In this document: piece by piece, positions 1 through 64,000 of the stretch | How positions within the stretch are numbered: position 1 is the stretch's first letter | Layout of the letters: every line of letters starts with the position of its first letter | Virus record (IMG/VR): IMGVR_UViG_3300029214_000148 | Length of the DNA stretch: 64,000 nt | Reading direction: 5' to 3' (one strand) | Origin: a virus | Notes under the pieces: generated by a model | What the model saw: the letters and a program-made list of their open reading frames with translations, nothing else | Told to the model about the DNA's origin: nothing | The model's database searches: none | Position numbers and translations under genes: made by a program

Positions 1-150
1 TAACAAAAAAAATAATTAAATAATACACCATATCTATCCAAAAAAAATAAAAAAATTCCAAAAATCTTTTGACGACAAGGAAGATGGATCAATATATATT
101 GTGAGCACTTACTCATGTGTCAAAAAAAATGTTAAGGAGAAAGGCAATGT

Positions 151-1002
151 ATGGATAAATTTTTGAGCAATTTACCAGAAAATTTAAAATTCAGTATAAA
201 TGAGACTATAAGCATATTTATACTAATTTTAACAATTATGTTAATCACAAAAATATCTATTAAAAAAAAATGGATCACCGAAGAACAATCCGTGATATCC
301 AGCGTAGTGATTGTGTTTCTTGATGCACTTTTATTATATGCCGGACCGGATGTAATGTCCAGATTTCTTGCAGCTGTCCAGCTGCTTCCAAATATTGGAT
401 TTATTATTTTGGCTACTATCCAGAAGACTGTTTCAAAAAAGAAGATACTGGATAACGAGGGGGGTACTTCAGCACAGATTATCGTGAAGGCGATCCCTGA
501 TAACACGATTCTGCTGATCAAAGGGGATGAGCGTACTCCGCTTACCATCGCATATGACAAAGAATCAAAAAAGTATGTATGCTACGAGAACCTTTGCCGT
601 TTGAAAAACATCAATCCTGTAGATCTTTTTGAAGATGCCTATGCAGATATACTTATAGAAGACACCTACAGTTACAGGAAAGTGTTTAACCAGCTGACAA
701 ATAATACCGAACCAAAAGAGGAAGATTATATATTCGTACCCACATGGGTAAGCCGGATTGATACGGATGAAAACTCCGATGTACTTGCAGATTTCTGCCA
801 TAAGTGTTTGCTTGATGACAAGGATGTTCTGGAAAGAGCCGGGGTATCTGCAGATACTGTAAGTTTTATAATCACAAAACCCATCCAGGATGTGGATGAA
901 AAAGACCTGTCGGCAGACAAAATCCGGTATTATAAAGCAAACTTTAAAACACATAAGTTCTATCGGACAGACATTACAAAGAGGGGAGGAAAGAACCAGT
1001 GA
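151..1002 (+). CDS. hypothetical membrane-anchored protein
   Basis: 283 aa ORF with N-terminal hydrophobic segments; stop overlaps the GTG start of the next gene (GTGA). Confidence 0.45.
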   Translation: MDKFLSNLPENLKFSINETISIFILILTIMLITKISIKKKWITEEQSVISSVVIVFLDALLLYAGPDVMSRFLAAVQLLPNIGFIILATIQKTVSKKKILDNEGGTSAQIIVKAIPDNTILLIKGDERTPLTIAYDKESKKYVCYENLCRLKNINPVDLFEDAYADILIEDTYSYRKVFNQLTNNTEPKEEDYIFVPTWVSRIDTDENSDVLADFCHKCLLDDKDVLERAGVSADTVSFIITKPIQDVDEKDLSADKIRYYKANFKTHKFYRTDITKRGGKNQ

Positions 1003-3686
1003 TCTGGAACACTGCATACAAGATTGTAAGCAAATTTTATAAAGCTGTGAACAAAACAATAAGAATCATCATTACGACTGTTGTTATTCTTCTTATCGTA
1101 TCCGGGATAACCGCAGGCACGGGATGGTTATTGTTGCACAACCTGTACGAACAGTCAAGAGAAGAGGAATATAAGATTTTAAGCAACCTCAACGAAGGAA
1201 CATTCCGCCGTATGCGCAATACTGAAATCTATGACAAGAACGGGAATAAGATTGGAGAGATCAAGGCCGCGGATTTTCAGTACACGAAGCTTAAGGATAT
1301 TTGTTCCTTGATACAGGAAGGATATATTGCAGTAGAGGATGTACGGTTTAAAGAGCACAATGGAATTGATCCACAGGCTCTTCTCCGTGCGGGTGCCGCA
1401 TATGTAAAAAACAGAGGGAACATCACCCAGGGAGGATCGACCATCACACAGCAGGTAGTCAAAAACACCCTGCTTACGCAGGAACAGACGATTTCCCGAA
1501 AAGCTGTGGAAATATTTCTTGCCATGGACATTGAAAAAAAATTCTCCAAGGCTGACATCATGGAGTTTTACCTAAATTCCTGCTACTACGGGAATGGCTG
1601 CTATGGAGTAGGAAGTGCATGTAGATATTACTTCGACTGTAAGCCGGAAGATGTCACCCCCGCGCAGGCTGCATTACTGGTCGGAATGTCCAACAACCCG
1701 AACAATGTAAACCCTGTTGCGAGTGAAAAGGCTGCCACTTCCAAGCGGAAGTCAGTTCTTTCCAAAATGGAAAGAGCTGGGGTTATTACGAAAAAAGAGG
1801 AGCTTGCTGCCAACAAGGAAGATATTACGGCAAAGCAGATTTCCTCGGAGTCCATACCTGAAACCTACCAGACTTCCTATGCGGTTTACTGCGCAACAAT
1901 CGAACTTATGAAAAAAGACGGGTTCCAATTCCGGTATGTTTTCGAAGATAAAGATTCTTATAACAAATACCGGAAGAAATACTCCCGGAAATACAAGCAG
2001 TTTTCTTCCCTGATCAGGGAGGGCGGCTACAAGATCTATACGTCTTTTGATGCAGATGAGCAGGAAAACCTGCAGAGAAGCGTGGATTCTGTCCTCAACA
2101 AACGGTCAAAGGAAAAACAGAAAAATGGTAAATATCTGTTACAGGGAGCGGCCGTTGCCATTGACAACAAAACCGGATATATCACCGCTATCGTTGGCGG
2201 ACGAGGTACAGATGACCAGTACAACCGGGCATTTTTAGCATCCCGGCAGTCCGGATCGGCGATCAAACCAATCCTCGATTACGGACCGGCATTTGAAACA
2301 GGAAAGTATTTCCCTTCACTTATCGTCTCCGATTCCCCGATTGATAATGGTCCGAAGAATGCAGGCGGAGGATACAAGGGGAACGTCACCATGCGGTACG
2401 CCATTGCGGAATCCATCAATACCATAGCATACCGGACATTGCAGCAGGTCGGCATTTCAAATGGCTTAAAATACCTTTCTGATATGCAGTTTTCGACGCT
2501 TTCTTATCTGGACAACCACAATTCCGCGATCGCTCTTGGAGGATTTACAAACGGAGTACATATTACGGATATGGCCAGGGCATATGCAGCTGTAGAGAAT
2601 GACGGAAAATTCCGTGACCTCACCTGCATTTCAAAAATCGTCAGCGAACTGGATGGCACTGTTTACGATGGAAAAAAAGAAAAAGGGAAACAGGTATTTT
2701 CCCCGGCAACTGCTTACATGCTCACAAGCTGCATGCAGGATACCATGAAAGATTATGGCACCGGACACGGACTGACACCAAAAGGAAAGATCGTTGCAGG
2801 AAAAACAGGAACCACCAACGATTTGCGAGATGGATGGTTCTGCGGGTATTCTTCGAATGTTACCTGTGTCGTATGGGTAGGGAACGATGACAATTCCAAA
2901 GTGGCGGGCAATTATGGAGCAGCGAACGCTGGTGCCATATGGAAGAAATATATGGAAACAACAAGTGGAGGAAAAGAAAAGTTTTCCGTTCCGGAGACAA
3001 TAAAGAAAAGCTACGTGGATGGCAGAGGATACCCAACATCCGTAAAAACATCCAAAAAAGATCTGTTCGCAGTAGAAATCAAGAAAACAGCAGAGGAAGA
3101 AAAGAGCAGCTATTACCTCAAACAGCAGAAAGCTGCCGCAGATAAGGCGGTAAAAGCATTTGAGGATTTCCATATTGATTCACTGGACGATTATTATGTC
3201 GGATATGACTCCCTTAAAAAAGCTGCCGAAGATGCGGTTGCCGCGATTGATGACGCAGATGCAAGGAAACCGTATCTGAAACGGATTAACACAAAAGCTG
3301 CCGCACTGGAAGATGAAGCAGAAGACTGGAAGGACGTCAGCAGTTCCAAGGCTGCCTACGAAAGACAGAAGGAAGAGGATTCCCAGGCAAAAGCATTACA
3401 GGAACAGGAAGAGAAAAACCGGAAGAACCGGATTGCCTCTGAAGTCAGCAAATGCCAGTCTTACATTGATATGGTAAAGGGATTGGACACTTATTCCAAT
3501 ACTGCAGAAAAACTTCTGAAAAAGGCATATAACGCGCTTATGAAGATCGAGGATGATACGGAGAAAAACCGCATGACAAACGTCTATAATGAAGCCGCAG
3601 ATTATGTATCTGAACTAAAAAAAGCGGCGCTCCAGGAATCTGATACGGAAAACGCGGAAGAAGAGGGAGGCGACAGTATATGGTAA
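999..3686 (+). CDS. class A penicillin-binding protein (GT51 transglycosylase + transpeptidase) with C-terminal coiled-coil extension
   Basis: 895 aa. GT51 signature RGNITQGGSTITQQVVKN. Transpeptidase motifs SGSAIKP (SxxK), SIN (SxN), KTGT. Acidic/coiled-coil tail. Confidence 0.8.
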   Translation: MIWNTAYKIVSKFYKAVNKTIRIIITTVVILLIVSGITAGTGWLLLHNLYEQSREEEYKILSNLNEGTFRRMRNTEIYDKNGNKIGEIKAADFQYTKLKDICSLIQEGYIAVEDVRFKEHNGIDPQALLRAGAAYVKNRGNITQGGSTITQQVVKNTLLTQEQTISRKAVEIFLAMDIEKKFSKADIMEFYLNSCYYGNGCYGVGSACRYYFDCKPEDVTPAQAALLVGMSNNPNNVNPVASEKAATSKRKSVLSKMERAGVITKKEELAANKEDITAKQISSESIPETYQTSYAVYCATIELMKKDGFQFRYVFEDKDSYNKYRKKYSRKYKQFSSLIREGGYKIYTSFDADEQENLQRSVDSVLNKRSKEKQKNGKYLLQGAAVAIDNKTGYITAIVGGRGTDDQYNRAFLASRQSGSAIKPILDYGPAFETGKYFPSLIVSDSPIDNGPKNAGGGYKGNVTMRYAIAESINTIAYRTLQQVGISNGLKYLSDMQFSTLSYLDNHNSAIALGGFTNGVHITDMARAYAAVENDGKFRDLTCISKIVSELDGTVYDGKKEKGKQVFSPATAYMLTSCMQDTMKDYGTGHGLTPKGKIVAGKTGTTNDLRDGWFCGYSSNVTCVVWVGNDDNSKVAGNYGAANAGAIWKKYMETTSGGKEKFSVPETIKKSYVDGRGYPTSVKTSKKDLFAVEIKKTAEEEKSSYYLKQQKAAADKAVKAFEDFHIDSLDDYYVGYDSLKKAAEDAVAAIDDADARKPYLKRINTKAAALEDEAEDWKDVSSSKAAYERQKEEDSQAKALQEQEEKNRKNRIASEVSKCQSYIDMVKGLDTYSNTAEKLLKKAYNALMKIEDDTEKNRMTNVYNEAADYVSELKKAALQESDTENAEEEGGDSIW

Positions 3687-4195
3687 TTCCTGTATATATT
3701 TTACCCGTGATGGCCGTGATCTTTTTTACTGCCGGTGGCATGACTGCACGAAAAAGGAAAAAGGAGCTGGAAATTCCGGATAAAAGAAAGAAAATATCCT
3801 GCATTCTGTTCCTTTTATTCCTTATTTTCACCGTGCTGTCCATCGTGATCCTCCCGATAGAAGGACAGTTTTACGGGGAACCAGTAAAGATACTCTCAAC
3901 CACACTGGACAAAAATGACGTTATGGTTCTTTACGACCAGCCGGCAGATACGAAAAACCTTTCCCTTGCAAAAGATGACACCTTTCTGACGGATGCACAG
4001 TCAACGGAACGCATCCGGTATAAGGATGTCTTATACAACACAAACACAGTTAAAAGAAAAGATGTTTTTTCGGTAACAAAAAGCGAAGATGTAGGGCAGA
4101 ACAATATTTTTATTTCACAATGTATAGTAAAGGAAAAAGTATTATGCTTTTGGAAAGTTTCCGCATGCTATCGGATAACTGTTTCGGAAGATTAA
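3680..4195 (+). CDS. hypothetical membrane protein
   Basis: 171 aa; two hydrophobic helices; start overlaps PBP stop. Confidence 0.4.
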   Translation: MVIPVYILPVMAVIFFTAGGMTARKRKKELEIPDKRKKISCILFLLFLIFTVLSIVILPIEGQFYGEPVKILSTTLDKNDVMVLYDQPADTKNLSLAKDDTFLTDAQSTERIRYKDVLYNTNTVKRKDVFSVTKSEDVGQNNIFISQCIVKEKVLCFWKVSACYRITVSED

Positions 4196-4211
4196 GAAAG
4201 AAGGTGAGGTA

Positions 4212-4388
4212 ATGTTGGATGTAATTGCATCAAGCGGAATATATGCATATCTGATCATTGCTCTTTTGTGTATTCTGATCGTAAGATACGCTCTTCCACG
4301 TATCGCAAGGATTCCCTTCAAGATGATCCGGTTTATCCTGATTGTGGGAGCTATTGTTTTTGCAGCTTACCTGTATGTATCAAACTAG
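4212..4388 (+). CDS. small two-helix membrane protein (58 aa)
   Basis: ATG 8 nt after GAAAGGTGAGG; [24 protein letters not shown]...; not in ORF track because under 60 aa. Confidence 0.4.
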
Positions 4389-4407
4389 AAAAGAGAGGAA
4401 AAAGAAT

Positions 4408-4842
4408 ATGCAGAACATTAAAATCAAATATTTTACAGACAAAATCGAGAAGTTAAAATACGTCGATGGGACGTCCGACTGGATCGACATGCGTGCATCC
4501 GAAGAAGTGACGCTTCATGCCGGAGAGTTCGCTTTGATCCCGCTTGGTGTAGCCATGGAACTGCCGAAAGGCTATGAAGCACATCTGGTACCACGCAGTT
4601 CCACCTTTAAAAACTGGGGAATCATCCAAACAAACAGTATCGGTGTAATCGATGGTTCCTATTGCGGCGATAATGACATGTGGTGCATGCCGGTCTATGC
4701 GACAAGGGACACTGTAATCCATATCAATGACCGCATTGCGCAATTTCGTATCGTGGAGAATCAGCCGAAAATTGCTTTCGAGCAGGTGGAACATTTAATA
4801 GGAAAAGACCGCGGAGGATTTGGAAGCACGGGCATAAATTAA
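4408..4842 (+). CDS. dut: dUTP diphosphatase
   Basis: Internal ATG after AGAGAGGAAAAAGAAT. dUTPase motifs Gx[27 protein letters not shown]. Confidence 0.85.
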
Positions 4843-4863
4843 CCATACGCATTGTATACCAGA

Positions 4864-4886
4864 GGGCAGCAGTAGCTGCCCTTTTG
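4864..4886 (+). terminator. rho-independent terminator after dut
   Basis: GGGCAGCAGTAGCTGCCC hairpin + TTTT. Confidence 0.6.
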
Positions 4887-5088
4887 TATCATACTTTTCT
4901 TTTTTCTCATCTTTTAAAATTTCTACACATTAGACTTTTCTCCTATATTTGGCAGATAATTTAATATGTTTTTTATCTTAAATGCACATATTGCACTTCA
5001 TGTGTGCTTTTTTTCTATATAAAATCACTGGAAATTTTTACCAATAGATTTCCAGATTCTAGTTTTGTATTATCGCTGAAAAAATAGC

Positions 5089-5131
5089 ATTTCACATTAA
5101 TATTGTAAACATTTAGTTCATTGAAAGGAGA
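5089..5131 (+). promoter_or_regulatory. family-2 promoter/leader (TTTCACATTAATATTGTAAAC ... TGAAAGGAG) upstream of sigma factor gene
   Basis: same motif as the cassette island at 16.9-20.6 kb. Confidence 0.4.
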
Positions 5132-5138
5132 AAAGATT

Positions 5139-5849
5139 ATGAACAGACAAAAATTAAACCGCCTGAATAAGCTGGCGGAAAAAATCGGAAACGGAAACCA
5201 GGAAGAGACAAATCAGGCGTTTGAAGAAATGATGGGAATTTACAAAAATGAATTTCGACTCATTATTAGCTTTTGGGCGCAGCGGAAAAATTATTCCCTT
5301 GACAGGGATGATCTTATTCAGATTGCGTCATTAACACTGTTTCAGACGGCCATCAAATGGAATAATTCCAACCGCGGGCGCGATTTTGCATGTTATGTAA
5401 ATCCGGCTATCCGCGCAGCACTTATCCGGGCAACATCCGAGGATGCCCCAATCCGCGTCCCTTATGGCTCACAGCAGAATAAACGCGCCAAAAGGCAGAA
5501 GAGAAAAGGACAAGATAAGATTCTTGTGGACAGCACGGAGCGTATCAAAGTGCAGAATGATTCCTGGGTTGAAGGGACAACCCGTTCGCCAATGGAAATC
5601 GTCCTTGAGAGGGAACAGGAAAATACCCTGTATGCAGCCCTCCAGAGACTTTCAGAAATGGATCGCGAGATCATCATGCGGCACTATGGCATTAATCACG
5701 AAAGGGAGAGCTACAACGAGATTGCTGAAGACCTTGGAGTGACTAAACAGTGTATCAATTATAGACAGAACCGCATCTTTGCACGCCTCAAAGAGATTCT
5801 GTGTGATGAGCTCCAGTTCGATTCAACGGAAATCCTCGCAATGGGATAA
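5139..5849 (+). CDS. sigma-70 family RNA polymerase sigma factor (element-encoded)
   Basis: ATG 7 nt after AAAGGAG; region 2-like DLIQIASLTLFQTAIKW; C-terminal region 4 HTH EIAEDLGVTKQCINYRQNRIFARLKEI. Confidence 0.7.
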   Translation: MNRQKLNRLNKLAEKIGNGNQEETNQAFEEMMGIYKNEFRLIISFWAQRKNYSLDRDDLIQIASLTLFQTAIKWNNSNRGRDFACYVNPAIRAALIRATSEDAPIRVPYGSQQNKRAKRQKRKGQDKILVDSTERIKVQNDSWVEGTTRSPMEIVLEREQENTLYAALQRLSEMDREIIMRHYGINHERESYNEIAEDLGVTKQCINYRQNRIFARLKEILCDELQFDSTEILAMG

Positions 5850-6042
5850 ATCTGATTCCGTAGTCAGGGCTAAGAAAACTGAAAAAGGTAGTCTGTATAT
5901 GGCTATCTTTTTCTTATGGAAAAAGGAGAGAAATCACAAAAAAAACTAAGCTGGAAGCTGCCGCGTCTTCGCGTGCAGATCAGTTAGGTAGATGCAGACA
6001 AGGCCTGCATGCAAAACACACACAGAATGTGAGGCATAACAG

Positions 6043-6243
6043 ATGAGACTTAAGGATTTAATCGAGGTTATTGATATGGATTCTTTCGTGGAAACAATCA
6101 CAGAAATTGATATGTTGCATGGGAAACCACCAACACTACAGGGAACATGGGGAGAATACACAAAGCGGTTAACAGGAAAAGAATGGGAAAGAAAAGTGAA
6201 ACTTCTCCCACAATATGGAATACGGATTGTATTCCAGAGTTAA
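6043..6243 (+). CDS. small hypothetical protein
   Basis: 66 aa ORF with GAGG RBS. Confidence 0.3.
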   Translation: MRLKDLIEVIDMDSFVETITEIDMLHGKPPTLQGTWGEYTKRLTGKEWERKVKLLPQYGIRIVFQS

Positions 6244-6288
6244 AGAGAAAGGAACCAGATCGTTAGTTATCTGGGAAAGGGTTTTTAG

Positions 6289-8760
6289 ATGAAAATCATT
6301 ATTGCAGAAAAACCATCTGTTGGACGCACCTATGCGCAGGTGCTCGGCGTCCATAACAAGGAAGATGGTTACATGGAAAGTGATGAATGGATCGTCACAT
6401 GGTCGGTCGGACACCTTGTAACTTTGTGTTACCCGGAGGATTATGACCCGGAACTGAAACACTGGTCTATGGATACGCTTCCATTTTTACCGGAAACATA
6501 CCATTACCGAGTCATCGATGATGTCCGGAAACAGTTTGAAATCATAAAGAAGCTGTACCACCGGGATGACATCTCGGCGATCTATTACGCAGGAGATTCT
6601 GGACGTGAAGGTTTATACATCCAGATGCTCATAAGGGCACAGGCGGGCACAAAAGCAGGAATCGAGGAAAAAGTGGTATGGATTGATACGCAGACGGACG
6701 AAGAAGTCCTTCGCGGCATTCGGGAAGCAAAGCCTCTTTCCACGAAATTCTATCAGGATCTTATGCAGGCCGGATACATGCGTGCGATTGCAGACTCCGC
6801 AATCGGTATCAATTTTTCAAGAGCATTAACCATTAAATACGGGAACATGTTCCGTTCAAAGTCAAAAACAGACACAAAAGGAGCGATCCGGGCAGGAAGG
6901 GTAATGTCAGCCGTTCTTGGCATGATTGTTGAAAAGGAACGTGCAATCAAGAATTTCAAAGCGGTGCCATATTACAAGATTTCGAACAAAGTGACTGTCC
7001 CTGGCGGAACAATCACCGGCAACTGGAAAATTACCGATGACTCCAAGTATAAGGATTCCCCTCTTTTATATGAGGAAAAGGGGTTCCGGGAGGAAACCGA
7101 CGCGAGAAAAATGATCTCCGGACTGTCATCCCAGGTAACCGTAAAGACTTTTTCCAAAAAACCGGTAAAAAAGAACGCACCATTGCTGTTTAACCTTGCA
7201 GAGCTCCAGTCAGAATGCTCCAAATTATTCAAAATTGGTCCGGATAAGACACTGGAAATAGCACAGAGCCTCTACGAGAAGAAGCTCACCACGTATCCAA
7301 GAACAGACGCGAGAGTGCTGACTACGGCTATGGCAGGAGAAGTTGACAAGAACATCAAGGGGCTGACCGGATACAGCACGGTCTCATTCTTTGCATCAGC
7401 TATTCTGGACAATCACTGGTATAAGGGTATTGTAAAGACCAAATACATTGATGACTCAAAAGTAACCGATCACTACGCCATTATTCCAACTGGCGACACC
7501 AGCGCGTTAAGCAGTCTGAAAACAGAGGAAGCGGACGTTTACGAACTGATTGTAAAGCGATTCCTGAGTATTTTTTACCCGCCGGCTGTCTACGAGCAGG
7601 TATCCATCGAGATGATTGCCGGAACAGAACATTTTTTCACATCCGACAAGGTGCTCTCAGAAAAAGGCTTCTATGAAGTTGCCGGAATTCCAAAAGCGGA
7701 TAAGGAAGGGAAAGACTTTTCCATTTACGAGGGTATTGTATCCGGTTCTTCTTATGACAGTGCATACGGTATTGATAAAGGGACGACCTCCCCGCCAAGT
7801 AGATACACCTCCGGCTCCATTATCCTTGCTATGGAAAACGCGGGGAACCTGCTGGAAGATGAGGAACTGCGTGCGCAGATTAAAGGATGTGGCATCGGAA
7901 CATCTGCCACAAGAGGCGAGATCTACAAGAAGCTTCTGGCAATCAAGTACATCCAGACAGACAAGAAAACACAGGTCTTAACACCAACAGAAGACGGTTG
8001 CATCATCTACGACATCATGAAGGACGCACTTCCGGAGTTATTATCGCCGAAGATGACCGCCGAATGGGAACAGGGGTTATCCGAGATTGAGAATGGCATG
8101 GCCTCCAGAGAGGATTACCAGAACCAGATCAACGAATTTGTGAGAGAAAAGATCCAGCTGATCAAAGAAAAGAATAACGGGGAGAATTACAAAGGGGAAT
8201 CCACCGCGGTGGAAACAAATTTCAAGTGCCCGCTGTGCGGAGGAAAGATTCTCTTCCATAAAAAATATGGTTACAAATGCGAAAAACACATCAAAAAAGA
8301 TGAAGGCTGCAGTTTCCGTATTGGACCGATTCTTGGAATTCTGATTGGAGACAGGGATCTGAATGATTTACTCGAAAAAGGAGTCACAAGACAGATTAAA
8401 GGCTGGTTATCAAAGAGTGGAAAGAAATTTGACGCTGCCCTCCGGATAAAAGTAGACAAGCTGGAGAACAAAATGGAACTCTCCTTTGATTTTGATGCAG
8501 GAAGAGATAAGATCATCTGCCCGAAGTGCGGCGGAGAAGTACGGGAAGGACCAAAAGGATATTTCTGTTCCAACTACAAAAACGGATGTCAGTTGAATGG
8601 TTTATGGAAAAATGCCTGCTGGGTAAACATTACTGCTAAAGACGTCAAACAGCTTCTCGCAGGAAAGACTATTGAAAAAGCTGCAAAGGCGAAGAGCGGG
8701 GAAAGTTACAAAAAAAAGCTTATCTATGATATCAAAAAAGGTGAAATCCACGAAGTTTAA
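6289..8760 (+). CDS. topB: DNA topoisomerase III with C-terminal zinc ribbons
   Basis: 823 aa. Toprim start MKIIIAEKPSVGRTYAQVLG. Type IA core. C-terminal C4 ribbons CPLCGGK...CEKH and CPKCGGEV. Confidence 0.85.
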   Translation: MKIIIAEKPSVGRTYAQVLGVHNKEDGYMESDEWIVTWSVGHLVTLCYPEDYDPELKHWSMDTLPFLPETYHYRVIDDVRKQFEIIKKLYHRDDISAIYYAGDSGREGLYIQMLIRAQAGTKAGIEEKVVWIDTQTDEEVLRGIREAKPLSTKFYQDLMQAGYMRAIADSAIGINFSRALTIKYGNMFRSKSKTDTKGAIRAGRVMSAVLGMIVEKERAIKNFKAVPYYKISNKVTVPGGTITGNWKITDDSKYKDSPLLYEEKGFREETDARKMISGLSSQVTVKTFSKKPVKKNAPLLFNLAELQSECSKLFKIGPDKTLEIAQSLYEKKLTTYPRTDARVLTTAMAGEVDKNIKGLTGYSTVSFFASAILDNHWYKGIVKTKYIDDSKVTDHYAIIPTGDTSALSSLKTEEADVYELIVKRFLSIFYPPAVYEQVSIEMIAGTEHFFTSDKVLSEKGFYEVAGIPKADKEGKDFSIYEGIVSGSSYDSAYGIDKGTTSPPSRYTSGSIILAMENAGNLLEDEELRAQIKGCGIGTSATRGEIYKKLLAIKYIQTDKKTQVLTPTEDGCIIYDIMKDALPELLSPKMTAEWEQGLSEIENGMASREDYQNQINEFVREKIQLIKEKNNGENYKGESTAVETNFKCPLCGGKILFHKKYGYKCEKHIKKDEGCSFRIGPILGILIGDRDLNDLLEKGVTRQIKGWLSKSGKKFDAALRIKVDKLENKMELSFDFDAGRDKIICPKCGGEVREGPKGYFCSNYKNGCQLNGLWKNACWVNITAKDVKQLLAGKTIEKAAKAKSGESYKKKLIYDIKKGEIHEV

Positions 8761-8852
8761 CTTTCATCAAATTCTTCCAGTTTACATACGCGGAGCCTTC
8801 AAAAGCCAGCTCCGCGTTCCATTCAAAAAACACAAATTTTCCTATTTTTTCT

Positions 8853-8880
8853 TTGACGTTTTTTCAAATGGCTCAATATA
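8853..8880 (+). promoter_or_regulatory. family-1 conserved promoter (TTGACGTTTTTTCAAATGGCTCAATAT)
   Basis: one of at least 11 near-identical copies in the window. Confidence 0.5.
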
Positions 8881-8931
8881 TAAGGCGTAAGGAGAAAAAT
8901 GGGAAGAAAATAAACAAGAGAGGAATTTTTT

Positions 8932-9678
8932 ATGAATGAAAATGAAAGAAACGCAATTCTTGAATATGAGCAGATTTTACAAGGGAAAAGCTCCCGAACG
9001 AAGCTTTCAACGACGTATTTTAGGGCAGACTCAAACGAACAGAACCACAAGACGGCTGTCCATATTTTAAGATATATTTTCACAAAGATATACAAATGGA
9101 CACCGCTTGACGTAATGAATAAAGCATCAAAACAGATGATTTCTGATCTGAAGATCACAATCCCATATAGCAAACTGATTTTTCCAAAGGAAATGAATCC
9201 GAAAAGAGATTATTTCTACCTTGCAAAAATTCTGTTTCCGGAAGAAATCAAATCATTTGGGAAATACGACCGGGTTCTTTATCTATACAACCAAGTACGC
9301 CAAAGGAAAGCTCAGTTCCCGGAAGGGTATTTCTCAGAGCCGGGACAAGGAGAATACCGTGCAGGCATCTGCTTACACCAGGCAATCACTGATTCCCAGC
9401 AATTCCGGAATGAAGATGAACTTTATGAATTCTTTTCAGATGAGTCAAAGGCGCACGCTTTTTTGAAGAAATATAAGCTGGACAACGTATGTAGAATTAC
9501 ATTCCGAACACCTTTGGATTATCTATATGCAGCGCTTCCTGACGGACAGGACAAGCCTCTTTTGTACTTCAATCTTAAACTTCAAAAACTGTGTGAAGAA
9601 AAACAAATGCTCGGACAGTGGGATAACATGGTAAAAAAACACAAGAAATCCAAAAGCAAAAAACCAAAATATGCTTAA
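8932..9678 (+). CDS. hypothetical protein
   Basis: 248 aa, basic C-terminal tail, downstream of family-1 promoter. Confidence 0.5.
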   Translation: MNENERNAILEYEQILQGKSSRTKLSTTYFRADSNEQNHKTAVHILRYIFTKIYKWTPLDVMNKASKQMISDLKITIPYSKLIFPKEMNPKRDYFYLAKILFPEEIKSFGKYDRVLYLYNQVRQRKAQFPEGYFSEPGQGEYRAGICLHQAITDSQQFRNEDELYEFFSDESKAHAFLKKYKLDNVCRITFRTPLDYLYAALPDGQDKPLLYFNLKLQKLCEEKQMLGQWDNMVKKHKKSKSKKPKYA

Positions 9679-9801
9679 AGGATACAGGAGAAAAAATGAG
9701 AAAGACACATACTCACCGGGAACCAAAAGGAACTTTAAAGTGGTCGCTGTTGTTCAAACAATAACTATTACATTTCCGGCATGCAATGAGGTGGAGAGAT
9801 T

Positions 9802-10449
9802 ATGGCAATAAACTATGTAGTCCGTGTATCGGACGGGGAAAATGAAATTTACTACCAGCGCAAAAAGCTTTACGATATGGGACTACGTTTTAACAAGCGT
9901 GCCGGGCGAGGTGATTCTTTTTACGAAAAGAAGTGTGAAGAGAATGAAGCACACGCCATCGAGAAGTTTGCAGAACTCAATGGGTTAAAATGCATCCTTA
10001 TCCCGGAACAGTACACACGCTCTGATAATTACCGGAAAGAGTTCTTTAAGGCACAGAAACCGGTCAATAATGCACTGTACCGATGCGCTTACTGTGGTAA
10101 GAAATTCACATTCCAGCAGATCCAAGTTGACCATATTTTCCCTGTCAACGAACTTTCTTACAGCGGAATTGTAAGAAAGAGAGCAGCATCTTACGGAATC
10201 GCAAATGCCAATGATGTCAAAAACCTCTGCTGTGCATGTAAAAAGTGCAATCTGAAAAAAGGAACGAAACTCGGCATGTGGGTAATCCGTGGATTTCTCG
10301 GCAAGCATGAGGCGTACTGGAAGGTACGGCATATTGCAAAGGCAATAGTCTTCTGGTTATGCATTATATTTGCGATCTCCTTTTTAAAAGAAAATGCCCC
10401 GGAATTTTTCCAGACATTGACCAAGCTTTTCCTGTATCCTTTTGCATAA
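9802..10449 (+). CDS. HNH endonuclease domain protein with C-terminal membrane helix
   Basis: CAYCGKKF...VDHIFPV...CCACKKCNLKKG (HNH); hydrophobic C-terminus. Confidence 0.6.
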   Translation: MAINYVVRVSDGENEIYYQRKKLYDMGLRFNKRAGRGDSFYEKKCEENEAHAIEKFAELNGLKCILIPEQYTRSDNYRKEFFKAQKPVNNALYRCAYCGKKFTFQQIQVDHIFPVNELSYSGIVRKRAASYGIANANDVKNLCCACKKCNLKKGTKLGMWVIRGFLGKHEAYWKVRHIAKAIVFWLCIIFAISFLKENAPEFFQTLTKLFLYPFA

Positions 10450-10501
10450 GTCAAGAACCAAAAAACAGCAGCACGAAACGCAAAAAGAGGTAATATATGT
10501 A

Positions 10502-11047
10502 ATGTTTCTATGGATTCATTTTAAAAAGAAATTACGCGGAATATCGGAAATCGAAAAATTTTATATGGAAGACTGTCCCAATACAGCCGGCTATACACTT
10601 GAGTACATCTTGGGGCAAAGCGACAGCTGGCTGGAACAAAAGCACGACTACATACAGTGGCTTTTCCCGACAGCCAAATCCAGCTGCTTTAACCCAAAAG
10701 CGCCGGTGATTTCCCAAAAATCTGCTGACAAACTCATTCAAAAATACGGCGATGCTTTAAAAGAAAAGATTATCAAGAGCTTTTTCCGGATGGCAAAATT
10801 TTACGGTTTCCGCGTGTTTTATATCGTTGGAAGTTCCGTCGTTGTTGAACCGGACGATATACTTGAGAAAGGCTGGCTTTCAAAGGAAAACCACAACTTT
10901 CTGCGGCTGACCAGAATCATGGAATCCCTGCAGCTATTCGGACTTGACAATCATTACAAAGCCTTAAAAGAATGTCTGCTTGTTATTGCCGCAAAATATC
11001 CGGAAATCATTGGAGAAAAAACAAAAACGTATTGGGAAGACTGTTAA
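10502..11047 (+). CDS. OGFr-N-like domain protein
   Basis: WLEQKHDYIQWLFPT resembles the conserved xFIQWLFP core of the opioid growth factor receptor N-terminal family; start chosen after AAAGAGG. Confidence 0.35.
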   Translation: MFLWIHFKKKLRGISEIEKFYMEDCPNTAGYTLEYILGQSDSWLEQKHDYIQWLFPTAKSSCFNPKAPVISQKSADKLIQKYGDALKEKIIKSFFRMAKFYGFRVFYIVGSSVVVEPDDILEKGWLSKENHNFLRLTRIMESLQLFGLDNHYKALKECLLVIAAKYPEIIGEKTKTYWEDC

Positions 11048-11073
11048 AAACTACAAAAAATCTTGAATTTCCT

Positions 11074-11100
11074 TTGACGATTGACAAAAAGGATCAATAT
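11074..11100 (+). promoter_or_regulatory. family-1 conserved promoter variant (TTGACGATTGACAAAAAGGATCAATAT)
   Basis: repeat family copy. Confidence 0.45.
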
Positions 11101-11150
11101 ATAAAGTGAAAATGTAATGAGCATTTTACATAAGAAAGAAGGAAAATTTT

Positions 11151-11579
11151 ATGAAGAAAGCATACGAAGATTATTTGCAGTTGAAGCCTTATCAGTTCGT
11201 TTCATGGTTAAGCCGACAATTTGATATTGATACCCCGTACACGTTTACCACAGAAGATGATATCAACCGTGGACTTGAAGTTCTCTCAGTATACGCCCAG
11301 AATATCAGCTTTTTGGAAGATATGCAGTCCTTCTGCAAGCTGTACTGCAGAGAATTAAAGAGACTTGGGCCGGCAACCAAAAGTTCCTATGAGGATATGG
11401 TTGACCGTGGAGCAGCGATCGAGAATAAGATTTCCGGACTAAAAGTTTTATACCAAGCGCTCAACAAGAATATCACATTGATCTCTGACCAGCTGAAACG
11501 CCCACAGGAACATACCATCAGCAATTCTAGTCAGAACGGGCAGTGGAAAAACACTGGCTACCAGAACCGAAAACACTGA
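11151..11579 (+). CDS. hypothetical protein
   Basis: 142 aa ORF. Confidence 0.45.
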   Translation: MKKAYEDYLQLKPYQFVSWLSRQFDIDTPYTFTTEDDINRGLEVLSVYAQNISFLEDMQSFCKLYCRELKRLGPATKSSYEDMVDRGAAIENKISGLKVLYQALNKNITLISDQLKRPQEHTISNSSQNGQWKNTGYQNRKH

Positions 11580-11585
11580 CGCACG

Positions 11586-11617
11586 AAAGAGACTGCAAAA
11601 GCAGCCTCTTTTTTTTT
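11586..11617 (+). terminator. rho-independent terminator
   Basis: AAGAGACTGCAAAAGCAGCCTCTT + T9. Confidence 0.6.
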
Positions 11618-11695
11618 GGCATAAAAAAATAAGGCTGTAAAAACAGTAATTCATATTAATGGTAGTGAGAAATGAAAGAAAGAGGGGAAAACAAC

Positions 11696-11902
11696 ATGGA
11701 TATAGAAGAACTCTACAACGTGGTGTTTGACGATTATGGGAATATCAAGGTATGTGGTAGACAGCAAACGAAACAGCTGATCCTTGCCTGCCAAAAAGTA
11801 GACAGTACCATGGATTTTGGCGATCCGCGTACGGGATTTATGAATATTACAAACATCTGCATGCTTCGGACACGCTTAAGAAAAAACAGAAAGGAATCGT
11901 GA
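11696..11902 (+). CDS. small hypothetical protein
   Basis: 68 aa; ATG after GAAAGAGGGGAAAACAAC; preceded by conserved AAATAAGGCTGTAAAAACAGTAATTCATATT element. Confidence 0.4.
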   Translation: MDIEELYNVVFDDYGNIKVCGRQQTKQLILACQKVDSTMDFGDPRTGFMNITNICMLRTRLRKNRKES

Positions 11903-11906
11903 ATTT

Positions 11907-12683
11907 ATGCTTTCAACAATACAGATTTATTCGCAGAGATTTTTCCAGGAAGCGATACTTATGACAATTAAGCAGCCATCAAAACCCGGGAAAAGTGTTA
12001 ATTCCAATGCAGGGGTAGCTTCCGTCAACGAACTGAATACTTATTTCACTAATGCCATTTCCTATGCCGGATATATTGTTGTGGCACTTGGAATTATCTC
12101 GTTAATTCTTGCTTTTGCAGAAAGCAGCATGAACTCAAAAGCAAGAGGCTCAATGCTTGTCGCCGGCGGTGCGATCATGGTATCCTTTGCTGCCGTTATG
12201 GATAAACTCCGGATCGGAACAGACTCAACCGGAGCTTCCGTTGCAAAGAAAACACTCACCATGATAGGAACCGGCATGACATTAGTGGGCGGTATTCTGC
12301 TTGCATACAGTGTCATTCAATATATCATGGCATTTATCCATTCTACCGCTGATGAAAGTGCAAACGCGTCCAAAGGGCTTGCTGTCGGAATTGCATTTTC
12401 CTGCGGCGGTGGGATCATGAAAGGATTAAAGGGTATTCTTGCCAGCAATAGCCACGGCACTACAAGAATTGTCAAATATGTCGTATACCAGGTTATCGCA
12501 AATGCGGCAACCTATGTAGGTGTCGGAATGATTCTGTACGGAATTATAAACTATCTGCTTGCCTACAGGGATGAAAATGTTGAATCAAAAATGAAAGCAA
12601 GCATATATTTCGCCATCGGACTCGGACTTACTTCCGCACGGGTTATTATCCATAGTGTAACCAAACTTGGTTACTATAAATAA
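11907..12683 (+). CDS. polytopic membrane protein, putative T4SS component
   Basis: 258 aa, multiple hydrophobic helices, sits in VirB4 neighbourhood. Confidence 0.4.
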   Translation: MLSTIQIYSQRFFQEAILMTIKQPSKPGKSVNSNAGVASVNELNTYFTNAISYAGYIVVALGIISLILAFAESSMNSKARGSMLVAGGAIMVSFAAVMDKLRIGTDSTGASVAKKTLTMIGTGMTLVGGILLAYSVIQYIMAFIHSTADESANASKGLAVGIAFSCGGGIMKGLKGILASNSHGTTRIVKYVVYQVIANAATYVGVGMILYGIINYLLAYRDENVESKMKASIYFAIGLGLTSARVIIHSVTKLGYYK

Positions 12684-12776
12684 AAACTACCGATTATGGA
12701 ACATATAGATCAGCACACCGCACAGCGGTCCTCTGGAGTACCAGAGAAGAGAATGGAAGAAAGGAGGAAAAGGTAG

Positions 12777-13661
12777 ATGTCACAACTTATAGATAAAATC
12801 GTACAGGCGTTTAACTCCATTCTGGAATACCCTGTAAAAAAGCTTCTCGAGAACGCAATCGGAGAACAGCAGTTAAAATCCGTATTGAAGTTCCTGCAGT
12901 TATCAGCAAGCGGCGGATCCGGAAATCCAAATTACGCAAAAGTATTTGAAATGATAAATCTTATATTCAGCGTATTAAAACCGATTGGCTTTGCATTAAT
13001 TGCTACATTTTTCATTATCCATATGATCGAGGTCGTGTCCAAGGATGCCTTGACTTTAGACAGCTTTATCAAAGGATTAATCGGACTTGTATTAGTTATA
13101 TCAGTTGCGGCAAATGCAGCAGAGATTATGAATGCAATCTTTAACCTTGGTGAAAAGTTACTCATGCTCGTTTACAACAGCATTACTTCCCCTAAGAATG
13201 GCACAAACTTAAATTCTGTTATTAAAAATACCGCAAGTTCCATGGTTACAACCTACGGTGCCGGCTCCATAGCAATCGCATTAGTTATCTGGCTTGTCCA
13301 TCAGATCGTTATCATCGGTATTGATGTAGCTGCATTCTCACGAATTATTGATATCGGCTGGAGAGCCGCATGTATGCCTATCGGTATCGCGAATTCGTTT
13401 GAAGGCGGCGTAAATTCTTCTGGTGCAAAATTCTTCAAAGGCTTTGTAGCATCTGTCATATCGGGAGTTGTTATGGTTATCATCTGTGCAATTGGGTTTT
13501 CCTTATCAGCCGCTTTATTATCCTCACAAGCAGCCAGTCTTGCAACAAAATTTGTACATAAAGGAGCCATGACATTGATTGCAGAAGTAATCGCTGTAGA
13601 ATTTGCGACCATGGGAGCTGCAATCGCTGCACCAACAAAAACAAAAGAATTGTTTAATTAA
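12777..13661 (+). CDS. polytopic membrane protein, putative VirB6/TrbL-like channel component
   Basis: 294 aa, at least 6 predicted helices; AAAGGAGG RBS. Confidence 0.4.
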   Translation: MSQLIDKIVQAFNSILEYPVKKLLENAIGEQQLKSVLKFLQLSASGGSGNPNYAKVFEMINLIFSVLKPIGFALIATFFIIHMIEVVSKDALTLDSFIKGLIGLVLVISVAANAAEIMNAIFNLGEKLLMLVYNSITSPKNGTNLNSVIKNTASSMVTTYGAGSIAIALVIWLVHQIVIIGIDVAAFSRIIDIGWRAACMPIGIANSFEGGVNSSGAKFFKGFVASVISGVVMVIICAIGFSLSAALLSSQAASLATKFVHKGAMTLIAEVIAVEFATMGAAIAAPTKTKELFN

Positions 13662-13717
13662 TACATTTTTTTACGGCTTGTGAAAAACATCGTCATAATT
13701 AAGAAAGGAGGATTTTC

Positions 13718-14134
13718 ATGGTATCGAGAAAAACCCAGAAAGATGTTGGAAAATTTAAGGCAAAACTTGCCGGACCATTTACTGCCCGGCAGACGGTATT
13801 TATCGGAATGGGTGCAGCAGTAGATATCCTTGTATGTTCCGCCATGCATGGAGCAGGCTTTGACATCAATGTGATCGCGGCTGTATGCATCTGCATAATT
13901 GCACCATTTGTTTTATTTGGCACCGTCAACCCTTACGGAATGACATGCGAAAAATTCCTGTACCAGTTTTACATCTATCATGTTGTTGCACCATCTGTGA
14001 GGAAATACTGCACGCATACCGCTTTAGACGATATTAACACAGAAATTTCCCCGGAAGACAAGAAAAAGATGGAAATCAAAAAGAAAAAGATGAGTAAACA
14101 TACAGAAATAAAAGGATACCATTCTTTTGAATAA
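13718..14134 (+). CDS. PrgI/VirB3-like small T4SS membrane protein
   Basis: 138 aa, two helices, immediately upstream of VirB4 as in Firmicutes T4SS. Confidence 0.45.
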   Translation: MVSRKTQKDVGKFKAKLAGPFTARQTVFIGMGAAVDILVCSAMHGAGFDINVIAAVCICIIAPFVLFGTVNPYGMTCEKFLYQFYIYHVVAPSVRKYCTHTALDDINTEISPEDKKKMEIKKKKMSKHTEIKGYHSFE

Positions 14135-14138
14135 GAAA

Positions 14139-14166
14139 AGAGGGCTGCGACATGCAGCTCTTTTTC
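14139..14166 (+). terminator. hairpin + T-run
   Basis: GAGGGCTGCGACATGCAGCTC TTTTTC. Confidence 0.45.
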
Positions 14167-14302
14167 TTTACCGTGAAATAAGGCTGCAAAAACAGCAATC
14201 CATATTGATAATAGTGAGATTAACAAACAAGCCAGAATGCTTTTCCCTGTTTTGGGCACGAAATAAGAAGAAAGGAGAGCGGAATTTTCCGCCAAACAAC
14301 TC

Positions 14303-16705
14303 ATGACAGATAAGAAAAAAATAGAATCAACAAAACATCCCACCAAAATACCAAAAGATGTGCTCACCACCATTCCTTTTACAAGAGTGTACGATGACAC
14401 AAATACAGATGGTGGTATCATTGAAATTTCCAATGGATTGTACTCAAAATCCTATTATCTTGATGACACAAGTTTCTCTGACCTCGGAGATGAGGAACAG
14501 GACGATATCTTAAAATCATTCGAAAGGATCCTGAATACATTTAACCACCTGTATTCATATGAAATTACGGTCAACATTCGTAATATCGACAAAAGCAAAT
14601 TTAATGAAACGATCCTTATGCAGTATAAGAAAGATGAACTGGATGACCTGCGTGCGGAGCATAACGAGATCATTCTGGATAAGATGCAGGAAGGTAAAAA
14701 CAATTTAAAGGCGGAGAAGTATATTACCATTTCCGTAGAAGGAGAAAACATCAAAGATGCGCTTGAATTATTCGCTTCCATCGAGAAAGAAATCAATGTG
14801 AAATTCAAACACATTAACAATACCGGCATGCGTGCAATTTCACTGAAGGACCGGATGAAAATTCTCCATAACATCTACAACCTCGAGAACGAAGATTCCT
14901 TTAATCAGGATTTTAACCCGCGTTCCTTACAGAAACAGGGTATGAGCATAAAAACAGCGATTGCACCAATGTCCTTTGACTTCAAATCCAAAAACATGGA
15001 TTTCTTCAAGATTGGCGGCATTTACGGACGTTCCATGATTCTCCGCTCTATTCCTGCTAATATCAGCGGAAACCTGATCGAGACACTTTCCTCCGTATCC
15101 ACCAATATGCTTCTTTCCGTCCATTATGATGCACAGGAGCAGGAGAAAGCAGTCGCGTTTGCCTCTCATCAGGTAACTTCTGTCGGCGGTGATGTTATCA
15201 AACAGCAGACATCCCTTTCCAGAAGTGGTGCATCCCCGGACATGATTTCCCCGAAACTGCGTACTGCCCAGCTGGATGCGCAGGAAATGTTGGATGACCT
15301 GACAAACCGCAACCAGAAACTTTTCAAGGTTACCGTTGTTGCAACCGTGTTTGCAACCAATGAGAAAGACCTTGATATGTTCACGGAACAGATCAAGACA
15401 AAAGCAAAGGAAAATGTGTGTTCCATAGGTATCTTATATACCACGCAGGAACAGGGTTTTAACAGTTCCCTCCCACTGGCTAAAAACTATCTGGATGACA
15501 CCTATCTGGTAATGACCAGCGAGACAGCTTCTGCCGTCCAGCCATTTTCAACGGTCGAACTGCAGTCCAAGGGCGGTTTTTATTACGGACTGAACACCTT
15601 GTCCAAAAACCTTATTATTTACAACCGTTCCATTGGAATCAACCAGAATGGTTTTATCCTCGGTTCCCCTGGTACTGGTAAGTCATTCACTGCAAAAATA
15701 GAAATGTATCAGACTTATCTTAATACGGACAATACACAGATCTTTGTCCTTGATCCAGAGCAGGAGTACACGGTGCTTGCCAACCGTCTCGGCGGACAGG
15801 TATTCTCTATTGAACCGGGTGGCACAACTCACTTAAACCCACTCGATCTCGACATCACAAAAGATTCCGATGGCGATCCTCTCGCCCAGAAAGTAGACTA
15901 TATCATCTGTATCATTGAGCGTATGCTTGGTGGTAAATCGGAGCTTTCCGGATACGCAAAATCTTTCATTGATGCAACGTTACAGGATTTATACCGTCCG
16001 TATATCGCAGATCTGGAAAGCAGGGGGGTTACGATTGATACAGATACCTGTCCGACATTAAAAGATCTGTACGATATGCTCAGTAAGCACAAGAAACCGG
16101 AAGCCAGAAACCTTGCGGCGTCCATCCGTACATATTGTGATGGTACACTGGATCTGTTCGCACACCACACAAACATTGATGTAAACGCCAAAATGGTAAC
16201 CTATGATACCAGCCATATCGGTACCAACTTAAAGGAATTGGGAATGCAGATCTGTCTGAACGATATCTGGAACCGTATGATTGCAAACAAGAAAAAAAAG
16301 ATTCGTACCTATTTCTACATTGATGAGGCTCATTTATTCCTGCGTATGCCATCGTCCGCAGAATATATCGCAATGGTATGGAAACGTGCAAGGAAATGGA
16401 TGGGGACCCCTACCTTTATTACCCAGAACGTAGAAGATATGTTACGGTCCGCAGAAGGAAACACAATTCTTTCTACATCCGATTTCGCCGTTATGCTGTC
16501 TCAGTCACCGCTTGACCGTGCAGCATTATCAGAATTGTTTCATATCAGCCCGGAACAGCAGGAATTCTTTACGCATACCGGTTGCGGTGAGGGACTTATT
16601 TATACAGCAAAAGCAATCGTGCCATTTGAAAACCATTTCCCGGAAAACACAGAACTGTACAAGATTCTGTCCACAAAGCCGGCAGATGCAGAAGCACTTG
16701 CTTAA
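14303..16705 (+). CDS. VirB4-family conjugative transfer ATPase (PrgJ/TcpF-like)
   Basis: 800 aa; Walker A GSPGTGKSF; Walker B YFYIDEAHLFL; size and N-terminal region typical of VirB4/CagE. Confidence 0.85.
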   Translation: MTDKKKIESTKHPTKIPKDVLTTIPFTRVYDDTNTDGGIIEISNGLYSKSYYLDDTSFSDLGDEEQDDILKSFERILNTFNHLYSYEITVNIRNIDKSKFNETILMQYKKDELDDLRAEHNEIILDKMQEGKNNLKAEKYITISVEGENIKDALELFASIEKEINVKFKHINNTGMRAISLKDRMKILHNIYNLENEDSFNQDFNPRSLQKQGMSIKTAIAPMSFDFKSKNMDFFKIGGIYGRSMILRSIPANISGNLIETLSSVSTNMLLSVHYDAQEQEKAVAFASHQVTSVGGDVIKQQTSLSRSGASPDMISPKLRTAQLDAQEMLDDLTNRNQKLFKVTVVATVFATNEKDLDMFTEQIKTKAKENVCSIGILYTTQEQGFNSSLPLAKNYLDDTYLVMTSETASAVQPFSTVELQSKGGFYYGLNTLSKNLIIYNRSIGINQNGFILGSPGTGKSFTAKIEMYQTYLNTDNTQIFVLDPEQEYTVLANRLGGQVFSIEPGGTTHLNPLDLDITKDSDGDPLAQKVDYIICIIERMLGGKSELSGYAKSFIDATLQDLYRPYIADLESRGVTIDTDTCPTLKDLYDMLSKHKKPEARNLAASIRTYCDGTLDLFAHHTNIDVNAKMVTYDTSHIGTNLKELGMQICLNDIWNRMIANKKKKIRTYFYIDEAHLFLRMPSSAEYIAMVWKRARKWMGTPTFITQNVEDMLRSAEGNTILSTSDFAVMLSQSPLDRAALSELFHISPEQQEFFTHTGCGEGLIYTAKAIVPFENHFPENTELYKILSTKPADAEALA

Positions 16706-16762
16706 AAATATATTCCGGGTGTCCAGTGGATGCCCGGTGCTTTTAAAATGAGAGGTGAGGAT

Positions 16763-16933
16763 ATGTCAAGAATATGCCCGGAGACGAACGATACCGTGTT
16801 GTCACAGGATTGCGTGGAGTGTGAGACAAAACTATGCAGAACCAAGACGCAGCCGCCTGACAGCATGATAAACATGGATAAGAAAAGTAATGGTACCGTT
16901 AAAAATGCAGGAAAACCAGAGCTTCGGCTGTAA
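16763..16933 (+). CDS. small Cys-containing protein
   Basis: 56 aa; ATG after GAGAGGTGAGG. Confidence 0.3.
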   Translation: MSRICPETNDTVLSQDCVECETKLCRTKTQPPDSMINMDKKSNGTVKNAGKPELRL

Positions 16934-17013
16934 GTCTATTTCAATCGGAAAAGTTTTTTTCTTTCATATTTTTTGATGTAAGCAAAAAGTTATGCATCGA
17001 AAGGAGAAAATAC

Positions 17014-17352
17014 ATGAAGAGGGAAGGAATTGTAACGGTTGAATTAATTGTCATGTTTACCAACTGTGAGGATAACAATAAATTGAAGGATTTGTTTGAT
17101 CTTGTGATCGAACCGGAATCATCCAATGCCGGCGATCCTGGTATCATCGAATGTTCTGTAGTTTCCGAAGCCCGTATTGAAGCCGAAAACGGGGAAATCT
17201 GGGACAGAAATGGAGACCCCGGCATCTCTCCAAGCTGTGAGTCAGAATATTATTACGACAGCAGCGATCTACTGAAAAAACTGGAACAGCTGGGATACTG
17301 TGCAAAGATTATCTATGAGCAGCCTGACTGGGGCAGTTTTGTTGCGGCATAG
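17014..17352 (+). CDS. hypothetical acidic protein (cassette 1)
   Basis: 112 aa; family-2 promoter + GAAAGGAGAAAATAC RBS. Confidence 0.45.
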   Translation: MKREGIVTVELIVMFTNCEDNNKLKDLFDLVIEPESSNAGDPGIIECSVVSEARIEAENGEIWDRNGDPGISPSCESEYYYDSSDLLKKLEQLGYCAKIIYEQPDWGSFVAA

Positions 17353-17369
17353 CGAAAAATGGAGGGAAC

Positions 17370-17657
17370 ATGCGGAAATTCAAACTTAAAATCTGCTCAG
17401 AGTGTCGGAAGATGTATCTGCCGACCTACAACAACCAGAAACAATGCTCGGAGGACTGCCGTATTTCTGCCGATCGGAGAAGAAAGAGGGAACGGCAGAG
17501 AGAAAAGAGAAATTCGTTTCATAAACTCCATGTCTGCCGGCAGTGTGGCAAAGAGTTTATTGCAACCACGGCATCCATGTATTGTTCTGATGTGTGTCGG
17601 AAGATCGCCCAAAAAGAAAGAGAGCGGAAATACGGGGAAAATGCAGGAGGAAAGTAA
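17370..17657 (+). CDS. zinc-ribbon protein with basic linker
   Basis: 95 aa; CSEC..CSEDC and CRQCG..CSDVC pairs, RRRKRERQREKR. Confidence 0.45.
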   Translation: MRKFKLKICSECRKMYLPTYNNQKQCSEDCRISADRRRKRERQREKRNSFHKLHVCRQCGKEFIATTASMYCSDVCRKIAQKERERKYGENAGGK

Positions 17658-17665
17658 GAGAAAAA

Positions 17666-17692
17666 GGACATAGCTTCGGCTGTGTCTTTTTT
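17666..17692 (+). terminator. UUCG-tetraloop terminator
   Basis: ACATAGC TTCG GCTGTGT + T6. Confidence 0.6.
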
Positions 17693-17743
17693 GTTTCATA
17701 TTCTATATGTAAACAAATTCAGAATTTGAAAGGAGAAAATACG

Positions 17744-18700
17744 ATGAAAAAGGAAGAAATTGAAAGATACGTGGCAGCAAGGAACAATACGGTTTTGAAT
17801 TTTCCCGACCGTGGGCCATGGGGAAACAATAAATATCGTGGAAACTGTAGTGGATGGATAATTGCATATCTCATCTGGAGATATGGTGTCAAATCTCTCG
17901 CGGAGCTATTTGCAGGTGGTGGCACAGGATCTGACGTATGCAGGGATATGGATATTCCATATATCGGCGCAGATCTAAATCCAAACCCGGTAAGAAACAA
18001 TATTCTCACCACTGATGCGGTTTCAGATGAGGTACCGGATGAATTCCGGGACAAAGATATGTTATTCATGCACCCGCCTTATGGTGCTGAAATAGGTATT
18101 CCCTATGCAGGAAGTATGTATAAGGATCCAACCGGGAAACTTGCAAAGTCAGATCTCGGACAGATGCCATGGAAAGACATCATGAAAACGTTAAATGCGA
18201 TCATCATGAAGTATTATGCTGCAATGGCCCCGGGAAGCAAAATGGCAGTTCTTATGGGAGATGTCCGAAGAAAAGGAGTATACCACTCTATGTTCAACGA
18301 CATTGTAATGCCAGGGACAGTTTTACAGACATATGTTAAGATGCAGAACAATTGCGTTTCCGACGGGCGAACATACAGCAATCGTTTTACTCCTATCGGA
18401 CATGAGATGATGTATGTGATCGAAAAGGCAATGAATGCTTACCTGATAAATTACAAAATTCCATTTGAAAAGGAGATGGACATTCGTAATTCTCAGGCAG
18501 CTACTTGGAAAGATGTTGTTTATGCGGCAATGCACAAGCTTAACAAGAATGCGACTATGGAAGAAATTTACGAAGAAATTGAGGGATACAAAAAATGTGA
18601 AAGTAATCCTCATTGGAAAGACAAAGTAAGACAGACTTTGCAATTTGGCCCATTTAAGTCCGTCAGACGCGGCGTTTGGAAACTTGCGGCGGCAGCTTAA
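17744..18700 (+). CDS. orphan DNA methyltransferase (amino-methyltransferase, motif I before motif IV)
   Basis: ELFAGGGTGSD (FxGxG) then FMHPPYG (PPY). No adjacent restriction gene. ATG after GAAAGGAGAAAATACG. Confidence 0.65.
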   Translation: MKKEEIERYVAARNNTVLNFPDRGPWGNNKYRGNCSGWIIAYLIWRYGVKSLAELFAGGGTGSDVCRDMDIPYIGADLNPNPVRNNILTTDAVSDEVPDEFRDKDMLFMHPPYGAEIGIPYAGSMYKDPTGKLAKSDLGQMPWKDIMKTLNAIIMKYYAAMAPGSKMAVLMGDVRRKGVYHSMFNDIVMPGTVLQTYVKMQNNCVSDGRTYSNRFTPIGHEMMYVIEKAMNAYLINYKIPFEKEMDIRNSQAATWKDVVYAAMHKLNKNATMEEIYEEIEGYKKCESNPHWKDKVRQTLQFGPFKSVRRGVWKLAAAA

Positions 18701-18719
18701 AAAATAACTGCATTTAAAG

Positions 18720-18748
18720 GCACGGCTTCGGCTGTGTCTTTTTTTTTG
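18720..18748 (+). terminator. UUCG-tetraloop terminator
   Basis: CACGGC TTCG GCTGTG + T10. Confidence 0.6.
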
Positions 18749-18803
18749 TTTCATATTCCATATGTATAACCAAAATTTCTATCAATGAAAGGAGAAAAAT
18801 GAA

Positions 18804-19199
18804 ATGACAGAATTAGAAAAATCAAGAATGGTGATGGAAGGAAACGGAAATATGACCTGCAATTACATCGAGTACCATAAGATGACGGATCGAATGTTTT
18901 ACGGCGTACCACTGACAGAGGCTCATCTTGCAAGATGTACGGAAACATTACGTTGCTATCTTACCAATGGTGGAGCCGGAAAACTCATGAACAAATTAGG
19001 TATCGGAATTAAGTTGACTACCAAACAGGCTTTACTTCTTCCAGAAGAAATTGTATCTGAGCGGTTCGTCTGGTTAAAGGGACCGCGAAAAGGGCAGTTA
19101 CTGGAAAGACATGAGATCGAAGCTATCGGAATGTTCCTTCCCGGCGGAGCGTTATACCAAAAAGAAGGTAATTACAGATGGGATAGTCTCACCAATTAA
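18804..19199 (+). CDS. hypothetical protein (cassette)
   Basis: 131 aa; second ATG after an ATG-AAA-TGA micro-ORF. Confidence 0.45.
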   Translation: MTELEKSRMVMEGNGNMTCNYIEYHKMTDRMFYGVPLTEAHLARCTETLRCYLTNGGAGKLMNKLGIGIKLTTKQALLLPEEIVSERFVWLKGPRKGQLLERHEIEAIGMFLPGGALYQKEGNYRWDSLTN

Positions 19200-19254
19200 T
19201 TATTGATATTTTTGGAGATGCAAAATATGCCAGAAATAAATCATTTTAATTTCA

Positions 19255-19285
19255 AGAGCCTGCTTTGGCAGGCTCTTTTTTTTAT
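19255..19285 (+). terminator. rho-independent terminator
   Basis: AAGAGCCTGC TTTG GCAGGCTCTT + T8. Confidence 0.7.
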
Positions 19286-19335
19286 CTCATATTCTCTATG
19301 TAAACAAATTTGCATCATCGAAAGGAGATTTTACT

Positions 19336-20193
19336 ATGAGCTATTACAAAGTAAGAAGTGTCGCTTTTAAGCGGTCAATCAAGAAGATTTACGTCAGCTG
19401 CGCGGATCCATCTCTGCCCCCACTCAAGTATTACAGAAGCGAATACGCAGAGAATGTTGAGGATTTCGCAGAGAAATGCAAGATGTTCTGGGTGGATGTC
19501 CTGTCTGGGAACTTCCAGTTCATGAAAAGCAACCGATGGAATTCTTACGTGACAGATGCGTATGCAGAAATGCACCGGATCGCACATGATATCGATATTT
19601 TCGGCAAGGATCTGGATTACAAAACCAGTTTTTACGATGAGCTGCAGGAGTATGTTGCGAAAACATATCTTGTGCCGATCGTCACAAAGGAAGCAAAGCA
19701 TATTGATGTTGAATTCGAGGCTGGCTTCGCAGAAAAATGCCAGAAAAGATGGGATGAGATCGACAAGGAACGCAGTCAAAACAAACAAATTTATATTCAC
19801 ACTGCGTTAATATCAGACATATTCCATGGATGGGATACACTTTGGAGCAAAGACAAAAACCAGACCATCATTGCCAGAAGAGGACACTACAACAACCGTG
19901 GACTCCTGGACAATGCAGATGAGACAGCCATTTTCCTTCCGGAAGGAAGTGGAAGTGACTGGGGAAAGATTGCGCACGCAAAGACAGAAAATCTCCCGGA
20001 GATCCTGAATAAATACCCGCAGCTTGCCGGCGCGATCACAGTCGAAGCAACCTACCAGTCTGAAGAACGCGCCGCAATGGACGGCTACGAAAAGATTTTC
20101 CGGAAACCGGACGGTGTCATCCTGTACGCAAAAGAAGGCAACCACCATGAGACAACATGGGCGGAAGTCATTGGATATGGGGAAGTGTATTAA
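19336..20193 (+). CDS. hypothetical protein (cassette)
   Basis: 285 aa. Confidence 0.5.
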   Translation: MSYYKVRSVAFKRSIKKIYVSCADPSLPPLKYYRSEYAENVEDFAEKCKMFWVDVLSGNFQFMKSNRWNSYVTDAYAEMHRIAHDIDIFGKDLDYKTSFYDELQEYVAKTYLVPIVTKEAKHIDVEFEAGFAEKCQKRWDEIDKERSQNKQIYIHTALISDIFHGWDTLWSKDKNQTIIARRGHYNNRGLLDNADETAIFLPEGSGSDWGKIAHAKTENLPEILNKYPQLAGAITVEATYQSEERAAMDGYEKIFRKPDGVILYAKEGNHHETTWAEVIGYGEVY

Positions 20194-20194
20194 C

Positions 20195-20491
20195 ATGCAT
20201 GAACTTATATCTTACGACCAGCTGTTAAAAGACATCAAAGAACATCCGGAGTTCCCTTATGTCATTCTTGATCTTTTCCTTGAAAACGATGAGGAAGTTG
20301 ATCTCTGGTGTTCCCAGCATACGACATCTGCGTTTAAACTTGGGGAACCGGTGTACCGGCTTGTGCGGGGAAAGACCGCATACGAGCTGCCGGATATGAA
20401 ACAGGTTGGTTGGAAAATCAAGGACAGACTGCAGAAAGATCTGCGAGGTACCAGTTTTGAGGTACACAGTAACCTGCGGTTTAAAATCTGA
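20195..20491 (+). CDS. hypothetical protein, translationally coupled
   Basis: internal ATG in ORF 20024..20491, 1 nt after upstream stop. Confidence 0.4.
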   Translation: MHELISYDQLLKDIKEHPEFPYVILDLFLENDEEVDLWCSQHTTSAFKLGEPVYRLVRGKTAYELPDMKQVGWKIKDRLQKDLRGTSFEVHSNLRFKI

Positions 20492-20511
20492 CACCTGCAG
20501 ATAACATTAAG

Positions 20512-20538
20512 GAGAGTCTTCGGGCTCTTCTTTTTTTA
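20512..20538 (+). terminator. UUCG-tetraloop terminator
   Basis: AGAGTC TTCG GGCTCT + T7. Confidence 0.6.
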
Positions 20539-20588
20539 TTGCATATTAAGGGTGTAAACAAAACATATTTGAAAGGAGAATTGAAACT

Positions 20589-21083
20589 ATGAAAGAGTAC
20601 AAAGAATTTAAAGATCGGGATGAAATGTATAAAGTAATTACTTTCTGGAGTAATTGCTGCGGTGACCTGCATCACAACGGGGAATACGATGTCAGCGAGG
20701 AACAGCTTCCGGAAGAATTGCAAAGGGCATACCGCGAACTGTGGGAAGAAGGTAACGGATGCCTGGAATATCTTCTTGAGTATGGTGGCAGATATTACGT
20801 TGCGTTGTCTGCGGAATTTGATGGCGATTACGCAGATATGCTTGGTCTTTCCATGGACGAACTGTATACGGTTGGTAAATGCAATGCACTTAAACTGTAT
20901 TGCACGGATCTGTTTAAGGATACACTGCTTCTTATGGCAAAAAAGCCGCTAGATGGAGATTGCCACGAATTCATATTCCTGGTTCCGGCAATGGAGTCGA
21001 AGGAAGTTTACGATGAAATCGAGAAGGAAATCAGCGAAAAAATCTGGGATGTCCCGAAGGAAGTTGTGGATAAGAGAAGATAG
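20589..21083 (+). CDS. hypothetical acidic protein
   Basis: 164 aa, strongly acidic. Confidence 0.45.
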   Translation: MKEYKEFKDRDEMYKVITFWSNCCGDLHHNGEYDVSEEQLPEELQRAYRELWEEGNGCLEYLLEYGGRYYVALSAEFDGDYADMLGLSMDELYTVGKCNALKLYCTDLFKDTLLLMAKKPLDGDCHEFIFLVPAMESKEVYDEIEKEISEKIWDVPKEVVDKRR

Positions 21084-21231
21084 CAACAAATCACTTAAGG
21101 GGGAATGGGAAACCGTTCCTTCTTTTTCTGCCTGCAAGCAGACGATGTATACAGTTTATTTCAAAAATTAAAATATGAGGTTTTTCAGTATACGGTTGTA
21201 AAAATATTTTTAAAAAACTTTCTAAATTCCT

Positions 21232-21258
21232 TTGACAATTTTCCAGATGGCGCAATAT
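21232..21258 (+). promoter_or_regulatory. family-1 conserved promoter (TTGACAATTTTCCAGATGGCGCAATAT)
   Basis: repeat family copy. Confidence 0.5.
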
Positions 21259-21261
21259 GTG

Positions 21262-21420
21262 TATTGTAAAGGTCATAAACCGGGCTGCCAGGGTTACCGG
21301 CTGGCAGAAATCCTTTCGAAAATGTTTACGCTTCCGGGAAAACCCGGAAAGGAGCAGGAGGACAGCAGCACATGCTGCTTCCGGGTGCGATTCCCGGATG
21401 CTTCTTTTACAAGACCGCAC
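21262..21420 (+). ncRNA. conserved structured leader RNA, copy A
   Basis: About 160 nt shared with copies at 33.1 and 38.2 kb. Nested hairpins GCTGCCAG/CTGGCAGC, CCGGGAAAACCCGG, GCAGCACATGCTGC, and a T-arm-like CCGGGTGCGATTCCCGG followed by a U-rich tract. Confidence 0.45.
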
Positions 21421-21471
21421 GAAGCGGCGCAAAAACCACATAAACATGACAAAATACAGGGAGATTAAAAA

Positions 21472-23772
21472 ATGAATCAGAATAAGAAGATAGCAGAGAA
21501 AAAATCAAGACCATACCAGCAGGAATGCATTGATAAGGTAGACAGCTTAAAAGAAGGAAGATTCCTGATTGCTCTTGCAACAGGGCTTGGGAAGACATGG
21601 ATCTTCTCCCATTTTAAGAGATACGGAAGAGTGCTTATTCTTTCACACAGGGATGAACTGGTCAACCAGCCGAGACGGTATTTCGACTGTAGTTTTGGCG
21701 TAGAAAAGGCAGAAAACCATTCCAATGGGGAAGAGGTAGTATCTGCGAGTGTTCAGACACTCAGCCATGACTCCCGTCTTAAGCAGTATAAGCCGGACGA
21801 TTTCCACACGATCATCATTGATGAGGCGCACCACGCTGCCGCGCCATCCTATAAGAAGATCTTAAATTACTTTTCCGGCGCTAAGCGTGTGATCGGTGTC
21901 ACGGCAACTCCGAAGCGTAGCGACAACGTCCGGTTAGATGACGTTTTTAACGAGATTATTTATGCAAAGGACCTTCGTTGGGGGATTAAAAATAAATATT
22001 TAAGTCCGGTGCACTGCCGGGAGGTCCGTGCAAAATATTCCCTGAAAGGCGTAAAAAAATCTATGGGGGATTTTAATGTATCCGATTTGGACGGTTGTAT
22101 TACGGAAGAAGCTGTAATAAGTGTTGCAAAAGTTCTTACAGACTGTCTTCAGGAGAATCGGCATATTCTTATTTATTGTACTACTGTCAGAACCTGTAAT
22201 TTCCTGAAGGCAGTAGTTGACAAACTGCTCCCGGAAAAAGAACGTGGCAGTGTTGCTGTTTTATCAGGGAAAACGCAGGAAGAAGATAGAAAAAATATGC
22301 TTGATGGTTTTATGAACGGGAGTGTCCGCGCCATTATTAACTGCATGGTTTTAACAGAAGGTACAGATCTTCCTATTACGGATACCATTATCAACTTCCG
22401 GCCGACGTGCAACGCGTCTTTGTATCAGCAGATCATCGGAAGAGGAACCCGGCTCTATGAAGGTAAGGAAAACTGTTTATGCATTGATATTCTTCCAGAT
22501 GATGGCAGCGGAACAAATCTGTGTACAGCTCTTACTCTTTTTGGTATAGATGCAAAACTTCTTGGAAAGAAACAGTCTCGAATGCTTGAAGGTGAGACTG
22601 ATCCGCTTGAGATTAGCGATGAAATTGCAGGACGATTTGCAGAACTTACAAAGGCATATGAATATCGGTTGGAGCAGGTTAATCGCTTTGTGCAGGAGCA
22701 GGAAGAAATTATATCTTCTGCGCGGAAGAAACCACATGCAGATTTAAACGACCTTGCGCATGCAGTAGATAAATATAATTCAAAGAAAATGGATGAATTC
22801 CAAAATGATTATGATTTCCTTGGAATGGATTACTCACTTATGCCGGATACGGAACATCGTTATTGTATCAAACCTACATGGAATGACCATATTTACCTTG
22901 CTGATCCAGATGTTATGGGAAATACAACAGTTACGTTTGATCTTACTGCTAGTGTCGGGAAATATTATATCGGTGAAATGAAAATGCAGGATGCAATTTC
23001 ATTTGTTCATGATTTTTGTATGATATCTCCAGATTATATGAAATATTCCTGGAACGTGGCATTACAGGATGAATGGGGGAAAATAAAAGCAACTGAAAAT
23101 CAAATTGGACGTCTTATGAATGAGTATGACGGGTTTCACAAAGGAAATATTAACAAACTTCAAGCATCCAGACTGATTGATCTTGCCTCTCGTATTTCGA
23201 AGATGAAGGCAGAGGGGAAAATGATGCTTATTACACCAAGAATGCAGGAAAAAACAATTGATAAAAAAAAGAAAATGTTTAAGGAAATACTCGAAAAGGA
23301 ACTGAGGGCAAAAGAGCAGGGGCGTAGTGAGTTTGGAGAATTCCAGTCGAAAATCTTTGCTTTGGCAGAAAAAAAGAAAAAAGACGAAGAGAAATTAAAG
23401 AACCAAAAGCCTTTGGAAGAAGAAATGCTCGAAAATGGGGCGATTACAGTTAATATTGCTGTTTTTAGTTCAAAAAAAACAGCAAGCGATGCGCAGATAA
23501 AATTTCTTGGTAATTTAAAAGATAAATTAAAAAACAGAGGAGTGGCTGTCGATAAAAAAATTCCTTATATAGGAATGGGAGCAGAAGAGGCAAGTGTATA
23601 TATTACTATATTAAAAACGCTTGTAGATCGTAACGTAGACCTTATAAAATATGGTAAAAAAATTTATTTTAATCCAAATACAATCATGAGTGTTGTATTA
23701 AAACTAAAGGACACTTCATCCAGAGAAATTAAATGTTGTATCCCGTTCGAAAAAATAGAAGAATTGAGATAA
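21472..23772 (+). CDS. SF2 (DEAH, ResIII-like) helicase with long C-terminal extension
   Basis: 766 aa; motif I ALATGLGKT; motif II IIIDEAHHAA; VTATPKR; no HD domain. Confidence 0.7.
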   Translation: MNQNKKIAEKKSRPYQQECIDKVDSLKEGRFLIALATGLGKTWIFSHFKRYGRVLILSHRDELVNQPRRYFDCSFGVEKAENHSNGEEVVSASVQTLSHDSRLKQYKPDDFHTIIIDEAHHAAAPSYKKILNYFSGAKRVIGVTATPKRSDNVRLDDVFNEIIYAKDLRWGIKNKYLSPVHCREVRAKYSLKGVKKSMGDFNVSDLDGCITEEAVISVAKVLTDCLQENRHILIYCTTVRTCNFLKAVVDKLLPEKERGSVAVLSGKTQEEDRKNMLDGFMNGSVRAIINCMVLTEGTDLPITDTIINFRPTCNASLYQQIIGRGTRLYEGKENCLCIDILPDDGSGTNLCTALTLFGIDAKLLGKKQSRMLEGETDPLEISDEIAGRFAELTKAYEYRLEQVNRFVQEQEEIISSARKKPHADLNDLAHAVDKYNSKKMDEFQNDYDFLGMDYSLMPDTEHRYCIKPTWNDHIYLADPDVMGNTTVTFDLTASVGKYYIGEMKMQDAISFVHDFCMISPDYMKYSWNVALQDEWGKIKATENQIGRLMNEYDGFHKGNINKLQASRLIDLASRISKMKAEGKMMLITPRMQEKTIDKKKKMFKEILEKELRAKEQGRSEFGEFQSKIFALAEKKKKDEEKLKNQKPLEEEMLENGAITVNIAVFSSKKTASDAQIKFLGNLKDKLKNRGVAVDKKIPYIGMGAEEASVYITILKTLVDRNVDLIKYGKKIYFNPNTIMSVVLKLKDTSSREIKCCIPFEKIEELR

Positions 23773-23841
23773 TAATATTATATTAAAATAAAAGTTTGTT
23801 ACTATGTATAAAAATAAATACAATATTCTTTTAAAATTTTT

Positions 23842-23868
23842 TTGACGTTTGTTTAAATGGCGCAATAT
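23842..23868 (+). promoter_or_regulatory. family-1 conserved promoter reading into a small CRISPR array
   Basis: TTGACGTTTGTTTAAATGGCGCAATAT about 75 nt upstream of the first repeat. Confidence 0.5.
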
Positions 23869-23945
23869 TCATAACGAAGGAAGTAAACAGTTAAAAATAA
23901 TCCCACGGGGATAGAGGTTAGTGAATAGCTTTAAGCCACTGTTAT

Positions 23946-24180
23946 AGTTGCACCACGCAAGGGTGCAGGGGTGAAATATTATACTGAATCGTCGCTGCCT
24001 GCATAGATATAGTTGCATCCCTTATGGGATGTATGGGTTGAAATTCAATAGAAACAGATGCATTCGGAGGTGTTACAAGTTGCACCCCCGCAAGGGGTGC
24101 ATGGGTTGAAAATAAGAAATGGTAGGAAGGAATTCAGATATGAACATTAGTTGCATCCCGCAAGGGGTGCAGGGTTGAAA
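23946..24180 (+). CRISPR. degenerate small array, 4 repeats (GTTGCACCCCGCAAGGGGTGCATGGGTTGAAAT-like), 3 spacers
   Basis: repeats at 23946, 24011, 24078, 24149 with spacers of 34-37 nt; spacer 2 near-identical to spacer 2 of the array at 41014. Confidence 0.7.
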
Positions 24181-24343
24181 TAAAAGGATGTTGCCATATA
24201 TGTCAACCGAACTCGGCTATTGAATAACCGAGCATGAGGAAGCGGTTCTTCGGAACCGATGAATCATCCAGTATGACTGGTGAAGCGATGGTATACATAT
24301 TTGAACAAATCAAACAAAAATACAGAATCAGAGGAGAAATAAC

Positions 24344-24982
24344 ATGTCAAAAACAAAAGGACTATCAAAGAAGAAAAAATTACTAAAAACGCTCATGGAT
24401 GAATACCTACCATTTATTACGGTACTACTTATTGTCTTTTTGTATGCAGTAATTGCATTTATTAACATTCCAATTAATAAATGGCTTAGTTTCAACTGTC
24501 CACAATGGTCAGATGGGGAATATCATTTTTGCGATGCATTTTTTGTTCTTCCCTTATTTGAACTGATTATTTGTTTCATTGTGTTTGCTGTTTGTTATTT
24601 TGCCAGCAAGATAACAGCATACAGGAATTATTGTTGCATCCCCCTTACAGAAAATGAAATCAGGAAAAAAGGATTCAGAAACGCAGATGAGTATTTTACC
24701 TACGTGTGCGACATGTGTTCTTATGGTTTTAAAAATAATAAGGGCTACATTCTTGTTGGTGATGAAGACCTCAAAAAAATGTTAACTACTTGTCTGCAGG
24801 TATTTCCTGATAATGGGACAATTTTTTTAATAAACCGCCATATGGTACGAAATATCATATGGGATCCTGATTTTCTTTCCGCGCTTGCACTAGCCAGTGA
24901 CCAAAGGGCGGAAATCATCAATGGACGTGTTGTATTGTCTGGCACCACAAAAGATGGTGACAGAAAAGAATATAAGATATAA
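24344..24982 (+). CDS. two-helix membrane protein, paralog family A
   Basis: 212 aa; N-terminus MSKTKGLSKKKK..FINIPINKWLSF; paralog of 46140..46787; sits immediately downstream of a CRISPR array. Confidence 0.55.
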   Translation: MSKTKGLSKKKKLLKTLMDEYLPFITVLLIVFLYAVIAFINIPINKWLSFNCPQWSDGEYHFCDAFFVLPLFELIICFIVFAVCYFASKITAYRNYCCIPLTENEIRKKGFRNADEYFTYVCDMCSYGFKNNKGYILVGDEDLKKMLTTCLQVFPDNGTIFLINRHMVRNIIWDPDFLSALALASDQRAEIINGRVVLSGTTKDGDRKEYKI

Positions 24983-24998
24983 AGCAAGGAGATATAAT

Positions 24999-25217
24999 AT
25001 GTCAAAGAAAGCATCAGAAACACCGGAGGTGCCATCATATATCCCTCCGGCAAGTGAAAAGGAAAAGATTATAGAAAAGATCCGAAAAAAAGGAATTGAA
25101 TGCAAACCGGATGGTACCGGGATTCCAATATTCTACACAAATGACCCGAAAGTAATGGATATGATCCGAAAAGAGATCAATGAACGATTTTCGTTCGGGT
25201 TTCATATTCGTCCATAG
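24999..25217 (+). CDS. small hypothetical protein
   Basis: 72 aa; ATG after AAGGAGAT. Confidence 0.4.
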   Translation: MSKKASETPEVPSYIPPASEKEKIIEKIRKKGIECKPDGTGIPIFYTNDPKVMDMIRKEINERFSFGFHIRP

Positions 25218-25256
25218 GGAAAATAATAGAAAATAAGATTATAGGAGAAATAGTAC

Positions 25257-25546
25257 ATGTCAAAGAAAAAAATATCAAAAAAGAAAATGTATTAAAGGTG
25301 TTATGGAATGAGTGTATAACATTCAAGGTGTTAATTTTTATCATAGCATATGTAGTGCTTGCGTTTATTAATATGCCATTTGAAAAATGGCTCTCGCTTT
25401 ATTTCGAATGGGAAAAATTAAAGGATTATCAAGAAGTATTCATGGAGGAGATAACATTATTAGTAATTCTCCCTCTCATGGAGATAGCTGCTGTTGCATT
25501 AATTTGTTTTATTATCTATGAGTTTTTTGCTCTGTCAGTAAGATGA
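25257..25546 (+). pseudogene. frameshifted truncated paralog of family A membrane protein
   Basis: MSKKKISKKK...stop; one frame over continues VLKVLWNECITFKV...FINMPFEKWL, matching 46140; shift lies in an A-run. Confidence 0.4.
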
Positions 25547-25655
25547 TTGCATCTGATGAAGTAATTTCGATTGAAAAGGAAGAATGATACGAAAAGAACA
25601 CCGCTATTAGGTCAGAAATAAATAGCAGAGGTTTGCAGATATAAGGAGGATCGGA

Positions 25656-25877
25656 ATGTGTACTTTAAAGGATAAGTTAGTGGAATGTGGAGCATGTGTA
25701 GCAGCTGTAATTCTTGTGTTGGCAGTTTGTTATGGACTAAGTTGGATTGTAACATGTGGAGTTATTAAGCTGATTACGATGTGTTTTGGATTAACATTTA
25801 AGTGGTCCATTGCAACCGGTATTTGGTTAATAATTTGTATTTTGAAAAGTATTTTTAATGTAACTGTTAAGAAATAA
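25656..25877 (+). CDS. small membrane protein
   Basis: 73 aa hydrophobic. Confidence 0.35.
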   Translation: MCTLKDKLVECGACVAAVILVLAVCYGLSWIVTCGVIKLITMCFGLTFKWSIATGIWLIICILKSIFNVTVKK

Positions 25878-26146
25878 ATAGGAGAAATGAGCTATGACAA
25901 TATTAAATTTTATCATTGAGTGTTGGAAGAATTCTTGCGACGAAAAAATCAAAAGGAATTATGTTGAATCCCTTGCTAAAGTGGCGGTTTCAGTGGCCAT
26001 CATTATTATATCTGTTTTATTATATTTGCACATATGAAATGTATAACGGAAATGTATATTTTGGGGGAGGAGGGGTAAGTACAAACATAATTTTTAAAAA
26101 AGTAGCGCAAAGAAAGAATTCACTAATGCAGAAGGAGCGTAACAAT

Positions 26147-27970
26147 ATGATCAACGGAGAATTAGTTGTAGATAATTTTGCGGGCGGAGGAGGAGCTTCC
26201 ACAGGAATTGAACTTGCTACCGGATACAGCGTAGACATAGCTATTAACCATGATCCGGAGGCCATTAAGATGCATAAAGTAAATCATCCCAATACAAAAC
26301 ACTATTGTGAAAACGTATGGGAGGTTGATCCAGTAAAAGCCTGCAAGGGGCACCCTGTCGGTCTTGCATGGTTTTCTCCGGACTGTAAGCATTTTTCCAA
26401 GGCCAAGGGGGGAAAACCGGTAGAAAAGAATATTCGCGGTCTTGCGTGGGTTGTGCTTAAATGGGCGGCACTTGTCAGACCAAGAGTTATCATGCTTGAA
26501 AATGTGGAAGAATTTCAGACATGGGGACCATGTATTCCTATCAGGGATAAAGATACAGGACGCGTTATTGTCAGCATGGTAGGAAGGCATGACAGAGAGA
26601 AGAACGAGCCGCGTACGAGGGTTGCAGATCCAGGAGAAGTTGTTCCTGTAGATCGCCAGATATTCCAACCAGATCCTAAAAGGAGCGGCCAGACATACAA
26701 AAAATGGAGAAAGCAGCTAGAAGCACTTGGATATGAGATAGATACAAAGGAACTTGTAGCAGCTGATTATGGCGCACCTACTATGAGAAAGAGATTCTTT
26801 ATGATTGCACGGTGTGATGGCAAGCCGATTGTCTGGCCGGAACCAACACATGGACCGGCAGACAGTGAAGCGGTTAAAGCAGGTCTTGCCAAACCTTATG
26901 TAGGAGCGTACACGCAATTGGATTTTTCCATGCCGTGTCCGAGTATATTCGATACATCTAAGGAAATCAAAGAGAAGTATGGAATACGCGCTGTACGTCC
27001 ATTGGCGCAGAAAACAATGGATCGAATCGCAAGAGGATTAAAAAAGTTCGTATTAGACAATCCGGAGCCGTTTATTATCCAATGCAATCATGGTGGAGAG
27101 CGTAGACAAAACGACATCAAAGAGCCTTTACCTACTATTACTGGAAAACACGGATATGGAATTGTGGAACCTAAGATTGTTCCATATATGGGAACCAATA
27201 CAACAAATCATCCAGGTGGAAATTGTAAAAATCCTATACATACAATTACAACAGGAAATCAACAGTGCCTTATCAGCCCAACGCTGATTCAGTATTATTC
27301 CGAAACATCGAAGGATGAAGTCAGAAGCCAATCGATTGAAGATCCGATAATGACCGTGGATGGTTCGAACCGATACGGATTGGTCACGTCGTTTCTACAT
27401 AAATATTATGACGGAGGATACACTGGAGCTGGTGATACTGTCGAAAATCCGTTACCGACAGTAACATCCTGGGATCATAACAGTCTGTGTGCAGTTAATC
27501 TGATCCAAATGAATAATCATTGCGATGGAAGGGACGTGAAGGAGCCAATTCCAACAATCACAGCAGGCGATGGTCATTTCGGAGAGGTTAGAGCATTTCT
27601 GATCAAGTATTATGGTCAGGGAACTGGACAGGATGTTAAGGAACCTTTGGATACGGTTACATCAAGAGATCGATTTGGTTTAGTTACAATTAATGGTACC
27701 GACTATAAGATCGTGGATATCGGATTGAGGATGCTTGAACCGAAAGAACTGTATGGATGCCAGGGATTTCCAGATGATTACATCATAGACCGCGATTACA
27801 CAGGGAAAAAATACCCACGGAGTGAGCAGGTACGCAGGTGTGGAAATGCTGTATGTCCTCCGATTCCGGCTGCTCTTGTAAAAGCAAATCTTCCGGAATT
27901 ATGTGTGGCGAAGCGTACCGGCAATATGAAAATCCGGGAGGAACAGACCGGACAGCTTGGATTTGCATAA
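26147..27970 (+). CDS. DNA (cytosine-5)-methyltransferase with five repeated target-recognition modules
   Basis: Motif I FAGGGG; motif IV FSPDCKHFSKAKGG; motif VI ENVEEF; motif X GNAVCPP. Five repeats of (E/N)P(L/I)PT(I/V)T...G. Internal ATG after GAAGGAG. Confidence 0.7.
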   Translation: MINGELVVDNFAGGGGASTGIELATGYSVDIAINHDPEAIKMHKVNHPNTKHYCENVWEVDPVKACKGHPVGLAWFSPDCKHFSKAKGGKPVEKNIRGLAWVVLKWAALVRPRVIMLENVEEFQTWGPCIPIRDKDTGRVIVSMVGRHDREKNEPRTRVADPGEVVPVDRQIFQPDPKRSGQTYKKWRKQLEALGYEIDTKELVAADYGAPTMRKRFFMIARCDGKPIVWPEPTHGPADSEAVKAGLAKPYVGAYTQLDFSMPCPSIFDTSKEIKEKYGIRAVRPLAQKTMDRIARGLKKFVLDNPEPFIIQCNHGGERRQNDIKEPLPTITGKHGYGIVEPKIVPYMGTNTTNHPGGNCKNPIHTITTGNQQCLISPTLIQYYSETSKDEVRSQSIEDPIMTVDGSNRYGLVTSFLHKYYDGGYTGAGDTVENPLPTVTSWDHNSLCAVNLIQMNNHCDGRDVKEPIPTITAGDGHFGEVRAFLIKYYGQGTGQDVKEPLDTVTSRDRFGLVTINGTDYKIVDIGLRMLEPKELYGCQGFPDDYIIDRDYTGKKYPRSEQVRRCGNAVCPPIPAALVKANLPELCVAKRTGNMKIREEQTGQLGFA

Positions 27971-28110
27971 ATTGCATAAATTGCTATACTGTAAAAAGAA
28001 AATGTAAATATTGCTATCATTTGTATTTTTATAGACGTTCATATGCGCAATACATAATTCTTTTTGAAAAAGTAATGAGATGGTAACAAAGAAAAAAGGA
28101 GAGTGAAAGA

Positions 28111-28569
28111 GTGGTTCAAAATTTTGAGGCGTATGGAGTTGAAATTACGGTAGAGAAACCAATTGCTGTATGCGTAGCGTGCTCATTTTGTGTAAACATA
28201 GATATGGCGGTGGATAAAAATGTTACTCATTTTTGTGAAATTCTTGGGAAAGAAATGACTAATCAAGAAGCTGATAATAAACCTTGTTCAGAATGTCCAA
28301 TTACATATAGAAATAAAGAGTCTTTAAATGAAAAGAAGGAGAAAGGAAAAATGTTGATAATAAGTATTGTAATTTTATTTATGGGACTTGTATACATGGG
28401 GGCTATTGGAGTTGAAACTTTTTCACGCTCATTAATTTTTATTATGATTTCCATCGTTGAGCTTTTTCTTATCGTGTATGCGGACCGAAAAGATTTTGAA
28501 GAAAAAAGAAAACGTGATCATTCCATAACTCAATATGATCCGGATGAAGAAACAATAGAAGAGGATTAA
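28111..28569 (+). CDS. hypothetical protein (Cys pairs N-terminal, central membrane helices, acidic tail)
   Basis: 152 aa; GTG start after GGAGAG. Confidence 0.35.
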   Translation: MVQNFEAYGVEITVEKPIAVCVACSFCVNIDMAVDKNVTHFCEILGKEMTNQEADNKPCSECPITYRNKESLNEKKEKGKMLIISIVILFMGLVYMGAIGVETFSRSLIFIMISIVELFLIVYADRKDFEEKRKRDHSITQYDPDEETIEED

Positions 28570-28639
28570 AAAATGGGGGATGAAATTTGCTATTTGCATG
28601 CTTCAGAATAGGAAATTAAAAGGATAATGGAGAATAGAA

Positions 28640-29002
28640 ATGGGAGTTTTTCAAACAAAAGTATACAAGGAATGTTATCCATTTTCGAGAGAGGTTTTGT
28701 ACAATACAGAAAAACGGAAATTAATAATTCATTTACTAGAATTCCGTAATCCGGATCTTGTTTATGGCTCAAAAAAGAAAGCAATGATAACTGGAAGAAA
28801 ATTAAGGAAACAGGTTTTAGTTGCTGTTGACGAAGAATTAGATAAAATAGATGAAATTTATACATATATAGAAAATAGAGAGTATGCGAAAGTTGACGGT
28901 ATTTATATGAATTGGCTTCTCAAATTCTACAAATCCAGGATACGATGTTTTTTGGGAATAGGATTATATATGCCATATCAATGCTTTCAGTTATTTGAAT
29001 AA
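28640..29002 (+). CDS. hypothetical protein
   Basis: 120 aa. Confidence 0.4.
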   Translation: MGVFQTKVYKECYPFSREVLYNTEKRKLIIHLLEFRNPDLVYGSKKKAMITGRKLRKQVLVAVDEELDKIDEIYTYIENREYAKVDGIYMNWLLKFYKSRIRCFLGIGLYMPYQCFQLFE

Positions 29003-29015
29003 AGGTGGTGATATA

Positions 29016-29288
29016 ATTATGCATGAAATAGAAAACAAAATTTTAGAAGAATTGCTTGTTGCACCTTTGTGCATTGTTCAAGACCGGTATGGTGGATGTT
29101 ATTCTGGAGCAGAATATCTGGCATTTAATATGGAACCGTATTTAGTAACAGAATTGGACGTAGATGCAGGTGATATGAGCTGTCGCGATTTTTGGGAATA
29201 CGAAGCGAAAGAGTATATTATTGGAAAAGGAAATACTCCGTTAGAAGCACTATGCGATTTACAAATTAAATTAACTTCAAAGAAGTGA
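29016..29288 (+). CDS. hypothetical protein
   Basis: 90 aa; ATG after AAGGTGGTG. Confidence 0.4.
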   Translation: MMHEIENKILEELLVAPLCIVQDRYGGCYSGAEYLAFNMEPYLVTELDVDAGDMSCRDFWEYEAKEYIIGKGNTPLEALCDLQIKLTSKK

Positions 29289-29482
29289 TTGTGGCAGAAA
29301 GAACGGGTATAAAATGAAAAAGATTCCATGGCTTGTCTTATCTATCAATAACAGCAGAGTACCACTTCCATATGATGCTCCGCATGGGAGTGGTAGTTCA
29401 TAAAAAAGCTTCCATCAATGCTTTTGAAAAGCTATAATTATAACGTGTTATGGTCAAGCTTATAATAAGGAGATGAATAAAT

Positions 29483-29698
29483 ATGTACGGTATATCAAGG
29501 AAAATCCATGAGAGATTCATAAATAGAAAGTCAAAGAAACACGATGAAAAATATACAGTCCCATTTCCTACGGACATTCCAAACCCAAATATCGTGGTTT
29601 TCGGTACTCATGGGAGTGGTAAATGTCGGATGCCTCTTCGCGTTAATGCTCAAATAAAAGAACTGACTACATATGATGGACTGACAGAAAGGAGATAA
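29483..29698 (+). CDS. small hypothetical protein
   Basis: 71 aa; AAGGAG RBS. Confidence 0.35.
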   Translation: MYGISRKIHERFINRKSKKHDEKYTVPFPTDIPNPNIVVFGTHGSGKCRMPLRVNAQIKELTTYDGLTERR

Positions 29699-29700
29699 AT

Positions 29701-30045
29701 ATGGGAACTATTAGAAACAGATTGACGATTGTGAATGATTACAATTTTGATAGAATTACCAACACAAGACAAAATGCGGTTGAATATTTTGGAAAAATCA
29801 TGCGAGATGAATTTGACTTTCCGGATTATGATGTGAACACACAGATGATAAGTCCTATTTTGCCAAGTGTAGTAAACGGCATATACACCTTTGTTATTAT
29901 GGGAGACTGCTCAAAAGACGGATGGGAATTATCTAACGATTTTAAAAAGTACAGAGACGAGTGGATTCGGAAAAATAAGGGTCTAAATATATTGGTTGCA
30001 GACTTTGGAGAGGGAGATGCAGAAGCATATATAAAAGAGTATTAA
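29701..30045 (+). CDS. hypothetical protein
   Basis: 114 aa; AAAGGAG RBS. Confidence 0.4.
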   Translation: MGTIRNRLTIVNDYNFDRITNTRQNAVEYFGKIMRDEFDFPDYDVNTQMISPILPSVVNGIYTFVIMGDCSKDGWELSNDFKKYRDEWIRKNKGLNILVADFGEGDAEAYIKEY

Positions 30046-30256
30046 TGCCCGTTTACAGTCTATAAAAGACATATTGTATCCAGAATTAAGCAAACAAGCC
30101 GTTTCTTCTCGCCTGTAGAAGGAAGGTTGAACTGGATGAAGATGTGACAGTAGACAACTGGAAGGCTCGTATAGATATTGATGAATTAGAAGCTACATAT
30201 CGGGTCGCAGATTTATATACCGGTTCAATCGAAGCGTGATAGTTAATGTGTAAAGA

Positions 30257-30288
30257 AAGAGTCTTGGAATAAGGCTCTTTTTTTTATT
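30257..30288 (+). terminator. rho-independent terminator
   Basis: AAGAGTCTTGGAATAAGGCTCTT + T8. Confidence 0.6.
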
Positions 30289-30321
30289 TCAGAAAAATTT
30301 TCAAGAAATTTCTGATTTACT

Positions 30322-30348
30322 TTGACGATTTTTCAAAAGGCGCAATAT
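30322..30348 (+). promoter_or_regulatory. family-1 conserved promoter (consensus copy)
   Basis: TTGACGATTTTTCAAAAGGCGCAATAT. Confidence 0.55.
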
Positions 30349-30391
30349 GTGTAATGAAGACGAAAATAAGACGATTTTGGAGGGAGAAAAA

Positions 30392-30721
30392 ATGAAAATT
30401 TACTTTGAGGATGGAAAACTTGTCAATATTAAGCAATTACCGATTGCGCCGGATTATGTGATTGATGCTTCTGATGGAGTAACTGCCTGCATGGATATGC
30501 TGGATCGAATTTACTCGACTAATCGAGATGCAGTTGTATATACAAATTCAATTATTGCATTCAGTAACCGGTATGCATGGAATGAAGAGAAGAAAATTTC
30601 GGATGTTTATATCAGAGATGGAGAGGGTATGGAATTTACCAATATTGCGCTTCTGACAAATAGACAACTTCGGGAGGGGCATAATCTCGCGAAGTTGTAT
30701 CTTGGCGGTGAGTTCCGGTAG
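30392..30721 (+). CDS. hypothetical protein
   Basis: 109 aa; ATG after GGAGGGAGAAAAA. Confidence 0.45.
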   Translation: MKIYFEDGKLVNIKQLPIAPDYVIDASDGVTACMDMLDRIYSTNRDAVVYTNSIIAFSNRYAWNEEKKISDVYIRDGEGMEFTNIALLTNRQLREGHNLAKLYLGGEFR

Positions 30722-31115
30722 GAAAGAAAGGGAAAAATCATGGACAAAAGTGGAGTAATTAACGGATAGACTTACGAGGAAACAAACCAGACTGCGAAAA
30801 CTGCATGATTGTGGGAAAAAATATGTACAGATAGGATGTCCTACGACAGCTTATGGGATTTGTGTAGGCATACAAAAAGGAAATTGATGAATACTATGCG
30901 GTCGGAGTCCCAGAAGAGCGCCTGGAAAATGCAGAAAAGCAGAGAAAGGAAGAAAAACTTGAGCAAGAATCTAATTTGCATATGAGGGTATAGCAGATTC
31001 AAGATCGGTTGTATGTATTATTTTTGAAAGGGGTGATGCCTATTGAGAGTTAATTTTAAAGAGAGTACATAAATAGCAGTTTAAAAAATCATAAAGAATG
31101 TGAGGGAAAAAATAT

Positions 31116-32900
31116 ATGAGTGGTTTACCATTTGATCCTATTATTATTGCGGTTGTCGCGGTCGTTGTGATCCTTATCGGCATACTTGCCAGCGGGTATG
31201 TCAAAGCGCCGGCAGACAAGGCATACATCATTTCCGGACTTAAGAAAGTTCCGAAGGTGTTAATTGGCCGGGCAGGAATTAAGATTCCTTTTCTGGAAAG
31301 AAAAGACGAACTTCTGTTAAAGCAGATCGGTATTGATATTAAAACCGGAGGCTATGTTCCAACGAAAGATTTCATCGGTGTTGATATTGATGCGATTGCA
31401 AAAATCCGTCTGATTTCCATGCAGGATGTAGGCAAAGAGAAAACCTATACCAGAACAATCGTTGATGAGATTGTTGACGGCAGCAATACAAAAGATGGAG
31501 ATAAAGAATATTCAACTCATACAGAAACTGTTACAATCAAGATTACAGAAGATATGGCGCGTGCGGCAATGCGGAATTTCCTTAATATGAAAGAATCCAA
31601 CATTGTTGAAGCTTTACAGGATTCTTTACAGGGAAATATGAGAGAAATCGTTGGTACGCAGACATTGCGTGCTTTGTGCCAGGATCGTAAATCTTTTGGT
31701 GATGAGGTTCAGAGCAAAGCGCAGCCGGATATGAATGCCCTCGGTGTATGGATCGAGTCCTGCAATATTCAGCGTATTGAGGACGAACAGGATCTGATCA
31801 ATGCTCTTGGTATGGATAACATGGCTGCTATCCAGAAGAGTGCAAGCATTGCAAAGGCAGAGGCTGACAAAGACGTTGCGATTGCACAGGCGAAGGCAGC
31901 AAGAGAAGCAAATGATGCAAAAGTCGCCGCTGATACGGAAATTGCTGAGAAGCAGAACGAGCTTGCAATCAAAAAGGCAGAATTACAGCAGCTCTCTGAC
32001 ACAAAGAAGGCGATTGCGGATGCTGCTTATAAGATTCAGGAACAGGAACAGCGTAAAGCGATTGAGACAGCAAAAGTTAATGCAGATATTGCAGAGCAGG
32101 AAAGAACTGTTGAACTTCGCGAGAAGGAAGCACAGGTTGCAGAACAGACACTTAATGCGACGGTAAAGAAGCAGGCGGATGCAGATAAGTACAGCAGACA
32201 GCAGGCTGCAGAAGCAAATCTGATTGAAAAATCCCGTCAGGCTGATGCAGAAAAATATCAGCAGGAGAAGGAAGCAGAAATCCAAAAGATTAAGGCAGAG
32301 GCCGATAAGGAAGCGAAGAAAAAAGAAGCAGAAGGTATTCTTGCAATCAAGAGATCAGAAGCAGAAGGTATCGCCGCTGTAGGTAAAGCAGAAGCTCAGG
32401 CAATCGAAGCAAAAGGTATTGCAGAAGCTCAAGCAATGGAGAAAAAAGCAGAAGCTTATTCAAAGTATAACAAGGCTGCTGTTGCAGAAATGACGATCAA
32501 AATGCTTCCAGAGCTTGCAGCCAAAGTTGCTGAGCCGCTTGGACAGATTGACAAAATCACAATCATCGGAGGCGGCGATGGCAGCAATGGTATCGAACAG
32601 GTTGCCGGGAATGTTCCTGTTGTTATGGCGAAGGTCTTTGAGAGTGTCAAAGAAGCTACAGGGATAGATCTGACAAGTATTGTTAATGCTGAGTCTTACG
32701 ATGCGAAGGTTAACCGCAATGTTAATTTAACCGGTATCAAAGATACGGTGGCAATTTCCGGCGGATCAAAGAGTGATACTGACGCAGATAAAACCGAGAA
32801 TTCCGGCATCGATTCTGATTTATCAGGAGAAAATGCAGAGGTCATCCGTTCTTTGGCAGAAAATGCTAATCAGGAATCAGCTGACAGTAATCTGGACTAA
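31116..32900 (+). CDS. SPFH/band-7 flotillin-like protein (YqiK/FloA-like)
   Basis: 594 aa; N-terminal membrane hairpin; SPFH core; long Ala/Glu/Lys coiled coil (AEAEK repeats). Confidence 0.7.
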   Translation: MSGLPFDPIIIAVVAVVVILIGILASGYVKAPADKAYIISGLKKVPKVLIGRAGIKIPFLERKDELLLKQIGIDIKTGGYVPTKDFIGVDIDAIAKIRLISMQDVGKEKTYTRTIVDEIVDGSNTKDGDKEYSTHTETVTIKITEDMARAAMRNFLNMKESNIVEALQDSLQGNMREIVGTQTLRALCQDRKSFGDEVQSKAQPDMNALGVWIESCNIQRIEDEQDLINALGMDNMAAIQKSASIAKAEADKDVAIAQAKAAREANDAKVAADTEIAEKQNELAIKKAELQQLSDTKKAIADAAYKIQEQEQRKAIETAKVNADIAEQERTVELREKEAQVAEQTLNATVKKQADADKYSRQQAAEANLIEKSRQADAEKYQQEKEAEIQKIKAEADKEAKKKEAEGILAIKRSEAEGIAAVGKAEAQAIEAKGIAEAQAMEKKAEAYSKYNKAAVAEMTIKMLPELAAKVAEPLGQIDKITIIGGGDGSNGIEQVAGNVPVVMAKVFESVKEATGIDLTSIVNAESYDAKVNRNVNLTGIKDTVAISGGSKSDTDADKTENSGIDSDLSGENAEVIRSLAENANQESADSNLD

Positions 32901-32917
32901 CAGAATATGTAATTTAA

Positions 32918-32962
32918 GACATATACCGGGGTACTTGCGTATTCTGGTATATGTCTTTTTAT
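32918..32962 (+). terminator. rho-independent terminator
   Basis: AGACATATACC...GGTATATGTCT + T5. Confidence 0.55.
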
Positions 32963-33109
32963 GCTTTTATGGTGAGAGTTTTATTTTTGATCATGGCGAA
33001 ACGATACCAAAGAAAGTCCGGTTTGCAGTGTACGAAAAATGCAACCACCGGTGCAGTTTTTACTTCGAAAAGATCGGACTGGATATGGCGTAAGTTTTTC
33101 AAAAAATCT

Positions 33110-33136
33110 TTGACGATTTTTCAAAAGGCGCAATAT
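33110..33136 (+). promoter_or_regulatory. family-1 conserved promoter
   Basis: TTGACGATTTTTCAAAAGGCGCAATAT. Confidence 0.55.
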
Positions 33137-33139
33137 GTA

Positions 33140-33290
33140 TAGTGTAAAGGTCATAAACCGAGCTGCCAGGGTTACCGGCTGGCAGAAAATCCTTTCGAAA
33201 AATGTTTACGTTCCGGGAAATCCCCGGAAAGGATAGTGGGTACGCAGCGCAAGTTATTCCGGGTTCGACTCCCGGATATCCTTTTTCAAA
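33140..33290 (+). ncRNA. conserved structured leader RNA, copy B
   Basis: same architecture as 21262..21420; T-arm-like CCGGGTTCGACTCCCGG. Confidence 0.45.
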
Positions 33291-33319
33291 ATTGCAGGAA
33301 AAATGTGGAGGAAAAGAGA

Positions 33320-33625
33320 ATGGATGAACTGATCAAGAAACTTCGGATGTATGCAGACACATACAAAAAAGAACCAGCCGGACGGGAAGTTGAAGGTACC
33401 GTGGAATTGCTCGAAAATTCTGCAGATGCTTTGCAGGAAGCAGGGGAGGCTGTTCAAAAATTAAAGCAGAGATTTGTGGATGGAATAGATGTCCATTACC
33501 AGGGACATGATGCCGACGATTACATTGAGTGTCCTTTCTGCGGATACGAGGTTGCAGCGATCGACGATTACTGTGAGCTGCGCCCAAATCATTGTCCGAA
33601 ATGTGGAACAAAGCTGATATACTAG
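33320..33625 (+). CDS. zinc-ribbon protein
   Basis: 101 aa; CPFCG...CPKCG; RBS GGAGGAAAAGAGA. Confidence 0.5.
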   Translation: MDELIKKLRMYADTYKKEPAGREVEGTVELLENSADALQEAGEAVQKLKQRFVDGIDVHYQGHDADDYIECPFCGYEVAAIDDYCELRPNHCPKCGTKLIY

Positions 33626-33640
33626 ATATAGGAGGCTGGC

Positions 33641-33868
33641 ATGAAAGAATTGAGGAAGTTGTGCATGCACCCATTGTGCGATGCAGAGCCAAAAATGCAT
33701 ACGATTTACGAATATATCGGAAAAGCCGGGACGAAAGGTACGACAGTTTTGTGGTTCCTTGAGATCCCCAAAAAGGAGCCAAAGTGTATGGGATCAGTGA
33801 GGAAGACCATGTTTCTCCATATATGGAAGGCATGGCATTCCGGTATGCAGAATTCAAACCATACATGA
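33641..33868 (+). CDS. small hypothetical protein
   Basis: 75 aa; GGAGG RBS. Confidence 0.35.
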   Translation: MKELRKLCMHPLCDAEPKMHTIYEYIGKAGTKGTTVLWFLEIPKKEPKCMGSVRKTMFLHIWKAWHSGMQNSNHT

Positions 33869-33977
33869 TTGATGAGATTTACAGCAATGGATTCGTTGTC
33901 TGCCACGAGTGTTAGGATGAGACAAAAATGCGTGTCCAATTAACAAGAAGGAATATGCGGTAAGTAATGGAGATATT

Positions 33978-34457
33978 GTGGATATAAATGCAGAATACCA
34001 CAAAAGGGCATCAAATCTTGGCATGGAGAAGCAGAGGACTTACCTTCAGTATGAGATCTCCAAGCCAGATGTCATCAGAAAAGATCTTGAGACCGCAAAA
34101 AAGAGGCTGGAAAATGCAAAAGAAAGAAATTTTAAAACGTTGGATGAGTGGGAAGAAAAAATTGAAGCTTATACGAAAGTGTTGGAAGACAGCAAAGTAT
34201 CTTCCTTGTTTTACAATGATATTTCTAACGCCATTTCGGACGGAACAGCACAGTGCCGTATCTGTACCTTCGTTTGGCGGGGTAAATGGAAATATACGGA
34301 AAATATTTCCCTTGGAGTGTGCGTCGTGATCAAGCACATGGGGTACACCTACATTTTTGGCACAAGTCCAGACAGCCAGTATTCTCCATGTTTTGCAGTA
34401 TGGGAAAGCGAAGGAGAACCAGAGCTGGAAGAAGAAAACTACCTTATAGTCAAGTAA
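33978..34457 (+). CDS. hypothetical protein
   Basis: 159 aa; GTG start after GGAG. Confidence 0.4.
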   Translation: MDINAEYHKRASNLGMEKQRTYLQYEISKPDVIRKDLETAKKRLENAKERNFKTLDEWEEKIEAYTKVLEDSKVSSLFYNDISNAISDGTAQCRICTFVWRGKWKYTENISLGVCVVIKHMGYTYIFGTSPDSQYSPCFAVWESEGEPELEEENYLIVK

Positions 34458-34509
34458 GAAAGAAGCCGGGGAATCCCGACTTTTCTGCTGCATTGTGTGT
34501 ATATTTTAA

Positions 34510-34582
34510 CGCCGCCTGCGGGATTCGAACCCGCGGATAAAGAGTTCAAAGCTCCCTGCGTTAACCTTTTCGCCAAGGCGGA
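34510..34582 (-). tRNA. tRNA-Gln (anticodon TTG)
   Basis: Manual fold. T-arm GCGGG-TTCGAAT-CCCGC; anticodon loop CTTTGAA; D-arm GCGA/ACGC. Position 1:72 is a U-C mismatch. No encoded CCA. Confidence 0.55.
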
Positions 34583-34583
34583 G

Positions 34584-34651
34584 CACACCCGGAAGGACTC
34601 GAACCCTCGTTACCGGTTTTGGAGACCAGTTTCTGTCCATCAGACAGGTGC
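34584..34651 (-). tRNA. tRNA-Trp-like (anticodon CCA) with truncated D-arm
   Basis: Anticodon stem-loop CTGGT-CTCCAAA-ACCGG and T-arm fold well; only 68 nt; D-arm TCTG-ATGGA-CAGA is abnormally short. Confidence 0.35.
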
Positions 34652-34655
34652 ATAA

Positions 34656-34726
34656 CAGGCGATAATGGAATCGAACCATTGTTTTCTGAGTCAGAATCAG
34701 ATGTCTTACCATTGAACGAATCGCCC
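34656..34726 (-). tRNA. tRNA-Gln (anticodon CTG)
   Basis: Anticodon stem TCTGA/TCAGA perfect; loop TTCTGAC; 4-nt variable loop; acceptor GGGCGAT/ATCGCCT. Confidence 0.55.
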
Positions 34727-34728
34727 AG

Positions 34729-34802
34729 TATCCCCAAAGGGACTCGAACCCTTAACCGACAGATTAGAAATCTGTTGCTCTTTCCAATTGAGCTATGGGG
34801 GT
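34729..34802 (-). tRNA. tRNA-Arg (anticodon TCT)
   Basis: Anticodon stem ACAGA/TCTGT; loop TTTCTAA; D-arm GCTC-AATTGGAAA-GAGC; one acceptor mismatch. Confidence 0.6.
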
Positions 34803-34808
34803 ATATAG

Positions 34809-34898
34809 CGCAGACACCGGGGATCGAACCCGGACAGCGGGTGTGCCGCATGCCACATTAGCAGTGTGGAGGGGTACCATTTACCTTTATATGTCTGC
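34809..34898 (-). tRNA. tRNA-Ser (anticodon GCT), class II
   Basis: Anticodon stem CCACA-CTGCTAA-TGTGG; long variable arm GCGG-CACA-CCGC; acceptor GCAGACA/TGTCTGC. Confidence 0.6.
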
Positions 34899-34903
34899 AT
34901 AAG

Positions 34904-34975
34904 AGGCATCGGAGGGGATCGAACCCTCGCCTTCCGGGTTGCAGCCGGACGCCTTCGCCGTTTGGCTACGATGCC
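34904..34975 (-). tRNA. tRNA-Cys (anticodon GCA)
   Basis: Acceptor GGCATCG/CGATGCC perfect; anticodon stem TCCGG/CCGGA; loop CTGCAAC. Confidence 0.65.
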
Positions 34976-35005
34976 ATATAATTCTTCCCGATAAGAGAAG
35001 ATGAG

Positions 35006-35089
35006 CGCTGTGGCAGGGAGTCGAACCCTGATATCCTTTCGGAATGACGGTTTTCAGGACCGTTGCTTTACCAGTTGAGCCACCACAGC
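35006..35089 (-). tRNA. tRNA-Ser-like (anticodon TGA), class II, with C at position 33
   Basis: Acceptor GCTGTGG/CCACAGC; anticodon stem ACGGT/ACCGT; loop CCTGAAA; variable arm TCC-GAAA-GGA. Confidence 0.5.
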
Positions 35090-35197
35090 AAAAATAAAAG
35101 CATACACCTCTCAATCGAAAGATGTATGCTTTGTAATTCCAGGTATTTCCAATATTCTCCCGGAAATTTTCCTACAATGACCACATTTCTTTCAATT

Positions 35198-35278
35198 TGA
35201 GACAATATTTATTTGCACGACAACTACGCCAGATACATGACTGCGACTGACTCATACTTGCCTGTGAATATTGTCTCA
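35198..35278. repeat. 12-bp inverted repeat pair (TGAGACAATATT ... AATATTGTCTCA) separated by 57 bp, inside the tRNA cluster gap
   Basis: read directly; lies between the two tRNA sub-clusters. Confidence 0.5.
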
Positions 35279-35334
35279 TTACTGCTGTAATCATTGATTT
35301 TCCCTTCCTTTCCTTGGTTTTCTTGAATATTTAG

Positions 35335-35408
35335 TGTGTCTGGTGGGACTTGAACCCGACGACCCCACGATTAAAAGTCGCGTGCTCTGCCAACTGAGCT
35401 ACAGACAC
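35335..35408 (-). tRNA. tRNA-Lys (anticodon TTT)
   Basis: Acceptor GTGTCTG/CAGACAC perfect; D-arm GCTC-AGTTGGCA-GAGC; anticodon loop CTTTTAA; weak T-stem. Confidence 0.6.
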
Positions 35409-35413
35409 ATAAG

Positions 35414-35485
35414 CGGATCAGGAGGGAATCGAACCCTCATCTTCCGGTAGACAGCCGGATGTACTAGCCGCTATACTACAGATCC
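35414..35485 (-). tRNA. tRNA-Asp (anticodon GTC) with U at position 37
   Basis: Anticodon stem TCCGG/CCGGA; loop CTGTCTA; D-arm GTAT-AGCGGCTA-GTAC. Confidence 0.55.
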
Positions 35486-35489
35486 ATAA

Positions 35490-35562
35490 AGCTCCCGTCC
35501 GGCTTCGAACCGGAAACCTTCTGATTACAAGTCAGATGCACTACCAGTTGTGCTACAGGAGC
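35490..35562 (-). tRNA. tRNA-Thr (anticodon TGT)
   Basis: Acceptor GCTCCTG/CGGGAGC; D-arm GCAC-AACTGGTA-GTGC; anticodon stem TCTGA/TCAGA. Confidence 0.65.
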
Positions 35563-35646
35563 AGGAACACTTCCGACGGGTGCTGCCCCGCTATCTCCGC
35601 CGTGACAGGGCGGTGACTCTGTTGTTTGTCCTCGGAAGTAAATAAG

Positions 35647-35728
35647 TGCGCCGGGGAGGACTCGAACCTCCGGTGTTTCTTTGTGGCTGATTTACAGTCA
35701 GCTGCTGTCGCCTCTGAGCCACCGACGC
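35647..35728 (-). tRNA. tRNA-Tyr (anticodon GTA), class II
   Basis: Acceptor GCGTCGG/CCGGCGC; anticodon stem GCTGA-CTGTAAA-TCAGC; long variable arm. Confidence 0.6.
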
Positions 35729-35733
35729 ATAAG

Positions 35734-35806
35734 CTGGTCCGGAGGGTCTCGAACCCTCAACGCCCCGGTTAACAGCCGGGTGCTCTACCATTGAGCTACG
35801 GATCAG
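35734..35806 (-). tRNA. tRNA-Asn (anticodon GTT)
   Basis: Anticodon stem CCCGG/CCGGG; loop CTGTTAA; D-arm GCTC-AATGGTA-GAGC. Confidence 0.6.
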
Positions 35807-35878
35807 AGCATGTGACGGGTCTCGAACCCGCCCGTCCTGCTTGGAAGGCAGGTGTGCCGCCAACAACACTTCACATGC
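35807..35878 (-). tRNA. tRNA-Gly (anticodon TCC)
   Basis: Acceptor GCATGTG/CACATGC perfect; anticodon stem CCTGC/GCAGG; loop CTTCCAA; A at position 8. Confidence 0.6.
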
Positions 35879-36431
35879 ATGCGGATAAAAGAAGTGCCTG
35901 TTTTCTCTTATCCATTCAGTTTTTTACCGCATCGCTGCGGAGTGGACAGGAGTGGTAACGATCCACCCTGTAAGGATTTTCAGTCCTTCGCTAATCCATC
36001 TCAGCTACCTGTCCATGGCTTTTTCTGCAATAAAAAAGCCGCATCAAGAAATTTCCTCTTCTCTCTGCGGTCATCTGCGTTTTGCAATATTTCGGTTTTA
36101 AGTGCCTGGTTTAAAATCGAAATCGACCGCGGGAAGGTGTATCATAATAGTTCTGTCCCCATGTTTTCCCGGATTTTGAGCATGAGAAACTAAACATATT
36201 GCTGAAATCGCCGTATGTTCTACAATCATTATTAAAATTTTTACTACTCATCATCTTTAACATGGTTTTCTTTTCCTTTCATTTTAATTAATGCTGGATA
36301 AACAAAAAGCCCGTCACTTAACTCAAAGCTACACATCCAAATAGCTCTGAGTTAAAAGACAGGCACTTCTTTTATCTCATGCACCTATCATATCATACTG
36401 ATCGTGAAGTGTCAACAGGAAATTTAAAAAA

Positions 36432-36500
36432 GGTTATTTTTGGTTATTTTGGTTATTTTTCAAAATAAAACAAAATAAAACAAAATAAAACAAATAAAAA
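36432..36500. repeat. tandem repeats GGTTATTTT x3 and CAAAATAAAA x4
   Basis: read directly, in the 3-prime flank of the minus-strand gene. Confidence 0.6.
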
Positions 36501-36526
36501 TCTCCGCCAAAATAGACGGAGATTTG
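36501..36526 (-). terminator. terminator for the minus-strand gene
   Basis: TCTCCGCCAAAATAGACGGAGA hairpin followed on the minus strand by a T-rich run. Confidence 0.55.
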
Positions 36527-36530
36527 AAAA

Positions 36531-37151
36531 TTAACAGGTTAATTCGTAGTCGTACAGATCGAGCGGCGTTTTGTTTCCGCTGGACCACTCAAACTCTTCG
36601 TTGTCCCAAATGCTGCGGGCGTTGTTCAGATTGATCTCATCCGCCAGTACCTTTTCTTCGATATTAATGAACCGTTCCAAAGATTCTTTGAAGCGGTTGA
36701 TGACTTCCTCGGGATTCTTTGAATGCCAGCTGTATTCGTCGAAAAACCTTCCACTGGCGGTAATTGTTAATTCCTCGCCGTTATCCGACAATCCAGATAA
36801 TTCAAGTGTAACCATTCCCTCGGAAATATCGCTATAATATTCGCCTGGTTTGTTGGTATCGTTGATTTTGTTCCCTAGTTCTTCCGCTTTTTCCATCATG
36901 CCCCAAATTTCCCCTGGAAGCGTAAGGTAGTCTTCTGGATAGTGTTCCACGGTTGGGTTGATTTCCTCTTGCAGGAGATCTTCAACAAAATTGTCTCCTT
37001 TAAAAATAGCAAAAGAGTCGACACCTCTTGCGGAAACCTCAACTTTCCCGCATTTGCATGGGAATATTTTAAAAAGTCTTCTATCTCGAGTGTCATAAGC
37101 TACTGAAAAAATGCCGCATTCTTTGCATTTAAAATTTCTTTGTGTTTTCAT
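36531..37151 (-). CDS. hypothetical protein with N-terminal zinc ribbon
   Basis: 206 aa from internal Met (MKTQRNFKCKECG...CKCGKV) preceded by GGGAGAAAAATC; family-2 promoter upstream on the minus strand. Confidence 0.5.
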   Translation of the reverse strand: MKTQRNFKCKECGIFSVAYDTRDRRLFKIFPCKCGKVEVSARGVDSFAIFKGDNFVEDLLQEEINPTVEHYPEDYLTLPGEIWGMMEKAEELGNKINDTNKPGEYYSDISEGMVTLELSGLSDNGEELTITASGRFFDEYSWHSKNPEEVINRFKESLERFINIEEKVLADEINLNNARSIWDNEEFEWSSGNKTPLDLYDYELTC

Positions 37152-37159
37152 GATTTTTC

Positions 37160-37215
37160 TCCCTTCATCAATGGTTTTATTTACACTTTTAATATGAAAT
37201 ATTAAAAATATTTCA
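37160..37215 (-). promoter_or_regulatory. family-2 promoter/leader on minus strand
   Basis: TTTCATATTAAAAGTGTAAATAAAACC ... GAAGGGAG. Confidence 0.4.
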
Positions 37216-37234
37216 AAAAATTTCCCGGAAATTT

Positions 37235-37261
37235 TTGACGAAATTTCAAAAGGCGCAATAT
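37235..37261 (+). promoter_or_regulatory. family-1 conserved promoter, divergent from the minus-strand family-2 promoter
   Basis: TTGACGAAATTTCAAAAGGCGCAATAT. Confidence 0.5.
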
Positions 37262-37289
37262 ATGTAATGAAAGGAGGAGGAAATACAAA

Positions 37290-37622
37290 TTGGAATGTTT
37301 GACATGCAAGAAACACTGGTCGCAGGGAGGCCGCTATTCAGAGAACGTGAGAAACTGCCTGCATTATGAGGAAGAACCAAGAGGAAAAATGGTCCGCACA
37401 GAACTGTCTTTTCGTATGGATGCAGAGGCGGAAACTCCGGTGGTCAGATTTGGAGAGAAAATACTGGTTTCCGATGGTTCAAAAGCGGTCGAGATGACTG
37501 TGGTCAAGATCAACTGGGTTAATCTTCGGGATATGCTCTGCAATGTATCCGCGGATTATCATGAGAATGAGATGCCGCGATTTGAGAAAGAAAAGAAGTT
37601 CAAAGCATTACATGGAAAATAG
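37290..37622 (+). CDS. hypothetical protein
   Basis: 110 aa; TTG start after AGGAGGAGG; its stop abuts a small CRISPR array. Confidence 0.4.
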   Translation: MECLTCKKHWSQGGRYSENVRNCLHYEEEPRGKMVRTELSFRMDAEAETPVVRFGEKILVSDGSKAVEMTVVKINWVNLRDMLCNVSADYHENEMPRFEKEKKFKALHGK

Positions 37623-37728
37623 TTGCATTCCAGTGGAATGCATGGGGTGAAAGAAATAGGCAAATCGCATGACAATTTCTGAAATTAAATTGTTGCGCTC
37701 CCGTGGAGGGGGGCGTATGGATTGAAAT
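37622..37728 (+). CRISPR. small array, 2 degenerate repeats + 1 spacer, in the 3-prime UTR
   Basis: GTTGCATTCCAGTGGAATGCATGGGGTGAAAG / 38-nt spacer / GTTGCGCTCCCGTGGAGGGGGGCGTATGGATTGAAAT. Confidence 0.55.
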
Positions 37729-37875
37729 GTGGAATCCTGTGATTGGCACATACTTGGGTGTAGTGCAGAAAAAGTGACTCATTACAGATCACTTTCGATG
37801 AAAATTTGCTTTGCGATTTTTCCGATCACCCAATTTGGAATGTCGCTGCGGCATCCAGAATGGATTTCTCCGTTT

Positions 37876-38058
37876 TCAACAAAAAAAGAATGCGGATTCT
37901 TCCGTTTTCATGCGGTCTAAAGCTTGCGCAGAAAAATATAAGGAATGGTGGAAGTCGCATCTTTGTGCCTCCTCATATGTATGGACTTCCTCTATTTTCC
38001 CATCGATCAGGCTGACACAGCCGGACCAGAACTCTTTTCCTTCGAATATTGCTGCCAT
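37876..38058 (-). CDS. small hypothetical protein
   Basis: 60 aa; GAAAGGAGCAAAAC-ATG with a family-2 promoter on the minus strand. Confidence 0.4.
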   Translation of the reverse strand: MAAIFEGKEFWSGCVSLIDGKIEEVHTYEEAQRCDFHHSLYFSAQALDRMKTEESAFFFC

Positions 38059-38135
38059 GTTTTGCTCCTTTCAAAATACTTTCGTTTACACTTTCAATAT
38101 GAAATGAAAATATTTCAAAACATTTCCAAAAACTT

Positions 38136-38162
38136 TTGACGATTTTTTAAATGGCGCAATAT
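38136..38162 (+). promoter_or_regulatory. family-1 conserved promoter
   Basis: TTGACGATTTTTTAAATGGCGCAATAT. Confidence 0.55.
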
Positions 38163-38335
38163 GTATCATGTAAAGGTCATAAACCGAGCTGCCAGGGTTA
38201 TCGGCTGGCAGAAATCTTTTCGATATTTGTTTACACTCCGGGGAAACCCGGAAGGGGTAGTGAGGACGCAGCGTGTGCTGTTTCCGGGTTCGATTCCCGG
38301 GTATCCCTTTTGACTGCCACATACGGTCTTCTCAA
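38163..38335 (+). ncRNA. conserved structured leader RNA, copy C
   Basis: same core as copies A and B; T-arm-like CCGGGTTCGATTCCCGGG; followed by about 250 nt of extra leader before the gene. Confidence 0.45.
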
Positions 38336-38589
38336 AATTCAGCCGTCTGCGGCCTGTGGAACTTTCCACTGGACCAAAATAACGATAACCGCCAGAATAA
38401 CAGCAGCGTGCGTTGGCGTGAGAACTATCGGCGCACAGGGATTACTCCTTTCATATTTATCTATCAAACCTTTCCGTACATCGTATGGAAAGGTTATGGG
38501 ACAGCAGGTGCATAGACATGAACTATTCCGGGATCGTTTCCCGGATGTTCCATTTTTAAAACATTAAAACAAATCATAGGAGGGAATTG

Positions 38590-39315
38590 ATGATGGAGAA
38601 AGAAGTAGTATATGTTGCAGAACTGGATTCCGATGTTGATGATGTCGTTGCGGCACATTACTTATTTAACGAGGGTGTGTTAAAGTGTGTAGTATGCGAT
38701 CCATATCCAAGAACACCGGAGGGGTTGGCACGAAAGGGAAAGCTGGAAGCGCTTGGCATCGATGTGGTTAAGAAAATGCCACCGGTTGCAAAATATGTGT
38801 TTGTTGGCGGCGCTCTTACGGCTGTTGCTGGCTATATCCGGATGCACCATGTCGACTGGCTGGTAATGAACGGAGGCTTTGTTGGAGCAAATATTGCGAC
38901 CTTTGAACTGGATAAGTTCAAGGGGAAGAACACTGTCCGTACCTTCAATTTCAACTGCGATGTTGTGGCTGCAGATACGGTTTTGAAAACTGATGAGAAG
39001 CATATTTCTCATATTGTTCTTGTCGGAAAAAACGTCTGCCATGACGTCCGAAATACGAAAAATGGTCTCTGGAGTGGCGAGAAATACAAGAAATTGTTCG
39101 ATGAGTACCGGGTTAAGGATGAGAAGCGTCAACACGACTTGCTTGCCTGCCATGAGGGGCTTGCATTTCTGCGGGGAACCAATGCGATCTGTGAGTATGA
39201 GATGGTAAGACCATACAACACAGGCTTGAATGGCAAGCTGACGCAGTGGGGTAGCACAAAAACCATGGAAACACCATATCGCGAAGTGCTTGCTGCTGTT
39301 GGCTACCAGAATTAA
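38590..39315 (+). CDS. hypothetical protein, possible nucleoside-hydrolase-like fold
   Basis: N-terminal VYVAELDSDVDDVVAA loosely resembles the aspartate-cluster motif of nucleoside hydrolases; strong RBS AGGAGGG. Confidence 0.35.
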   Translation: MMEKEVVYVAELDSDVDDVVAAHYLFNEGVLKCVVCDPYPRTPEGLARKGKLEALGIDVVKKMPPVAKYVFVGGALTAVAGYIRMHHVDWLVMNGGFVGANIATFELDKFKGKNTVRTFNFNCDVVAADTVLKTDEKHISHIVLVGKNVCHDVRNTKNGLWSGEKYKKLFDEYRVKDEKRQHDLLACHEGLAFLRGTNAICEYEMVRPYNTGLNGKLTQWGSTKTMETPYREVLAAVGYQN

Positions 39316-39317
39316 AA

Positions 39318-39422
39318 GCTGCATCATGTGCGGGGGTGTATGGATTGAAATGTCGGAGTATGGTGTAAGAATCATATATATTCCTACGTTGTGCTCCTCC
39401 CGGTTGGTGCATGGGTTGAAAT
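39318..39422 (+). CRISPR. small array, 2 degenerate repeats + 1 spacer, in the 3-prime UTR
   Basis: GCTGCATCATGTGCGGGGGTGTATGGATTGAAAT / 36-nt spacer / GTTGTGCTCCTCCCGGTTGGTGCATGGGTTGAAAT. Confidence 0.5.
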
Positions 39423-39653
39423 ATAGTTCTAAAAATGGTTGGAAGACCTGTTTTTTGGTTACACCCATTGTCAGCTGTAAACCACAGTTAAGGCTTTCGG
39501 ATGCGGTTAAAGTTTAAAAAGGCAACACCGCCAGATGGCTGTTCCTTTCGCGCCCTGAGATCAAGAAATCATTATGGGGCGGGCACTTACCAAATGAACT
39601 TGAAAGAAAGATCTACGTGGAATCCATGATCCACAGGACAAAGGATAATCCCA

Positions 39654-40010
39654 TTGTCCTTTATGACTTTGATGACAGGTTTTACCAGTGCATGTACATG
39701 CTCCACTATGCGTGAAGATGGCACAGTCGCTGAAAGACGGTTCTTAAAACTCCCGGCAGAATACGACTCTCTGCAACATAAGATCGATCATATCAAACGT
39801 GCACGGCACCATGGTTCCAGACGTGTTTCAAACCTCTGGGCATATGCAGACGACGTCAATAAAGACATTGTTGTAAAAACAGCCCAGTTTGTTACGGATA
39901 CTGCCGTGCTGCATGTTAACAGCATGCAGTTGCGGTGTTATCACTGTGTCCTCAGTCAGCGAGTCCATACGGGAAAACAGGTATGGAAGCACGCGAATTT
40001 AGTCATGTGA
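39654..40010 (+). CDS. hypothetical ORF (weak)
   Basis: 118 aa; poor RBS. Confidence 0.2.
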   Translation: MSFMTLMTGFTSACTCSTMREDGTVAERRFLKLPAEYDSLQHKIDHIKRARHHGSRRVSNLWAYADDVNKDIVVKTAQFVTDTAVLHVNSMQLRCYHCVLSQRVHTGKQVWKHANLVM

Positions 40011-40120
40011 GACTTCACGGCCGGCCGCCGAAAGGACGTACACTACAAAAGCCTTTTGCACCTGACTTTTCTGTGGTATACTGAAAATATAAAAGATATT
40101 TCAAGGAGAAGGCAGAGAAA

Positions 40121-40993
40121 ATGAGAAAAAGTGTGAAAGATTTTGGAAATTTTGTAAGAAAAGACAATTACCCGGAGCTTCCAGAAGAATTGAAAGAATT
40201 TAACTATTTTTTGAGTGATGGCGAGACGGGACATGTGATCATGGCTGTGCCTGAGCACACTTTGAATAAAGCAGAAGAAAATGGGGATGAACTGGATGAT
40301 TACGAATGTCCAGTTCCAGTGGCATATGTTCTTAAGAATGGCTATCGGCTGTATAAGAACCATGTAATATGCCAGGTTCCGTACGATGAGAAACTGGGGA
40401 TGCGTATTCCGGAAGAATATTACGAACCGTCGATTATTTCTACAGATGCCGGGGAAGCAGAGAATCCGGTGTCCGGAGAGTTCCCTTATGAGAAAAGGAA
40501 ATGCTATCCAGAATTTGCAAACCATGCAGAAGCTGTAGTTGCGGATATCGTTAAGGATTACGTGCAGATCCGCGTATTTTTTAAAAATCCTACAGAAAAC
40601 GAGATTGCACAGTTTTCTCCGGATGCCAGACTGAAAATTCGTTTTACGGAGATGGATGGAACCTGTCTGTTTACCGTTAAAGCTGGTGATTTGTCATGGA
40701 TGGATGCACCATACCATGCAAAACTTGCAAAAGATTTGTCTGGATTCGACTTTACAGGTGAAAGTGAGATTCCGTTATATCTCCTCCTGATCGACTCATC
40801 GAATGGTGAGGTCAAAGCGGTTCGAAATGTCCAGTTGTCAGAAGAGTTTTCCAGCAAATTGAGAAATCTGGTGGATCGTCAGGTCAACTCTGATTTTGAT
40901 AAAAAGAAATATGCGGATATATTGTCCAACATTTATCTCCTTTTTTCATCGGATGAGCTGGCGGATGCCAGCACCATTAAGTGTCAGTGGTAG
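40121..40993 (+). CDS. hypothetical protein
   Basis: 290 aa; AAGGAGAAGG RBS; followed directly by a small array then a terminator. Confidence 0.5.
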   Translation: MRKSVKDFGNFVRKDNYPELPEELKEFNYFLSDGETGHVIMAVPEHTLNKAEENGDELDDYECPVPVAYVLKNGYRLYKNHVICQVPYDEKLGMRIPEEYYEPSIISTDAGEAENPVSGEFPYEKRKCYPEFANHAEAVVADIVKDYVQIRVFFKNPTENEIAQFSPDARLKIRFTEMDGTCLFTVKAGDLSWMDAPYHAKLAKDLSGFDFTGESEIPLYLLLIDSSNGEVKAVRNVQLSEEFSSKLRNLVDRQVNSDFDKKKYADILSNIYLLFSSDELADASTIKCQW

Positions 40994-41013
40994 GTAAGAA
41001 GATATACTTTACT

Positions 41014-41232
41014 GTTGCGCCCCATTGGGTGCATGGGTTGAAATCTTTATGACCTTCTGAAAAGTGAGGGCATCTTAGTTGCACCCCCGCAAGGGATGTA
41101 TGGGTTGAAATTCAATAGAAACAGATGCATTCGAAGGCGTTACAAGTTGCACCCCGCGAGGGGTGTATGGGTTGAAATTGCAGAAAGCTCAGGATTGGAA
41201 GGTTGCATCCTATGGGATGCATGGATTGAAAC
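41014..41232 (+). CRISPR. small array, 4 degenerate repeats + 3 spacers
   Basis: repeats at 41014, 41078, 41146, 41202; spacer 2 (TCAATAGAAACAGATGCATTCGAAGGCGTTACAA) matches spacer 2 at 24044 with 2 mismatches. Confidence 0.7.
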
Positions 41233-41271
41233 GAACATATTTGTTATTATTTATTATTGAGATCAGAAAGG

Positions 41272-41308
41272 TCTGCAGTCAGTTAATCTGGCTGCAGATT
41301 TTTTTTTG
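41272..41308 (+). terminator. rho-independent terminator after the array
   Basis: TCTGCAGTCAGTTAATCTGGCTGCAGA + T9. Confidence 0.65.
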
Positions 41309-41336
41309 CAATTTTTTAAAAATTTTCCAAAATCTT

Positions 41337-41363
41337 TTGACGATTTTTTAAAAGGCGCAATAT
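41337..41363 (+). promoter_or_regulatory. family-1 conserved promoter
   Basis: TTGACGATTTTTTAAAAGGCGCAATAT. Confidence 0.5.
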
Positions 41364-41598
41364 ACATATTGAAGGGATAAACAGGGGCTTACCGTTTGTT
41401 TCTTCAATAAGAGTTTTTCTCTTATATGCCTCCTTAAGTTTCCTGCGCTGCATTTACAGCATTTTGGCAGCGCAGGGGGAATCCACAGGACTGCATTTGA
41501 CGTTGTGTGGCGGCCTGCTCATCCGGTTCAACCCCGGAGGATTCCCATACCGCTTATTTTTGCGGAGACAAAAATTTTAAAAAATATTCAAAAATTCT

Positions 41599-41625
41599 TT
41601 GACGATTTTTTTAAAGGCGCAATAT
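41599..41625 (+). promoter_or_regulatory. family-1 conserved promoter upstream of the cas operon
   Basis: TTGACGATTTTTTTAAAGGCGCAATAT; leader shares GAAGGAATAAACAGGGGCTTGCCG with the 41337 copy. Confidence 0.55.
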
Positions 41626-41678
41626 GTGTATTGAAGGAATAAACAGGGGCTTGCCGCTGTTGATTACCAGAGTTAAAA

Positions 41679-41707
41679 GTTGTGCCCCTATGGGGTGCAT
41701 GGGTAAT
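41679..41707 (+). repeat. solo degenerate CRISPR repeat in the cas5 5-prime UTR
   Basis: GTTGTGCCCCTATGGGGTGCATGGGTAAT; hairpin retained, 3-prime handle degenerate. Confidence 0.5.
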
Positions 41708-41718
41708 AAGAGAAAGGA

Positions 41719-42393
41719 ATGGAAAAAGAAAAAATGGGAGTGAAACTAAAAGTCTGGGGAGATTACGCATTGTTCACCAGACCAGAACTGAAAACTGAAC
41801 GGTATACATACGATGTGATGACACCGTCGGCGGCTAGAGGAATTCTGGAATCTATCTACTGGCATCCGGGACTTCGGTGGTATGTAGACAAGATTCATGT
41901 ATTAAATCCGATTGCCACTACGAGCGTGAGAAGAAATGAACTTCTCAGTAAGATACCAAAGTCAAATATGCTGCAGGCATACAACGGCGGGGATGTGAAA
42001 CTGTATAACTCGTCAAGAGACGATATTATCCAGAGGGCATCTGTTATTCTCCGGGATGTCTGCTATGTGATTGAGGCGCATTTTGAAATGACAGGGAAAG
42101 CGAGCCCAACAGACAGCCCGGCAAAGTTTATAAGTATCTTTAACAACAGGGCAAGAAAAGGGGCATGTTATTCGATGCCGTATTTTGGTGTAAGGGAATT
42201 CCCGGCACACTTTGAACTCTGCGAAGGAGATGAAAAGATCCCATCCTACTATGAAGGACTTTCGGATAAGGATCTCGGGCTGATGCTTTATGATCTGGAT
42301 TACTCCTGCGGTAGAGATATCCAGCCAATGTATTATCATGCGATTATGAAAAACGGCGTTATTGACGTTGGGAACAGTGAGGTGCTTCGATGA
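41719..42393 (+). CDS. cas5: Cas5c (Cas5d), type I-C
   Basis: KLKVWGDYALFTRPELKTERYTYDVMTPSAARGILESIYWHP matches the Cas5d N-terminal signature. Confidence 0.85.
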   Translation: MEKEKMGVKLKVWGDYALFTRPELKTERYTYDVMTPSAARGILESIYWHPGLRWYVDKIHVLNPIATTSVRRNELLSKIPKSNMLQAYNGGDVKLYNSSRDDIIQRASVILRDVCYVIEAHFEMTGKASPTDSPAKFISIFNNRARKGACYSMPYFGVREFPAHFELCEGDEKIPSYYEGLSDKDLGLMLYDLDYSCGRDIQPMYYHAIMKNGVIDVGNSEVLR

Positions 42394-44129
42394 TCTTTCA
42401 GTCACTTGTGAAATTATATGAAACACTTGCGGATCAGGGAAAAGTGTCCCGTCCTGGCTGGTGTAATGCAAAGGTATCCTATGCGGTGGTTTTAAACCAT
42501 GATGGGACGATTAAAGATATTGTTTCCGTGAAACAGAAAGTGAAGAGAGGAAAGAAGACTGTTGAAATTCCAATAATTATGCAGGTTCCAGAGATGGTCA
42601 CCCGCGCTAACAACATTGCCTCCAGCTTTCTCTGCGAAAATGCAAAGTATCTCTTTGGAATTGACGAAAAGATGAGTTTGCGTACACTGGAATGTTTTAA
42701 GGCGGCAAAGAAAAAACATCTTGATATTCTTGATGTTGTGGATTCACCTGTAGCACAGACGGTATGTAACTTTTTCCGTTCATGGGATCCGGAACAGGCG
42801 TTGGATCAACCGGCTGTTGCAAAACTTGCAGAAGAGTTTTATAAAGGCGGAAACCTCGTTTTTGAAGTAGATGGGGAATATGTGCATGATGATGAAGAAG
42901 TCCGCAGGGCATGGATGGATTACAGCAGTGTACCATATGAAATGGTAACTGGAAGATGCCTTATTACTGGAGAGGAAGCGGAGATTGCCCGCACGCACGG
43001 GAAAATCAAAGGAGTTCCGGGAGCACAGTCATCTGGCGCGTCGCTTGTATCATTTAACGGAGCATCCCTTGAGTCTTATGAAAAAACACAGAGCTACAAC
43101 GCGCCGATTAGCACCTATGCGGCGTATGCATATGTGACCGCGCTGAATTACTTGCTTTCTACGGACGGGTATCACAGCAAGGTAGGAGATTCCATGGTGG
43201 TTTTCTGGACAGATTCCGGGGATGTGGATGATGTGAGCAGACTGCGGAAGATGATGGGAAATATCAATGAAAAGGATCACACCCTTACAGATACGGATGA
43301 AAAACTGTACGTCCTCTGCCTTGCACCAAATGCCGGGCGAATTGCAGTCCGGTTCTTCTATGAGGATGCGATCGGGGCAATCTGGGAAAACCTGTCCGAA
43401 CATGCCAGCCGGATGAAGATTGTAAAACCAGTATTTGAGGATCAAGAATTTATCAATATCTGGCAGATGCTCATGGAGACAGTCAACCAGAATCTTACAG
43501 ATAAAACACCTGTCCCGCATATGTCAGCAATGACGTTACAGTCAGTCATTTCGGATACACCGTATCCGCAGAGTCTGTATGCAGGTGTGTTATCTCGTAT
43601 CCGCGCGGAGCACAAAGGTGTTACTTACAGAAAAGCATCGATTATTAAAGCTTTTTTAATAAAGAACTACAAATGGGAGGAAGGAAAAAATATGGAAGCA
43701 TTAAATGAAGGCTGTAAGGATCGGGCATATATCCTTGGAAGACTGTTTGCGGTTATGGAAAAGGCACAGAAAGAAGCAGTTGGCAATATCAACCAGACAA
43801 TTTGTGATAAGTTTTACAATTCCGCGTGCACAACACCAAGATCGATCTTTCCAGTACTGATCAGGCTATCTAACAGTCATTTAAGTAAGTTGAAACGGAC
43901 AAAACCGGGGAGAGGATATTATTTTACAGCTAAAATGCAGGATTTAATGGATAAAATTCCGGTAACAGATGATGATCCGGGATTTCCGCGGCGTTTCTCA
44001 TATGAGGATCAGGGTAAGTTTGCACTTGGTTATTATCATCAGATGCGGGCGGAATATACAAGCAGTAAGTTAAAAGATAATGATTCAGAAGGTGATCAGA
44101 CAAATGCAGAGAATATGGAGGAAAACTAA
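42390..44129 (+). CDS. cas8c: Cas8c (Csd1), type I-C large subunit
   Basis: 579 aa between cas5c and cas7c; N-terminus MIFQSLVKLYETL typical of Csd1. Confidence 0.7.
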   Translation: MIFQSLVKLYETLADQGKVSRPGWCNAKVSYAVVLNHDGTIKDIVSVKQKVKRGKKTVEIPIIMQVPEMVTRANNIASSFLCENAKYLFGIDEKMSLRTLECFKAAKKKHLDILDVVDSPVAQTVCNFFRSWDPEQALDQPAVAKLAEEFYKGGNLVFEVDGEYVHDDEEVRRAWMDYSSVPYEMVTGRCLITGEEAEIARTHGKIKGVPGAQSSGASLVSFNGASLESYEKTQSYNAPISTYAAYAYVTALNYLLSTDGYHSKVGDSMVVFWTDSGDVDDVSRLRKMMGNINEKDHTLTDTDEKLYVLCLAPNAGRIAVRFFYEDAIGAIWENLSEHASRMKIVKPVFEDQEFINIWQMLMETVNQNLTDKTPVPHMSAMTLQSVISDTPYPQSLYAGVLSRIRAEHKGVTYRKASIIKAFLIKNYKWEEGKNMEALNEGCKDRAYILGRLFAVMEKAQKEAVGNINQTICDKFYNSACTTPRSIFPVLIRLSNSHLSKLKRTKPGRGYYFTAKMQDLMDKIPVTDDDPGFPRRFSYEDQGKFALGYYHQMRAEYTSSKLKDNDSEGDQTNAENMEEN

Positions 44130-44130
44130 G

Positions 44131-45042
44131 ATGAGCACACCAATTAAGAACAGATATGATTTCGTAGTATTATTCGACGTAGAGAATGGAAATCCGAACG
44201 GTGATCCGGATGCCGGAAATATGCCGAGAGTTGATCCAGAGACTGGCATCGGGCTTGTGACAGATGCCTGCATAAAGCGCAAGATCCGTAACTATGTGGA
44301 AACTGTAAAAGAAGATGCAGCCGGGTTCAAGATCTATATTAAAGAGGGGGTCCCGCTGAACCGGAGTGACCTTAAGGCAGTCGAAAGTCTTGGTATTGAC
44401 GTCGGTGACGACAAAAATGCACTTGAAGATGTAAAGAAGCTGAAAAAGACAGATGAAGATGTGGATCTTAAGCTCCGTGACTATATGTGTAGTAATTTCT
44501 ATGATATCCGTACATTTGGTGCTGTCTTGACTACCTTTACAAAGGCGGCATTAAACTGTGGGCAGGTACGTGGCCCGGTACAGATTGGTTTTGCAAAAAG
44601 TATTGATCCTGTTTTCAGCCAGGATATTACTGTAACCAGAGTTGCAATCACAACGGAAAAGGATGCGGAAAAGAAAAATACAGAAATGGGAAGAAAGAGT
44701 ATTATTCCTTATGGACTTTACCGTGTGGAGGGATATATTTCTGCTAATCTTGCCCGTAAGACCACCGGCTTTTCTGAAGACGATCTGGAACTGCTTTGGG
44801 AAGCAATCATTAACATGTTTGAGAATGACCATTCCGCAGCACGCGGGAAGATGGCAGTGCGTGAGCTCATCGTATTCAAGCATAACAGCGAGCTTGGCAA
44901 TTGTCCATCGTACAAACTGTTTGAAACTGTTGATGTTAAGAAGAATGATGGTGTTGAGTTTCCTCGTAAATATTCCGATTATGCAGTGACTATTCATGAG
45001 GATGCGATTCCGGATGGCGTGACAATGACTCGCAAAATCTAA
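44131..45042 (+). CDS. cas7: Cas7c (Csd2), type I-C
   Basis: VLFDVENGNPNGDPDAGNMPRVDPETGIGLVTDACIKRKIRNY is the Csd2 signature; start ATG after TGGAGGAAAACTAAG. Confidence 0.85.
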   Translation: MSTPIKNRYDFVVLFDVENGNPNGDPDAGNMPRVDPETGIGLVTDACIKRKIRNYVETVKEDAAGFKIYIKEGVPLNRSDLKAVESLGIDVGDDKNALEDVKKLKKTDEDVDLKLRDYMCSNFYDIRTFGAVLTTFTKAALNCGQVRGPVQIGFAKSIDPVFSQDITVTRVAITTEKDAEKKNTEMGRKSIIPYGLYRVEGYISANLARKTTGFSEDDLELLWEAIINMFENDHSAARGKMAVRELIVFKHNSELGNCPSYKLFETVDVKKNDGVEFPRKYSDYAVTIHEDAIPDGVTMTRKI

Positions 45043-45292
45043 AAAGATTTCCAGAGATTACAAGGCAACCCGCGTTTTGCGGGCTGCATCTGCTTGGGTT
45101 ATGCCGAAATGTAGAATTCCGGTGCGAACTGAAAGCTTACATAGCTTCTCTAGGAGACTCGCACCGGAAATGGAGGTATTAGTGTACAAATAGAACACAA
45201 AACCCAACTGTATAAGGCCGTTTGAGAACAATTAATTAGAGGAATTGTTTATATTTTGGCGATCGGGAGAGTTGTTTCTGTTCACTTTTACA

Positions 45293-46069
45293 GCTACGCC
45301 CCATGGAGGGCGTATGGATTGAAAATTGTATAGCCATCCCTGACAGCTTCCTCATTAGACGCTACGCCCCATGGAGGGCGTATGGATTGAAAATCTATAC
45401 TCTATTATGTGATGTACTAATGTCGCTGCTACGCCCCATGGAGGGCGTATGGATTGAAAATGATTGTTATTGGTTTTTATTCATGGAGAGGAAAGCTACG
45501 CCCCATGGAGGGGCGTATGGATTGAAAAGTAAGGTTTCGTCTCGAAGCCTTTATTCTGTTTTGCTGCGCCCCATGGAGGGGCGTATGGATTGAAATACCA
45601 AAATCTTTTGACATTCTTATAAATGGTAACAGCTACGTCTTATGGGGTACGTATGGATTGAAATCATAATAATTGTAGAGATCTCAATACAAAATAAAGC
45701 TGCGTCTCATGGAATACGTATGGATTGAAATGAAAAGGCGAGTTTGCGAAAGCAGATATTGGAATGTTGCGTCTCGTGGAGTACGTATGGATTGAAATTC
45801 CAACTTTAACTACATAACTATCCTGATAAACTTGCTGCACCCCATGGATAGTGTATGGATTGAAATTTAAAAAATCATGGATAACATCTGCGATAAGACG
45901 TTGCACCTCGCTAGGGGTGTATGGGTTGAAATTTCCATAATCGGTAGCCAATTATTATCATTAGGTGTTGCACCCCATAGAGGGTGTATGGATTGAAATT
46001 ATATAAAAATGATGAATATGTAAAAAAAATAAAAGAGTTACGCTCCATGGAGTGCGTATGGCTTGAAAC
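45293..46069 (+). CRISPR. type I-C-like array, 12 repeats in three repeat subfamilies, 11 spacers
   Basis: Repeats every 66-70 nt. Subfamily 1: GCTACGCCCCATGGAGGGCGTATGGATTGAAAAT (R1-R5). Subfamily 2: GCTGCGTCTCATGGAATACGTATGGATTGAAAT (R6-R8). Subfamily 3: GTTGCACCCCATAGAGGGTGTATGGATTGAAAT (R9-R11). R12 is degenerate. 3-prime handle GTATGGATTGAAAT conserved throughout. Confidence 0.8.
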
Positions 46070-46139
46070 CTCTTATTTTTTAAAAGATATCACGATTACA
46101 CCCAAAGTGGGCTTACGTAAATTTAAAGGAGAAAAGTAC

Positions 46140-46787
46140 ATGTCAAAAACAAAAGGAATATCAAAAAAGAAAGATGTATTAAAGGTATTTTGGAATGAGT
46201 GTGCAGTATTTAAGGTAGTTGTTTGTATTCTTGCGTATGTGATACTCGGCTTTATCAATATACCAATTAACAGGTGGCTTACATTTCATGTACCTAAATG
46301 GTCAGATGGGAAACTACATGATATAACAGGATCATTTTTTGTTCTTCCCATCCTTGAAGTATTAGCGGTCACTTTAATTTATCTTATCGCTAATGGATGC
46401 TTTTATTTCATCAGCAAGATGATCGCGTACAGGAATTACTGTTACATTCCGCTTACGGAAGATGAAATTAAAGGAAAGAAATTTAAGAATGCAAATGAGT
46501 ATTTTTCCTATGTCCTCAATGTCCTTTCCTATGGTTTTAAGAATGAAAAAGAAAATCTCCAGGTTAGTGATGATGATCTTCGAGAAATGCTTATAACTTG
46601 TCTGATTGTATTCCCTGATAATGGGACAATATTTCAGATAAAACCAGAAACTGCGTGGAATGTTTCAGACGACATCCTTTTCTCCGAAGCCGTTGAATTG
46701 AATTGCGGAAAAGCAGAAATAATTGATAAGCATGTTGTATTGTCTGGTGATAATAGAAACGGCAAAAGAGAAGAATATACAGTGTGA
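46140..46787 (+). CDS. two-helix membrane protein, paralog family A
   Basis: 215 aa; MSKTKGISKKKDVLKVFWNECAVFKV..FINIPINRWLTF; paralog of 24344; immediately downstream of the large array. Confidence 0.55.
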   Translation: MSKTKGISKKKDVLKVFWNECAVFKVVVCILAYVILGFINIPINRWLTFHVPKWSDGKLHDITGSFFVLPILEVLAVTLIYLIANGCFYFISKMIAYRNYCYIPLTEDEIKGKKFKNANEYFSYVLNVLSYGFKNEKENLQVSDDDLREMLITCLIVFPDNGTIFQIKPETAWNVSDDILFSEAVELNCGKAEIIDKHVVLSGDNRNGKREEYTV

Positions 46788-46838
46788 AAGTTGATAGGTC
46801 CTCATTCGAATTTTTTATCAAATTATGGAGGAATGGCA

Positions 46839-47363
46839 ATGGAAACAATAAGAGATTACGAAGCAATGGTATACGTACTTGAACATAACCGGAAAAGTGC
46901 CGGAACAGGTGAAAATATCAGTTGGAAGAAAATATCATATGAAAAGTTAAGTAAAGAGATGAAAAGCTATACCGGACGGATTAAGCGTATGCTTGGAGAA
47001 CTTATATTAAACGGACGGATAGAGATTAAAACAGAACGTCCTTTTGTTTACCGTGTTCTTATTAAATCCGTGTTTACAGAAGAAGAATTTAAGGAATACC
47101 AGGATACCCGTCTTCTTGGAAAATTCCATGACTCATTATCAAAATTAACTGATACTGTGGAAACTGCTTCCGAAACAGTACAAGCTGTTTGGCGTCCAAG
47201 TGAAGCTATGCAGAAACGCCAGACGGGTGCGGGGAATACGTTTGTGTATAGCAAAGGGAATTCTTTAAGCGTGCATGAGAGTTTTGAACGGTCAAAACAG
47301 AACCGGGAATACCGGCCGGCAGGAGAAAAGGCAGGAAAGAGAAAAGCTGTAACGATATGGTAA
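46839..47363 (+). CDS. hypothetical protein with basic C-terminus
   Basis: second ATG 8 nt after GGAGG. Confidence 0.45.
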   Translation: METIRDYEAMVYVLEHNRKSAGTGENISWKKISYEKLSKEMKSYTGRIKRMLGELILNGRIEIKTERPFVYRVLIKSVFTEEEFKEYQDTRLLGKFHDSLSKLTDTVETASETVQAVWRPSEAMQKRQTGAGNTFVYSKGNSLSVHESFERSKQNREYRPAGEKAGKRKAVTIW

Positions 47364-47391
47364 TTAAAAAGTAGGAAGGAAGTGAAGCGGA

Positions 47392-47856
47392 ATGTATGGT
47401 CTTATTATTAAGAAAAAATGGTTGGATTTAATCATGAGCGGGCAGAAGACTCTGGAGATCCGCGGAAGCAGGACTTCCCATGCAGGAGAAGAGATTGCGC
47501 TTCTCGAAAGCGGATCACAGAAGATCCGTGGTTTTTGTACGATTAAAGAAGTAACGGCCTTGGATAAAGGAAAATGGGAAGCACACAGGGATCGCCATTG
47601 CGTGGATGTGCCGTGGGAAAATCTTATTAAACGATATAAGACGCCATATGCGTGGCACTTATCTTCAATCACACCAACGGAGGAACTTACATATGAGCAT
47701 CCAAAGGGTGCCGTGATCTGGGTTAACCTGGATCATGTTCCTGTATTTAAAAAAATGAACAATAAAGGAAGAAATTGTCATGAACAAATCAAGGGAACCA
47801 GCTTGCACAAATATTTCATCTCGGGAGGGTTCTATGGAAAATATCATAACTTATAA
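47392..47856 (+). CDS. ASCH domain protein
   Basis: IKKKWLDLIMSGQKTLEIRGS is a typical ASCH N-terminal beta-barrel signature. Confidence 0.55.
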   Translation: MYGLIIKKKWLDLIMSGQKTLEIRGSRTSHAGEEIALLESGSQKIRGFCTIKEVTALDKGKWEAHRDRHCVDVPWENLIKRYKTPYAWHLSSITPTEELTYEHPKGAVIWVNLDHVPVFKKMNNKGRNCHEQIKGTSLHKYFISGGFYGKYHNL

Positions 47857-48238
47857 AACGACAAACTTATTTTCAACACCAGATCTGGTTTCTCTTTTCA
47901 CATCTGTTGGATGGGTTAATGAAAGTGCAGAATATCCTAATCGATTGGAAAATGCAATGTATCATTCAGATATTGTTTTTAGCGCATGGGACGGAGATAA
48001 GCTTGTTGGTTTATTAAGTACCATAAGTGATACAATGCATGTTTATATAACATATCTTCTAGTCGATCCATCTTATCAAAATAGAAAGATAGGTACTAAA
48101 TTGTTAAATATGTTTGAAAAACATTATGTTAATTACAAAAAAGAACTTAAAACGGAGAAAGCATCAGATTATTATAAACGCTTTGGGTGGCATTCGGATT
48201 CTGTGGGGATGGTTAAGAATGATCTTCCCCCTTTATGA
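47834..48238 (+). CDS. GNAT family N-acetyltransferase
   Basis: ATG after GGGAGGG; motif A-like LLVDPSYQNRKIGTKLL. Confidence 0.6.
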   Translation: MENIITYKTTNLFSTPDLVSLFTSVGWVNESAEYPNRLENAMYHSDIVFSAWDGDKLVGLLSTISDTMHVYITYLLVDPSYQNRKIGTKLLNMFEKHYVNYKKELKTEKASDYYKRFGWHSDSVGMVKNDLPPL

Positions 48239-48393
48239 TTATTGATTCTTAACAAATGCACCAATTGCGAAGTAGAAGGAGACGCAAATGTCATATATGA
48301 GTGAGTGGATTTATTCCGAAGAAGATGCATATTTTATTATTTTAGCAGTTGCTGATATTGTAACAGGGATTTCAACACTTGGAGGTTTTAACC

Positions 48394-48819
48394 ATGAATA
48401 ACGTTGTATTGATAATTATAGCTATTGCCACAACATTTGTAATTGATAAAGTATTTGATGATGTTCTAAGTCCTGCTGCAAAGTTTATTGTGACATTGTT
48501 GACGATATTGTTTTTCGTTTTTATTTATGTTTTTGGACAGTATGCAGCGGGTTCTGCCACTGCTGAACTACACAAATTTGTAGAACAACTTGATACGGAA
48601 CAGCAGAATCAGGTAGTTGAGACAGAAAAACAAGCTAATCCAAAAAAGCAAACAAGAAAAGAGCAGGAAGAGAAATTACATAAACTTGCCGCATCTGGTA
48701 AAGCGAAGATTGTAATAGATGGTGAACCGACAAGTGATGAGTTTGATATTGATGGCATTAAATTAAAAGATTATGATATCAAATTTAAGAATGGAAAAGT
48801 CTATTTGATATCAAAATAG
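48394..48819 (+). CDS. membrane protein with conserved C-terminal module (paralog of 59698)
   Basis: shared C-terminus D.DGI.L..Y.IK.K.GK.YLI.K; ATG after GGAGG. Confidence 0.45.
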   Translation: MNNVVLIIIAIATTFVIDKVFDDVLSPAAKFIVTLLTILFFVFIYVFGQYAAGSATAELHKFVEQLDTEQQNQVVETEKQANPKKQTRKEQEEKLHKLAASGKAKIVIDGEPTSDEFDIDGIKLKDYDIKFKNGKVYLISK

Positions 48820-49056
48820 GAAGCTATTACTATGTATTTCATTACTCTTATCTAAGTTTTGTTAGAATTAAAGAGGTTTGTCATGCCTATTGTTTTGAGC
48901 GTCATTATAGTATTTATGGGTAATTCAGAATGGGTATCCTGCAAGAATTGTAATAGAAAAATCTGAGGCTATTAATTCATTATTCTTTCCTAAAAATACA
49001 GAAGTCAAAGATTAGATTATTCTTGCAAAAATGCATTTAAGGAGGAACAAATTTTA

Positions 49057-49545
49057 ATGAATACGTTGGAAAATTTAGAAATGGTATTGTTTGACTTTGA
49101 TGATACGCTGTGCATACATAATCATCGCTCGGATGCTTATGAGGAAATGATGGAATATTTGTCATATATTCATTCAGGTGAAACATTTCCAAAATCATGG
49201 AATAAATCAAAACCGAATTTGCAGTTAAAGAAATTCATGGATTATCTTGCTTATAAGAATATCCCTATGGGTTTAATCAGCGGAGTGCGTGATTGTAAGA
49301 CTGCGGAAAGAAAGATCAAATGGGTTAAAGAAAATTACGGTTATTTACTGGAAAATTACTGTGTATCCAGTCAGGAACAGAAGATCATTGAACTTAAGGT
49401 CCTTGCAAAGGTTAACAGGCTTCATGAAAACCAGATTGCTATTATCGACGATTTGTATCCCAATCTTGAAAAAGCAGAAAGTGAGGGATTCGTTGCTCTT
49501 TCACCAATGCAGATTGTCAATATGTTCAATGAAGTATCTGAGTAG
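49057..49545 (+). CDS. HAD-superfamily hydrolase, deoxyribonucleotidase-like
   Basis: motif I MVLFDFDDTL; motif IV-like IIDDL. Confidence 0.55.
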   Translation: MNTLENLEMVLFDFDDTLCIHNHRSDAYEEMMEYLSYIHSGETFPKSWNKSKPNLQLKKFMDYLAYKNIPMGLISGVRDCKTAERKIKWVKENYGYLLENYCVSSQEQKIIELKVLAKVNRLHENQIAIIDDLYPNLEKAESEGFVALSPMQIVNMFNEVSE

Positions 49546-49713
49546 AAGTCTGCTGCAAGGATTATTCCATGCAAGATATGTTGAGAGATAATTTGTTGAA
49601 TTAGAGGTGATTATATTGGATTTATTTGGAAGAGATTTATGAACCCAAGCAGATGAAGATTTTTTAGGTAGAAAGTGTTATTTGTTGCAGAGTACGGTTG
49701 GAAGGGGATTTTA

Positions 49714-50520
49714 ATGAATAAGTTGGAAAATTTAAAAATGGTATTGTTTGACTTTGATGATACATTGGCTGTACATAGTCAAGGACATCGCATAAGCGAT
49801 CATCTGATGAAATATATGATTAACGTGCATTCTGGAAGTAAAGAATTATGGAATACCTCGAAACCGAATTTACAATTAAAAAAATTCATGGATTATCTTG
49901 CCTATAAGAATATCCCTATGGGATTGATTAGTGGAGTACATGATTGTAAAGCCGCGGAAAGAAAAATCGAATGGGTCAAAGAAAACTATGGGTATTCATT
50001 AGAGAATTATTGTGTATCCAGTCAAGAACAGAAGATGATTGAATTATCAACCATTGCAGAGGTTAATGGATTTCATGAAAGCCAGATTGCTCTTGTTGAT
50101 GACTACTATGAAAATCTCGGAAATGCTGAAAAAATGGGATTTACAACATTTTCTCCTATGGAAATTGTTAATTTGGTTAATTGCTTTCAAAAATCCTGGG
50201 GGGGGAAGATAAATTTACGAAATAAATACATATTCTGGGATATAGACGGCACTTTAGCGGCATACCGGTTTAACGGGCATGTTTCAGATCCGGAAGGTAC
50301 CGATAATGGTATGAGTTTAAAAGAAATCGAGGATGGGGTTTTATCGGAAGACAAATCAAAAGCAGATACCATTTTGCAATACTGTAAGGATCATGATATT
50401 AGCTTGCAAGATGTGGTATTTGTTGATGACACGATTCCATTTCTCCGCGAAGCAGAGCGAAAAGGGATTAAATCATTTCATATCAGCAGTTTTTTGGATT
50501 GGGATTTCGAAAGGAGGTAA
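49714..50520 (+). CDS. tandem HAD-domain hydrolase
   Basis: first domain paralogous to 49057 (MVLFDFDDTL); second DxDGT motif IFWDIDGTL in the C-terminal half. Confidence 0.55.
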   Translation: MNKLENLKMVLFDFDDTLAVHSQGHRISDHLMKYMINVHSGSKELWNTSKPNLQLKKFMDYLAYKNIPMGLISGVHDCKAAERKIEWVKENYGYSLENYCVSSQEQKMIELSTIAEVNGFHESQIALVDDYYENLGNAEKMGFTTFSPMEIVNLVNCFQKSWGGKINLRNKYIFWDIDGTLAAYRFNGHVSDPEGTDNGMSLKEIEDGVLSEDKSKADTILQYCKDHDISLQDVVFVDDTIPFLREAERKGIKSFHISSFLDWDFERR

Positions 50521-50524
50521 CATA

Positions 50525-51592
50525 ATGGATTTATGTATTGACTACAACTTGTTGTTTGCAGAATTAAAGAAACATGGTTTCTGCCTTGGTTTTTCAACAA
50601 TTGAGAATGTTGCGCTTTCAAAGGATCAGGTGGATTACTGGCATCGTGGCAATTTCATTTGTTGTGTAAAATCAAAGGGATTAATTGCAACTTATGTATG
50701 CTTTATTACTGGTGATGAATTGAAAGATGAATTCTCTACTTATAAGAGTGTTCATGAGTATTTGAATTTCACAGATACTATAGAAGCTCAGCGGAGACCA
50801 TCAATCATTAAAGCATTTGAAAACGTTTTATTTGCCAGTTATTCTGATGCAGTTGCTAAATATAATCAGATGCTTGCTGTTTTTCCAAAATTTACACCAG
50901 CATTTAAAGAATTGTTTGCAGAAGAAATGGATGCTCTTGCAGTATCTAATACGTCAATTCAGGTTAAACCTGATTTGTCTAAAATTTATATAAATAAAGA
51001 GCATGAATATTGTTACATCTCAGCTGTTACACCGGATAGTGTTTGTGTTAACCGGCTCACCGCTGTATCTTTTGAAAAAGAGCTGGATTATCGTGAATTG
51101 CAGCAATACACTGCCGTTCCAGAAGTTTTTGACGAATTACGTTCACTTCTGTTAACAGTATTACACGGTCTTTCTTCTGTTATCAAGATAAATAATCTGC
51201 CTGAAGATAACAGTGTTTCTTTGAAATATTATAATGAAACCGATGAATTCCGTGATACAAGATATACTGCAGTTGGTCAAAATTTCGAATTGATACTTAT
51301 CAATATGCTTGGTGCTTCCTGTTATTTGAGTGATAAGTCTCGTACACATGATTCAGATAATAAGTGTCACGCATACGATATTGCTGATGTTTTTTCAGCA
51401 AATGCTAAAGCCAAACGTATTCATGATTTTCTTGTAAAACTCATGAAAGAGTTTGCGCCTATTTTAGCAGGTGACCTGGCATTGCGGAAGCAGCTTTTCG
51501 ATTATTTGTATACACTTGAGGATGGTGATAATTCCGTTAATGCGCAGCAACCAGGGTTGCCAGATAATACGGATTCTTTGCCTCATAAATAG
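50525..51592 (+). CDS. hypothetical protein
   Basis: 355 aa; GGAGGTAACATA RBS. Confidence 0.5.
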   Translation: MDLCIDYNLLFAELKKHGFCLGFSTIENVALSKDQVDYWHRGNFICCVKSKGLIATYVCFITGDELKDEFSTYKSVHEYLNFTDTIEAQRRPSIIKAFENVLFASYSDAVAKYNQMLAVFPKFTPAFKELFAEEMDALAVSNTSIQVKPDLSKIYINKEHEYCYISAVTPDSVCVNRLTAVSFEKELDYRELQQYTAVPEVFDELRSLLLTVLHGLSSVIKINNLPEDNSVSLKYYNETDEFRDTRYTAVGQNFELILINMLGASCYLSDKSRTHDSDNKCHAYDIADVFSANAKAKRIHDFLVKLMKEFAPILAGDLALRKQLFDYLYTLEDGDNSVNAQQPGLPDNTDSLPHK

Positions 51593-51620
51593 GAAGAAAA
51601 AGGAGGAAAATAATTGCGAT

Positions 51621-52412
51621 ATGTATACTAAAATATATGCTATTTTTACGACAGTGGTTAAATATTTTATTCTGGCGTGTGGTATATCCTTATTACTATT
51701 TTTCTTTTATGATAATGAATTAGAACCAACAAAAGACAATATTAAATGTGTAGTTAGCATAATATATATGAATTTATTAACTGCAGTAGTAATTACATAT
51801 TTATTTAAAAAATTAATTGGTAGTATTAAGGAAGACGTTGTAAATGCAAAGCCGTATGGAAAAGCGCAAATAGGAAATAAAGAAAAAACGTATGAGAATA
51901 TAAGAGAAATGATTACTGTTCACGAAGCAGGTCATGCAGTAATGTCTTATTTAAAAAATGCAGATACAATTATTGTGAATGCTTCTCTTTGCGAACCCAA
52001 TGTAGTATCGGGATATGATAGCGTAGTAAATGCAGAAGTTGTGAAAAGCATGATACTTATTAAATACGCAGGAGCAATAGCAGAAGAATTAATATTTGGA
52101 CATTATAGTGCAGGTTCTTTTTTCGGATCTAATTCAGATAATTCAGATTTTAAACGTGCGACGGAATTAATTAAGGGCTACATTACTATGATTAATCCAG
52201 AACGGAGCAAAACACTATTAGATGACGAACTGAAAGATCAACTTATAGATATATCAAAAGCTTTTTATCAAGAATGCAAAGAATTACTTAGCTGTAATAT
52301 AAAATTAGTTGAACATTTATCTAATGTATTGACATACAAAGAAAGATTAACCACAGAAGAAGTACTTGAGATAATAAATGCTTTCAAGGAGAGCAAAGAA
52401 ATAAATACTTAA
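51621..52412 (+). CDS. membrane-anchored M41 (FtsH-type) zinc peptidase domain protein lacking the AAA module
   Basis: HEAGHAV zinc site; GAIAEELIFG and SNSDNSDFKRAT mirror the FtsH protease domain; single N-terminal membrane helix. Confidence 0.55.
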   Translation: MYTKIYAIFTTVVKYFILACGISLLLFFFYDNELEPTKDNIKCVVSIIYMNLLTAVVITYLFKKLIGSIKEDVVNAKPYGKAQIGNKEKTYENIREMITVHEAGHAVMSYLKNADTIIVNASLCEPNVVSGYDSVVNAEVVKSMILIKYAGAIAEELIFGHYSAGSFFGSNSDNSDFKRATELIKGYITMINPERSKTLLDDELKDQLIDISKAFYQECKELLSCNIKLVEHLSNVLTYKERLTTEEVLEIINAFKESKEINT

Positions 52413-52572
52413 ATTTTTATCATTTCCGGATGTCACGATTATCTGCAATGATTGCCACGGCAGAGGCTTTGCGGTTGTTGCAGAGAGTATTCGTGAACTG
52501 TCCGACAATATAAAGCAGCTGATTGAACAGAACAATAAGGATTGAAGATGATATCCTGTATTTAATGTCAAA

Positions 52573-52773
52573 GTGAAAGGAGAATTGTATATGGTTGTTA
52601 TTATTGGAGCAATAATTGTTTTTTGCCTTTTCATGGGAGTTATTCTTATAATTTCCGGATGTCACGATTATAACGAAGCAAACAGAGGAATGGAGATTGG
52701 CATTGGTATTTCTCTTATCCTCGCCCCAATTGTTGTTACGTTGACATATCTGGCTTTTGGAGGTGTGTTGTAA
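52573..52773 (+). CDS. small membrane protein
   Basis: 66 aa, two helices. Confidence 0.35.
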   Translation: MKGELYMVVIIGAIIVFCLFMGVILIISGCHDYNEANRGMEIGIGISLILAPIVVTLTYLAFGGVL

Positions 52774-52788
52774 TTTCTTGCGGAGCAG

Positions 52789-52861
52789 AGCAGAGGAAGG
52801 CTCACCGGGCTCATGACCTGGGTGTCGGATGTTCGATTCCTTTCTCCGCAATTAATTTTAA
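52789..52861 (+). tRNA. tRNA (anticodon CAT; Met or Ile2) on the plus strand
   Basis: Acceptor TGCGGAG/CTCCGCA perfect; D-arm GAGC/GCTC; anticodon stem CCGGG/CCTGG; loop CTCATGA; weak T-stem GGATG/CCTTT; C at position 8. Confidence 0.5.
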
Positions 52862-52965
52862 AAAAGGGAGGTTATAACATGTTCTAACTGATTAGAAAAC
52901 ATAAACAAGCATTCGTTCAAAAGAAAGATTCGTATGTGAAAAAAGGATGGGAGGAAAAGAAAATC

Positions 52966-53916
52966 ATGGGAATGGATGTAAACATGCTTGCCTGCGTGCG
53001 GGCACTTGCAGAAAACAGAATACAGGATGCGAAGAAATACGCGGTCTGCTGTTGTGCCAATGACAATACGAAGAAAAATGAGAGCCAGGTCAGAAGATAC
53101 AAAAATCTTCTGCTCAACGGTCCAAACATGATCGAGCTGCCAGCAAATCTTAACGGGCTCCTACGTATGGAAGATGTGTCCAGCTTTCATGCCGAGCGGT
53201 ACTACCTTGGGAAAACCCAGTGGGATCTTTTTGAAAAGATTAAACGTGGTGTGGCGGTCACGCTTAAATTAATGGAGTATGGGATTCCCTACAAAAACAG
53301 CACCCTCATATACGGCGTGCCCGGCACTGGGAAAACGGAGTTTGCCAGATATGTGGCGTATTCCCTGGGTATTCCTTATGCATATATTAATTTTTCCTTC
53401 CTGATCGACTCATTCATGGGGAATACATCGAAGAATATCCAGCGTGTGTTTGATTTCTGCAAAGGGCAGAAATGTGTCCTGATGCTTGATGAGATCGACT
53501 GTATCGGATTAAAGCGCGGCATAGGAGGAAATGGGGGACCAGATGGGGAAATATCAAGAACGACCATTTCTCTTATGCAGGCATTGGACGATCTGACAGA
53601 CGGGCAGATCATCATTGCTGCCACGAACCGGTACGACCTGCTTGATCCCGCTTTGTCCAGACGGTTCCAAAACCATGTGGAATTCTGTCCATTCAATTTT
53701 GAAGAAAACAGGGAGATGATGGAAAAATTCCTGGCGGCAGTGGACGAGTCTTTGCTGAGTGCTATGGAAATTGTAACGTATGCAAGAGAAAACCATACGC
53801 AGGCAGAGGTAACCGGGCATCTCATTGAAGTACTGACGCGCAAGGTATCGCAGGAAGTGGATGTGGAAGCGGCGCTGGAAGCACTAAAAAGTGGGAATGA
53901 AAGAACAGATAACTAG
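52966..53916 (+). CDS. AAA+ ATPase
   Basis: Walker A GVPGTGKTEFA; Walker B VLMLDEID; sensor/arginine finger region; ATG after GGGAGG. Confidence 0.7.
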   Translation: MGMDVNMLACVRALAENRIQDAKKYAVCCCANDNTKKNESQVRRYKNLLLNGPNMIELPANLNGLLRMEDVSSFHAERYYLGKTQWDLFEKIKRGVAVTLKLMEYGIPYKNSTLIYGVPGTGKTEFARYVAYSLGIPYAYINFSFLIDSFMGNTSKNIQRVFDFCKGQKCVLMLDEIDCIGLKRGIGGNGGPDGEISRTTISLMQALDDLTDGQIIIAATNRYDLLDPALSRRFQNHVEFCPFNFEENREMMEKFLAAVDESLLSAMEIVTYARENHTQAEVTGHLIEVLTRKVSQEVDVEAALEALKSGNERTDN

Positions 53917-53961
53917 GAAAATTTTTCTAACCGGTATTAACGGCAATAAGGAGGGAAAATC

Positions 53962-54366
53962 ATGGATAATCAGATTAACATTAAATATATGTTCACCGTG
54001 ATCGGTGGAGGCTGGACGCGTGTATCGAGGGCGTATTTTATTGCTGATGATAGAGTTTATTTTTTAAATAAGTTTTCACCAGCGGATTTAAAAATGTTTG
54101 AGAATCATTTTGATGATATCACAGCTACACTTGCTTCCGTGAATTTTGACACAACCGGGCTGGATTTTGTGAATCATGGCACGAATGTAGGTTTTGATAT
54201 GCCGACAATTACCATGTACCGGTATGAAAATGGGAAATACAAAAAATTGTGGTCAGAAGGGGATTATCGAAATTCAGAAGCTGTCGATACAATTCAGAGC
54301 ATTTTTCAGGATTCCGGCTACCTGGCAAAAGGGGGAAACCGGTCTGCAAATACCGCTACTTCATGA
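53962..54366 (+). CDS. hypothetical protein
   Basis: 134 aa; AAGGAGGG RBS. Confidence 0.45.
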   Translation: MDNQINIKYMFTVIGGGWTRVSRAYFIADDRVYFLNKFSPADLKMFENHFDDITATLASVNFDTTGLDFVNHGTNVGFDMPTITMYRYENGKYKKLWSEGDYRNSEAVDTIQSIFQDSGYLAKGGNRSANTATS

Positions 54367-54533
54367 GTGGGATGTTTTACCCGACTGACGGAAACGAATA
54401 CGAGATCAATATTCCATCTCCAGTGATACATGACTCTAAAGAAGAAGCTATGGCTGATGGAAACTTTGGTTACCGCTTTATACAGATAGATAGATCGGTT
54501 GGACCGGTAATCGTTATATTTGAAAGTCAATAA
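54363..54533 (+). CDS. small hypothetical protein, ATGA-coupled
   Basis: 56 aa; start overlaps the upstream stop. Confidence 0.3.
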   Translation: MSGMFYPTDGNEYEINIPSPVIHDSKEEAMADGNFGYRFIQIDRSVGPVIVIFESQ

Positions 54534-54845
54534 CCCATCACTAAAGTGACGGGCTTGTGTTTCAGCCACTACACAGTGGATATGCAGGCCCGATATTGAC
54601 TAGCCTAAGTGCTTCGGGCACTACGTTAAGAGAGAATACATAGTTACCTGCGGATGTAATGCCTAGTCTGCAGCAATAAGGGGACGTATTAAACAGTTTC
54701 ATTGGGGTGGAACAGTGTGCGGCAGATAAAGATGTACCTTTATCTCTTATCCATATAAACCTCTCTTAACATTGGCGAAGGCATTTTAACCACACTTCGG
54801 TGTGAGTACTTAAATCCGAAAGGATTTCAGAAAGGAGCATGACCT
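54534..54845 (+). ncRNA. putative IscB omega RNA (OMEGA guide RNA scaffold)
   Basis: 312-nt GC-rich noncoding tract directly abutting the iscB start, with multiple hairpins; position matches the known upstream omega-RNA arrangement of IscB loci. Confidence 0.5.
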
Positions 54846-56102
54846 ATGGTTTATGTGTTATCAAAAACCGGACAGCCTTTGATGCCGACAGAGAACCATG
54901 CAAAGGTCCGTGTTCTGTTAAAACAGCAAAAGGCAAAAATAGTACACGGCTGTCCGTTTACCATACAGTTGCTGTATGACAGTACAGACTATACACAGCC
55001 GGTAAGTCTTGGCATTGATGCCGGAAGCAGGCATATCGGCGTATCTGCCACTACGGAAACGAAAGTCCTGTACGAAGCAGATGTGACACTCAGAAACGAC
55101 ATCGTGGATCTTTTATCTACACGCCGGGAAGCACGGCGCACCAGAAGAAGCCGAAAGACTCGCTACCGCAAGCCGCGGTTCAATAACAGAACCCGCAAGG
55201 ACGGCTGGCTGGCTCCGTCCATACAGCAGAAGGTGGATACGCACCTTACTACGGTGCGCAAGGTAACGGAGATACTTCCAGTAAACAGCATCACGGTGGA
55301 AACTGCATCATTCGATATCCAGAAGATCAAGAACCCGGACATAGCCGGTACTGGCTATCAGCAGGGCGAACAGCTCGACTTCTGGAACGTACGTGAGTAT
55401 GTACTCTTCCGTGACGGCCATAAGTGCCAGTGCTGTAAAGGGAAGTCAAAAGATCCAGTGCTTAACGTGCATCATATCGAAAGCCGTAAGACCGGAGGAA
55501 ACGCACCGAATAACCTGATCACACTCTGCGAAACATGTCACAAGGGCTATCATAACGGTACCGTAAGCCTGCCGAAAAACATCAGGCGCGGCATGAAATT
55601 TAACGATGCTGCATTTATGGGTATCATGCGGTGGGCCTTTTTCAACAGGGTAAAGGAGACCTACGAGCCGCTTGGCATCATGGTAAAAATGACATATGGC
55701 TATATCACAAAAAATACAAGGATAGAGCACGACCTGCCGAAGGACCACTTCATCGATGCCAGATGTATCAGCGGGCACCCGGATGCAACAAGTGACGGTA
55801 CAGTCTTTTATCAAAAGAAAGTGCGCTGTCATAACCGCCAGATCCATAAACAGAAGATATTAAAAGGCGGTATCCGCAAACGGAACCAGGCCCCGTACCT
55901 GGTGAAAGGATTCCGGCTGTTTGAAAAAGTCAAATACCACGGGAAACAGTATTTTATCTTTGGCAGAAGGAGCAGCGGTTTTTTCGACATAAGGACTTTA
56001 GATGGCACCAAAGTAAATAAAGGCAGTGTAAGCTGTAAAAAGATCAGATCTTTGGACATGCCACGTAGCTATTTAACAGAAGAAAGAAAGGCAATAGTTT
56101 AG
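54846..56102 (+). CDS. iscB: IscB RNA-guided nuclease (PLMP domain, split RuvC with HNH insert)
   Basis: PLMP motif LSKTGQPLMPT; RuvC-I LGIDAGSRHIGVS; Arg-rich bridge helix RREARRTRRSRKTRYRKPRF; HNH CQCC...HHIESRKTGGNAPNNLITLCETCH; RuvC-III HFIDA. Confidence 0.8.
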   Translation: MVYVLSKTGQPLMPTENHAKVRVLLKQQKAKIVHGCPFTIQLLYDSTDYTQPVSLGIDAGSRHIGVSATTETKVLYEADVTLRNDIVDLLSTRREARRTRRSRKTRYRKPRFNNRTRKDGWLAPSIQQKVDTHLTTVRKVTEILPVNSITVETASFDIQKIKNPDIAGTGYQQGEQLDFWNVREYVLFRDGHKCQCCKGKSKDPVLNVHHIESRKTGGNAPNNLITLCETCHKGYHNGTVSLPKNIRRGMKFNDAAFMGIMRWAFFNRVKETYEPLGIMVKMTYGYITKNTRIEHDLPKDHFIDARCISGHPDATSDGTVFYQKKVRCHNRQIHKQKILKGGIRKRNQAPYLVKGFRLFEKVKYHGKQYFIFGRRSSGFFDIRTLDGTKVNKGSVSCKKIRSLDMPRSYLTEERKAIV

Positions 56103-56168
56103 CCTATAGTGTGTTCCTCTCATGACTAAAGTCACGAGTGTACGCACTTGGCTTACTAAAGGTATTTT

Positions 56169-56411
56169 ATGAAAATTGGTGAATTAAAGAGAAATAAGGA
56201 AGAAACAGAAGGAAAAATTCCTTCATTCGTCATCGGAGAGGTGGACAGTGACGCAGAAGCTGCGGAAATCATTGCAAATCTTGATGCCCACCGTCCAGAC
56301 TATCCGATGACTCTTGCAAAGAAGGGCGGCGGGATGTCGTTTGCGGAGAAATATCGGATAATGCGGGAAGAAATCGGGAAAATATCAGAAACAGGAGGGG
56401 AAAGCAGATGA
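56169..56411 (+). CDS. hypothetical protein
   Basis: 80 aa acidic. Confidence 0.4.
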   Translation: MKIGELKRNKEETEGKIPSFVIGEVDSDAEAAEIIANLDAHRPDYPMTLAKKGGGMSFAEKYRIMREEIGKISETGGESR

Positions 56412-56778
56412 GAAAAAGAATTGGGATGTTTGCAGTCATTGGATGTATTTTCTGCAGTGGATTATTCATCGGCGGATGCCGGATATTACGAAAGGGACAT
56501 TGTTGTCTGATAAATCATATAAATTAAGCGGGGATGTTACGTTTCTTCCAATTTCCGAGCAGAAGATCGATAACAACGATGAAGATCCGACGGTGATTAC
56601 GGAGTTTGTTAATATCAAAGATAAGACGGTGTGGATGCAGTCGTACAAAAGCTGTTCCGGATCCGAAATGTATGCCATCAGTATTGGACAGAGCATGGTC
56701 CAGGAACTTGATCCGGATGGAAAGCCGAAGCTGTATACCGGGGATATTAACGAGCTGATCAAGAAGTTCCAAAAGTAA
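56408..56778 (+). pseudogene. frameshifted putative lipoprotein
   Basis: Signal peptide + lipobox MRKRIGMFAVIGCIFCSGLFIGGC in one frame (56408..56527); mature part continues in ORF 56443..56778 in another frame. Confidence 0.3.
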
Positions 56779-56849
56779 TCAGATCCGCAAAGTTGCCTCA
56801 TGCCGGGGCAGTTTCTTATCGTCAAATACGGATACACAGAGGTTTAAAT

Positions 56850-57590
56850 ATGTTGGAAAAATACAGTTATGAATTGTGGAATGGAAATTGTCTGGAATTA
56901 ATGAAATCTATTCCTGATAAATCAATAGATATGATTTTATGTGATCTGCCATATGGGACAACTAAGTGCAAATGGGATATCGTAATACCATTTAAACCAA
57001 TGTGGGATCAATATAGTCGTATTGCAAAAGATAATGCCGCAATCGTATTGTTTGGACAGGAGCCATTTTCTTCTTTATTAAGGGTAAGCAATATCAGCGA
57101 TTACAAGTATGATATTTACTGGGAAAAAGAGCGGTTAACAAATATTAATCAGGTTAAACGGAGAGTTGGGAAAACTGTAGAGACAATATCTGTATTTTAT
57201 AAAAAACAATGTACATATAATCCTCAAATGGTTAAGCATGAAGGAAAACTAAGGAAAAACAGGGTAAAAAATGGTAAACTCGGAAAACTTACAGATGAAA
57301 ATGAAAAAAAAGTAATTGAGTATAATGATACTGGGTGGCGTTACCCTACGCAAGTTTGGAAATTTCAAAGAGATTGTCTGACTTCAAATTTGCATCCAAC
57401 CCAAAAACCATTGCTTTTATGTGAGACACTTGTCAAAACATTTTCCAATGAAGGCGATATTGTCCTGGATAATTGTATGGGATCTGGAACGGTTGGTGTA
57501 GCATGCAAACTTTTAAACCGTAAATTTATTGGTATAGAACTTGAAGAGAACTATTTCAAAATTGCAAAGGAAAGGATTGACCATAATTGA
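56850..57590 (+). CDS. beta-class DNA methyltransferase (N4-cytosine or N6-adenine)
   Basis: motif IV DLPYGT precedes motif I NCMGSGTVGV (beta order); no adjacent endonuclease. Confidence 0.65.
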   Translation: MLEKYSYELWNGNCLELMKSIPDKSIDMILCDLPYGTTKCKWDIVIPFKPMWDQYSRIAKDNAAIVLFGQEPFSSLLRVSNISDYKYDIYWEKERLTNINQVKRRVGKTVETISVFYKKQCTYNPQMVKHEGKLRKNRVKNGKLGKLTDENEKKVIEYNDTGWRYPTQVWKFQRDCLTSNLHPTQKPLLLCETLVKTFSNEGDIVLDNCMGSGTVGVACKLLNRKFIGIELEENYFKIAKERIDHN

Positions 57591-59413
57591 GAAAAGGACA
57601 GATTAAATTACTGGAAAAAGCAGAAAAAGAAGGATTTACAGAAGAACAGCTGGCTGTATTGCGTGGCAATCAGATGTTATGCACTTTAGATTATTATTAC
57701 TTTTTGCTGAAGCGTGGTGTTTCTGCTTCTGTAATTAATGCAATCATCAAAGCTGGTGAAGGATGGGGAATGGATTCGTTTGGATTCCAGTTGATGGAAT
57801 GTGGTTATTCATTGGAGGATATCCTTACATATATTGAGAAAAGCAAAAAGCTGTTACTTAATCATAATTATTTTTACGAAGAGATCATGACAGGGAAAAG
57901 TAAAAATGAAACTGATGTGTCTTTGCGTAAAAGCTATGCAGAAATACTTATACAGATTCCCGAATTATTGAGTTGCCGTGATGCATATATTACAAAGGCT
58001 GTCGAATTTGCAATCAATTCACGAATTTCAGTGAAAGATTTTATTGAGGAATTTTTCCCAAAGGAAGAGGATAGCTGGAAGGTCTTTAGAAACGGAAATT
58101 ATAAAGATAGCCAGTATACCGCTTTACTTTCTTTTTGGCGTAACCATATTCCACATTTATCAGACTTGTTATTGCCCAATGACAACAGTTTGTTTTTGTT
58201 TTACGAGCAGAAAGAAGTAGCTTTGGAAGATCAGATGAAACTTTTTATGGAAGCATGGAAAGCCCTTAACCATGTAACAGGGAAAGAACATTTCATTAAA
58301 ATAAAAGACTGCCCCATGTACTACAGGAGTATTGACATTAATAAGTCAGCAGTTAATATTTATCTGGCTTCGTCTTCTTATACAAATATTAACAATGGCG
58401 AATTCCATTTTGATGTATCGGAAGTATCTATGAAACTGGTCATTTTCCATTCCGGTGGATATTACTATAAAGGTTTCAAAGACCGGCTATTTCCGATTTC
58501 CATAAAGAAATTAAGTTCCATATGGAATGATTATGGAAATCTTGGAAAACAGGTGGTTACATTCATCCTTGGACATGCAATGGAAAAATTAAATGCCCTG
58601 GTCATGAAGGATATCCTGCGGACATTTGAAAAAGATAATTTTATGCTGCTTCCAATCAGACTTATCGACTGCCGGGATTCGTATAATTACAATCATCTGC
58701 TTCAGAAGAGGTGGGTTGCTGCGGATAAGATCAACTGGAACAGAACAGACGTCAACCTTGCTTACCTCGTAATTAAAAGTCTTCCGTACCTGGGACGTGA
58801 AAGCGATAAAAAACGATTATTACAGACAAAAGATACATCCCTGCTTGATGTGGTGGATTCTTCCTTCTGGAAGAGGAGATGGAACAACAAATGTATTTCC
58901 ACTTTCCTCGGATGCTTTATTGCAGGCGGTATCAGTGATGTGCCTGAAGATGGCGATCTGGATAATGTCAGAATCACAGCAGATGATTACATAAAAATGG
59001 CACACGAGATGCACCAAAAGGTTAAGCTTGGGTTCCGTAGCTGGAAGAAACTTAAGGATGCGCATGACAAAATATCAAAGAAATACAAAAATCGACTTCA
59101 CCGGGTGCATGTTCCAAAGAACAGCAAGTTCAACCATCTGAGGGAACTGCTCCCGGAATCCTATGAATGGATCCGTACAGGCAGCCGTCTCCGCATGGAA
59201 GGTATTGAGATGGGACACTGTGTGAATTCTTACTGGCAATACATAAACCAGGATACCTGTGCCATATATTCCTTTACAGCAGGAGAAAAACGCTACACTG
59301 CAGAATTCCGTGTTGACAGGAACGGGAAATATACGGTTAAGCAGATCCAGTCAAAGTATGACAGGGGGTGTCCGGCTTCTGTCCGGAAACAGGTGGGTAA
59401 GTTGATTTCCTAA
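57587..59413 (+). CDS. PcfJ-like protein, translationally coupled to the methyltransferase
   Basis: C-terminal RMEGIEMGHCVNSYWQY...KYDRGCP resembles the PcfJ family of conjugative plasmids; TTG start overlapping the upstream stop. Confidence 0.4.
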   Translation: MRKGQIKLLEKAEKEGFTEEQLAVLRGNQMLCTLDYYYFLLKRGVSASVINAIIKAGEGWGMDSFGFQLMECGYSLEDILTYIEKSKKLLLNHNYFYEEIMTGKSKNETDVSLRKSYAEILIQIPELLSCRDAYITKAVEFAINSRISVKDFIEEFFPKEEDSWKVFRNGNYKDSQYTALLSFWRNHIPHLSDLLLPNDNSLFLFYEQKEVALEDQMKLFMEAWKALNHVTGKEHFIKIKDCPMYYRSIDINKSAVNIYLASSSYTNINNGEFHFDVSEVSMKLVIFHSGGYYYKGFKDRLFPISIKKLSSIWNDYGNLGKQVVTFILGHAMEKLNALVMKDILRTFEKDNFMLLPIRLIDCRDSYNYNHLLQKRWVAADKINWNRTDVNLAYLVIKSLPYLGRESDKKRLLQTKDTSLLDVVDSSFWKRRWNNKCISTFLGCFIAGGISDVPEDGDLDNVRITADDYIKMAHEMHQKVKLGFRSWKKLKDAHDKISKKYKNRLHRVHVPKNSKFNHLRELLPESYEWIRTGSRLRMEGIEMGHCVNSYWQYINQDTCAIYSFTAGEKRYTAEFRVDRNGKYTVKQIQSKYDRGCPASVRKQVGKLIS

Positions 59414-59697
59414 TCGGTACCGGAAACAAAACTGCCGTAAGGAAAACATGACATGCGGATTTTTATGTCATCCTTTAAATACGGAATAAGATCGGAGATT
59501 CGATAATAAATCATGGGTTTTAAATTTGAAGAAAAAACGTCAGCTTAAAATGCACTGAGTGCGGTCAGGATTACGAAGATACGCAGATAATTGTGAATGG
59601 TGTTCCGAGCTGCAAATTCCACATATGTCCGGAATGTCAAAGAAAGTTTGAGAAAGTTTTTGGAAAGATCAAGGAAGTAATAAGAAAGTGGTAGGAA

Positions 59698-60042
59698 ATG
59701 AGTACATGTTTTTTGATTCTTGGAATTATTTGTATAGTTGCTGGAGTTGCTGGAATAATTCTCGAAATATACGGATGGGGTAGTCGTAATAAGAGACCTA
59801 TTGCGGTTTGCGAAGGTATTATGGCTGTATTATTAGGCATTGGAATGATTCTAGGACGAAATGAAAAAACTTATGATGAAATACAGGAAGAACTTGAGTC
59901 AGAAGCTATTGAAAACTATGATAATGGTTCAGAAGTTTATATCAATGGCAAGAAAAACAATGACATAGACATTAACGGTATTAATCTTGATAGATACAAT
60001 ATTAAAATCAAGGAAGGAAAAATTTACTTGATTGATAAATAA
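59698..60042 (+). CDS. membrane protein with conserved C-terminal module (paralog of 48394)
   Basis: C-terminus INGINLDRYNIKIKEGKIYLIDK. Confidence 0.45.
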   Translation: MSTCFLILGIICIVAGVAGIILEIYGWGSRNKRPIAVCEGIMAVLLGIGMILGRNEKTYDEIQEELESEAIENYDNGSEVYINGKKNNDIDINGINLDRYNIKIKEGKIYLIDK

Positions 60043-60120
60043 GCAGCCAAAACACAGTTCCATATTCATGATATAGGACTGTGTTTTTTGTAAGAAAATA
60101 AATAAAATTTTAAATTTCCT

Positions 60121-60150
60121 TTGACGAATTCTGAGATGGATAAATATATA
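60121..60150 (+). promoter_or_regulatory. family-1 promoter variant
   Basis: TTGACGAATTCTGAGATGGATAAATATAT. Confidence 0.35.
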
Positions 60151-60242
60151 TGCTGAAAATAAAAATTGCCATACAGGGGGCAGAACACATAGAATTTTCT
60201 GTCATCCTTTAAAAATCAGAAAATTAAAGGAGAACAATTTCA

Positions 60243-61688
60243 ATGAAAGAAAAATTTTTCCACCAGCTTCTTTCCATGTTTAGGGTAACACCGGAATATC
60301 CGGAAACGCTTATCCCGTCCGTAGAGGAAACCGCGAGAATTTTAAAAATAAACCCGGAAATATATAAGAGATTTGAGAATGCCTACCAGACTTCAGATGC
60401 TATAGATATTCCCGGCTATCCCATAAATGCAAAACAGGCTGCCAGAGAAAAAGAGGGAGTGGATATATCTGCTCCGGATCTTTCCTCTCTTATGAACAGG
60501 ATCGTTAGAGAGTTGGAAAACGATACTTTTATCTGGAAGTACACGGATGGAACTGTTTCCCCATTTAGTATCAACATTCCGGAAATAACAGAAATACCGG
60601 AACCTGTAACGGTGGAAGAGTTAAACATTGTTCCACGGGAATACCGCCCACAGCTTGCCGGGAATATCATCTGCAGGGGCTTGAATGACCATGCAGGGCG
60701 GCAGGCTGCATACTGGTATAATCTTGCAGTTAGTGAAAAATCAGAAAAGAAAAGGGAAGAAGCTTATTCCATGTTCCGGAAAAGTCTGGATATCCTTAAC
60801 CCTGATCTTGTTACATACAAAATGATCGGGATGAATGTCAATTCCATGGGTTACTGGCTTCCAAAGATGGTGAATGCCATAAAGGAAGACGGCTTCTTTA
60901 AAATTCCAGACACAACAATCATTAAAATCCCGCTTCCTCTGTTACAGCTCACATTTCTGGAATACAGCGACATTAACCGTACAACCCTTGATATCGTTGA
61001 TGATTACTGCAGGAAGGTTTTTTCGTTGGACGAGACAAAGGAATACTTCATTAAAACCGGAGTTTTTTCATCCAAATATGATTTCAGAAATGCCCGTGTA
61101 AGTGGGAAAAAGGAAGTCCGTGAACTTGGCGAATACCTGCTGTATATCCATGGATTTTCAAGAGTTGTTGGTGGCCCAACATCCTATGGTGCTGCCACAA
61201 CTAACGAGTGGGTGGTTCGTGACTTTATTCCAGACACAGAGAATAACCCAACGATCTACCATGGTCTGCCGCTCCATACGGAATACCGGGTATTTGTGGA
61301 TTTTAATGCTACGGATCCCTTTGAGCAGGTGCTTGGTATCAGTCCATATTGGGAACCAAAAACCATGAAAAATCATTTTAAGCCTCTTGCAGAAGGTTGC
61401 AGGGGAATGGATCCAGATGCATACCATGACTACTGCACATATTCCGTTGCCGAGGAAAAACTGATGAAAAGATATGAAGAGAACAAAGAGAAAGTTCTGG
61501 ATCATGTTTTGAATATAGTCCGCTGCAATGAACAGATGTATGGACAATGGTCCATGGATATCATGCAGAACGGAAATGATTTCTGGTTTATCGACATGGC
61601 AACAGCAAGTGAATCTGCATTAAATGAATGCATTCCTAAAGGAAAATTAAAAAAGATGGAAGAAAACTGGATTCCGGAGATCAGATAG
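60243..61688 (+). CDS. hypothetical protein
   Basis: 481 aa; AAAGGAG RBS. Confidence 0.5.
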   Translation: MKEKFFHQLLSMFRVTPEYPETLIPSVEETARILKINPEIYKRFENAYQTSDAIDIPGYPINAKQAAREKEGVDISAPDLSSLMNRIVRELENDTFIWKYTDGTVSPFSINIPEITEIPEPVTVEELNIVPREYRPQLAGNIICRGLNDHAGRQAAYWYNLAVSEKSEKKREEAYSMFRKSLDILNPDLVTYKMIGMNVNSMGYWLPKMVNAIKEDGFFKIPDTTIIKIPLPLLQLTFLEYSDINRTTLDIVDDYCRKVFSLDETKEYFIKTGVFSSKYDFRNARVSGKKEVRELGEYLLYIHGFSRVVGGPTSYGAATTNEWVVRDFIPDTENNPTIYHGLPLHTEYRVFVDFNATDPFEQVLGISPYWEPKTMKNHFKPLAEGCRGMDPDAYHDYCTYSVAEEKLMKRYEENKEKVLDHVLNIVRCNEQMYGQWSMDIMQNGNDFWFIDMATASESALNECIPKGKLKKMEENWIPEIR

Positions 61689-61699
61689 GGGGGAAAACT

Positions 61700-62386
61700 A
61701 TGAAAATTATTTATTCTAAATATACATTTGAAGAAGTCCACAATACAAGAAGAAAATGGTTATCTGATGAACCTGGTACATCGCGTGAAAAAATAAAAAT
61801 TGTATTACGATCCTTTCCATTTTTAGTTTATTTTTTATTTTGTGAGTATATCCTTCTCATTAACATATTTGATTATTCACAGCCGCTGGCTTATAGAAAT
61901 GTTATGAGGAAAATAATGAACCTTGATATTTATAAAAGCGCAGGGGTTTATACGAAGTTTTCAATCGATATACTATCGTACATATGCTATATGAGCGCTA
62001 TTGGCATTGCATTATGTCTAATAGCGATACTAATTTGCAAAATATATAAAAATATTGTATGCAGGATTATACCAATCAGTACGCCATGTATAGATAGAAA
62101 CAAGAAAAATCGATATGGGTATGATAAAACAATTGACATTGAAAAATTACTAGAAAGACAGAAAATGTTAAAAGAATTTATCAGTGATCATAATGCAGTA
62201 TTTACTCTAACAGGTAACGTGTTAAAAGTTACAATTTGTGAAGATGGATATTGCGAAGAAAAGTCTTTCCAGTTATCAGAGACAGAAGCAGAAAACATTC
62301 GGGAAAATGGGACATTTGATTTTTCTTATTTTGATGAAGAATGGGAAAAAATAATGTCGTACATACGAGGAGAAGAGAAAATATGA
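61700..62386 (+). CDS. membrane protein
   Basis: 228 aa, two or three helices. Confidence 0.45.
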   Translation: MKIIYSKYTFEEVHNTRRKWLSDEPGTSREKIKIVLRSFPFLVYFLFCEYILLINIFDYSQPLAYRNVMRKIMNLDIYKSAGVYTKFSIDILSYICYMSAIGIALCLIAILICKIYKNIVCRIIPISTPCIDRNKKNRYGYDKTIDIEKLLERQKMLKEFISDHNAVFTLTGNVLKVTICEDGYCEEKSFQLSETEAENIRENGTFDFSYFDEEWEKIMSYIRGEEKI

Positions 62387-62961
62387 ACAGTGAAATATTT
62401 AGAGTAGGTCAAACCTACAGTTTCATGGGTTACGATTGGACGGCCTGTGATCTTGTTAATGATGGTAAAACCCTTGTGATTCAGTCCCATGGTGTAACCC
62501 ATGGGGAATGGCCGGGTTTTGTAATGCCGCAGTTCGGCAACGGGAATTTTTATGCAGCAGATATTGATGGCGAGGATATTAGTGCCTACGATGACAAGAT
62601 GCAGACACTCTACGATGCCATCAAGGATGCTGAGGATTCATCCGCTTCCTATGGTAAGGGATTGTTTCTTATTAGCAAAGAAAAAGCCAATTTTACGAAA
62701 TGTGGAGAACCTGGTTCCAAAAATTACTGGCAGGCACTGAAGACAGCAGCGGAAAACGCCCGTTCGTTCTGGGCTACCTACTGCGCGTGGCTTGGTACTG
62801 TCGACGACAGCCACAATGCGTGGTATGTTCACTCGAATGGCTACGTCTATAGCTACGGCAATCAGAGCAGCGACTTTGTTGTCGCGCCGGCTTTCAATCT
62901 CGACTTGTCCAAAGTTGAGGTTGTTGAAAATCAAATTGTCAAAATAAGGTTAGAAAGGTGA
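62383..62961 (+). CDS. hypothetical protein, tandem paralog 1
   Basis: MNSEIFRVGQTYSFMGYDWTACDLVNDGKTLVIQSHGV; about 70% identical to the next gene. Confidence 0.5.
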   Translation: MNSEIFRVGQTYSFMGYDWTACDLVNDGKTLVIQSHGVTHGEWPGFVMPQFGNGNFYAADIDGEDISAYDDKMQTLYDAIKDAEDSSASYGKGLFLISKEKANFTKCGEPGSKNYWQALKTAAENARSFWATYCAWLGTVDDSHNAWYVHSNGYVYSYGNQSSDFVVAPAFNLDLSKVEVVENQIVKIRLER

Positions 62962-62967
62962 AAAATA

Positions 62968-63584
62968 TGAATAGTCAAATTACAAAAAATAACAATGTTT
63001 TAGAACTTGGGAAAACATACAGACTCGCCGGTTATGACTGGACGGCCTGTGAGCTGATCAACAATGGTAAAACCCTTGTAATCCAGTCCCATGGTGTGAC
63101 AAGTGGTGCATGGCCGGGATATGTAATGCCACAGTTCGGCAACGGGAATTTTTATGCAGCAGATATTGATGGCGAAGATATCAGTGCCTACGATGACAAG
63201 ATGCAGACACTCTACGATGCCATCAAGGATGCTGAGGATTCATCCGCTTCCTATGGTAAGGGATTGTTTCTTATTAGCAAAGAAAAAGCCGGTTTTACGG
63301 AATGGCGTGAACCCGGCTCTGGAAATTACTGGCAGGCTTTGAAAGAGGCTTCGATGAATTATCAGTCGTTCGGGGCTGCCGACGGCAACGCGTCGCTCGG
63401 TACTGTCTACGTCTACCACAACGCGTGGTATGTCTACTCGGATGGCTACGTCTACACCGACGGCAATCAGGACTACGACTTTGTTGTCCCGCCCGCTTTT
63501 AATCTCGATTTATCCAAAATAGAGATTGTTGGAGATGAGATTATCATTATGCATAAAGAAAATTTTAAAGATGAAGAAAAATAA
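62968..63584 (+). CDS. hypothetical protein, tandem paralog 2
   Basis: MNSQITK...LAGYDWTACELINNGKTLVIQSHGV. Confidence 0.5.
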
Positions 63585-63747
63585 TATAATGAATTACGTT
63601 TTAAATTTATGGCGAAAAATCCACAGGCTTGCCTGTGGGATGAAAGCTACATTTTTCACTTACTTGTTTCAACAGTTGGACACATAAGTGAAACTACAGT
63701 GATCAAATACATTGAGGAGCAGAAAATACATGGATGCTGACGAGTAC

Positions 63748-64000
63748 AAAAAACTTCTGAAAAAATTTCATAAACTTTCTGACAGGCATATCCTGGTCGC
63801 TGAGACGGATATGTCCTATCCTGATGTGCAGAAGGTCGTCCACTTTTCCGACAGGATCCGGAAAGCTGGCAATGAGCTTGTTGGTGTCATGAAAAAGAAT
63901 TATGAACAGCTCATGCGTACCAAAAAGTACCGCAAGCTGCTCCAGCTGTATGGCTCCACTGAGGACAAAAACAAACGCAAAACATATGCCGGACAGCTCA
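63748..64000 (+). CDS. hypothetical protein (3-prime partial, runs off the window)
   Basis: ATG after GAGGAGCAGAAAATAC. Confidence 0.3.

Follow-up and report, generated by a model that had tools for sequence, protein, structure and literature searches.

The 64,000-nucleotide stretch of DNA analyzed here, hereafter the window, carries a conserved motif at dispersed sites and also a gene for a predicted sigma factor, which raises the question of whether the motif is a promoter and, if so, which sigma factor reads it. The DNA is a conjugative element of gut Lachnospiraceae, whose proteins include PrgI, a VirB4-like protein, and PcfJ. The element showed no phage structural genes, and neither phage collections nor IMG/VR gave a match to it. 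By description, it can be likened to the Hodor conjugative megaplasmids of the human gut (preprint PMC12934698), which are also large conjugative elements of gut Bacillota that have been mistaken for huge phages, although their GC content is 44.6-47.1% compared with ~41% here. The paper on Hodor elements mentions neither a sigma factor nor promoters (PMC12934698).

The original prediction was that at least 11 copies of a nearly invariant promoter are spread over the element, and each of the 11 listed is present on the plus strand at the position given for it. A PWM scan of both strands adds a twelfth copy, overlooked earlier, that starts at position 69 and lies upstream of a parA-like gene at 151. 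All 12 copies of this class (class 1) are on the plus strand and score between 21 and 59 bits; no class-1 site above 8 bits occurs on the minus strand of the window, and the top class-1 score in 20 Markov-shuffled windows was 5.3 bits. A repeat finder recovered the motif family independently (families D1, D4, and D9), and one more copy is located outside the window, just upstream on the same contig. Near-invariance is a fair description of seven copies, which have zero to three mismatches to the 27-mer, but not of the other five (4, 4, 6, 8, and 10 mismatches). Even so, 14 positions are identical in every copy: T1, T2, G3, A4, C5, A16, G18, G19, A23, A24, T25, A26, T27, and G35. Among 185,579 genomes, the strict motif was found only in related Lachnospiraceae elements, and it is absent from IMG/VR.

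Each copy comprises an A/T-rich, UP-like tract, a -35 element (TTGACG), a T/A-tract spacer ending in GG(C/A)(G/T)C, an AATAT core, and G35. The 45 nucleotides upstream of the copies are 64-89% A+T, compared with 59% for the window. A distance of 17 nucleotides separates the TTGAC and AATAT blocks in each of the 12 copies and in every clade, and the invariant G35 is 35 nucleotides from the first T of the -35 element. Half-site scans revealed no strong orphan sites for either the upstream half (UP region and -35) or the downstream half (GG..AATAT..G). We propose that the -10 hexamer would be AATATR, at 16-bp spacing, and that transcription would start at G35. Three paralogous, tRNA-like small RNAs of ~140 nucleotides, which the original prediction did not mention, each lie directly downstream of a class-1 copy. 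In these paralogs, the 6-7 nucleotides after ATAT are variable and conservation resumes at T34/G35, and base pairing is predicted between the AAAGG at the RNA 5′ end and the 3′ end. The copies concerned are those at 21232-21266, whose predicted target is the first RNA (21266-21412) and then a ResIII helicase gene at 21472; at 33110-33144, an exact match to the consensus, preceding the second RNA (33144-33291); and at 38136-38170, preceding the third (38170-38316).

The other predicted targets are diverse. The copy at 69-103 (TTGACG..GGATCAATAT..G35; 21.5 bits; 10 mismatches to the 27-mer, with all 14 invariant positions kept) precedes a parA/VirC1-like gene at 151 and a PBP gene at 999, both named from Pfam matches. 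The copy at 8853-8887, which also serves as the syntenic promoter for comparison across clades, precedes a gene at 8932 for a 248-aa DUF4046-like protein, and that at 11074-11108 heads an operon reaching PrgI (13718) and a VirB4/TraG-like ATPase (14303). The copy at 23842-23876 is the predicted leader promoter of CRISPR mini-array A (repeats at 24012-24183). A second exact match to the consensus, at 30322-30356, precedes a small ORF at 30392 and then a flotillin/SPFH gene at 31116, and the copy at 37235-37269 precedes a 110-aa ORF at 37290, after which come two repeat-like units whose ends are at 37653 and 37728. Downstream of the copy at 41337-41371 is a predicted non-coding transcript of ~190 nucleotides, whose first ~27 nucleotides are common to the cas leader. 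The copy at 41599-41633 is predicted to drive the cas5d-cas8c-cas7 operon (41719-45042), whose 5′ UTR contains a degenerate CRISPR repeat, and the last copy (60121-60155) is predicted to serve a 481-aa ORF at 60243.

Overall, every copy is intergenic and co-oriented with its downstream feature, either 21-136 nucleotides from a start codon or first CRISPR repeat or abutting a conserved small RNA. Copies are dispersed at intervals of 0.26-19 kb and head most transcription units of the element, including those for partition (parA-like), the T4SS, Cas3-less type I-C Cascade, a CRISPR mini-array, the small RNAs, and several genes of unknown function. CRISPR array A and the cas operon both need promoters, and their possession of motif copies supports promoter function. 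Where the copies lie, how they are oriented, their bipartite layout, and the kinds of feature downstream of them together support promoter function well, and we read the motif as a family of strong promoters.

One apparent partial copy at 45598-45626 (family D9) was rejected as a promoter because it is a CRISPR spacer in register with the 67-68-nucleotide period of its array. This spacer, the fifth of CRISPR array E (45597-45631, plus strand), includes the UP-proximal, -35, and spacer parts of a class-1 promoter and lacks the ATAT/-10 module. It matches positions 7816-7850 of Roseburia faecis L048 at 33 of 35 nucleotides, and the match is preceded by TTC. The spacer matches the promoter of a rival element, next to a TTC PAM.

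Two readings other than a dedicated promoter class concern what else might conserve such a sequence. A repeat dispersed over a mobile element, one that has IscB/HEARO as well, could be where a transposase or recombinase binds, or could serve in partition as a centromere. The original prediction had named a transposase or recombinase site as the alternative that would undo it, and the arrangement of the copies gives this no support: all 12 share one orientation, and no copies form pairs of inverted termini or border a mobile unit. Every copy is directly upstream of, and co-oriented with, a gene, small RNA, or array; the copies are not clustered in the manner of parS sites; and the IscB locus (54526-56102) has no adjoining copy. 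We consider a recombinase or partition site highly improbable. An operator function is also improbable, albeit not to the same degree. Here the additional conservation (the T/A tract of the spacer, the GGCGC block, and an upstream TTTTCC) would form the site for an element-encoded global repressor or activator that acts on ordinary promoters, as do the KorA/KorB operators on IncP plasmids. Conservation does reach beyond the two hexamers, TTTTCC recurs 8-10 nucleotides upstream of the -35 element in many copies and in relatives, and the coordination of T4SS, par, and cas genes by one regulator is common on plasmids. However, the motif has no dyad symmetry (TTGA/TCAA pairing occurs in only three of the 12 copies), the distance from TTTTCC to the -35 element varies, and no gene beside the sites was identified as a candidate regulator. 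Moreover, positions in the spacer and in GG(N)(N)C vary within the element and across clades, in contrast to the hexamer-like positions, which are fixed, as is the distance between them. Operator function is compatible with either assignment of a sigma factor and does not exclude one.

The gene proposed to encode the dedicated sigma factor is real. It extends on the plus strand from an ATG at 5139 to a stop at 5849 and encodes 236 amino acids, with a sigma-2 domain, a disordered basic linker of ~50 residues, and a sigma-4 domain, but no sigma-3. Sigma70_r4 in Pfam is matched above the cutoff (30.5 bits) and r2 below it (19.5 bits), whereas the score against TIGR02937 is 58.6 bits (cutoff 42.9). 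Sequence matches in the PDB are RpoS and SigA, the AF2 model has two helical domains, and all leading Foldseek matches are sigma factors (subunits in RNAP complexes). The product is a genuine two-domain member of the sigma-70 family. It lacks the WW dyad, having YVNPAIRAAL instead, and its 4.2 helix has T-K-Q where sigma-A has T-R-E. Membership in the ECF group (group 4) was considered and rejected, because the promoter has TTGACG and AATAT rather than an AAC-type -35 and a CGT-type -10, the gene adjoins no anti-sigma-like ORF (the next gene encodes topoisomerase III), and no ECF subfamily model reached its cutoff.

Whether this protein reads the motif is a more delicate matter. The sigma gene occupies the same position in every relative retrieved, within the order PBP-dUTPase-sigma-topoIII-DUF4046-like. 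The syntenic promoter is TTGACG..GCTCAATAT in relatives whose sigma factors are 85-100% identical, TTGACG..CCGCTATAT in those at 56%, and TTTACT..TG(Y)(Y)CATAT in those at 30-38%. Promoter variants thus change with the sigma clade, which plausibly favors reading by the element's own factor. All sigma-bearing loci are syntenic relatives, and so their co-occurrence with the motif is phylogenetically non-independent and does not provide independent evidence. Some observations argue against this assignment. The 100% and 56% clades have different 4.2 helices (TKQCINYRQ versus TKQAICYNV) but an identical -35 element, and relatives with two or three tandem sigma paralogs have no more promoter classes than those with one. 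Within 8-kb loci of the motif-bearing elements in MGYG-HGUT-00136 and R. faecis, no gene for this sigma factor was found.

There is also no class-1 copy upstream of the sigma gene itself, as the region 4843-5138 has no PWM match. Directly upstream is instead a class-2 element (TTTCACATT-N6-GTAAAC..GAAAGGAG) at 5090-5138 on the plus strand. Sites of this second non-canonical, promoter-like class lie ahead of the sigma gene and of genes of establishment type (methylase, dUTPase, thyA, and topoIII), unlike class-1 sites, which precede T4SS and maintenance operons. This division fits a regulatory cascade. Class 2 could instead be the target of the element's sigma factor, but only class 1 offers a conserved -35 element for the conserved sigma-4 helix. 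The proposal that the sigma factor at 5139-5849 is the reader of class 1 draws on a genuine two-domain protein, its synteny, promoter variants that track its clades, and the likeness of both protein and promoter to the SigN system (described below); against it stand the absence of a class-1 copy at its own gene and the alternative that class 2 offers. We regard the assignment as plausible, at about even odds, and as the leading explanation.

A serious rival reader is the host sigma-A, although we judge it rather unlikely. The consensus -35 and UP element would bring in the housekeeping holoenzyme even though the -10 is weak, and the element's sigma factor would serve another set of promoters, such as the class-2 TTTCATAWT sites, perhaps acting on its own gene in positive feedback as at PsigN3. 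The original description of the motif as unlike sigma-A promoters does hold for the -10 but not for TTGACG and the A/T-rich upstream tract, which are classic sigma-A and UP features. The -35 matches TTGACA at five of six positions in 11 copies and at all six in the copy at 21232. Tracts upstream of the copies resemble UP elements; together, this tract and the -35 are what sigma-A and alpha-CTD of the host prefer, and they could offset a weak -10, for which the A at -11 is invariant in the 16-bp register. As in sigma-A promoters with UP elements (rrn P1 type), an A/T-rich tract and a near-consensus -35 are combined with a spacer of 16 bp and a start at a purine. Constitutive expression is what one would expect of partition genes and CRISPR arrays. 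Furthermore, class-2 sites outnumber class-1 sites in clade D and precede every sigma paralog, and a promoter scan of the 296 nucleotides upstream of the sigma gene finds sigma-70-like candidates. An ATAT-N7-G(T)AAA module is common to the two classes, and therefore one sigma factor may read both.

The -10 region is nevertheless difficult to reconcile with sigma-A. When tested for A at -11 and T at -7 with spacers of 16-18 bp, 11 of the 12 copies fail because they lack T at -7, the exception being the copy at 23842 (AATATT). No TG extended -10 is present, the conserved block GG..C (-18 to -13) plays no part in sigma-A promoters and is an addition relative to the rrn P1 type, and a sigma-70 promoter scan left the copies at 8853 and 11074 uncalled. 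The sixth base of the -35 is G in all but one of the 12 copies and T in all clade C/D copies; within the element, only the copy at 21232 has the A of the sigma-A consensus. An internal contrast is provided by a canonical sigma-A-type promoter (TTGACA-17-TATGAT) at 36387-36415 on the minus strand, upstream of a minus-strand ORF and a cluster of 13 tRNAs. Also against sigma-A, the conserved sigma-4 helix of the element's factor would find no -35 to bind in class 2. Finally, the promoters of SigN look equally sigma-A-like, yet their reporters rise 100-fold upon SigN induction (PMC6751061).

Indeed, both the promoter layout and the features of the sigma protein resemble, by analogy, the SigN (ZpdN) system of the Bacillus subtilis plasmid pBS32. 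SigN is likewise a small plasmid-encoded protein of the sigma-70 family and of two-domain size (199 aa versus 236 aa here). Its regulon comprises 17 mapped and two predicted near-identical promoters on one plasmid (PMC6751061, Table 2; Burton et al. 2019), which is 84 kb, compared with 12 copies in 64 kb here. These promoters have the consensus TTTACGTTTT...GATATAA, a non-T at -7, and SigN-dependent expression despite their sigma-A-like appearance, and for 11 of the 17 the mapped +1 is position 35, counting from the first T (PMC6751061), which is the position of the invariant G35. Their layout resembles that of our motif, with TT(T/G)ACG, then a tract of T, a conserved block immediately before the -10 with its ATA, and the non-T at -7. 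In alignment, the -35, T-tract, A24-T25-A26, and position 35 coincide; a PWM comparison with SigN promoters does not single out one -10 register, as offsets of 0, 2, and 4 score similarly owing to the ATAT periodicity. The proteins have oddities in common: both have Y..P where the WW dyad would be, and T-R/K-Q in the helix that recognizes the -35 (Y..P..R and T-R-Q in SigN of pBS32). Their homology is marginal: a single BLASTP comparison gives 23% identity over 150 aa (E 5e-4), hhalign gives a probability of 39%, and tblastn against PLSDB gave no match at 1e-3.

The two systems also differ. Their -10 sequences are not the same (CCAGATATAA versus GGCGCAATAT). The SigN gene has a SigN-dependent promoter, whereas the element's sigma gene has a class-2 element in place of a class-1 promoter. 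SigN controls nucleotide metabolism, replication, and cell death after DNA damage, whereas the predicted regulon here covers the T4SS, partition, Cascade, CRISPR, and small RNAs. Furthermore, pBS32 is a non-conjugative plasmid of Bacillus, in contrast to this conjugative element of Lachnospiraceae, and dependence on SigN was shown experimentally, whereas for our motif we infer dependence on a sigma factor. In the sigma cascades of phages (SPO1 gp28 and gp33/34; T4 gp55), a mobile element also brings its own sigma factor and redirects host RNAP to element-specific promoters, and transcription of the sigma gene itself relies on another, earlier class of promoter, as proposed here, although the phage promoter sequences are unrelated to the motif and the element here is conjugative.

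If the element's own factor is the reader, then this two-domain, SigN-like protein would direct RNA polymerase to the class-1 sites, while its gene would be expressed from a different promoter, of class 2 or of sigma-A type. This would produce an early-to-late cascade and a regulon restricted to the element, such as SigN provides on pBS32.

The original prediction described a nearly invariant promoter at 11 plus-strand positions, and the motif can be read in the sequence at every one of them (8853, 11074, 21232, 23842, 30322, 33110, 37235, 38136, 41337, 41599, and 60121, counted from the first T of the −35). Scanning the window on both strands with a position weight matrix (PWM) derived from these copies recovered all of them and added a twelfth at 69. 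These plus-strand copies, which we call class 1, score 21 to 59 bits; the minus strand of the window has no site above 8 bits, and 20 Markov-shuffled windows gave nothing above 5.3 bits. The family was also recovered independently by a repeat finder (families D1, D4, and D9), and a mismatch search with the 27-mer first proposed for the motif found 7 copies in the window at ≤3 mismatches, where 0 are expected. Mismatches to this 27-mer across the 12 copies number 0, 0, 1, 2, 2, 2, 3, 4, 4, 6, 8, and 10. Conservation does extend beyond the −35 into the spacer and the downstream region, as had been claimed, with 14 positions invariant in all 12 copies (T1, T2, G3, A4, C5, A16, G18, G19, A23, A24, T25, A26, T27, and G35). 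The 45 nt upstream of the copies are 64–89% A+T, compared with 59% window-wide. Because scans of the window with the upstream half alone and the downstream half alone gave no strong orphan half-sites, we regard the motif as one bipartite unit. A minus-strand site at 59640, antisense to the end of a PcfJ-like gene, has a good upstream half (an A/T tract and TTGACA, 17.8 bits) with no ATAT module, and is possibly a promoter for divergent or antisense transcription.

Each copy is intergenic and points at a gene, an RNA, or an array, which agrees with the placement originally described. The copy at 69 precedes an operon with parA-like and PBP genes, that at 8853 a DUF4046-like gene, and that at 11074 an operon running into PrgI and VirB4. 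CRISPR mini-array A follows 23842, a small ORF and then a flotillin-like gene follow 30322, and another small ORF follows 37235. Copy 41337 faces a non-coding leader RNA, 41599 the cas operon, and 60121 a 481-aa ORF, and the copies at 21232, 33110, and 38136 lead into three paralogous RNAs of ~140 nt. We are confident that the motif functions as a promoter, and for copies arranged in this way a role as a recombinase or centromere site seems extremely improbable.

The three small RNAs (21266–21412, 33144–33291, and 38170–38316, all on the plus strand) have their 5′ ends at the predicted class-1 transcription start and their 3′ ends in a T-run. The 6–7 nt after ATAT differ among them, and conservation resumes at T34/G35 and continues down to the T-run; transcription therefore likely starts at G35. 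With such a start, the −10 element would be the hexamer AATATR at positions 23–28 and the spacer would measure 16 bp; in this register −11 would be an invariant A and −7 a purine. Base pairing is predicted between the 5′ AAAGG of these RNAs and their 3′ end. Their 3′ part resembles tRNA: a T-arm can be recognized (GGGTTCGA(T/C)TCCC), as can an acceptor-like stem with apparent covariation (GGAGCA/TGCTTC versus GGATA/TATCC). No Rfam family matches them at threshold; the best candidates were sR40 (16.8 bits, E 0.27) and tRNA-Sec (15.5 bits, E 1.2), and the Tymo tRNA-like family reached 11 bits. In the regions 41371–41400 and 41633–41718, the predicted transcripts from 41337 and 41599 have their first ~27 nt in common, GAAGG(G/A)ATAAACAGGGGCTT(A/G)CCG. 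The cas5 5′ UTR contains a degenerate CRISPR repeat (GTTGTGCCCCTATGGGGTGCATGGGTA) extending into the RBS, which could be a site of autoregulation by Cas5d or Cascade.

The class-1 promoters had also been called unlike those of sigma-A. This proved wrong for the −35 and the UP-like tract, both sigma-A-like, and right for the −10. Only copy 23842 among the 12 passes simple sigma-A criteria with spacers of 16–18, and a sigma-70 scan did not call copies 8853 and 11074. The element's own tRNA cluster is preceded by a textbook sigma-A promoter, TTGACA-17-TATGAT (36415–36387, minus strand), and class 1 is thus a distinct class in the same element. A module common to the upstream parts of class 1 and this tRNA promoter was considered and dropped, as the latter gave no score in the upstream-half PWM scan. 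Host sigma-A may instead read class 1 by way of the −35 and UP-like tract, a serious alternative that we consider less likely. It is also conceivable that an operator is laid over the promoters, which would be compatible with either sigma assignment; dyad symmetry (TTGA/TCAA) is found in a minority of copies, and we judge this improbable. The chances that the class-1 promoters are read by the element's own SigN-like sigma factor seem to us about even.

This sigma factor (P0001; 236 aa, 5139–5849, plus strand) passes the sigma-70 superfamily model and no subfamily model, and its sequence matches to RpoS and SigA fall in regions 2 and 4. The predicted structure consists of two helical domains and, between them, a basic, disordered linker of ~50 aa; sigma-3 is absent, and a fold search matched sigma subunits only. 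Region 2.3/2.4 lacks the WW dyad (YVNPAIRAAL), and the −35 recognition helix carries T-K-Q where sigma-A has T-R-E. The family is narrow: close relatives are 85–100% identical, one clade is at 56%, and further relatives at 30–38% were reached by exhaustive HMM search only, a word-indexed search having given 9 clusters. Every locus retrieved has the order PBP, dUTPase, sigma, (thyA), topoisomerase III, DUF4046-like, HNH. Some distant relatives have two or three tandem sigma paralogs at the syntenic position (e.g., locus L104, 265–2544, and locus L099, 10001–11438). In L099, genes for an XRE-type HTH protein and a LexA_DNA_bind-like protein lie just upstream of the tandem sigmas, which hints at a switch controlling sigma.

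Upstream of the DUF4046-like gene lies a syntenic promoter that can be compared across these clades. Where sigma is 85–100% identical to P0001, this site reads TTGACG-N12-GCTCAATAT; at 56% identity it reads TTGACG-N12-CCGCTATAT, and at 30–38% TTTACT-N12/13-TG(C/T)(T/C)CATAT. All have ATAT at 24–27 and a purine at position 35, so the layout is conserved while the details track the sigma clades. As a sign of pairing, this tracking is suggestive only, because all loci compared are syntenic relatives and because the 56% clade has an altered 4.2 helix with an unaltered −35.

A precedent exists in SigN of the Bacillus subtilis plasmid pBS32, which has 17 mapped and 2 predicted near-identical promoters confined to the plasmid and whose induction raised reporters 100-fold (Burton et al., PMC6751061). 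These promoters have TTTACG followed by a T-tract, with GATA from position 21 in 16 of 17, and for 11 of the 17 the +1 was mapped to position 35, counting from the first T (PMC6751061, Table 2). Position 35 is that of the invariant G in class 1. SigN (locus L098, 31325–31924) and the element's sigma share Y..P and T-R/K-Q features and align weakly (E 5e-4; hhalign probability 39%). A PWM comparison of −10 registers with the SigN promoters did not discriminate, because of the ATAT periodicity, and is not counted as support; we therefore treat the similarity as architectural and homology as unproven. A mobile-element sigma with an element-restricted promoter set is a known kind of system, which would here be represented in a family of conjugative elements of gut Lachnospiraceae that has yet to be studied.

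No class-1 motif lies upstream of the sigma gene itself. That position is occupied by another conserved promoter-like element, class 2, consisting of an intrinsic terminator, TTTCAYATT-N6-GTAAAC, and, after N12-16, the RBS GAAAGGAG and ATG. Class-2 sites in the window are at 5090, 16962, 17694, 18749, 19285, and ~20540 on the plus strand and at 38104 on the minus strand; beyond the sigma gene, they precede a run of small single-gene cassettes (16.9–21.1 kb). In distant relatives, class 2 occurs at many sites (loci L106, L099, L102, and L104), and outnumbers class 1 by 12 to 3 in L106. It stands there before all sigma paralogs other than the first in a tandem set, and also before thyA, topoisomerase III, dUTPase, and methylase genes and numerous small ones. 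Both classes contain an ATAT-N7-G(T)AAA module. The −35 is a feature of class 1 only, and the T at −7 of class 2 only. In the simplest cascade, class 2, serving establishment genes and sigma, would be read first, and sigma would then read class 1 (T4SS, maintenance, and CRISPR). The assignment may be reversed, or a single sigma may serve both classes; a conserved −35 to which the conserved sigma-4 helix could bind is present in class 1 alone.

Nearly all genes of the window are on the plus strand. Pfam and NCBIfam models identify a ParA/VirC1-like gene (a weak, below-cutoff match), a class A PBP, dUTPase, sigma, topoisomerase III, an HNH protein, PrgI, a VirB4/TraG-like ATPase, PcfJ, DNA methylases, and a flotillin-like protein. 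An IscB-omegaRNA unit (54526–56102, plus strand) consists of a HEARO RNA (115.6 bits) directly upstream of a 418-aa RRXRR/HNH protein, and no class-1 promoter adjoins it. Thirteen tRNA genes are clustered on the minus strand (34509–36014), behind both their sigma-A promoter and a tract of short tandem repeats (36432–36499), and a lone tRNA-Met is on the plus strand (52778–52852). Tandem gene duplications at 49057–50520 and 62341–63584 (families D5, D6, D11, and D16; 79–89% identity) comprise ORFs with no Pfam match above threshold. A phage origin was rejected, as a phage collection gave no megablast match and the gene content is conjugative; all IMG/VR motif matches are chance ones lacking flanking features. 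Nor is this a known plasmid: PLSDB matched only a 132-nt topoisomerase segment, and sigma had no tblastn match there. Membership among the Hodor megaplasmids was considered as well and was not established. The window matches a 138.5-kb metagenome contig (OODT01000091.1) in the stretches compared. A member of sigma's 90% cluster is annotated as from a Lachnospiraceae MAG, and elsewhere in the 596 Gb searched the strict motif is found only in the Lachnospiraceae isolate MGYG-HGUT-00136 and the chromosome of Roseburia faecis JCM 17581; ~75 further matches agree in number with chance and are without flanking features. Given this gene content, MAG, and motif distribution, we conclude that the window is part of a Lachnospiraceae conjugative element. 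The motif loci of R. faecis and MGYG-HGUT-00136 have no sigma gene within the 8 kb examined.

The element encodes a type I-C Cascade (cas5d, cas8c/csd1, and cas7; 41719–45042), with no cas3, cas1, cas2, or cas4 among the window ORFs scanned. Five arrays or mini-arrays with degenerate repeats are scattered at 24012–24183, 37621–37728, 39319–39422, 41012–41232, and 45293–46069. A partial thirteenth copy of the motif (45598–45626) sits exactly in spacer 5 of array E (45597–45631), where it copies the upstream half of the class-1 promoter without the ATAT module. This spacer, E5, matches a class-1 variant of R. faecis (TTAACA..GGCAACATAT..G35; locus L048, 7816–7850, NZ_CP173697) at 33 of 35 nt, and TTC lies immediately 5′ of the protospacer. 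TTC is the type I-C PAM. Self-targeting was rejected: against the promoters of the element itself, E5 has no more than 15 contiguous matching nt, and the trinucleotide in front is TTT. E5 would therefore be a guide against a rival element's promoter of the same class, which suggests inter-element targeting of promoters, possibly by CRISPRi because no cas3 was seen in the window. Spacer A1 (24045–24079) equals spacer D2 (41112–41145) except for 2 mismatches over 34–35 nt, and apart from this duplication no other spacer matches the window. Class-1 promoters in R. faecis (L048, 7625–7668) and MGYG-HGUT-00136 (locus L064, ~1062–1100) directly drive solitary repeat-like hairpins that end in ATGGATTGAAAT followed by spacer-like sequence, forming single crRNA-like units. 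No such unit in the R. faecis or MGYG-HGUT-00136 DNA examined matches the window.

It is tempting to speculate that the element runs a self-contained, orthogonal transcription system, in which one SigN-like sigma and one promoter type would serve conjugation and partition, the tRNA-like small RNAs, and a type I-C Cascade that lacks Cas3 and is accompanied by many mini-arrays with promoters. Related elements might then fight through spacers, such as E5, on sigma-specific promoters, making the promoter both a master switch and an Achilles heel silenced by CRISPRi. We think this full scenario unlikely. To our knowledge, few genetic tools exist for Lachnospiraceae, and hardly any work has addressed their conjugative elements. 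Should the proposed pairing of sigma and promoter hold, it would define an element-restricted regulon in gut Lachnospiraceae, provide a compact orthogonal expression pair (a 236-aa sigma and a ~60-bp promoter) for engineering gut Firmicutes, and give a handle on how conjugation and plasmid-borne CRISPR are switched on in such elements. It would also be a second, phylogenetically distant plasmid sigma of the SigN type, which would point to a wide distribution of the type on plasmids of Bacillota, and the spacer directed at the promoter of a rival element hints that such promoters are targets when elements are in conflict.

Follow-up and report, generated by a model that had tools for sequence, protein, structure and literature searches.

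The window analysed here, a 64,000-nucleotide stretch (IMG/VR record IMGVR_UViG_3300029214_000148), belongs to an uncultured mobile element of gut Clostridia, a conjugative megaplasmid or a relative of one. This element encodes VirB4, its own sigma factor, a tRNA array (13 tRNA genes, all CCA-less), type I-C cas genes and IscB. We identified three copies of a leader of about 145 nt on the + strand, at 21264-21408 (copy 1), 33142-33286 (copy 2) and 38168-38311 (copy 3). The original prediction had placed three copies at these sites and put their length at roughly 160 nt; the sites held, and refined limits shortened the copies. They are 83-84% identical pairwise and score 159-181 bits against a covariance model (181.3, 170.3 and 159 bits for copies 1, 2 and 3), and a search with this model detected no further full copy in the window. 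Their recurrence is far above chance: in string counts, the 17-mer GTAAAGGTCATAAACCG occurs three times (0.08 expected) and the T-arm string five times (0.00 expected).

Each leader copy starts 7 nt past a conserved promoter-like motif, TTGACRATTTTN6GGCGCAATATG (family 1), in agreement with the earlier claim that a promoter of this family directly precedes every copy. A pattern search located the motif at 21232-21259 (TTGACAATTTTCCAGATGGCGCAATATG), 33110-33137 and 38136-38163, all on the + strand. Nine matches are present in the window, every one on the + strand, compared with 0.00 expected. The promoter is element-specific, and the sigma factor that the element encodes probably recognises it.

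The leaders precede the three genes originally named. Copy 1 lies upstream of an SF2 helicase gene (21472-23772, +, 766 aa; DEAD/ResIII/Helicase_C), copy 2 upstream of a zinc-ribbon protein gene (33320-33625, +, 101 aa) that starts 34 nt past the U-run of the leader, and copy 3, together with a half copy described below, upstream of an IU-nucleoside-hydrolase-like gene (38587-39315, +, 242 aa; PF01156, E 8.5e-6, under the Pfam cut-off). A terminator-like hairpin at approximately 21100-21130 closes the gene that precedes the helicase gene, which thus depends on the family-1 promoter. The genes behind the leaders lack separate promoters, and the linkage of promoter to leader to gene is kept in relatives.

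The leader is a structured RNA encoded by the + strand. It folds into four separate hairpins, not nested ones as first described, and the last two lie inside a covarying closing stem to form a tRNA-like three-way junction, which is followed by a U-run. The T-arm-like hairpin of the original prediction is real and proved to be part of this complete module, in which the acceptor-like closing stem is combined with a short hairpin (H3) and a T-arm, and a G-rich linker takes the place of the D-loop GG. This end of the leader thereby resembles the upper half of a tRNA. In copy 1, the 5' domain contains hairpin H1 (21285-21307), a CCUUU box termed U1 (21308-21319) and hairpin H2 (21332-21349). The module of this copy spans 21350-21405 (acceptor 5' strand, 21350-21356; H3, 21364-21379; T-arm, 21380-21398; acceptor 3' strand, 21399-21405), and its U-run occupies 21405-21408. 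Copy 2 has H1 at 33163-33185, U1 at 33187-33198 and H2 at 33211-33229, then the module at 33229-33283 (acceptor 5' strand, 33229-33235; H3, 33244-33257; T-arm, 33258-33276; acceptor 3' strand, 33277-33283) and the U-run at 33282-33286. The corresponding parts of copy 3 are H1 (38189-38211), U1 (38212-38223), H2 (38236-38253), the module (38253-38308, with H3 at 38268-38281 and the T-arm at 38283-38301) and the U-run (38308-38311).

When more homologues were aligned, the conserved structure persisted, where its loss had been named as evidence against the element, and covariation was found in the closing stem, T-stem and T-loop. The first of these ranges from 7 to 9 bp and is 100% paired across 9 bp. 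Compensatory changes affect four of the seven core pairs among the full copies and six of seven once half copies are added. Such two-sided variation is almost restricted to the closing stem, which corrects the original description; H1, H2 and the T-stem are nearly invariant. The T-loop has the consensus UNCGAYU, in which positions 54 and 58 covary and position 55 varies (U, G or C). Paired cells include about 21 G.U and about one A.C, which assigns the fold to the + (gene-sense) strand, that is, to RNA. Pairing is also possible between the 5' end (AAAGG) and the U-run region, over 5 bp and in 100% of cells.

A diverged copy of the 3' half is present at 38469-38557 (+; nhmmer E 7e-5; cmsearch 34.9 bits, E 2e-7). 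It comprises a hairpin (38469-38493) and an 8-bp acceptor-like stem (38496-38503 with 38546-38553) that encloses two hairpins, one small and one T-arm-like (the latter at 38527-38545, loop ATCGTTT), followed by a U-run (38553-38557). Copy 3 and the half copy are separated by a non-coding spacer (38312-38468, +) that belongs to a leader of approximately 420 nt and is conserved in L057 and partly in L059. We also detected a related tRNA-like module (41474-41551, +, z-score -4.98) in a different leader, on the transcript from the promoter at 41337. In this module, an 8-bp stem (GGGAATCC/GGATTCCC) surrounds a long hairpin and the T-arm TCCGG-TTCAACC-CCGGA, and no U-run directly follows. The L057 half copy likewise lacks a directly following U-run.

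Orthologues of the leader are confined to a narrow clade of related metagenomic elements. Among these relatives, nucleotide identity is approximately 90% in the leader and 72-75% in the adjacent helicase coding sequence, so the leader is more strongly constrained than neighbouring coding sequence. A match to a known RNA family had been named as the result that would speak against a new element, and the Rfam search matched none: no T-box or riboswitch, yjdF included, was found, which bears out the initial failure to recognise such a class. Sub-threshold matches were limited to tRNA-like parts of other RNAs, the best being to Deinococcus Y RNA (15.5-19 bits, gathering score 80), with weak similarity to tRNA-Sec and mascRNA (14.1 bits, E 3.6). 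We rejected identity as a tRNA, since the leader has no anticodon arm or D-arm and is undetected by ARAGORN and the Rfam tRNA model. Identity as a Y RNA was likewise rejected: the Ro-binding motif GNCGAAN0-1G is absent from the leader, and a Pfam scan of about 60 ORFs found no TROVE/rsr gene nearby. The leader is a previously undescribed RNA family.

Most likely, the leader controls expression of the gene behind it. Our tentative preference, with a probability of about 0.35, is a promoter-proximal attenuator in which the branched, tRNA-like closing stem and the U-run end transcription; from the sequence features above we infer the termination, the switch and the factor of this model. The cis-encoded 5' leader would be transcribed from the element-specific promoter, and formation of the 7-9-bp closing stem would create, with the U-run, a branched intrinsic terminator that yields a short RNA. 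Alternatively, the 5' strand of the closing stem, GGAAAGGAN, could pair with the upstream CCUUU box and lengthen H2 in a zipper-like manner, which would permit read-through. Read-through might also be achieved by a factor that binds the invariant hairpins or the tRNA-like elbow and acts on the polymerase. By either route, polymerase would reach the helicase, zinc-ribbon or nucleoside-hydrolase-like gene.

Several observations point to attenuation. Every copy has a conserved promoter on one side and a gene on the other, the preceding gene is closed by a terminator-like hairpin, and no second family-1 promoter intervenes. The conserved block stops exactly on a run of 4-5 T right behind a GC-rich helix, and a terminator scan picks out the half copy as well as the three full ones. 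The closing stem, besides its complete pairing and compensatory changes, has the A-tract, stem and U-run style of the element's ordinary terminators (20509 and 32916). All copies could form the alternative U1:X pairing (91.5% of cells paired), and in constrained folds of most copies the two states lie within about 4 kcal/mol of each other; zinc-ribbon-type rows have larger gaps, an artefact of alignment register. The strong constraint on the leader is also consistent with such a role. Finally, there is precedent in Gram-positive conjugative elements, which commonly carry leader attenuators and antitermination RNAs that act in cis (PMC13401043, PMC8191782, PMC11658703).

Other features fit an attenuator less well. 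A terminator with a 45-nt two-hairpin junction as its 'loop' is unusual, the T-arm hairpin alone stands 5-6 nt off the U-run, and the U-run is short (4-5 U), with some of its residues able to pair to the AAA in the 5' strand. The sequences allow the alternative pairings required for attenuation, but neither U1:X nor S1:U1 has two-sided covariation, and an A.C breaks S1:U1 in three sequences. Folded as a single sequence, copy 2 shows no unusual stability (z = -1.2). The module at 41474-41551 and the L057 half copy, with no U-run directly behind them, also count against it, and a terminator has no need of a T-loop, yet this loop is conserved with covarying positions 54 and 58.

In a possible though doubtful reading, RNase P and/or RNase Z of the host would mistake the 3' module for a tRNA and cleave it at the base. 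Cleavage would produce an mRNA with a new 5' end ('tRNA punctuation') and a stable small RNA, namely the 5' domain and/or a tRNA-like RNA of about 60 nt that may be CCA-tailed. Punctuation of this type is exemplified by MALAT1/mascRNA and M. smegmatis YrlA. The stacking of the acceptor-like stem (at least 7 bp) on a T-stem of 5-6 bp, the T-loop with its covarying positions 54 and 58, the G-rich linker, the weak Rfam likenesses and an unencoded CCA with a U-rich trailer, as in the element's own tRNA genes, are consistent with processing. The module also stands behind three different 5' contexts (full copy, half copy and the 41337 transcript), which argues for autonomous function. However, the closing stem varies in length and is extendable by A:U pairs, and so departs from the constant 12 bp of stacked acceptor and T-stem that RNase P and RNase Z gauge; position 55 of the T-loop is variable, the D-arm and anticodon arm are absent, and the invariance of the 5' domain is left unexplained. 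Rather unlikely, in our view, is a translational enhancer or switch of the yjdF kind, in which the folded module just before the ribosome-binding site would raise translation and, on unfolding, the CCUUU boxes (U1 or the closing-stem 3' strand) would mask the Shine-Dalgarno sequence, or the reverse. A tRNA or tRNA-like structure upstream of a Shine-Dalgarno sequence raises translation 2-6-fold, and in the yjdF off state the T-loop arm pairs with the ribosome-binding site (PMC9142559). The end of the module is separated from the start codon by 67 nt in copy 1, 34 nt in copy 2 and 30 nt in the half copy, and U1 and the 3' strand resemble an anti-Shine-Dalgarno sequence (UCCUUU) and pair with the downstream gene's GGAGG in several copies in minimum-free-energy folds of the whole 5' UTR. 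Such CU-rich and AG-rich boxes pair promiscuously, though, and the masking has no covariation support. Moreover, full copy 3 is 275 nt from its gene, the module at 41474-41551 has no ribosome-binding site behind it, yjdF was not matched in Rfam, and the unrelated genes served offer no hint of a ligand.

The promoter-proximal, orientation-specific position at the head of several transcription units, with high conservation of sequence as well as pairing, also recalls the cis-acting processive antiterminators (put, EAR, conAn2 or canT), whose nascent RNA makes polymerase terminator-resistant and which are known, with diverse sequences, from Gram-positive conjugative elements (PMC8191782, PMC11658703). 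We consider this improbable: the three units are short (0.3-2.5 kb), the leader's own U-run is the sole obvious terminator-like signal, known antiterminators occur once, ahead of very long operons, and lack a tRNA-like module, and Pfam scans recognised no ConAn1-like partner. An equally slim chance attaches to paralogous stand-alone sRNA genes (trans-acting, or protein-tethering as Y RNAs are) that end at the U-run and let the downstream genes be expressed by leak-through only. Promoter, 145 nt and U-run do make a discrete unit, the AAAGG end can pair with the U-run region as in Y RNAs, and the best sub-threshold Rfam matches are to the tRNA-like part of a Y RNA; against this stand the missing Ro-binding motif, the lack of a TROVE/rsr gene among about 60 scanned ORFs, and downstream genes that lack promoters and remain linked to promoter and leader in relatives. 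Most disfavoured is a DNA-level feature or relic, such as a tRNA-gene or integration-site remnant, a single-strand origin or an ssDNA promoter on the transferred strand. A sequence like the 3' half of a tRNA on a mobile element with a tRNA array might suggest a remnant, and single-strand origins are typically structured, orientation-specific non-coding DNA, but compensatory changes keep the stem strands paired, the G.U excess places the fold in gene-sense RNA, and the leader sits constantly right behind a promoter and is more conserved than coding DNA.

The leader shares features with several known systems. Modules of the mascRNA/MALAT1 type are also tRNA-like cloverleaf remnants inside a longer transcript, but they are eukaryotic and located at the 3' end of a long non-coding RNA, whereas the leader is bacterial, 5' and only putatively processed. 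Bacterial Y RNAs (D. radiodurans Yrn1 and YrlA; RF01053; PMC4201824) share with it a module of G-rich linker, short hairpin, UU and T-arm (CCGGGUUCGAUUCCCGG), which accounts for the best Rfam alignments, as well as the potential for pairing between 5' and 3' ends; in contrast to them, the leader stands directly before genes and has no Ro60-binding motif. The tRNA-derived yjdF riboswitch (RF01764; PMC9142559) is likewise a Firmicutes-type 5' leader with a tRNA-like fold and T-loop near a ribosome-binding site, but our leader has a three-way and not a four-way junction, no D-arm and a U-run after the module. The canT (Tn916) and conAn2 (pLS20) RNAs are, like the leader, structured, cis-acting and orientation-specific, near promoters of Gram-positive conjugative elements (PMC11658703, PMC8191782). 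They differ in being 260-600 nt long, single-copy, ahead of long operons and free of a tRNA-like module, and their function is established experimentally, whereas that of the leader is predicted. The lambda pR'-6S RNA-tR' unit, a promoter-proximal terminator under Q antitermination control, has the same order of promoter, short non-coding transcript, terminator-like stem with U-run, and genes, and in both cases a mobile element carries repeated, conserved versions of the promoter and initial transcribed region; neither a Q-like protein nor a qut site was identified here, however, and a plain terminator would need far less structure and conservation than the leader has. The cATT of the pLS20 family, a zipper-type attenuator of conjugation operons (PMC13401043), has no sequence similarity to the leader and is longer (456 nt compared with about 145 nt). 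In our leader, moreover, the terminator-like stem forms the base of a three-way, tRNA-like junction that includes a T-loop, the switch is without covariation support, and at least three copies per element precede single accessory genes instead of a conjugation operon. Both are nevertheless promoter-proximal leaders on Gram-positive conjugative elements, with a central stem-loop (here H2), an upstream segment (here U1) whose complement is the 5' strand of the terminator-like stem further downstream, a U-run behind that stem and two mutually exclusive folds.

We identified one conserved block in all three leader regions of the window, both on reading and by alignment, as the original prediction of a leader RNA in three copies had claimed. 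The block begins about 60 nt before a promoter-like motif and ends at a T run, past which similarity between the copies stops. Its transcribed part lies on the + strand where predicted, at 21264-21408 (copy 1), 33142-33286 (copy 2) and 38168-38311 (copy 3), upstream of an SF2 helicase, a zinc-ribbon and an IU-nucleoside-hydrolase-like gene, respectively. The predicted length of about 160 nt required correction, as the refined copies measure about 145 nt each. Pairwise identity among them is 83–84%. The window holds three occurrences of a 17-mer from the 5' end (0.08 expected) and five of the T-arm string (0.00 expected).

Each copy starts 7 nt past a family-1 promoter motif, so its predicted position directly behind this promoter holds. 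A pattern search of the window for the motif (TTGACRATTTTN6GGCGCAATATG) returned nine occurrences (8853, 21232, 23842, 30322, 33110, 37235, 38136, 41337 and 41599), where 0.00 were expected; every one is on the + strand. These promoter-like motifs are unusual and highly conserved on one strand, with a TTGAC-N16-GGCGCAATATG region. Only three of the nine are followed by the leader; three lead directly to genes and three to CRISPR-related transcripts. The element encodes its own sigma-70-family protein with regions 2 and 4 (5121-5849, +), which together with the nine motifs possibly constitutes a private sigma/promoter system. The genes preceding the leaders end in ordinary terminators (20509, ~21100-21130 and 32916), and transcription of the helicase, zinc-ribbon and nucleoside-hydrolase-like genes must therefore start at the family-1 promoter and pass through the leader.

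A covariance model built from 10 distinct leader copies (R1) recovered three full copies, and no more, from the window, with scores of 159–181 bits. It also matched a diverged 3'-half copy upstream of the third gene (~38451-38562, 34.9 bits). The spacer between copy 3 and this half copy (38312-38468, +) contains several hairpins and is highly conserved in a related contig (L057:4256-4413) whose proteins are only ~70% identical. The whole ~420-nt leader of the nucleoside-hydrolase-like gene may be one large structured RNA. Every ORF opened by an ATG in the promoter is broken by frameshifts, since the copies differ by single-base indels; the leader is therefore non-coding, and we reject a leader peptide. 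A conserved antisense promoter within the leader was also rejected, being found in copy 1 only.

A search of related elements recovered more leader copies in metagenomic relatives. A gapped pattern scan of metagenome contigs repeatedly returned the same element (L010, L015, L026, L028, L034, L035, L046 and L052). A related 147-kb contig (L011) has leaders before its helicase and zinc-ribbon orthologues, and contigs with helicase homologues at 73% (L053-L056) and 71% (L057-L058) identity carry the leader before the same genes. In L059 (helicase 64% identical) we saw only the half-copy type, at the end of a short contig. The covariance model detected no leader in L060-L064 (helicase 44–46% identical), in the huge elements L065-L069 (nucleoside-hydrolase-like gene 65–74% identical) or in L072-L074 (zinc-ribbon gene 63–66% identical); the last group has a plain TTGACA-N17-TATAAT promoter in place of the leader arrangement before the zinc-ribbon gene. 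Given this absence from more distant relatives, the family is confined to a narrow clade. Within the clade, leaders of orthologues are 89–93% identical while the adjacent helicase coding sequence is 72–75% identical at the nucleotide level, and the leader is therefore under stronger constraint than this protein-coding gene.

The leader was not found in IMG/VR, GTDB genomes, PLSDB plasmids or INPHARED phages. In IMG/VR, exact and degenerate DNA patterns gave nothing or chance matches in coding DNA (L001-L004), and protein searches with the helicase and the nucleoside-hydrolase-like protein gave no relatives. The gapped pattern had four chance matches in GTDB genomes, blastn of the leader found nothing related in PLSDB or INPHARED, and megablast of 20 kb against phages returned a tRNA match only. 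The 10 kb upstream of the window hold no further leader copy, and a look-up with the last window ORF gave no match.

L053 has two additional, degenerate copies (L053:12393-12503 and L053:14591-14748). In one, the 5' domain alone is retained; it follows a family-1 promoter and is joined to another 3' part. In the other, the T-arm has decayed and no family-1 promoter can be recognised. These copies suggest turnover of promoter-leader cassettes within the lineage. The same contig encodes a group II intron-type reverse transcriptase (L053:3154-5034), and in L057 an IS200/IS605 unit with a Y1 transposase and TnpB (L057:4905-6938) separates the copy-3-type leader from the genes that follow.

The leader folds into a 5' domain of two hairpins followed by a tRNA-like three-way junction. 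In copy 2 (+ strand), a single-stranded start (GUAAAGGUCAUAAAC) leads to hairpin H1 (33163-33185), whose 7-bp stem and GGUUAYCGG loop are invariant except for G.U changes. A CCUUU box (U1, AAAUCCUUUCGA) follows on the 3' side of H1, then a GUUUAC segment and hairpin H2 (UCCGGG-loop-CCCGGA, loop variable). The junction comes next and comprises, from 5' to 3', the 5' strand of an acceptor-like closing stem (X), an 8-nt G-rich linker, hairpin H3 (5–6 bp with a tetraloop), UU, the T-arm and the 3' strand of the closing stem (D1), which abuts UUUU(U). The T-arm reads CCGGG-U[U/G/C]CGA[U/C]U-CCCGG in all full copies and has the 5-bp stem, 7-nt loop, U54-A58 pair and C56 of a tRNA T-arm.

In a structural alignment of the 10 distinct full copies (A6), 94% of cells are paired. 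In the closing stem, which reaches 9 bp, the figure is 100%, and 4 of 7 core pairs have two-sided changes; adding three half copies (A7) raises this to 6 of 7. Also in A7, 97% of T-stem cells are paired and one compensatory change occurs there (C-G to A-U in L059), and the 54:58 pair of the T-loop is swapped from U.A to A.U in two half copies. On every measure A7 outscored all slid controls, and none of 500 shuffles scored as high. The tRNA-like junction is well supported. H1, H2 and the T-stem are putative helices that hardly vary, an invariance that suggests sequence-specific recognition.

Alternative pairings are also available. U1 can pair with X (91.5% paired), and the 5' AAAGG can pair with the U-run region (100% over 5 bp) or with U1 (the S1:U1 pairing, 92%, broken by A.C in three sequences); none of the three has a two-sided change. 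Under constrained folding, the closing-stem and U1:X folds lie within ~4 kcal/mol of each other in most copies, and larger gaps in zinc-ribbon-type rows stem from an alignment misregister. MAFFT placed these rows one base off register around H2 and X, which lowers both the H2 and H3 pairing percentages and the 'anti' energies of those rows. RNAalifold on the three window copies alone chose another long-range pairing, and no predicted pair showed a two-sided change. Cross-pairing of the identical H2 and T stems was rejected as a general feature, since the H2 hairpins of the half copies are unrelated.

A similar tRNA-like module occurs in a different leader, a ~230-nt non-coding transcript from the promoter at 41337 (41365-41590, +), between tandem family-1 promoters at 41337 and 41599. 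This transcript is strongly structured (fold z-score -4.98). Besides a tRNA-like three-way junction, two hairpins are predicted, a long one at the 5' end and a GC-rich one. Its module (41474-41551) combines an 8-bp stem, a long hairpin and a T-arm, UCCGG-UUCAACC-CCGGA.

We searched Rfam with Infernal and found no family that matches the leader at the gathering threshold, in agreement with the original prediction, which recognised no riboswitch or T-box class in it. At E <= 10, each copy gave only alignments of 9–19 bits, mostly to the T-arm region alone; the best were to the tRNA-like part of Deinococcus Y RNA, tRNA-Sec and mascRNA. T-boxes and known riboswitches, including yjdF, had no match at either level in any copy, and known self-cleaving ribozymes had no Rfam match; we reject all of these identities. 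A tRNA is a cloverleaf of D-arm, anticodon arm and T-arm, and tRNA models detect such folds. The leader is not a tRNA. Its module has neither a D-stem nor an anticodon arm, and tRNA finders miss it: none of the 14 tRNAs that ARAGORN reports in the window lies at a leader, and Rfam tRNA (RF00005) matches fall only in the tRNA array and at 52779. The tRNA-Sec alignments at the leaders (15.5–16.5 bits) skip most of the model.

The window comes from a 137–205 kb mobile element, in our reading a conjugative megaplasmid (or a giant element related to one) from gut Lachnospiraceae-like Clostridia. We prefer this to a phage because of its genes for a VirB4-like ATPase of the CD1110 family (14303-16705), a PcfJ-like protein (57587-59413), a bifunctional PBP (999-3686) and a topoisomerase (6289-8760), all on the + strand. 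The conjugation ATPase is 36–37% identical to Clostridium plasmid proteins over 97–99% of its length. Two DNA methylases, a flotillin and a dUTPase are also encoded, nearly all genes in the window lie on the + strand, and no phage structural genes were seen there. A related element was binned with an Agathobacter MAG. The index of the contig collection places a 283-aa backbone protein (151-1002) in 260 blocks, indicating that the element is common in human gut metagenomes.

The element also carries type I-C cas5, cas8c and cas7, a CRISPR mini-array and a tRNA array. The mini-array (23842-24190, +) lies behind the family-1 promoter at 23842-23869 and has four degenerate type I-C-like repeats of ~33 nt (GTTGCACCCCGCAAGGGGTGCATGGGTTGAAAT) spaced 66–70 nt. 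At 41599-45042 (+), a family-1 promoter precedes a solitary CRISPR-repeat-like hairpin (~41679-41707, GTTGTGCCCCTATGGGGTGCATGGGTAAT), directly followed by cas5d, csd1/cas8c and cas7; no cas3 was seen in the scanned part. As a repeat-like element of the cas leader, the hairpin could serve regulation or processing. The tRNA array (34509-36014, -) comprises 13 genes, none with an encoded CCA, and most trailers are U-rich, often UUAU. The gap between tRNA-Arg and tRNA-Cys (34803-34902, -) contains one more tRNA-like gene, which neither ARAGORN nor Rfam reports. Its acceptor stem and T-arm are good, its anticodon loop has GCU and its variable arm is long; it resembles tRNA-Ser, with an odd D-arm. 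Elsewhere, a full-length HEARO/omega RNA (54526-54790, +; RF02033, 115.6 bits) lies directly upstream of a 418-aa RRXRR and HNH protein, IscB (54846-56102, +), forming an intact IscB-omega RNA unit; relatives L065, L068 and L072 also have IscB-like genes.

The leader is best explained, tentatively and with a probability of about 0.35, as a promoter-proximal attenuator in which the closing stem and U-run would end transcription. The conserved block ends at the U-run directly behind the covarying GC-rich stem, in the A-tract, stem and U-run style of the element's own terminators. The half copy (38469-38557) repeats the arrangement 30 nt before the third gene (38587-39315), and U1:X offers a competing pairing for the 5' strand of the stem. 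Gram-positive conjugative elements are known to use leader attenuators and cis-acting antitermination RNAs (PMC13401043, PMC8191782, PMC11658703). Like an intrinsic terminator, the leader has a GC-rich stem (7–9 bp) abutting TTTT(T), and a terminator consensus scan lists all four sites, albeit via the T-arm hairpin. However, an intrinsic terminator is a simple small-loop hairpin, whereas this stem encloses two hairpins (~45 nt) in a three-way junction, and such a branched terminator would be unusual. The U-run is short and is missing in two related modules, a terminator has no need of a T-loop, and the proposed switch lacks support from covariation. A cis-acting antiterminator RNA is a rather improbable alternative. 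RNAs of this type, such as put, EAR, conAn2 and canT, let polymerase read through terminators downstream of them in cis; the leader shares only their promoter-proximal position, and the antiterminator families in the Rfam library do not match it. We give equally little weight to a stand-alone or Y-RNA-like sRNA. The Y RNA model (RF01053) scores 15.5–19 bits against a gathering score of 80 and aligns at positions 43-85 only, and YrlA has no match at E <= 10. The Ro60-binding module of Y RNA has a GNCGAAN0-1G motif in its 5' strand (PMC4201824); a regular-expression search found this motif in none of the 10 distinct copies. Bacterial Y RNA genes neighbour an rsr (Ro60/TROVE) gene, whereas Pfam scans of ~60 ORFs in the 64-kb window found no TROVE domain. 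We therefore reject a Y RNA. A relic acting at the DNA level is far-fetched; paired cells include ~21 G.U against ~1 A.C, placing the fold on the gene-sense strand, that is, in RNA.

Readings that invoke tRNA mimicry keep some weight beside the attenuator because the T-loop is present and the module recurs behind different 5' domains. That the junction truly mimics a tRNA and serves the mobile element for regulation or processing, or as a tRNA-derived switch of the yjdF kind, seems to us doubtful, though worth weighing. In one form, host RNase P/Z or another tRNA-elbow-binding factor would cut or bind the leaders, tying expression of three accessory or establishment genes to the host tRNA-handling machinery. 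RNase P and RNase Z recognise a coaxial acceptor/T stack of ~12 bp with a T-loop elbow and cut at its base; the leader stack (7–9 bp plus 5–6 bp) is longer and more variable than that of tRNA. In favour of processing, M. smegmatis YrlA needed an acceptor stem of no more than 7 bp (PMC4201824), and the tRNA genes of the element itself likewise lack CCA and have U-rich trailers. We hold such processing to be possible at low odds. In the other form, the module would be a new riboswitch-like sensor for a putative ligand or protein. A yjdF-like translational enhancer or switch is unlikely, although several points favour it: tRNA-like leaders increase translation 2–6-fold (PMC9142559), the modules end 30–67 nt before start codons and, in predicted folds, the CCUUU boxes can mask the Shine-Dalgarno sequence.

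These observations define a real, conserved and previously undescribed RNA family with a narrow distribution and a putative function. Structured cis-regulatory leaders and tRNA mimics are already known as a general kind; the leader family itself is new. It joins an element-specific promoter, a leader more conserved than the neighbouring genes and a covarying tRNA mimic at its end, and is used at at least three transcription units of a gut-common megaplasmid. Conjugative elements set the timing of gene switch-on through structured leader RNAs. To our knowledge, few of these have been described (conAn2, canT and the zipper attenuator), and none has a tRNA-like module. If the junction is the working part, as a terminator, processing site or translational enhancer, it would be a new design in bacterial cis-regulation and would join yjdF as a second natural example of an mRNA leader that has co-opted a tRNA fold. 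Cutting or binding by host RNase P/Z or another elbow-binding factor would make it a bacterial plasmid version of 'tRNA punctuation', while an elaborate terminator alone would be a modest addition to the RNA motif catalogue. Although the leader belongs to none of the following systems, its layout is closest to the leader attenuators of conjugative plasmids and the lambda pR'-6S-tR' unit, and its fold is closest to the tRNA-like leaders and RNAs yjdF, YrlA and mascRNA.

Follow-up and report, generated by a model that had tools for sequence, protein, structure and literature searches.

The dispersed repeat units in the window, by which we mean the whole 64,000-nucleotide stretch of DNA analysed (IMG/VR record IMGVR_UViG_3300029214_000148), are genuine type I-C mini-arrays of a reduced I-C module consisting of cas5c-cas8c-cas7 and a main array. 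From the sequence, we lean towards the interpretation that they are fixed guide cassettes without a leader, serving the element's own Cascade against foreign or host accessory DNA; readings of the units as relics, regulatory elements or decoys are less supported. The carrier looks like a large gut extrachromosomal element of the conjugative-megaplasmid-like kind. The element is very common in human gut metagenomes, and 136 to 260 blocks of the assembly collection contain its backbone proteins.

Mini-arrays, Cascade genes and transcription

The five sites described in the initial annotation are all present, the first of them from position 23947, and the hairpin-plus-tail design of their repeats is in line with the type I-C-like character proposed there. 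The repeats at these sites (A to E) are degenerate type I-C repeats with a hairpin and a ATGGRTTGAAAT tail, and all lie on the + strand within transcription units, which agrees with the earlier description of arrays scattered through mRNAs. Array A (23947-24181) has four degenerate repeats (23947-77, 24012-44, 24079-112 and 24150-81) and three spacers of 34, 34 and 37 nt, and is situated in the 5' leader of an operon starting at 24344. Array B (37622-37728; repeats 37622-53 and 37692-728) contains a single spacer of 38 nt, and array C (39318-39422; repeats 39318-51 and 39388-422) a single spacer of 36 nt. Four repeats (41014-44, 41078-111, 41146-78 and 41202-32) and three spacers (33, 34 and 23 nt) make up array D (41014-41232). 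At least five of the eight mini-array spacers in the window are thus within 33-37 nt, with the B spacer and D3 outside this range. Solo repeat E (41679-41704) retains the hairpin and ATGGGT, with the remaining tail absent, and is found in the cas5c 5' UTR, 15 nt upstream of the start codon. Since it has no upstream handle it cannot yield a guide, and it is probably just a Cas5c binding or cleavage site. A sixth mini-array, G, is located about 4.1 kb past the window end (L110 14749-14845), and its second repeat is, like solo E, a truncated terminal repeat before a start codon and unable to form a guide by itself.

The repeats follow the I-C design of direct repeats of about 32-34 nt that contain a hairpin and end in the conserved tail TGGATTGAAA[CT], some copies being degenerate; the tail matches the repeat tails of 80 Lachnospiraceae I-C loci. 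The repeat-tail motif GTRYATGGRTTGAAA, with up to one mismatch, has 17 + strand matches in the window, every one of them within the arrays, and one off-array match on the - strand (shuffle expectation 0.12). Covariation over 23 repeats shows that the hairpin is maintained, with 92% of cells paired and 15 double-sided changes, a result equalled by none of 500 shuffles. Compensatory stem pairs in the mini-array repeats include GCATCCC/GGGATGT, GCATTCC/GGAATGC and GCACCCC/GGGGTGC. Hairpin stability in the mini-arrays is overall at the level of the main array, with weak hairpins in C_R1 and C_R2. The handles of A_R1, A_R4 and B_R1 are off consensus, and of the nine guide-bearing units, eight of them in the window and the ninth being G1, six keep a near-canonical handle.

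Downstream of the mini-arrays, NCBIfam and PADLOC identify the + strand genes cas5c (41719-42393), cas8c (42390-44129) and cas7 (csd2, 44131-45042), which together span 41719-45042 and are followed by a canonical main I-C array of 12 repeats and 11 spacers (45293-46069, + strand). The encoded Cas5c is a homolog of the pre-crRNA endonuclease and matches the D. vulgaris structures 8DEX and 7KHA (E about 2e-65). The mini-arrays of the window lie 0.5 to 18 kb upstream of these genes and share the repeat lineage of the main array, and the initial treatment of them as standing apart from a CRISPR locus is not supported. The adjoining cas5c-cas8c-cas7 genes, the 12-repeat main array and the sixth mini-array beyond the window had been omitted from that annotation. 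No cas3, cas4, cas1 or cas2 was detected by tblastn with canonical I-C queries in the window plus 10 kb on each side (84 kb of an element that may exceed 200 kb), a search in which the Cas5 and Cas7 positive controls were recovered. An SF2 helicase gene (21472-23772), 18 kb from the Cascade genes, encodes a RadD-like protein with no resemblance to Cas3. Neither a transposase nor TniQ is found among the Cascade-flanking genes (Pfam, NCBIfam, PADLOC or precomputed Pfam marks), which speaks against an I-C CAST with atypical or delocalised guides, a system in which Tn7-like tnsB/tnsC/tniQ genes adjoin a Cas3-less Cascade.

The ends of the upstream reading frames confirm the reported closeness of arrays B, C and D to stop codons. 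Array B begins on the last stop-codon base of ORF 37290-37622, array C lies 2 nt past the end of ORF 38587-39315, and array D lies 20 nt past that of ORF 40121-40993. Array G begins 160 nt past the preceding stop codon, which means that stop-codon adjacency is not general. The earlier assignment of three arrays to 3' UTRs stands in the strict sense only for array D, which is placed between a stop codon and a strong intrinsic terminator on the + strand (about 41263-41308; 18-bp stem and T9) closing the transcript that carries it. Array C is intercistronic, because ORF 39654-40010 comes next without a predicted terminator.

With 0.03 copies expected, the window has 11 of the promoter motif TTGACG-N11-GGCGCAATAT, each of them on the + strand, and every array is co-directional with promoters of this family. 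A copy of this element-specific motif at 23842-23868, 78 nt upstream of array A, supports the promoter that had been proposed to drive this array. By the same motif, further + strand copies are assigned to the 110-aa ORF and array B (37235-37261), to the operon with arrays C and D (38136-38162) and to the cas operon (41599-41625, proximal, and 41337-41363, second).

Repeat lineage, duplication and spacer targets

Within the element, the mini-array repeats are similar to F10 and F11 at the trailer end of the main array; they are unlike those of the 80 Lachnospiraceae I-C loci, a comparison set that may not include the true host of the element. Judging by these repeats, the mini-arrays are of the element's own lineage and not that of the 80 loci. 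Spacers A2 and D2 are identical at 32 of 34 positions, and the identity runs into the flanking repeats (93% between 24019-24088 and 41086-41155), as the initial annotation had observed for the two mismatches and the similar flanks. Its conclusion of a duplicated unit rather than independent acquisition is also upheld: the same unusual 3' repeat arm, GGGATGT, lies upstream of both spacers and D_R2 looks chimeric, and a duplicated or recombined unit is therefore the better explanation. The 212-aa gene after array A (24344-24982, + strand) is a paralog of the 215-aa gene after the main array (46140-46787, + strand; 50% identity, E 1e-72), and the 31-nt upstream flank of solo E is homologous to the flank of array C. 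These shared flanks and paralogous downstream genes indicate that the arrays spread by duplication and recombination.

In about 20 metagenomic variants the mini-arrays are identical, an invariance that, among variants about 99% identical, is no proof of selection; array A is likewise identical in L004-L007. The main array has five leader-end configurations in the same variants, and leader-proximal spacer acquisition is hence seen at its leader end, while the mini-arrays show no turnover. In variant L015, locus B is occupied by a different, well-formed and promoter-driven mini-array.

Spacer D2 (41112-41145, + strand) matches an external protospacer at 34 of 34 positions, flanked by a 5' TTC PAM, in four metagenome contigs (L104-L107). 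The matched gene encodes an HTH protein, and the contigs are Firmicute and otherwise unrelated to the window, with nothing else shared by blastn or tblastx. The canonical I-C PAM is TTC and native I-C spacers are 33-37 nt (PMC5602111). D2 has this length, this PAM and a foreign match, and its full complementarity next to a TTC PAM in foreign DNA makes it an ordinary immune-type spacer. In the spacer searches suggested in the initial annotation, this is the only protospacer found for any mini-array spacer; D2 matches it exactly and A2 with two mismatches. The other six gave no target in INPHARED or PLSDB; A1, A3 and D1 were also scanned in IMG/VR, with no match. Main-array spacer F5 looks like a relative's promoter.

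The suggestion of CRISPR-derived regulatory RNAs found no support. Within the window, PAM-proximal partial matches of the mini-array spacers do not exceed 10 nt outside the A2/D2 twin, no seed match occurs at the cas promoter region or the other promoter copies, and matches to the 80 Lachnospiraceae I-C loci are at chance level only (best 18/19 nt, E 0.02).

Proposed function and alternative explanations

We suggest that the mini-array spacers were once acquired normally, in a PAM-dependent manner, and that segmental duplication and inter-repeat recombination then copied the units to other places in the element. They now lack a leader, acquisition and a dedicated transcription unit, and their transcription would be passive, within 5' leaders, intercistronic segments or 3' UTRs of mRNAs that start at promoters of the element's own family. 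Cas5c would cleave at the hairpin base of each repeat, with GTTGCACC-type repeats as the presumed substrate, and release a small fixed set of crRNAs with the 11-nt handle UGGRUUGAAAU, to be loaded into the element's own Cascade. Such fixed guides may complement the adaptive main array and direct Cascade to particular foreign or host-accessory genes, for instance the HTH-protein gene matched by D2 and A2. Since no Cas3 is encoded nearby, the most likely outcome would be silencing or exclusion that depends on binding, or else degradation if a Cas3 is supplied in trans.

The units could instead be decaying relics, that is, non-functional debris of older arrays that were broken up and copied by rearrangement and are transcribed by their chance location in operons. 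We regard this as unlikely, though as deserving some weight. Debris would account for the degenerate repeats, the aberrant spacer lengths of 23 and 38 nt, the truncated end repeats in E and G, the clear origin by duplication and recombination, the missing spacer turnover and the majority of spacers without a detectable target. It would not readily explain why compensatory changes preserve the hairpin in the mini-array repeats, why six of nine guide-bearing units keep a near-canonical handle, or why D2 is still perfect for an extant target including the PAM. The transcription-compatible orientation of every array, and the different but well-formed mini-array at locus B in L015, also speak against decay.

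It is tempting to extend the fixed-guide-cassette reading to a split memory, in which the adaptive main array is accompanied by inherited cassettes in operons, and the repeats of these cassettes double as sites where Cas5c processes mRNA, one of them autoregulatory and located in the cas5c leader. Processed mRNAs would then end in a hairpin directly behind the stop codon or start at a defined 5' end ahead of the ribosome-binding site, and the arrangement would couple plasmid gene expression to the dosage of Cascade and to the silencing, by a Cas3-less Cascade, of an HTH-protein gene of the host or of a rival. This extension is speculative, with a small chance of being correct.

Full repeat-spacer-repeat units with intact handles persist in the element, where lone hairpins would do if the repeats were mainly cis-acting sites at which Cas5c binds or cleaves in order to trim or stabilise the flanking mRNAs, with E autoregulating the cas operon and the spacers being incidental. 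The distance of array G from its stop codon and the lack of any spacer with a CreR-type PAM-proximal match to the cas promoter add to this objection, and we find such a purely cis-acting role quite improbable. It does draw on the start of arrays B and C 0-2 nt past stop codons, on the truncation of E and the last G repeat just past the hairpin, where they abut a ribosome-binding site and start codon, on the inability of E to form a guide, and on the placement of A in a 5' leader, C between cistrons and D in a 3' UTR.

Anti-CRISPR decoys or hijackers of the Racr or Cracr type, loaded by host type I-C proteins so as to titrate them or redirect them to host cas promoters, are very improbable: the 11-nt handle is nearly the same as that of Lachnospiraceae I-C repeats (TGGATTGAAAT), Cracr arrays including I-C forms are reported on phages and plasmids (bioRxiv 10.1101/2024.10.29.618823) and solitary repeat units can act as Racrs (PMC10651486), but in their stems and 5' ends the repeats agree with the element's own array and with none of the 80 Lachnospiraceae loci, Cas5c, Cas8c and Cas7 are encoded by the element itself, these loci hold no above-chance match to any spacer, D2 matches a non-cas gene over its full length, and solo E sits within the cas5c 5' UTR and is no separate gene. 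A Racr is a stand-alone repeat on a mobile element that mimics the host repeat and is expressed as a small RNA; solo E is a truncated copy of the repeat type found in the element.

Comparison with known systems

CRISPR-bearing mobile elements are usually described with a full locus or with a lone mini-array that borrows host proteins. Here we propose an adaptive array and several fixed arrays on ordinary mRNAs, which feed one Cas3-less Cascade. Should the fixed guides be in use, the element would be a natural, plasmid-like example of RNA-guided targeting that is inherited and aimed at specific foreign or host genes, and a natural analogue of the engineered use of CRISPR-repeat processing for cutting polycistronic RNAs.

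Mini-arrays of viruses and other mobile elements have been linked to inter-element conflict (Faure 2019; Medvedeva 2019; review PMC11656645), and the likeness to virus-borne small arrays drawn in the initial annotation is partly borne out. The arrays are short, with one to three spacers, sit on a mobile carrier and have at least one spacer against other mobile or accessory DNA. Typical virus or mobile-element mini-arrays, however, have repeats identical to those of the host, depend on host Cas proteins and have spacers that mostly match close relatives, whereas here the repeats are those of the element's own array, the element's own cas genes adjoin and supply the Cascade, the arrays are within protein-coding mRNAs and the single identified target is unrelated to the element. 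In the comparison with the 80 Lachnospiraceae repeat types, no host-identical repeats of the kind described by Medvedeva and Faure were seen.

CreA/CreR and the viral Cracr crRNA-like regulatory mini-arrays (10.1101/2023.03.03.530964; 10.1101/2024.10.29.618823) likewise have degenerate repeats and are located on mobile elements or at, or close to, cas loci; multiplexed forms exist, and I-C examples have been reported. Their guides pair with a cas or toxin promoter over only part of their length, in the PAM-proximal stretch (9 nt or more), whereas D2 has a full-length, PAM-flanked external protospacer. A CreR, CreA or Cracr identity finds no support, as the mini-array spacers have no seed match at the cas promoter region, the other promoter copies or the 80 I-C loci.

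Huge phages carry type I-C variants without Cas1/Cas2 and with a helicase replacing Cas3 (Al-Shayeb 2020, PMC7162821), and have in common with our element a large gut or environmental mobile carrier, a Cas5c-type Cascade, no adaptation genes and no Cas3 nearby. The SF2 helicase differs in its distance from Cascade and its RadD-like character, and dispersed mini-arrays in mRNAs are not described for those phages. The "Hodor" conjugative megaplasmids, which are large, very common in the human gut and were once filed among huge phages (PMC12934698), are marked by Rep_3, ParA/B/M, sortases, VirB4/VirD4 and sizes of 211-389 kb. The window is without Rep_3, ParA/B/M and sortases and has a GC content of about 41% compared with the reported 44.6-47.1%; it does encode PcfJ, a topoisomerase and a VirB4-like ATPase alongside an I-C system with degenerate arrays, and contigs of the element reach 212 kb.

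Type IV-A systems carried by plasmids are directed at competing plasmids and obtain their spacers in trans (PMC7038947; 10.1101/2023.06.23.546257). They share with our element a conjugative-plasmid-like carrier, an effector without nuclease or adaptation genes nearby and a main array that still gains leader-end spacers, and by this analogy nuclease-independent interference by the element's Cascade is plausible. The present system differs from IV-A in being type I-C, in having no DinG and in its several fixed satellite arrays.

Repeats, cas genes and carrier

The dispersed arrays are on balance probably leaderless, fixed type I-C guide cassettes carried in ordinary mRNAs; Cas5c would process them, and the element-encoded Cascade would use the guides against specific foreign or host-accessory genes. 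The repeat family in the window has units of approximately 31-37 nt with the consensus GTTGCACCCCnnnnGGGGTGYATGGRTTGAAAT, each consisting of a 6-8 bp hairpin and an 11-12 nt tail. On the plus strand these form the mini-arrays A (23947-24181, four repeats), B (37622-37728, two repeats), C (39318-39422, two repeats) and D (41014-41232, four repeats), and a truncated solo repeat E (41679-41704). Seventeen plus-strand copies of the tail motif are present in the window, exclusively within arrays (expected 0.12). A sixth mini-array, located approximately 4.1 kb beyond the 3' end of the window on the metagenome contig L110 (14749-14845), is made up of a single full repeat, a spacer of 32 nt and a truncated terminal repeat, which is cut after the hairpin and directly adjoins the RBS and start codon of the next gene, the same configuration as in E.

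The initial annotation had described the dispersed arrays, which are indeed present, and had left out the cas5c-cas8c-cas7 genes and the main array (F) directly downstream of E. The genes cas5c (41719-42393), cas8c (42390-44129) and cas7 (44131-45042), all on the plus strand and with strong NCBIfam and PADLOC scores, are followed on the same strand by the canonical array F with 12 repeats (45293-46069). Cas5c of the element has a match in the D. vulgaris Cas5c of solved structure, a pre-crRNA endonuclease (E ~2e-65), and among 5.8 billion proteins the Cas8c homologs drop from 99% to ~52% identity with nothing between. No Cas3, Cas4, Cas1 or Cas2 was detected by tblastn with canonical I-C queries across the window and its 10-kb flanks, with Cas5 and Cas7 as controls found at 63% and 76% identity in the same search. 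An SF2 helicase of 766 aa immediately upstream of array A (21472-23772) was considered as a substitute for Cas3 and rejected, since its resemblance is to RadD and to the R subunits of type I restriction systems, and BLASTP gave no similarity to Cas3; the protein may be a conjugation or relaxase-associated helicase of the element. A DNA relative (MT836695, 69% identical) is a canonical complete I-C locus and is uninformative on mini-arrays.

The first repeat of the main array is GCTACGCCCCATGGAGGGCGTATGGATTGAAAA, and towards the trailer side the repeats degenerate into GTTGCACCTCGCTAGGGGTGTATGGGTTGAAAT and GTTGCACCCCATAGAGGGTGTATGGATTGAAAT, which are of the mini-array type. The mini-arrays therefore share their lineage with the older end of this main array. 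The comparison set of 80 Lachnospiraceae chromosomal I-C loci (1,644 spacers) has the repeat type GTCGCTCCCCTCGCGGGAGCGTGGATTGAAAT, which differs from the repeats of the element, and the mini-arrays mimic none of the sampled host repeats. None of the 1,644 spacers matched the window over more than 17 nt, and no spacer of the element matched the 80 loci above chance; a match of A1, the first spacer of array A, to a repeat in the host loci (E 0.02) was judged to be chance.

The window further encodes a PBP-like transglycosylase, topoisomerase III, a VirB4-like ATPase, PcfJ, an AAA protein, a sigma factor, a cytosine methyltransferase, the RadD-like helicase, IscB with a HEARO RNA, and 14 tRNAs. 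Thirteen tRNA genes are clustered on the minus strand (34509-36014), while almost every protein gene is on the other strand; a tRNA-Met stands apart at 52778-52852, and a weak possible 14th tRNA at 34809-34894. The HEARO (omega) RNA and the RRXRR-HNH protein behind it (54526-56102) form an IscB-type RNA-guided nuclease locus, and two tandem paralog pairs (49057-50520 and 62341-63584) are 67% and 73% identical. Many contigs from gut metagenomes, up to 186-212 kb long, carry exact copies of the element's proteins, and the element itself was not found in PLSDB or IMG/VR. It is possibly one of the 'Hodor' gut conjugative megaplasmids or a relative of them.

Spacer targets

The second spacers of arrays A and D (A2 and D2) are near twins, and JGI metagenome contigs were scanned with their first 22 common nucleotides; the base three positions upstream had to be other than A, which keeps the arrays themselves out. 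Four contigs (33, 232, 6 and 205 kb) were found, all carrying GGATTTC followed by TCAATAGAAACAGATGCATTCGAAGGCGTTACAA and then AATGGG, which matches D2 at 34/34 positions with TTC, the canonical I-C PAM (PMC5602111), directly upstream. Twelve of the matching bases and the PAM are beyond what the search pattern required. The contigs share no other sequence with the window.

A gene whose product has an N-terminal HTH contains the protospacer, on its sense strand; the product is 573 aa in L104 (local peptide FSIETDAFEGVT), where the gene is intact (3870-5591), and in L105 (8521-9481) the gene is truncated through a 2.9-kb deletion/insertion difference. Short-read assemblies frequently break at or near this gene. 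The HTH is the only feature recognised in the protein, and its database entries are only fragments. Compared with the target allele, A2 has two changes, at spacer positions 23 and 27, one of them non-synonymous and the other synonymous. The neighbours encode an XRE-HTH protein of a family present in Firmicutes, Lachnospiraceae among them, a YhcG/PDC-S02 nuclease, a transposase fragment, Mokosh-like helicase fragments, a sigma factor and an M15 peptidase. The region has no match among phages or plasmids, and resembles accessory DNA, a mobile element or a defence island.

A search of the mini-array spacers against plasmids, phages, host chromosome and the element itself, as proposed in the initial annotation, gave no targets in INPHARED, PLSDB, the 80 Lachnospiraceae loci or the window, the A2/D2 twin aside. 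The INPHARED phages gave nothing meaningful for any mini-array or main-array spacer, the PLSDB plasmids gave no target for the mini-array spacers, and IMG/VR, queried with spacer 20-23-mers, gave none either; the six mini-array spacers other than A2 and D2 have no target in INPHARED or PLSDB, nor A1, A3 and D1 in IMG/VR. The arrays had also been likened to CRISPR-derived regulatory RNAs, a resemblance for which the spacers gave no support: in a 5'-anchored self-match scan of all spacers, with every sixth position ignored, no mini-array spacer matched the window over more than 10 nt except for the A2/D2 twin, and none matched at a promoter. Spacer F5 of the main array (45597-45631) represents a divergent copy of the promoter family of the element itself: 15/16 PAM-proximal nucleotides match 41326, position 1 is mismatched and the PAM is TTT. 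F10 (45933-45966) matches the minus strand exactly over 15 PAM-proximal nt (12687-12701). This suggests that the main array targets relatives of the element.

The degeneracy of the repeats and the fact that most spacers have no target found are in line with the mini-arrays being non-functional relics, which we regard as unlikely but as deserving serious consideration. To be set beside this degeneracy is the covariation of the hairpin: across all 23 repeats 92% of the cells are paired, with 15 double-sided changes, and none of 500 shuffles was as good. Compensatory changes are also found among the mini-array copies alone, and the predicted hairpin stabilities of the mini-arrays overlap the range of the main array.

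Transcriptional placement and history of the arrays

An element-specific promoter-like motif, TTGACG-N11-GGCGCAATAT, is present in 11 copies within 69-41625 (e.g. 23842, 30322, 33110, 37235, 38136, 41337 and 41599), all on the plus strand (expected 0.03), and it might be read by the sigma-70-family protein encoded at 5121-5849. The promoter proposed ahead of array A (23842) is borne out as a motif copy 78 nt upstream, its activity being predicted, and a 212-aa gene begins 162 nt downstream of the array. Array B overlaps with its first base the stop codon of a 110-aa ORF, itself preceded by a motif copy. A third copy heads an operon of a 242-aa ORF, array C, a 118-aa ORF, a 290-aa ORF, array D and a strong predicted intrinsic terminator (~41263-41308), in which C begins 2 nt and D 20 nt past the stop codons of the 242-aa and 290-aa ORFs. 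The reported closeness of B, C and D to stop codons thus stands, while their assignment to 3' UTRs holds for D alone, as C is intercistronic and B merely follows an ORF; array A is in a 5' leader. This layout indicates that the mini-arrays have neither a leader nor a transcription unit of their own. Two tandem motif copies precede the cas operon, and E is in its 5' UTR, 15 nt before the cas5c start.

The position of E and the junctions of arrays with stop codons and RBS would also fit cis-acting sites for Cas5c processing or regulation, although we consider such a role for the mini-arrays rather improbable. A leader of ~190 nt is repeated just after two motif copies (33096-33286 and 38123-38313, 84-91% identical) and bears tRNA T-arm-like GGTTCGAnTCC hairpins; related segments occur at 38524-38560 and, with similar structure and placed between the two cas promoters, at 41395-41571. 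Rfam has no family for this leader or for the array repeats, ARAGORN made no call for the leader, and it may be an undescribed small RNA.

Among ~20 metagenomic copies of the element, roughly 99% identical and hence too alike for polymorphism density to inform on selection, arrays A, C and D are unchanged in all and array B in all except one. In that variant (L015, 7780-7990; ~37235-38100 in the window) the 110-aa ORF and array B are absent and replaced by a different, well-formed and better-preserved mini-array right behind the promoter, with the spacer TTATAAGCGGAAATGTGAACCAATTTGATATTTT. The mini-arrays change by module exchange only. The main array has five leader-end configurations (unique spacers, a duplication and a deletion) over a conserved older block, and such differences among nearly identical variants indicate that its spacer acquisition is ongoing; the variation is located at 45293-45500 when compared with contigs L001, L015, L016 and L023. 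The adaptation proteins would come from the host or from genes in other parts of the element.

The 212-aa gene after array A (24344-24982) and a 215-aa gene after the main array (46140-46787), both on the plus strand, encode full paralogs of a family starting with MSKTKG (50% identity, E 1e-72), each directly after an array. The family is not found in the 80 host I-C loci. Together with a partial third copy (25262-25513), this suggests that a module of array plus gene was duplicated long ago. A2 and D2 differ at 2/34 positions, the identity extends into the flanking repeats (93% over 70 nt), and the repeats upstream of both have the unusual arm GGGATGT, in agreement with the earlier proposal of a duplicated unit. 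The second repeat of array D combines the GGGATGT arm with a 5' arm of the type in the third repeat of array A, resulting in hairpin mismatches, and such mixed arms are a signature of recombination between repeats. The upstream flanks of E and of the first repeat of array C agree at 27/31 nt. Spread of the mini-arrays by duplication and recombination is thus supported by these sequence comparisons.

Function and comparison with known systems

Of the alternatives, a role against a host I-C system, as anti-CRISPR decoys or as hijackers of the Cracr type, is highly improbable, as the repeats follow the element's own array, there is no seed match to the 80 host cas loci, and D2 matches a non-cas gene over its full length. 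If the mini-arrays act as fixed guides, their transcripts would be cleaved by Cas5c and loaded into Cascade. Given the lack of a nearby Cas3, Cascade would either silence or exclude the target by binding, or a Cas3 provided in trans would degrade it. The fixed-guide reading is directly testable in public gut metatranscriptomes.

Several known systems are of a near kind. Virus-borne mini-arrays are defined by host-type repeats, which set them apart from the arrays of the element, and regulatory crRNA-like mini-arrays and viral Cracr arrays likewise differ from these in being partially matching regulators. The huge-phage I-C variants, which lack Cas3 and adaptation (PMC7162821), and the plasmid type IV systems, with nuclease-free interference and adaptation in trans, are also comparable. 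The element is set apart by the combination of an adaptive array with several fixed satellite arrays for one element-encoded Cascade, and the embedding of the satellite arrays in protein-coding transcripts.
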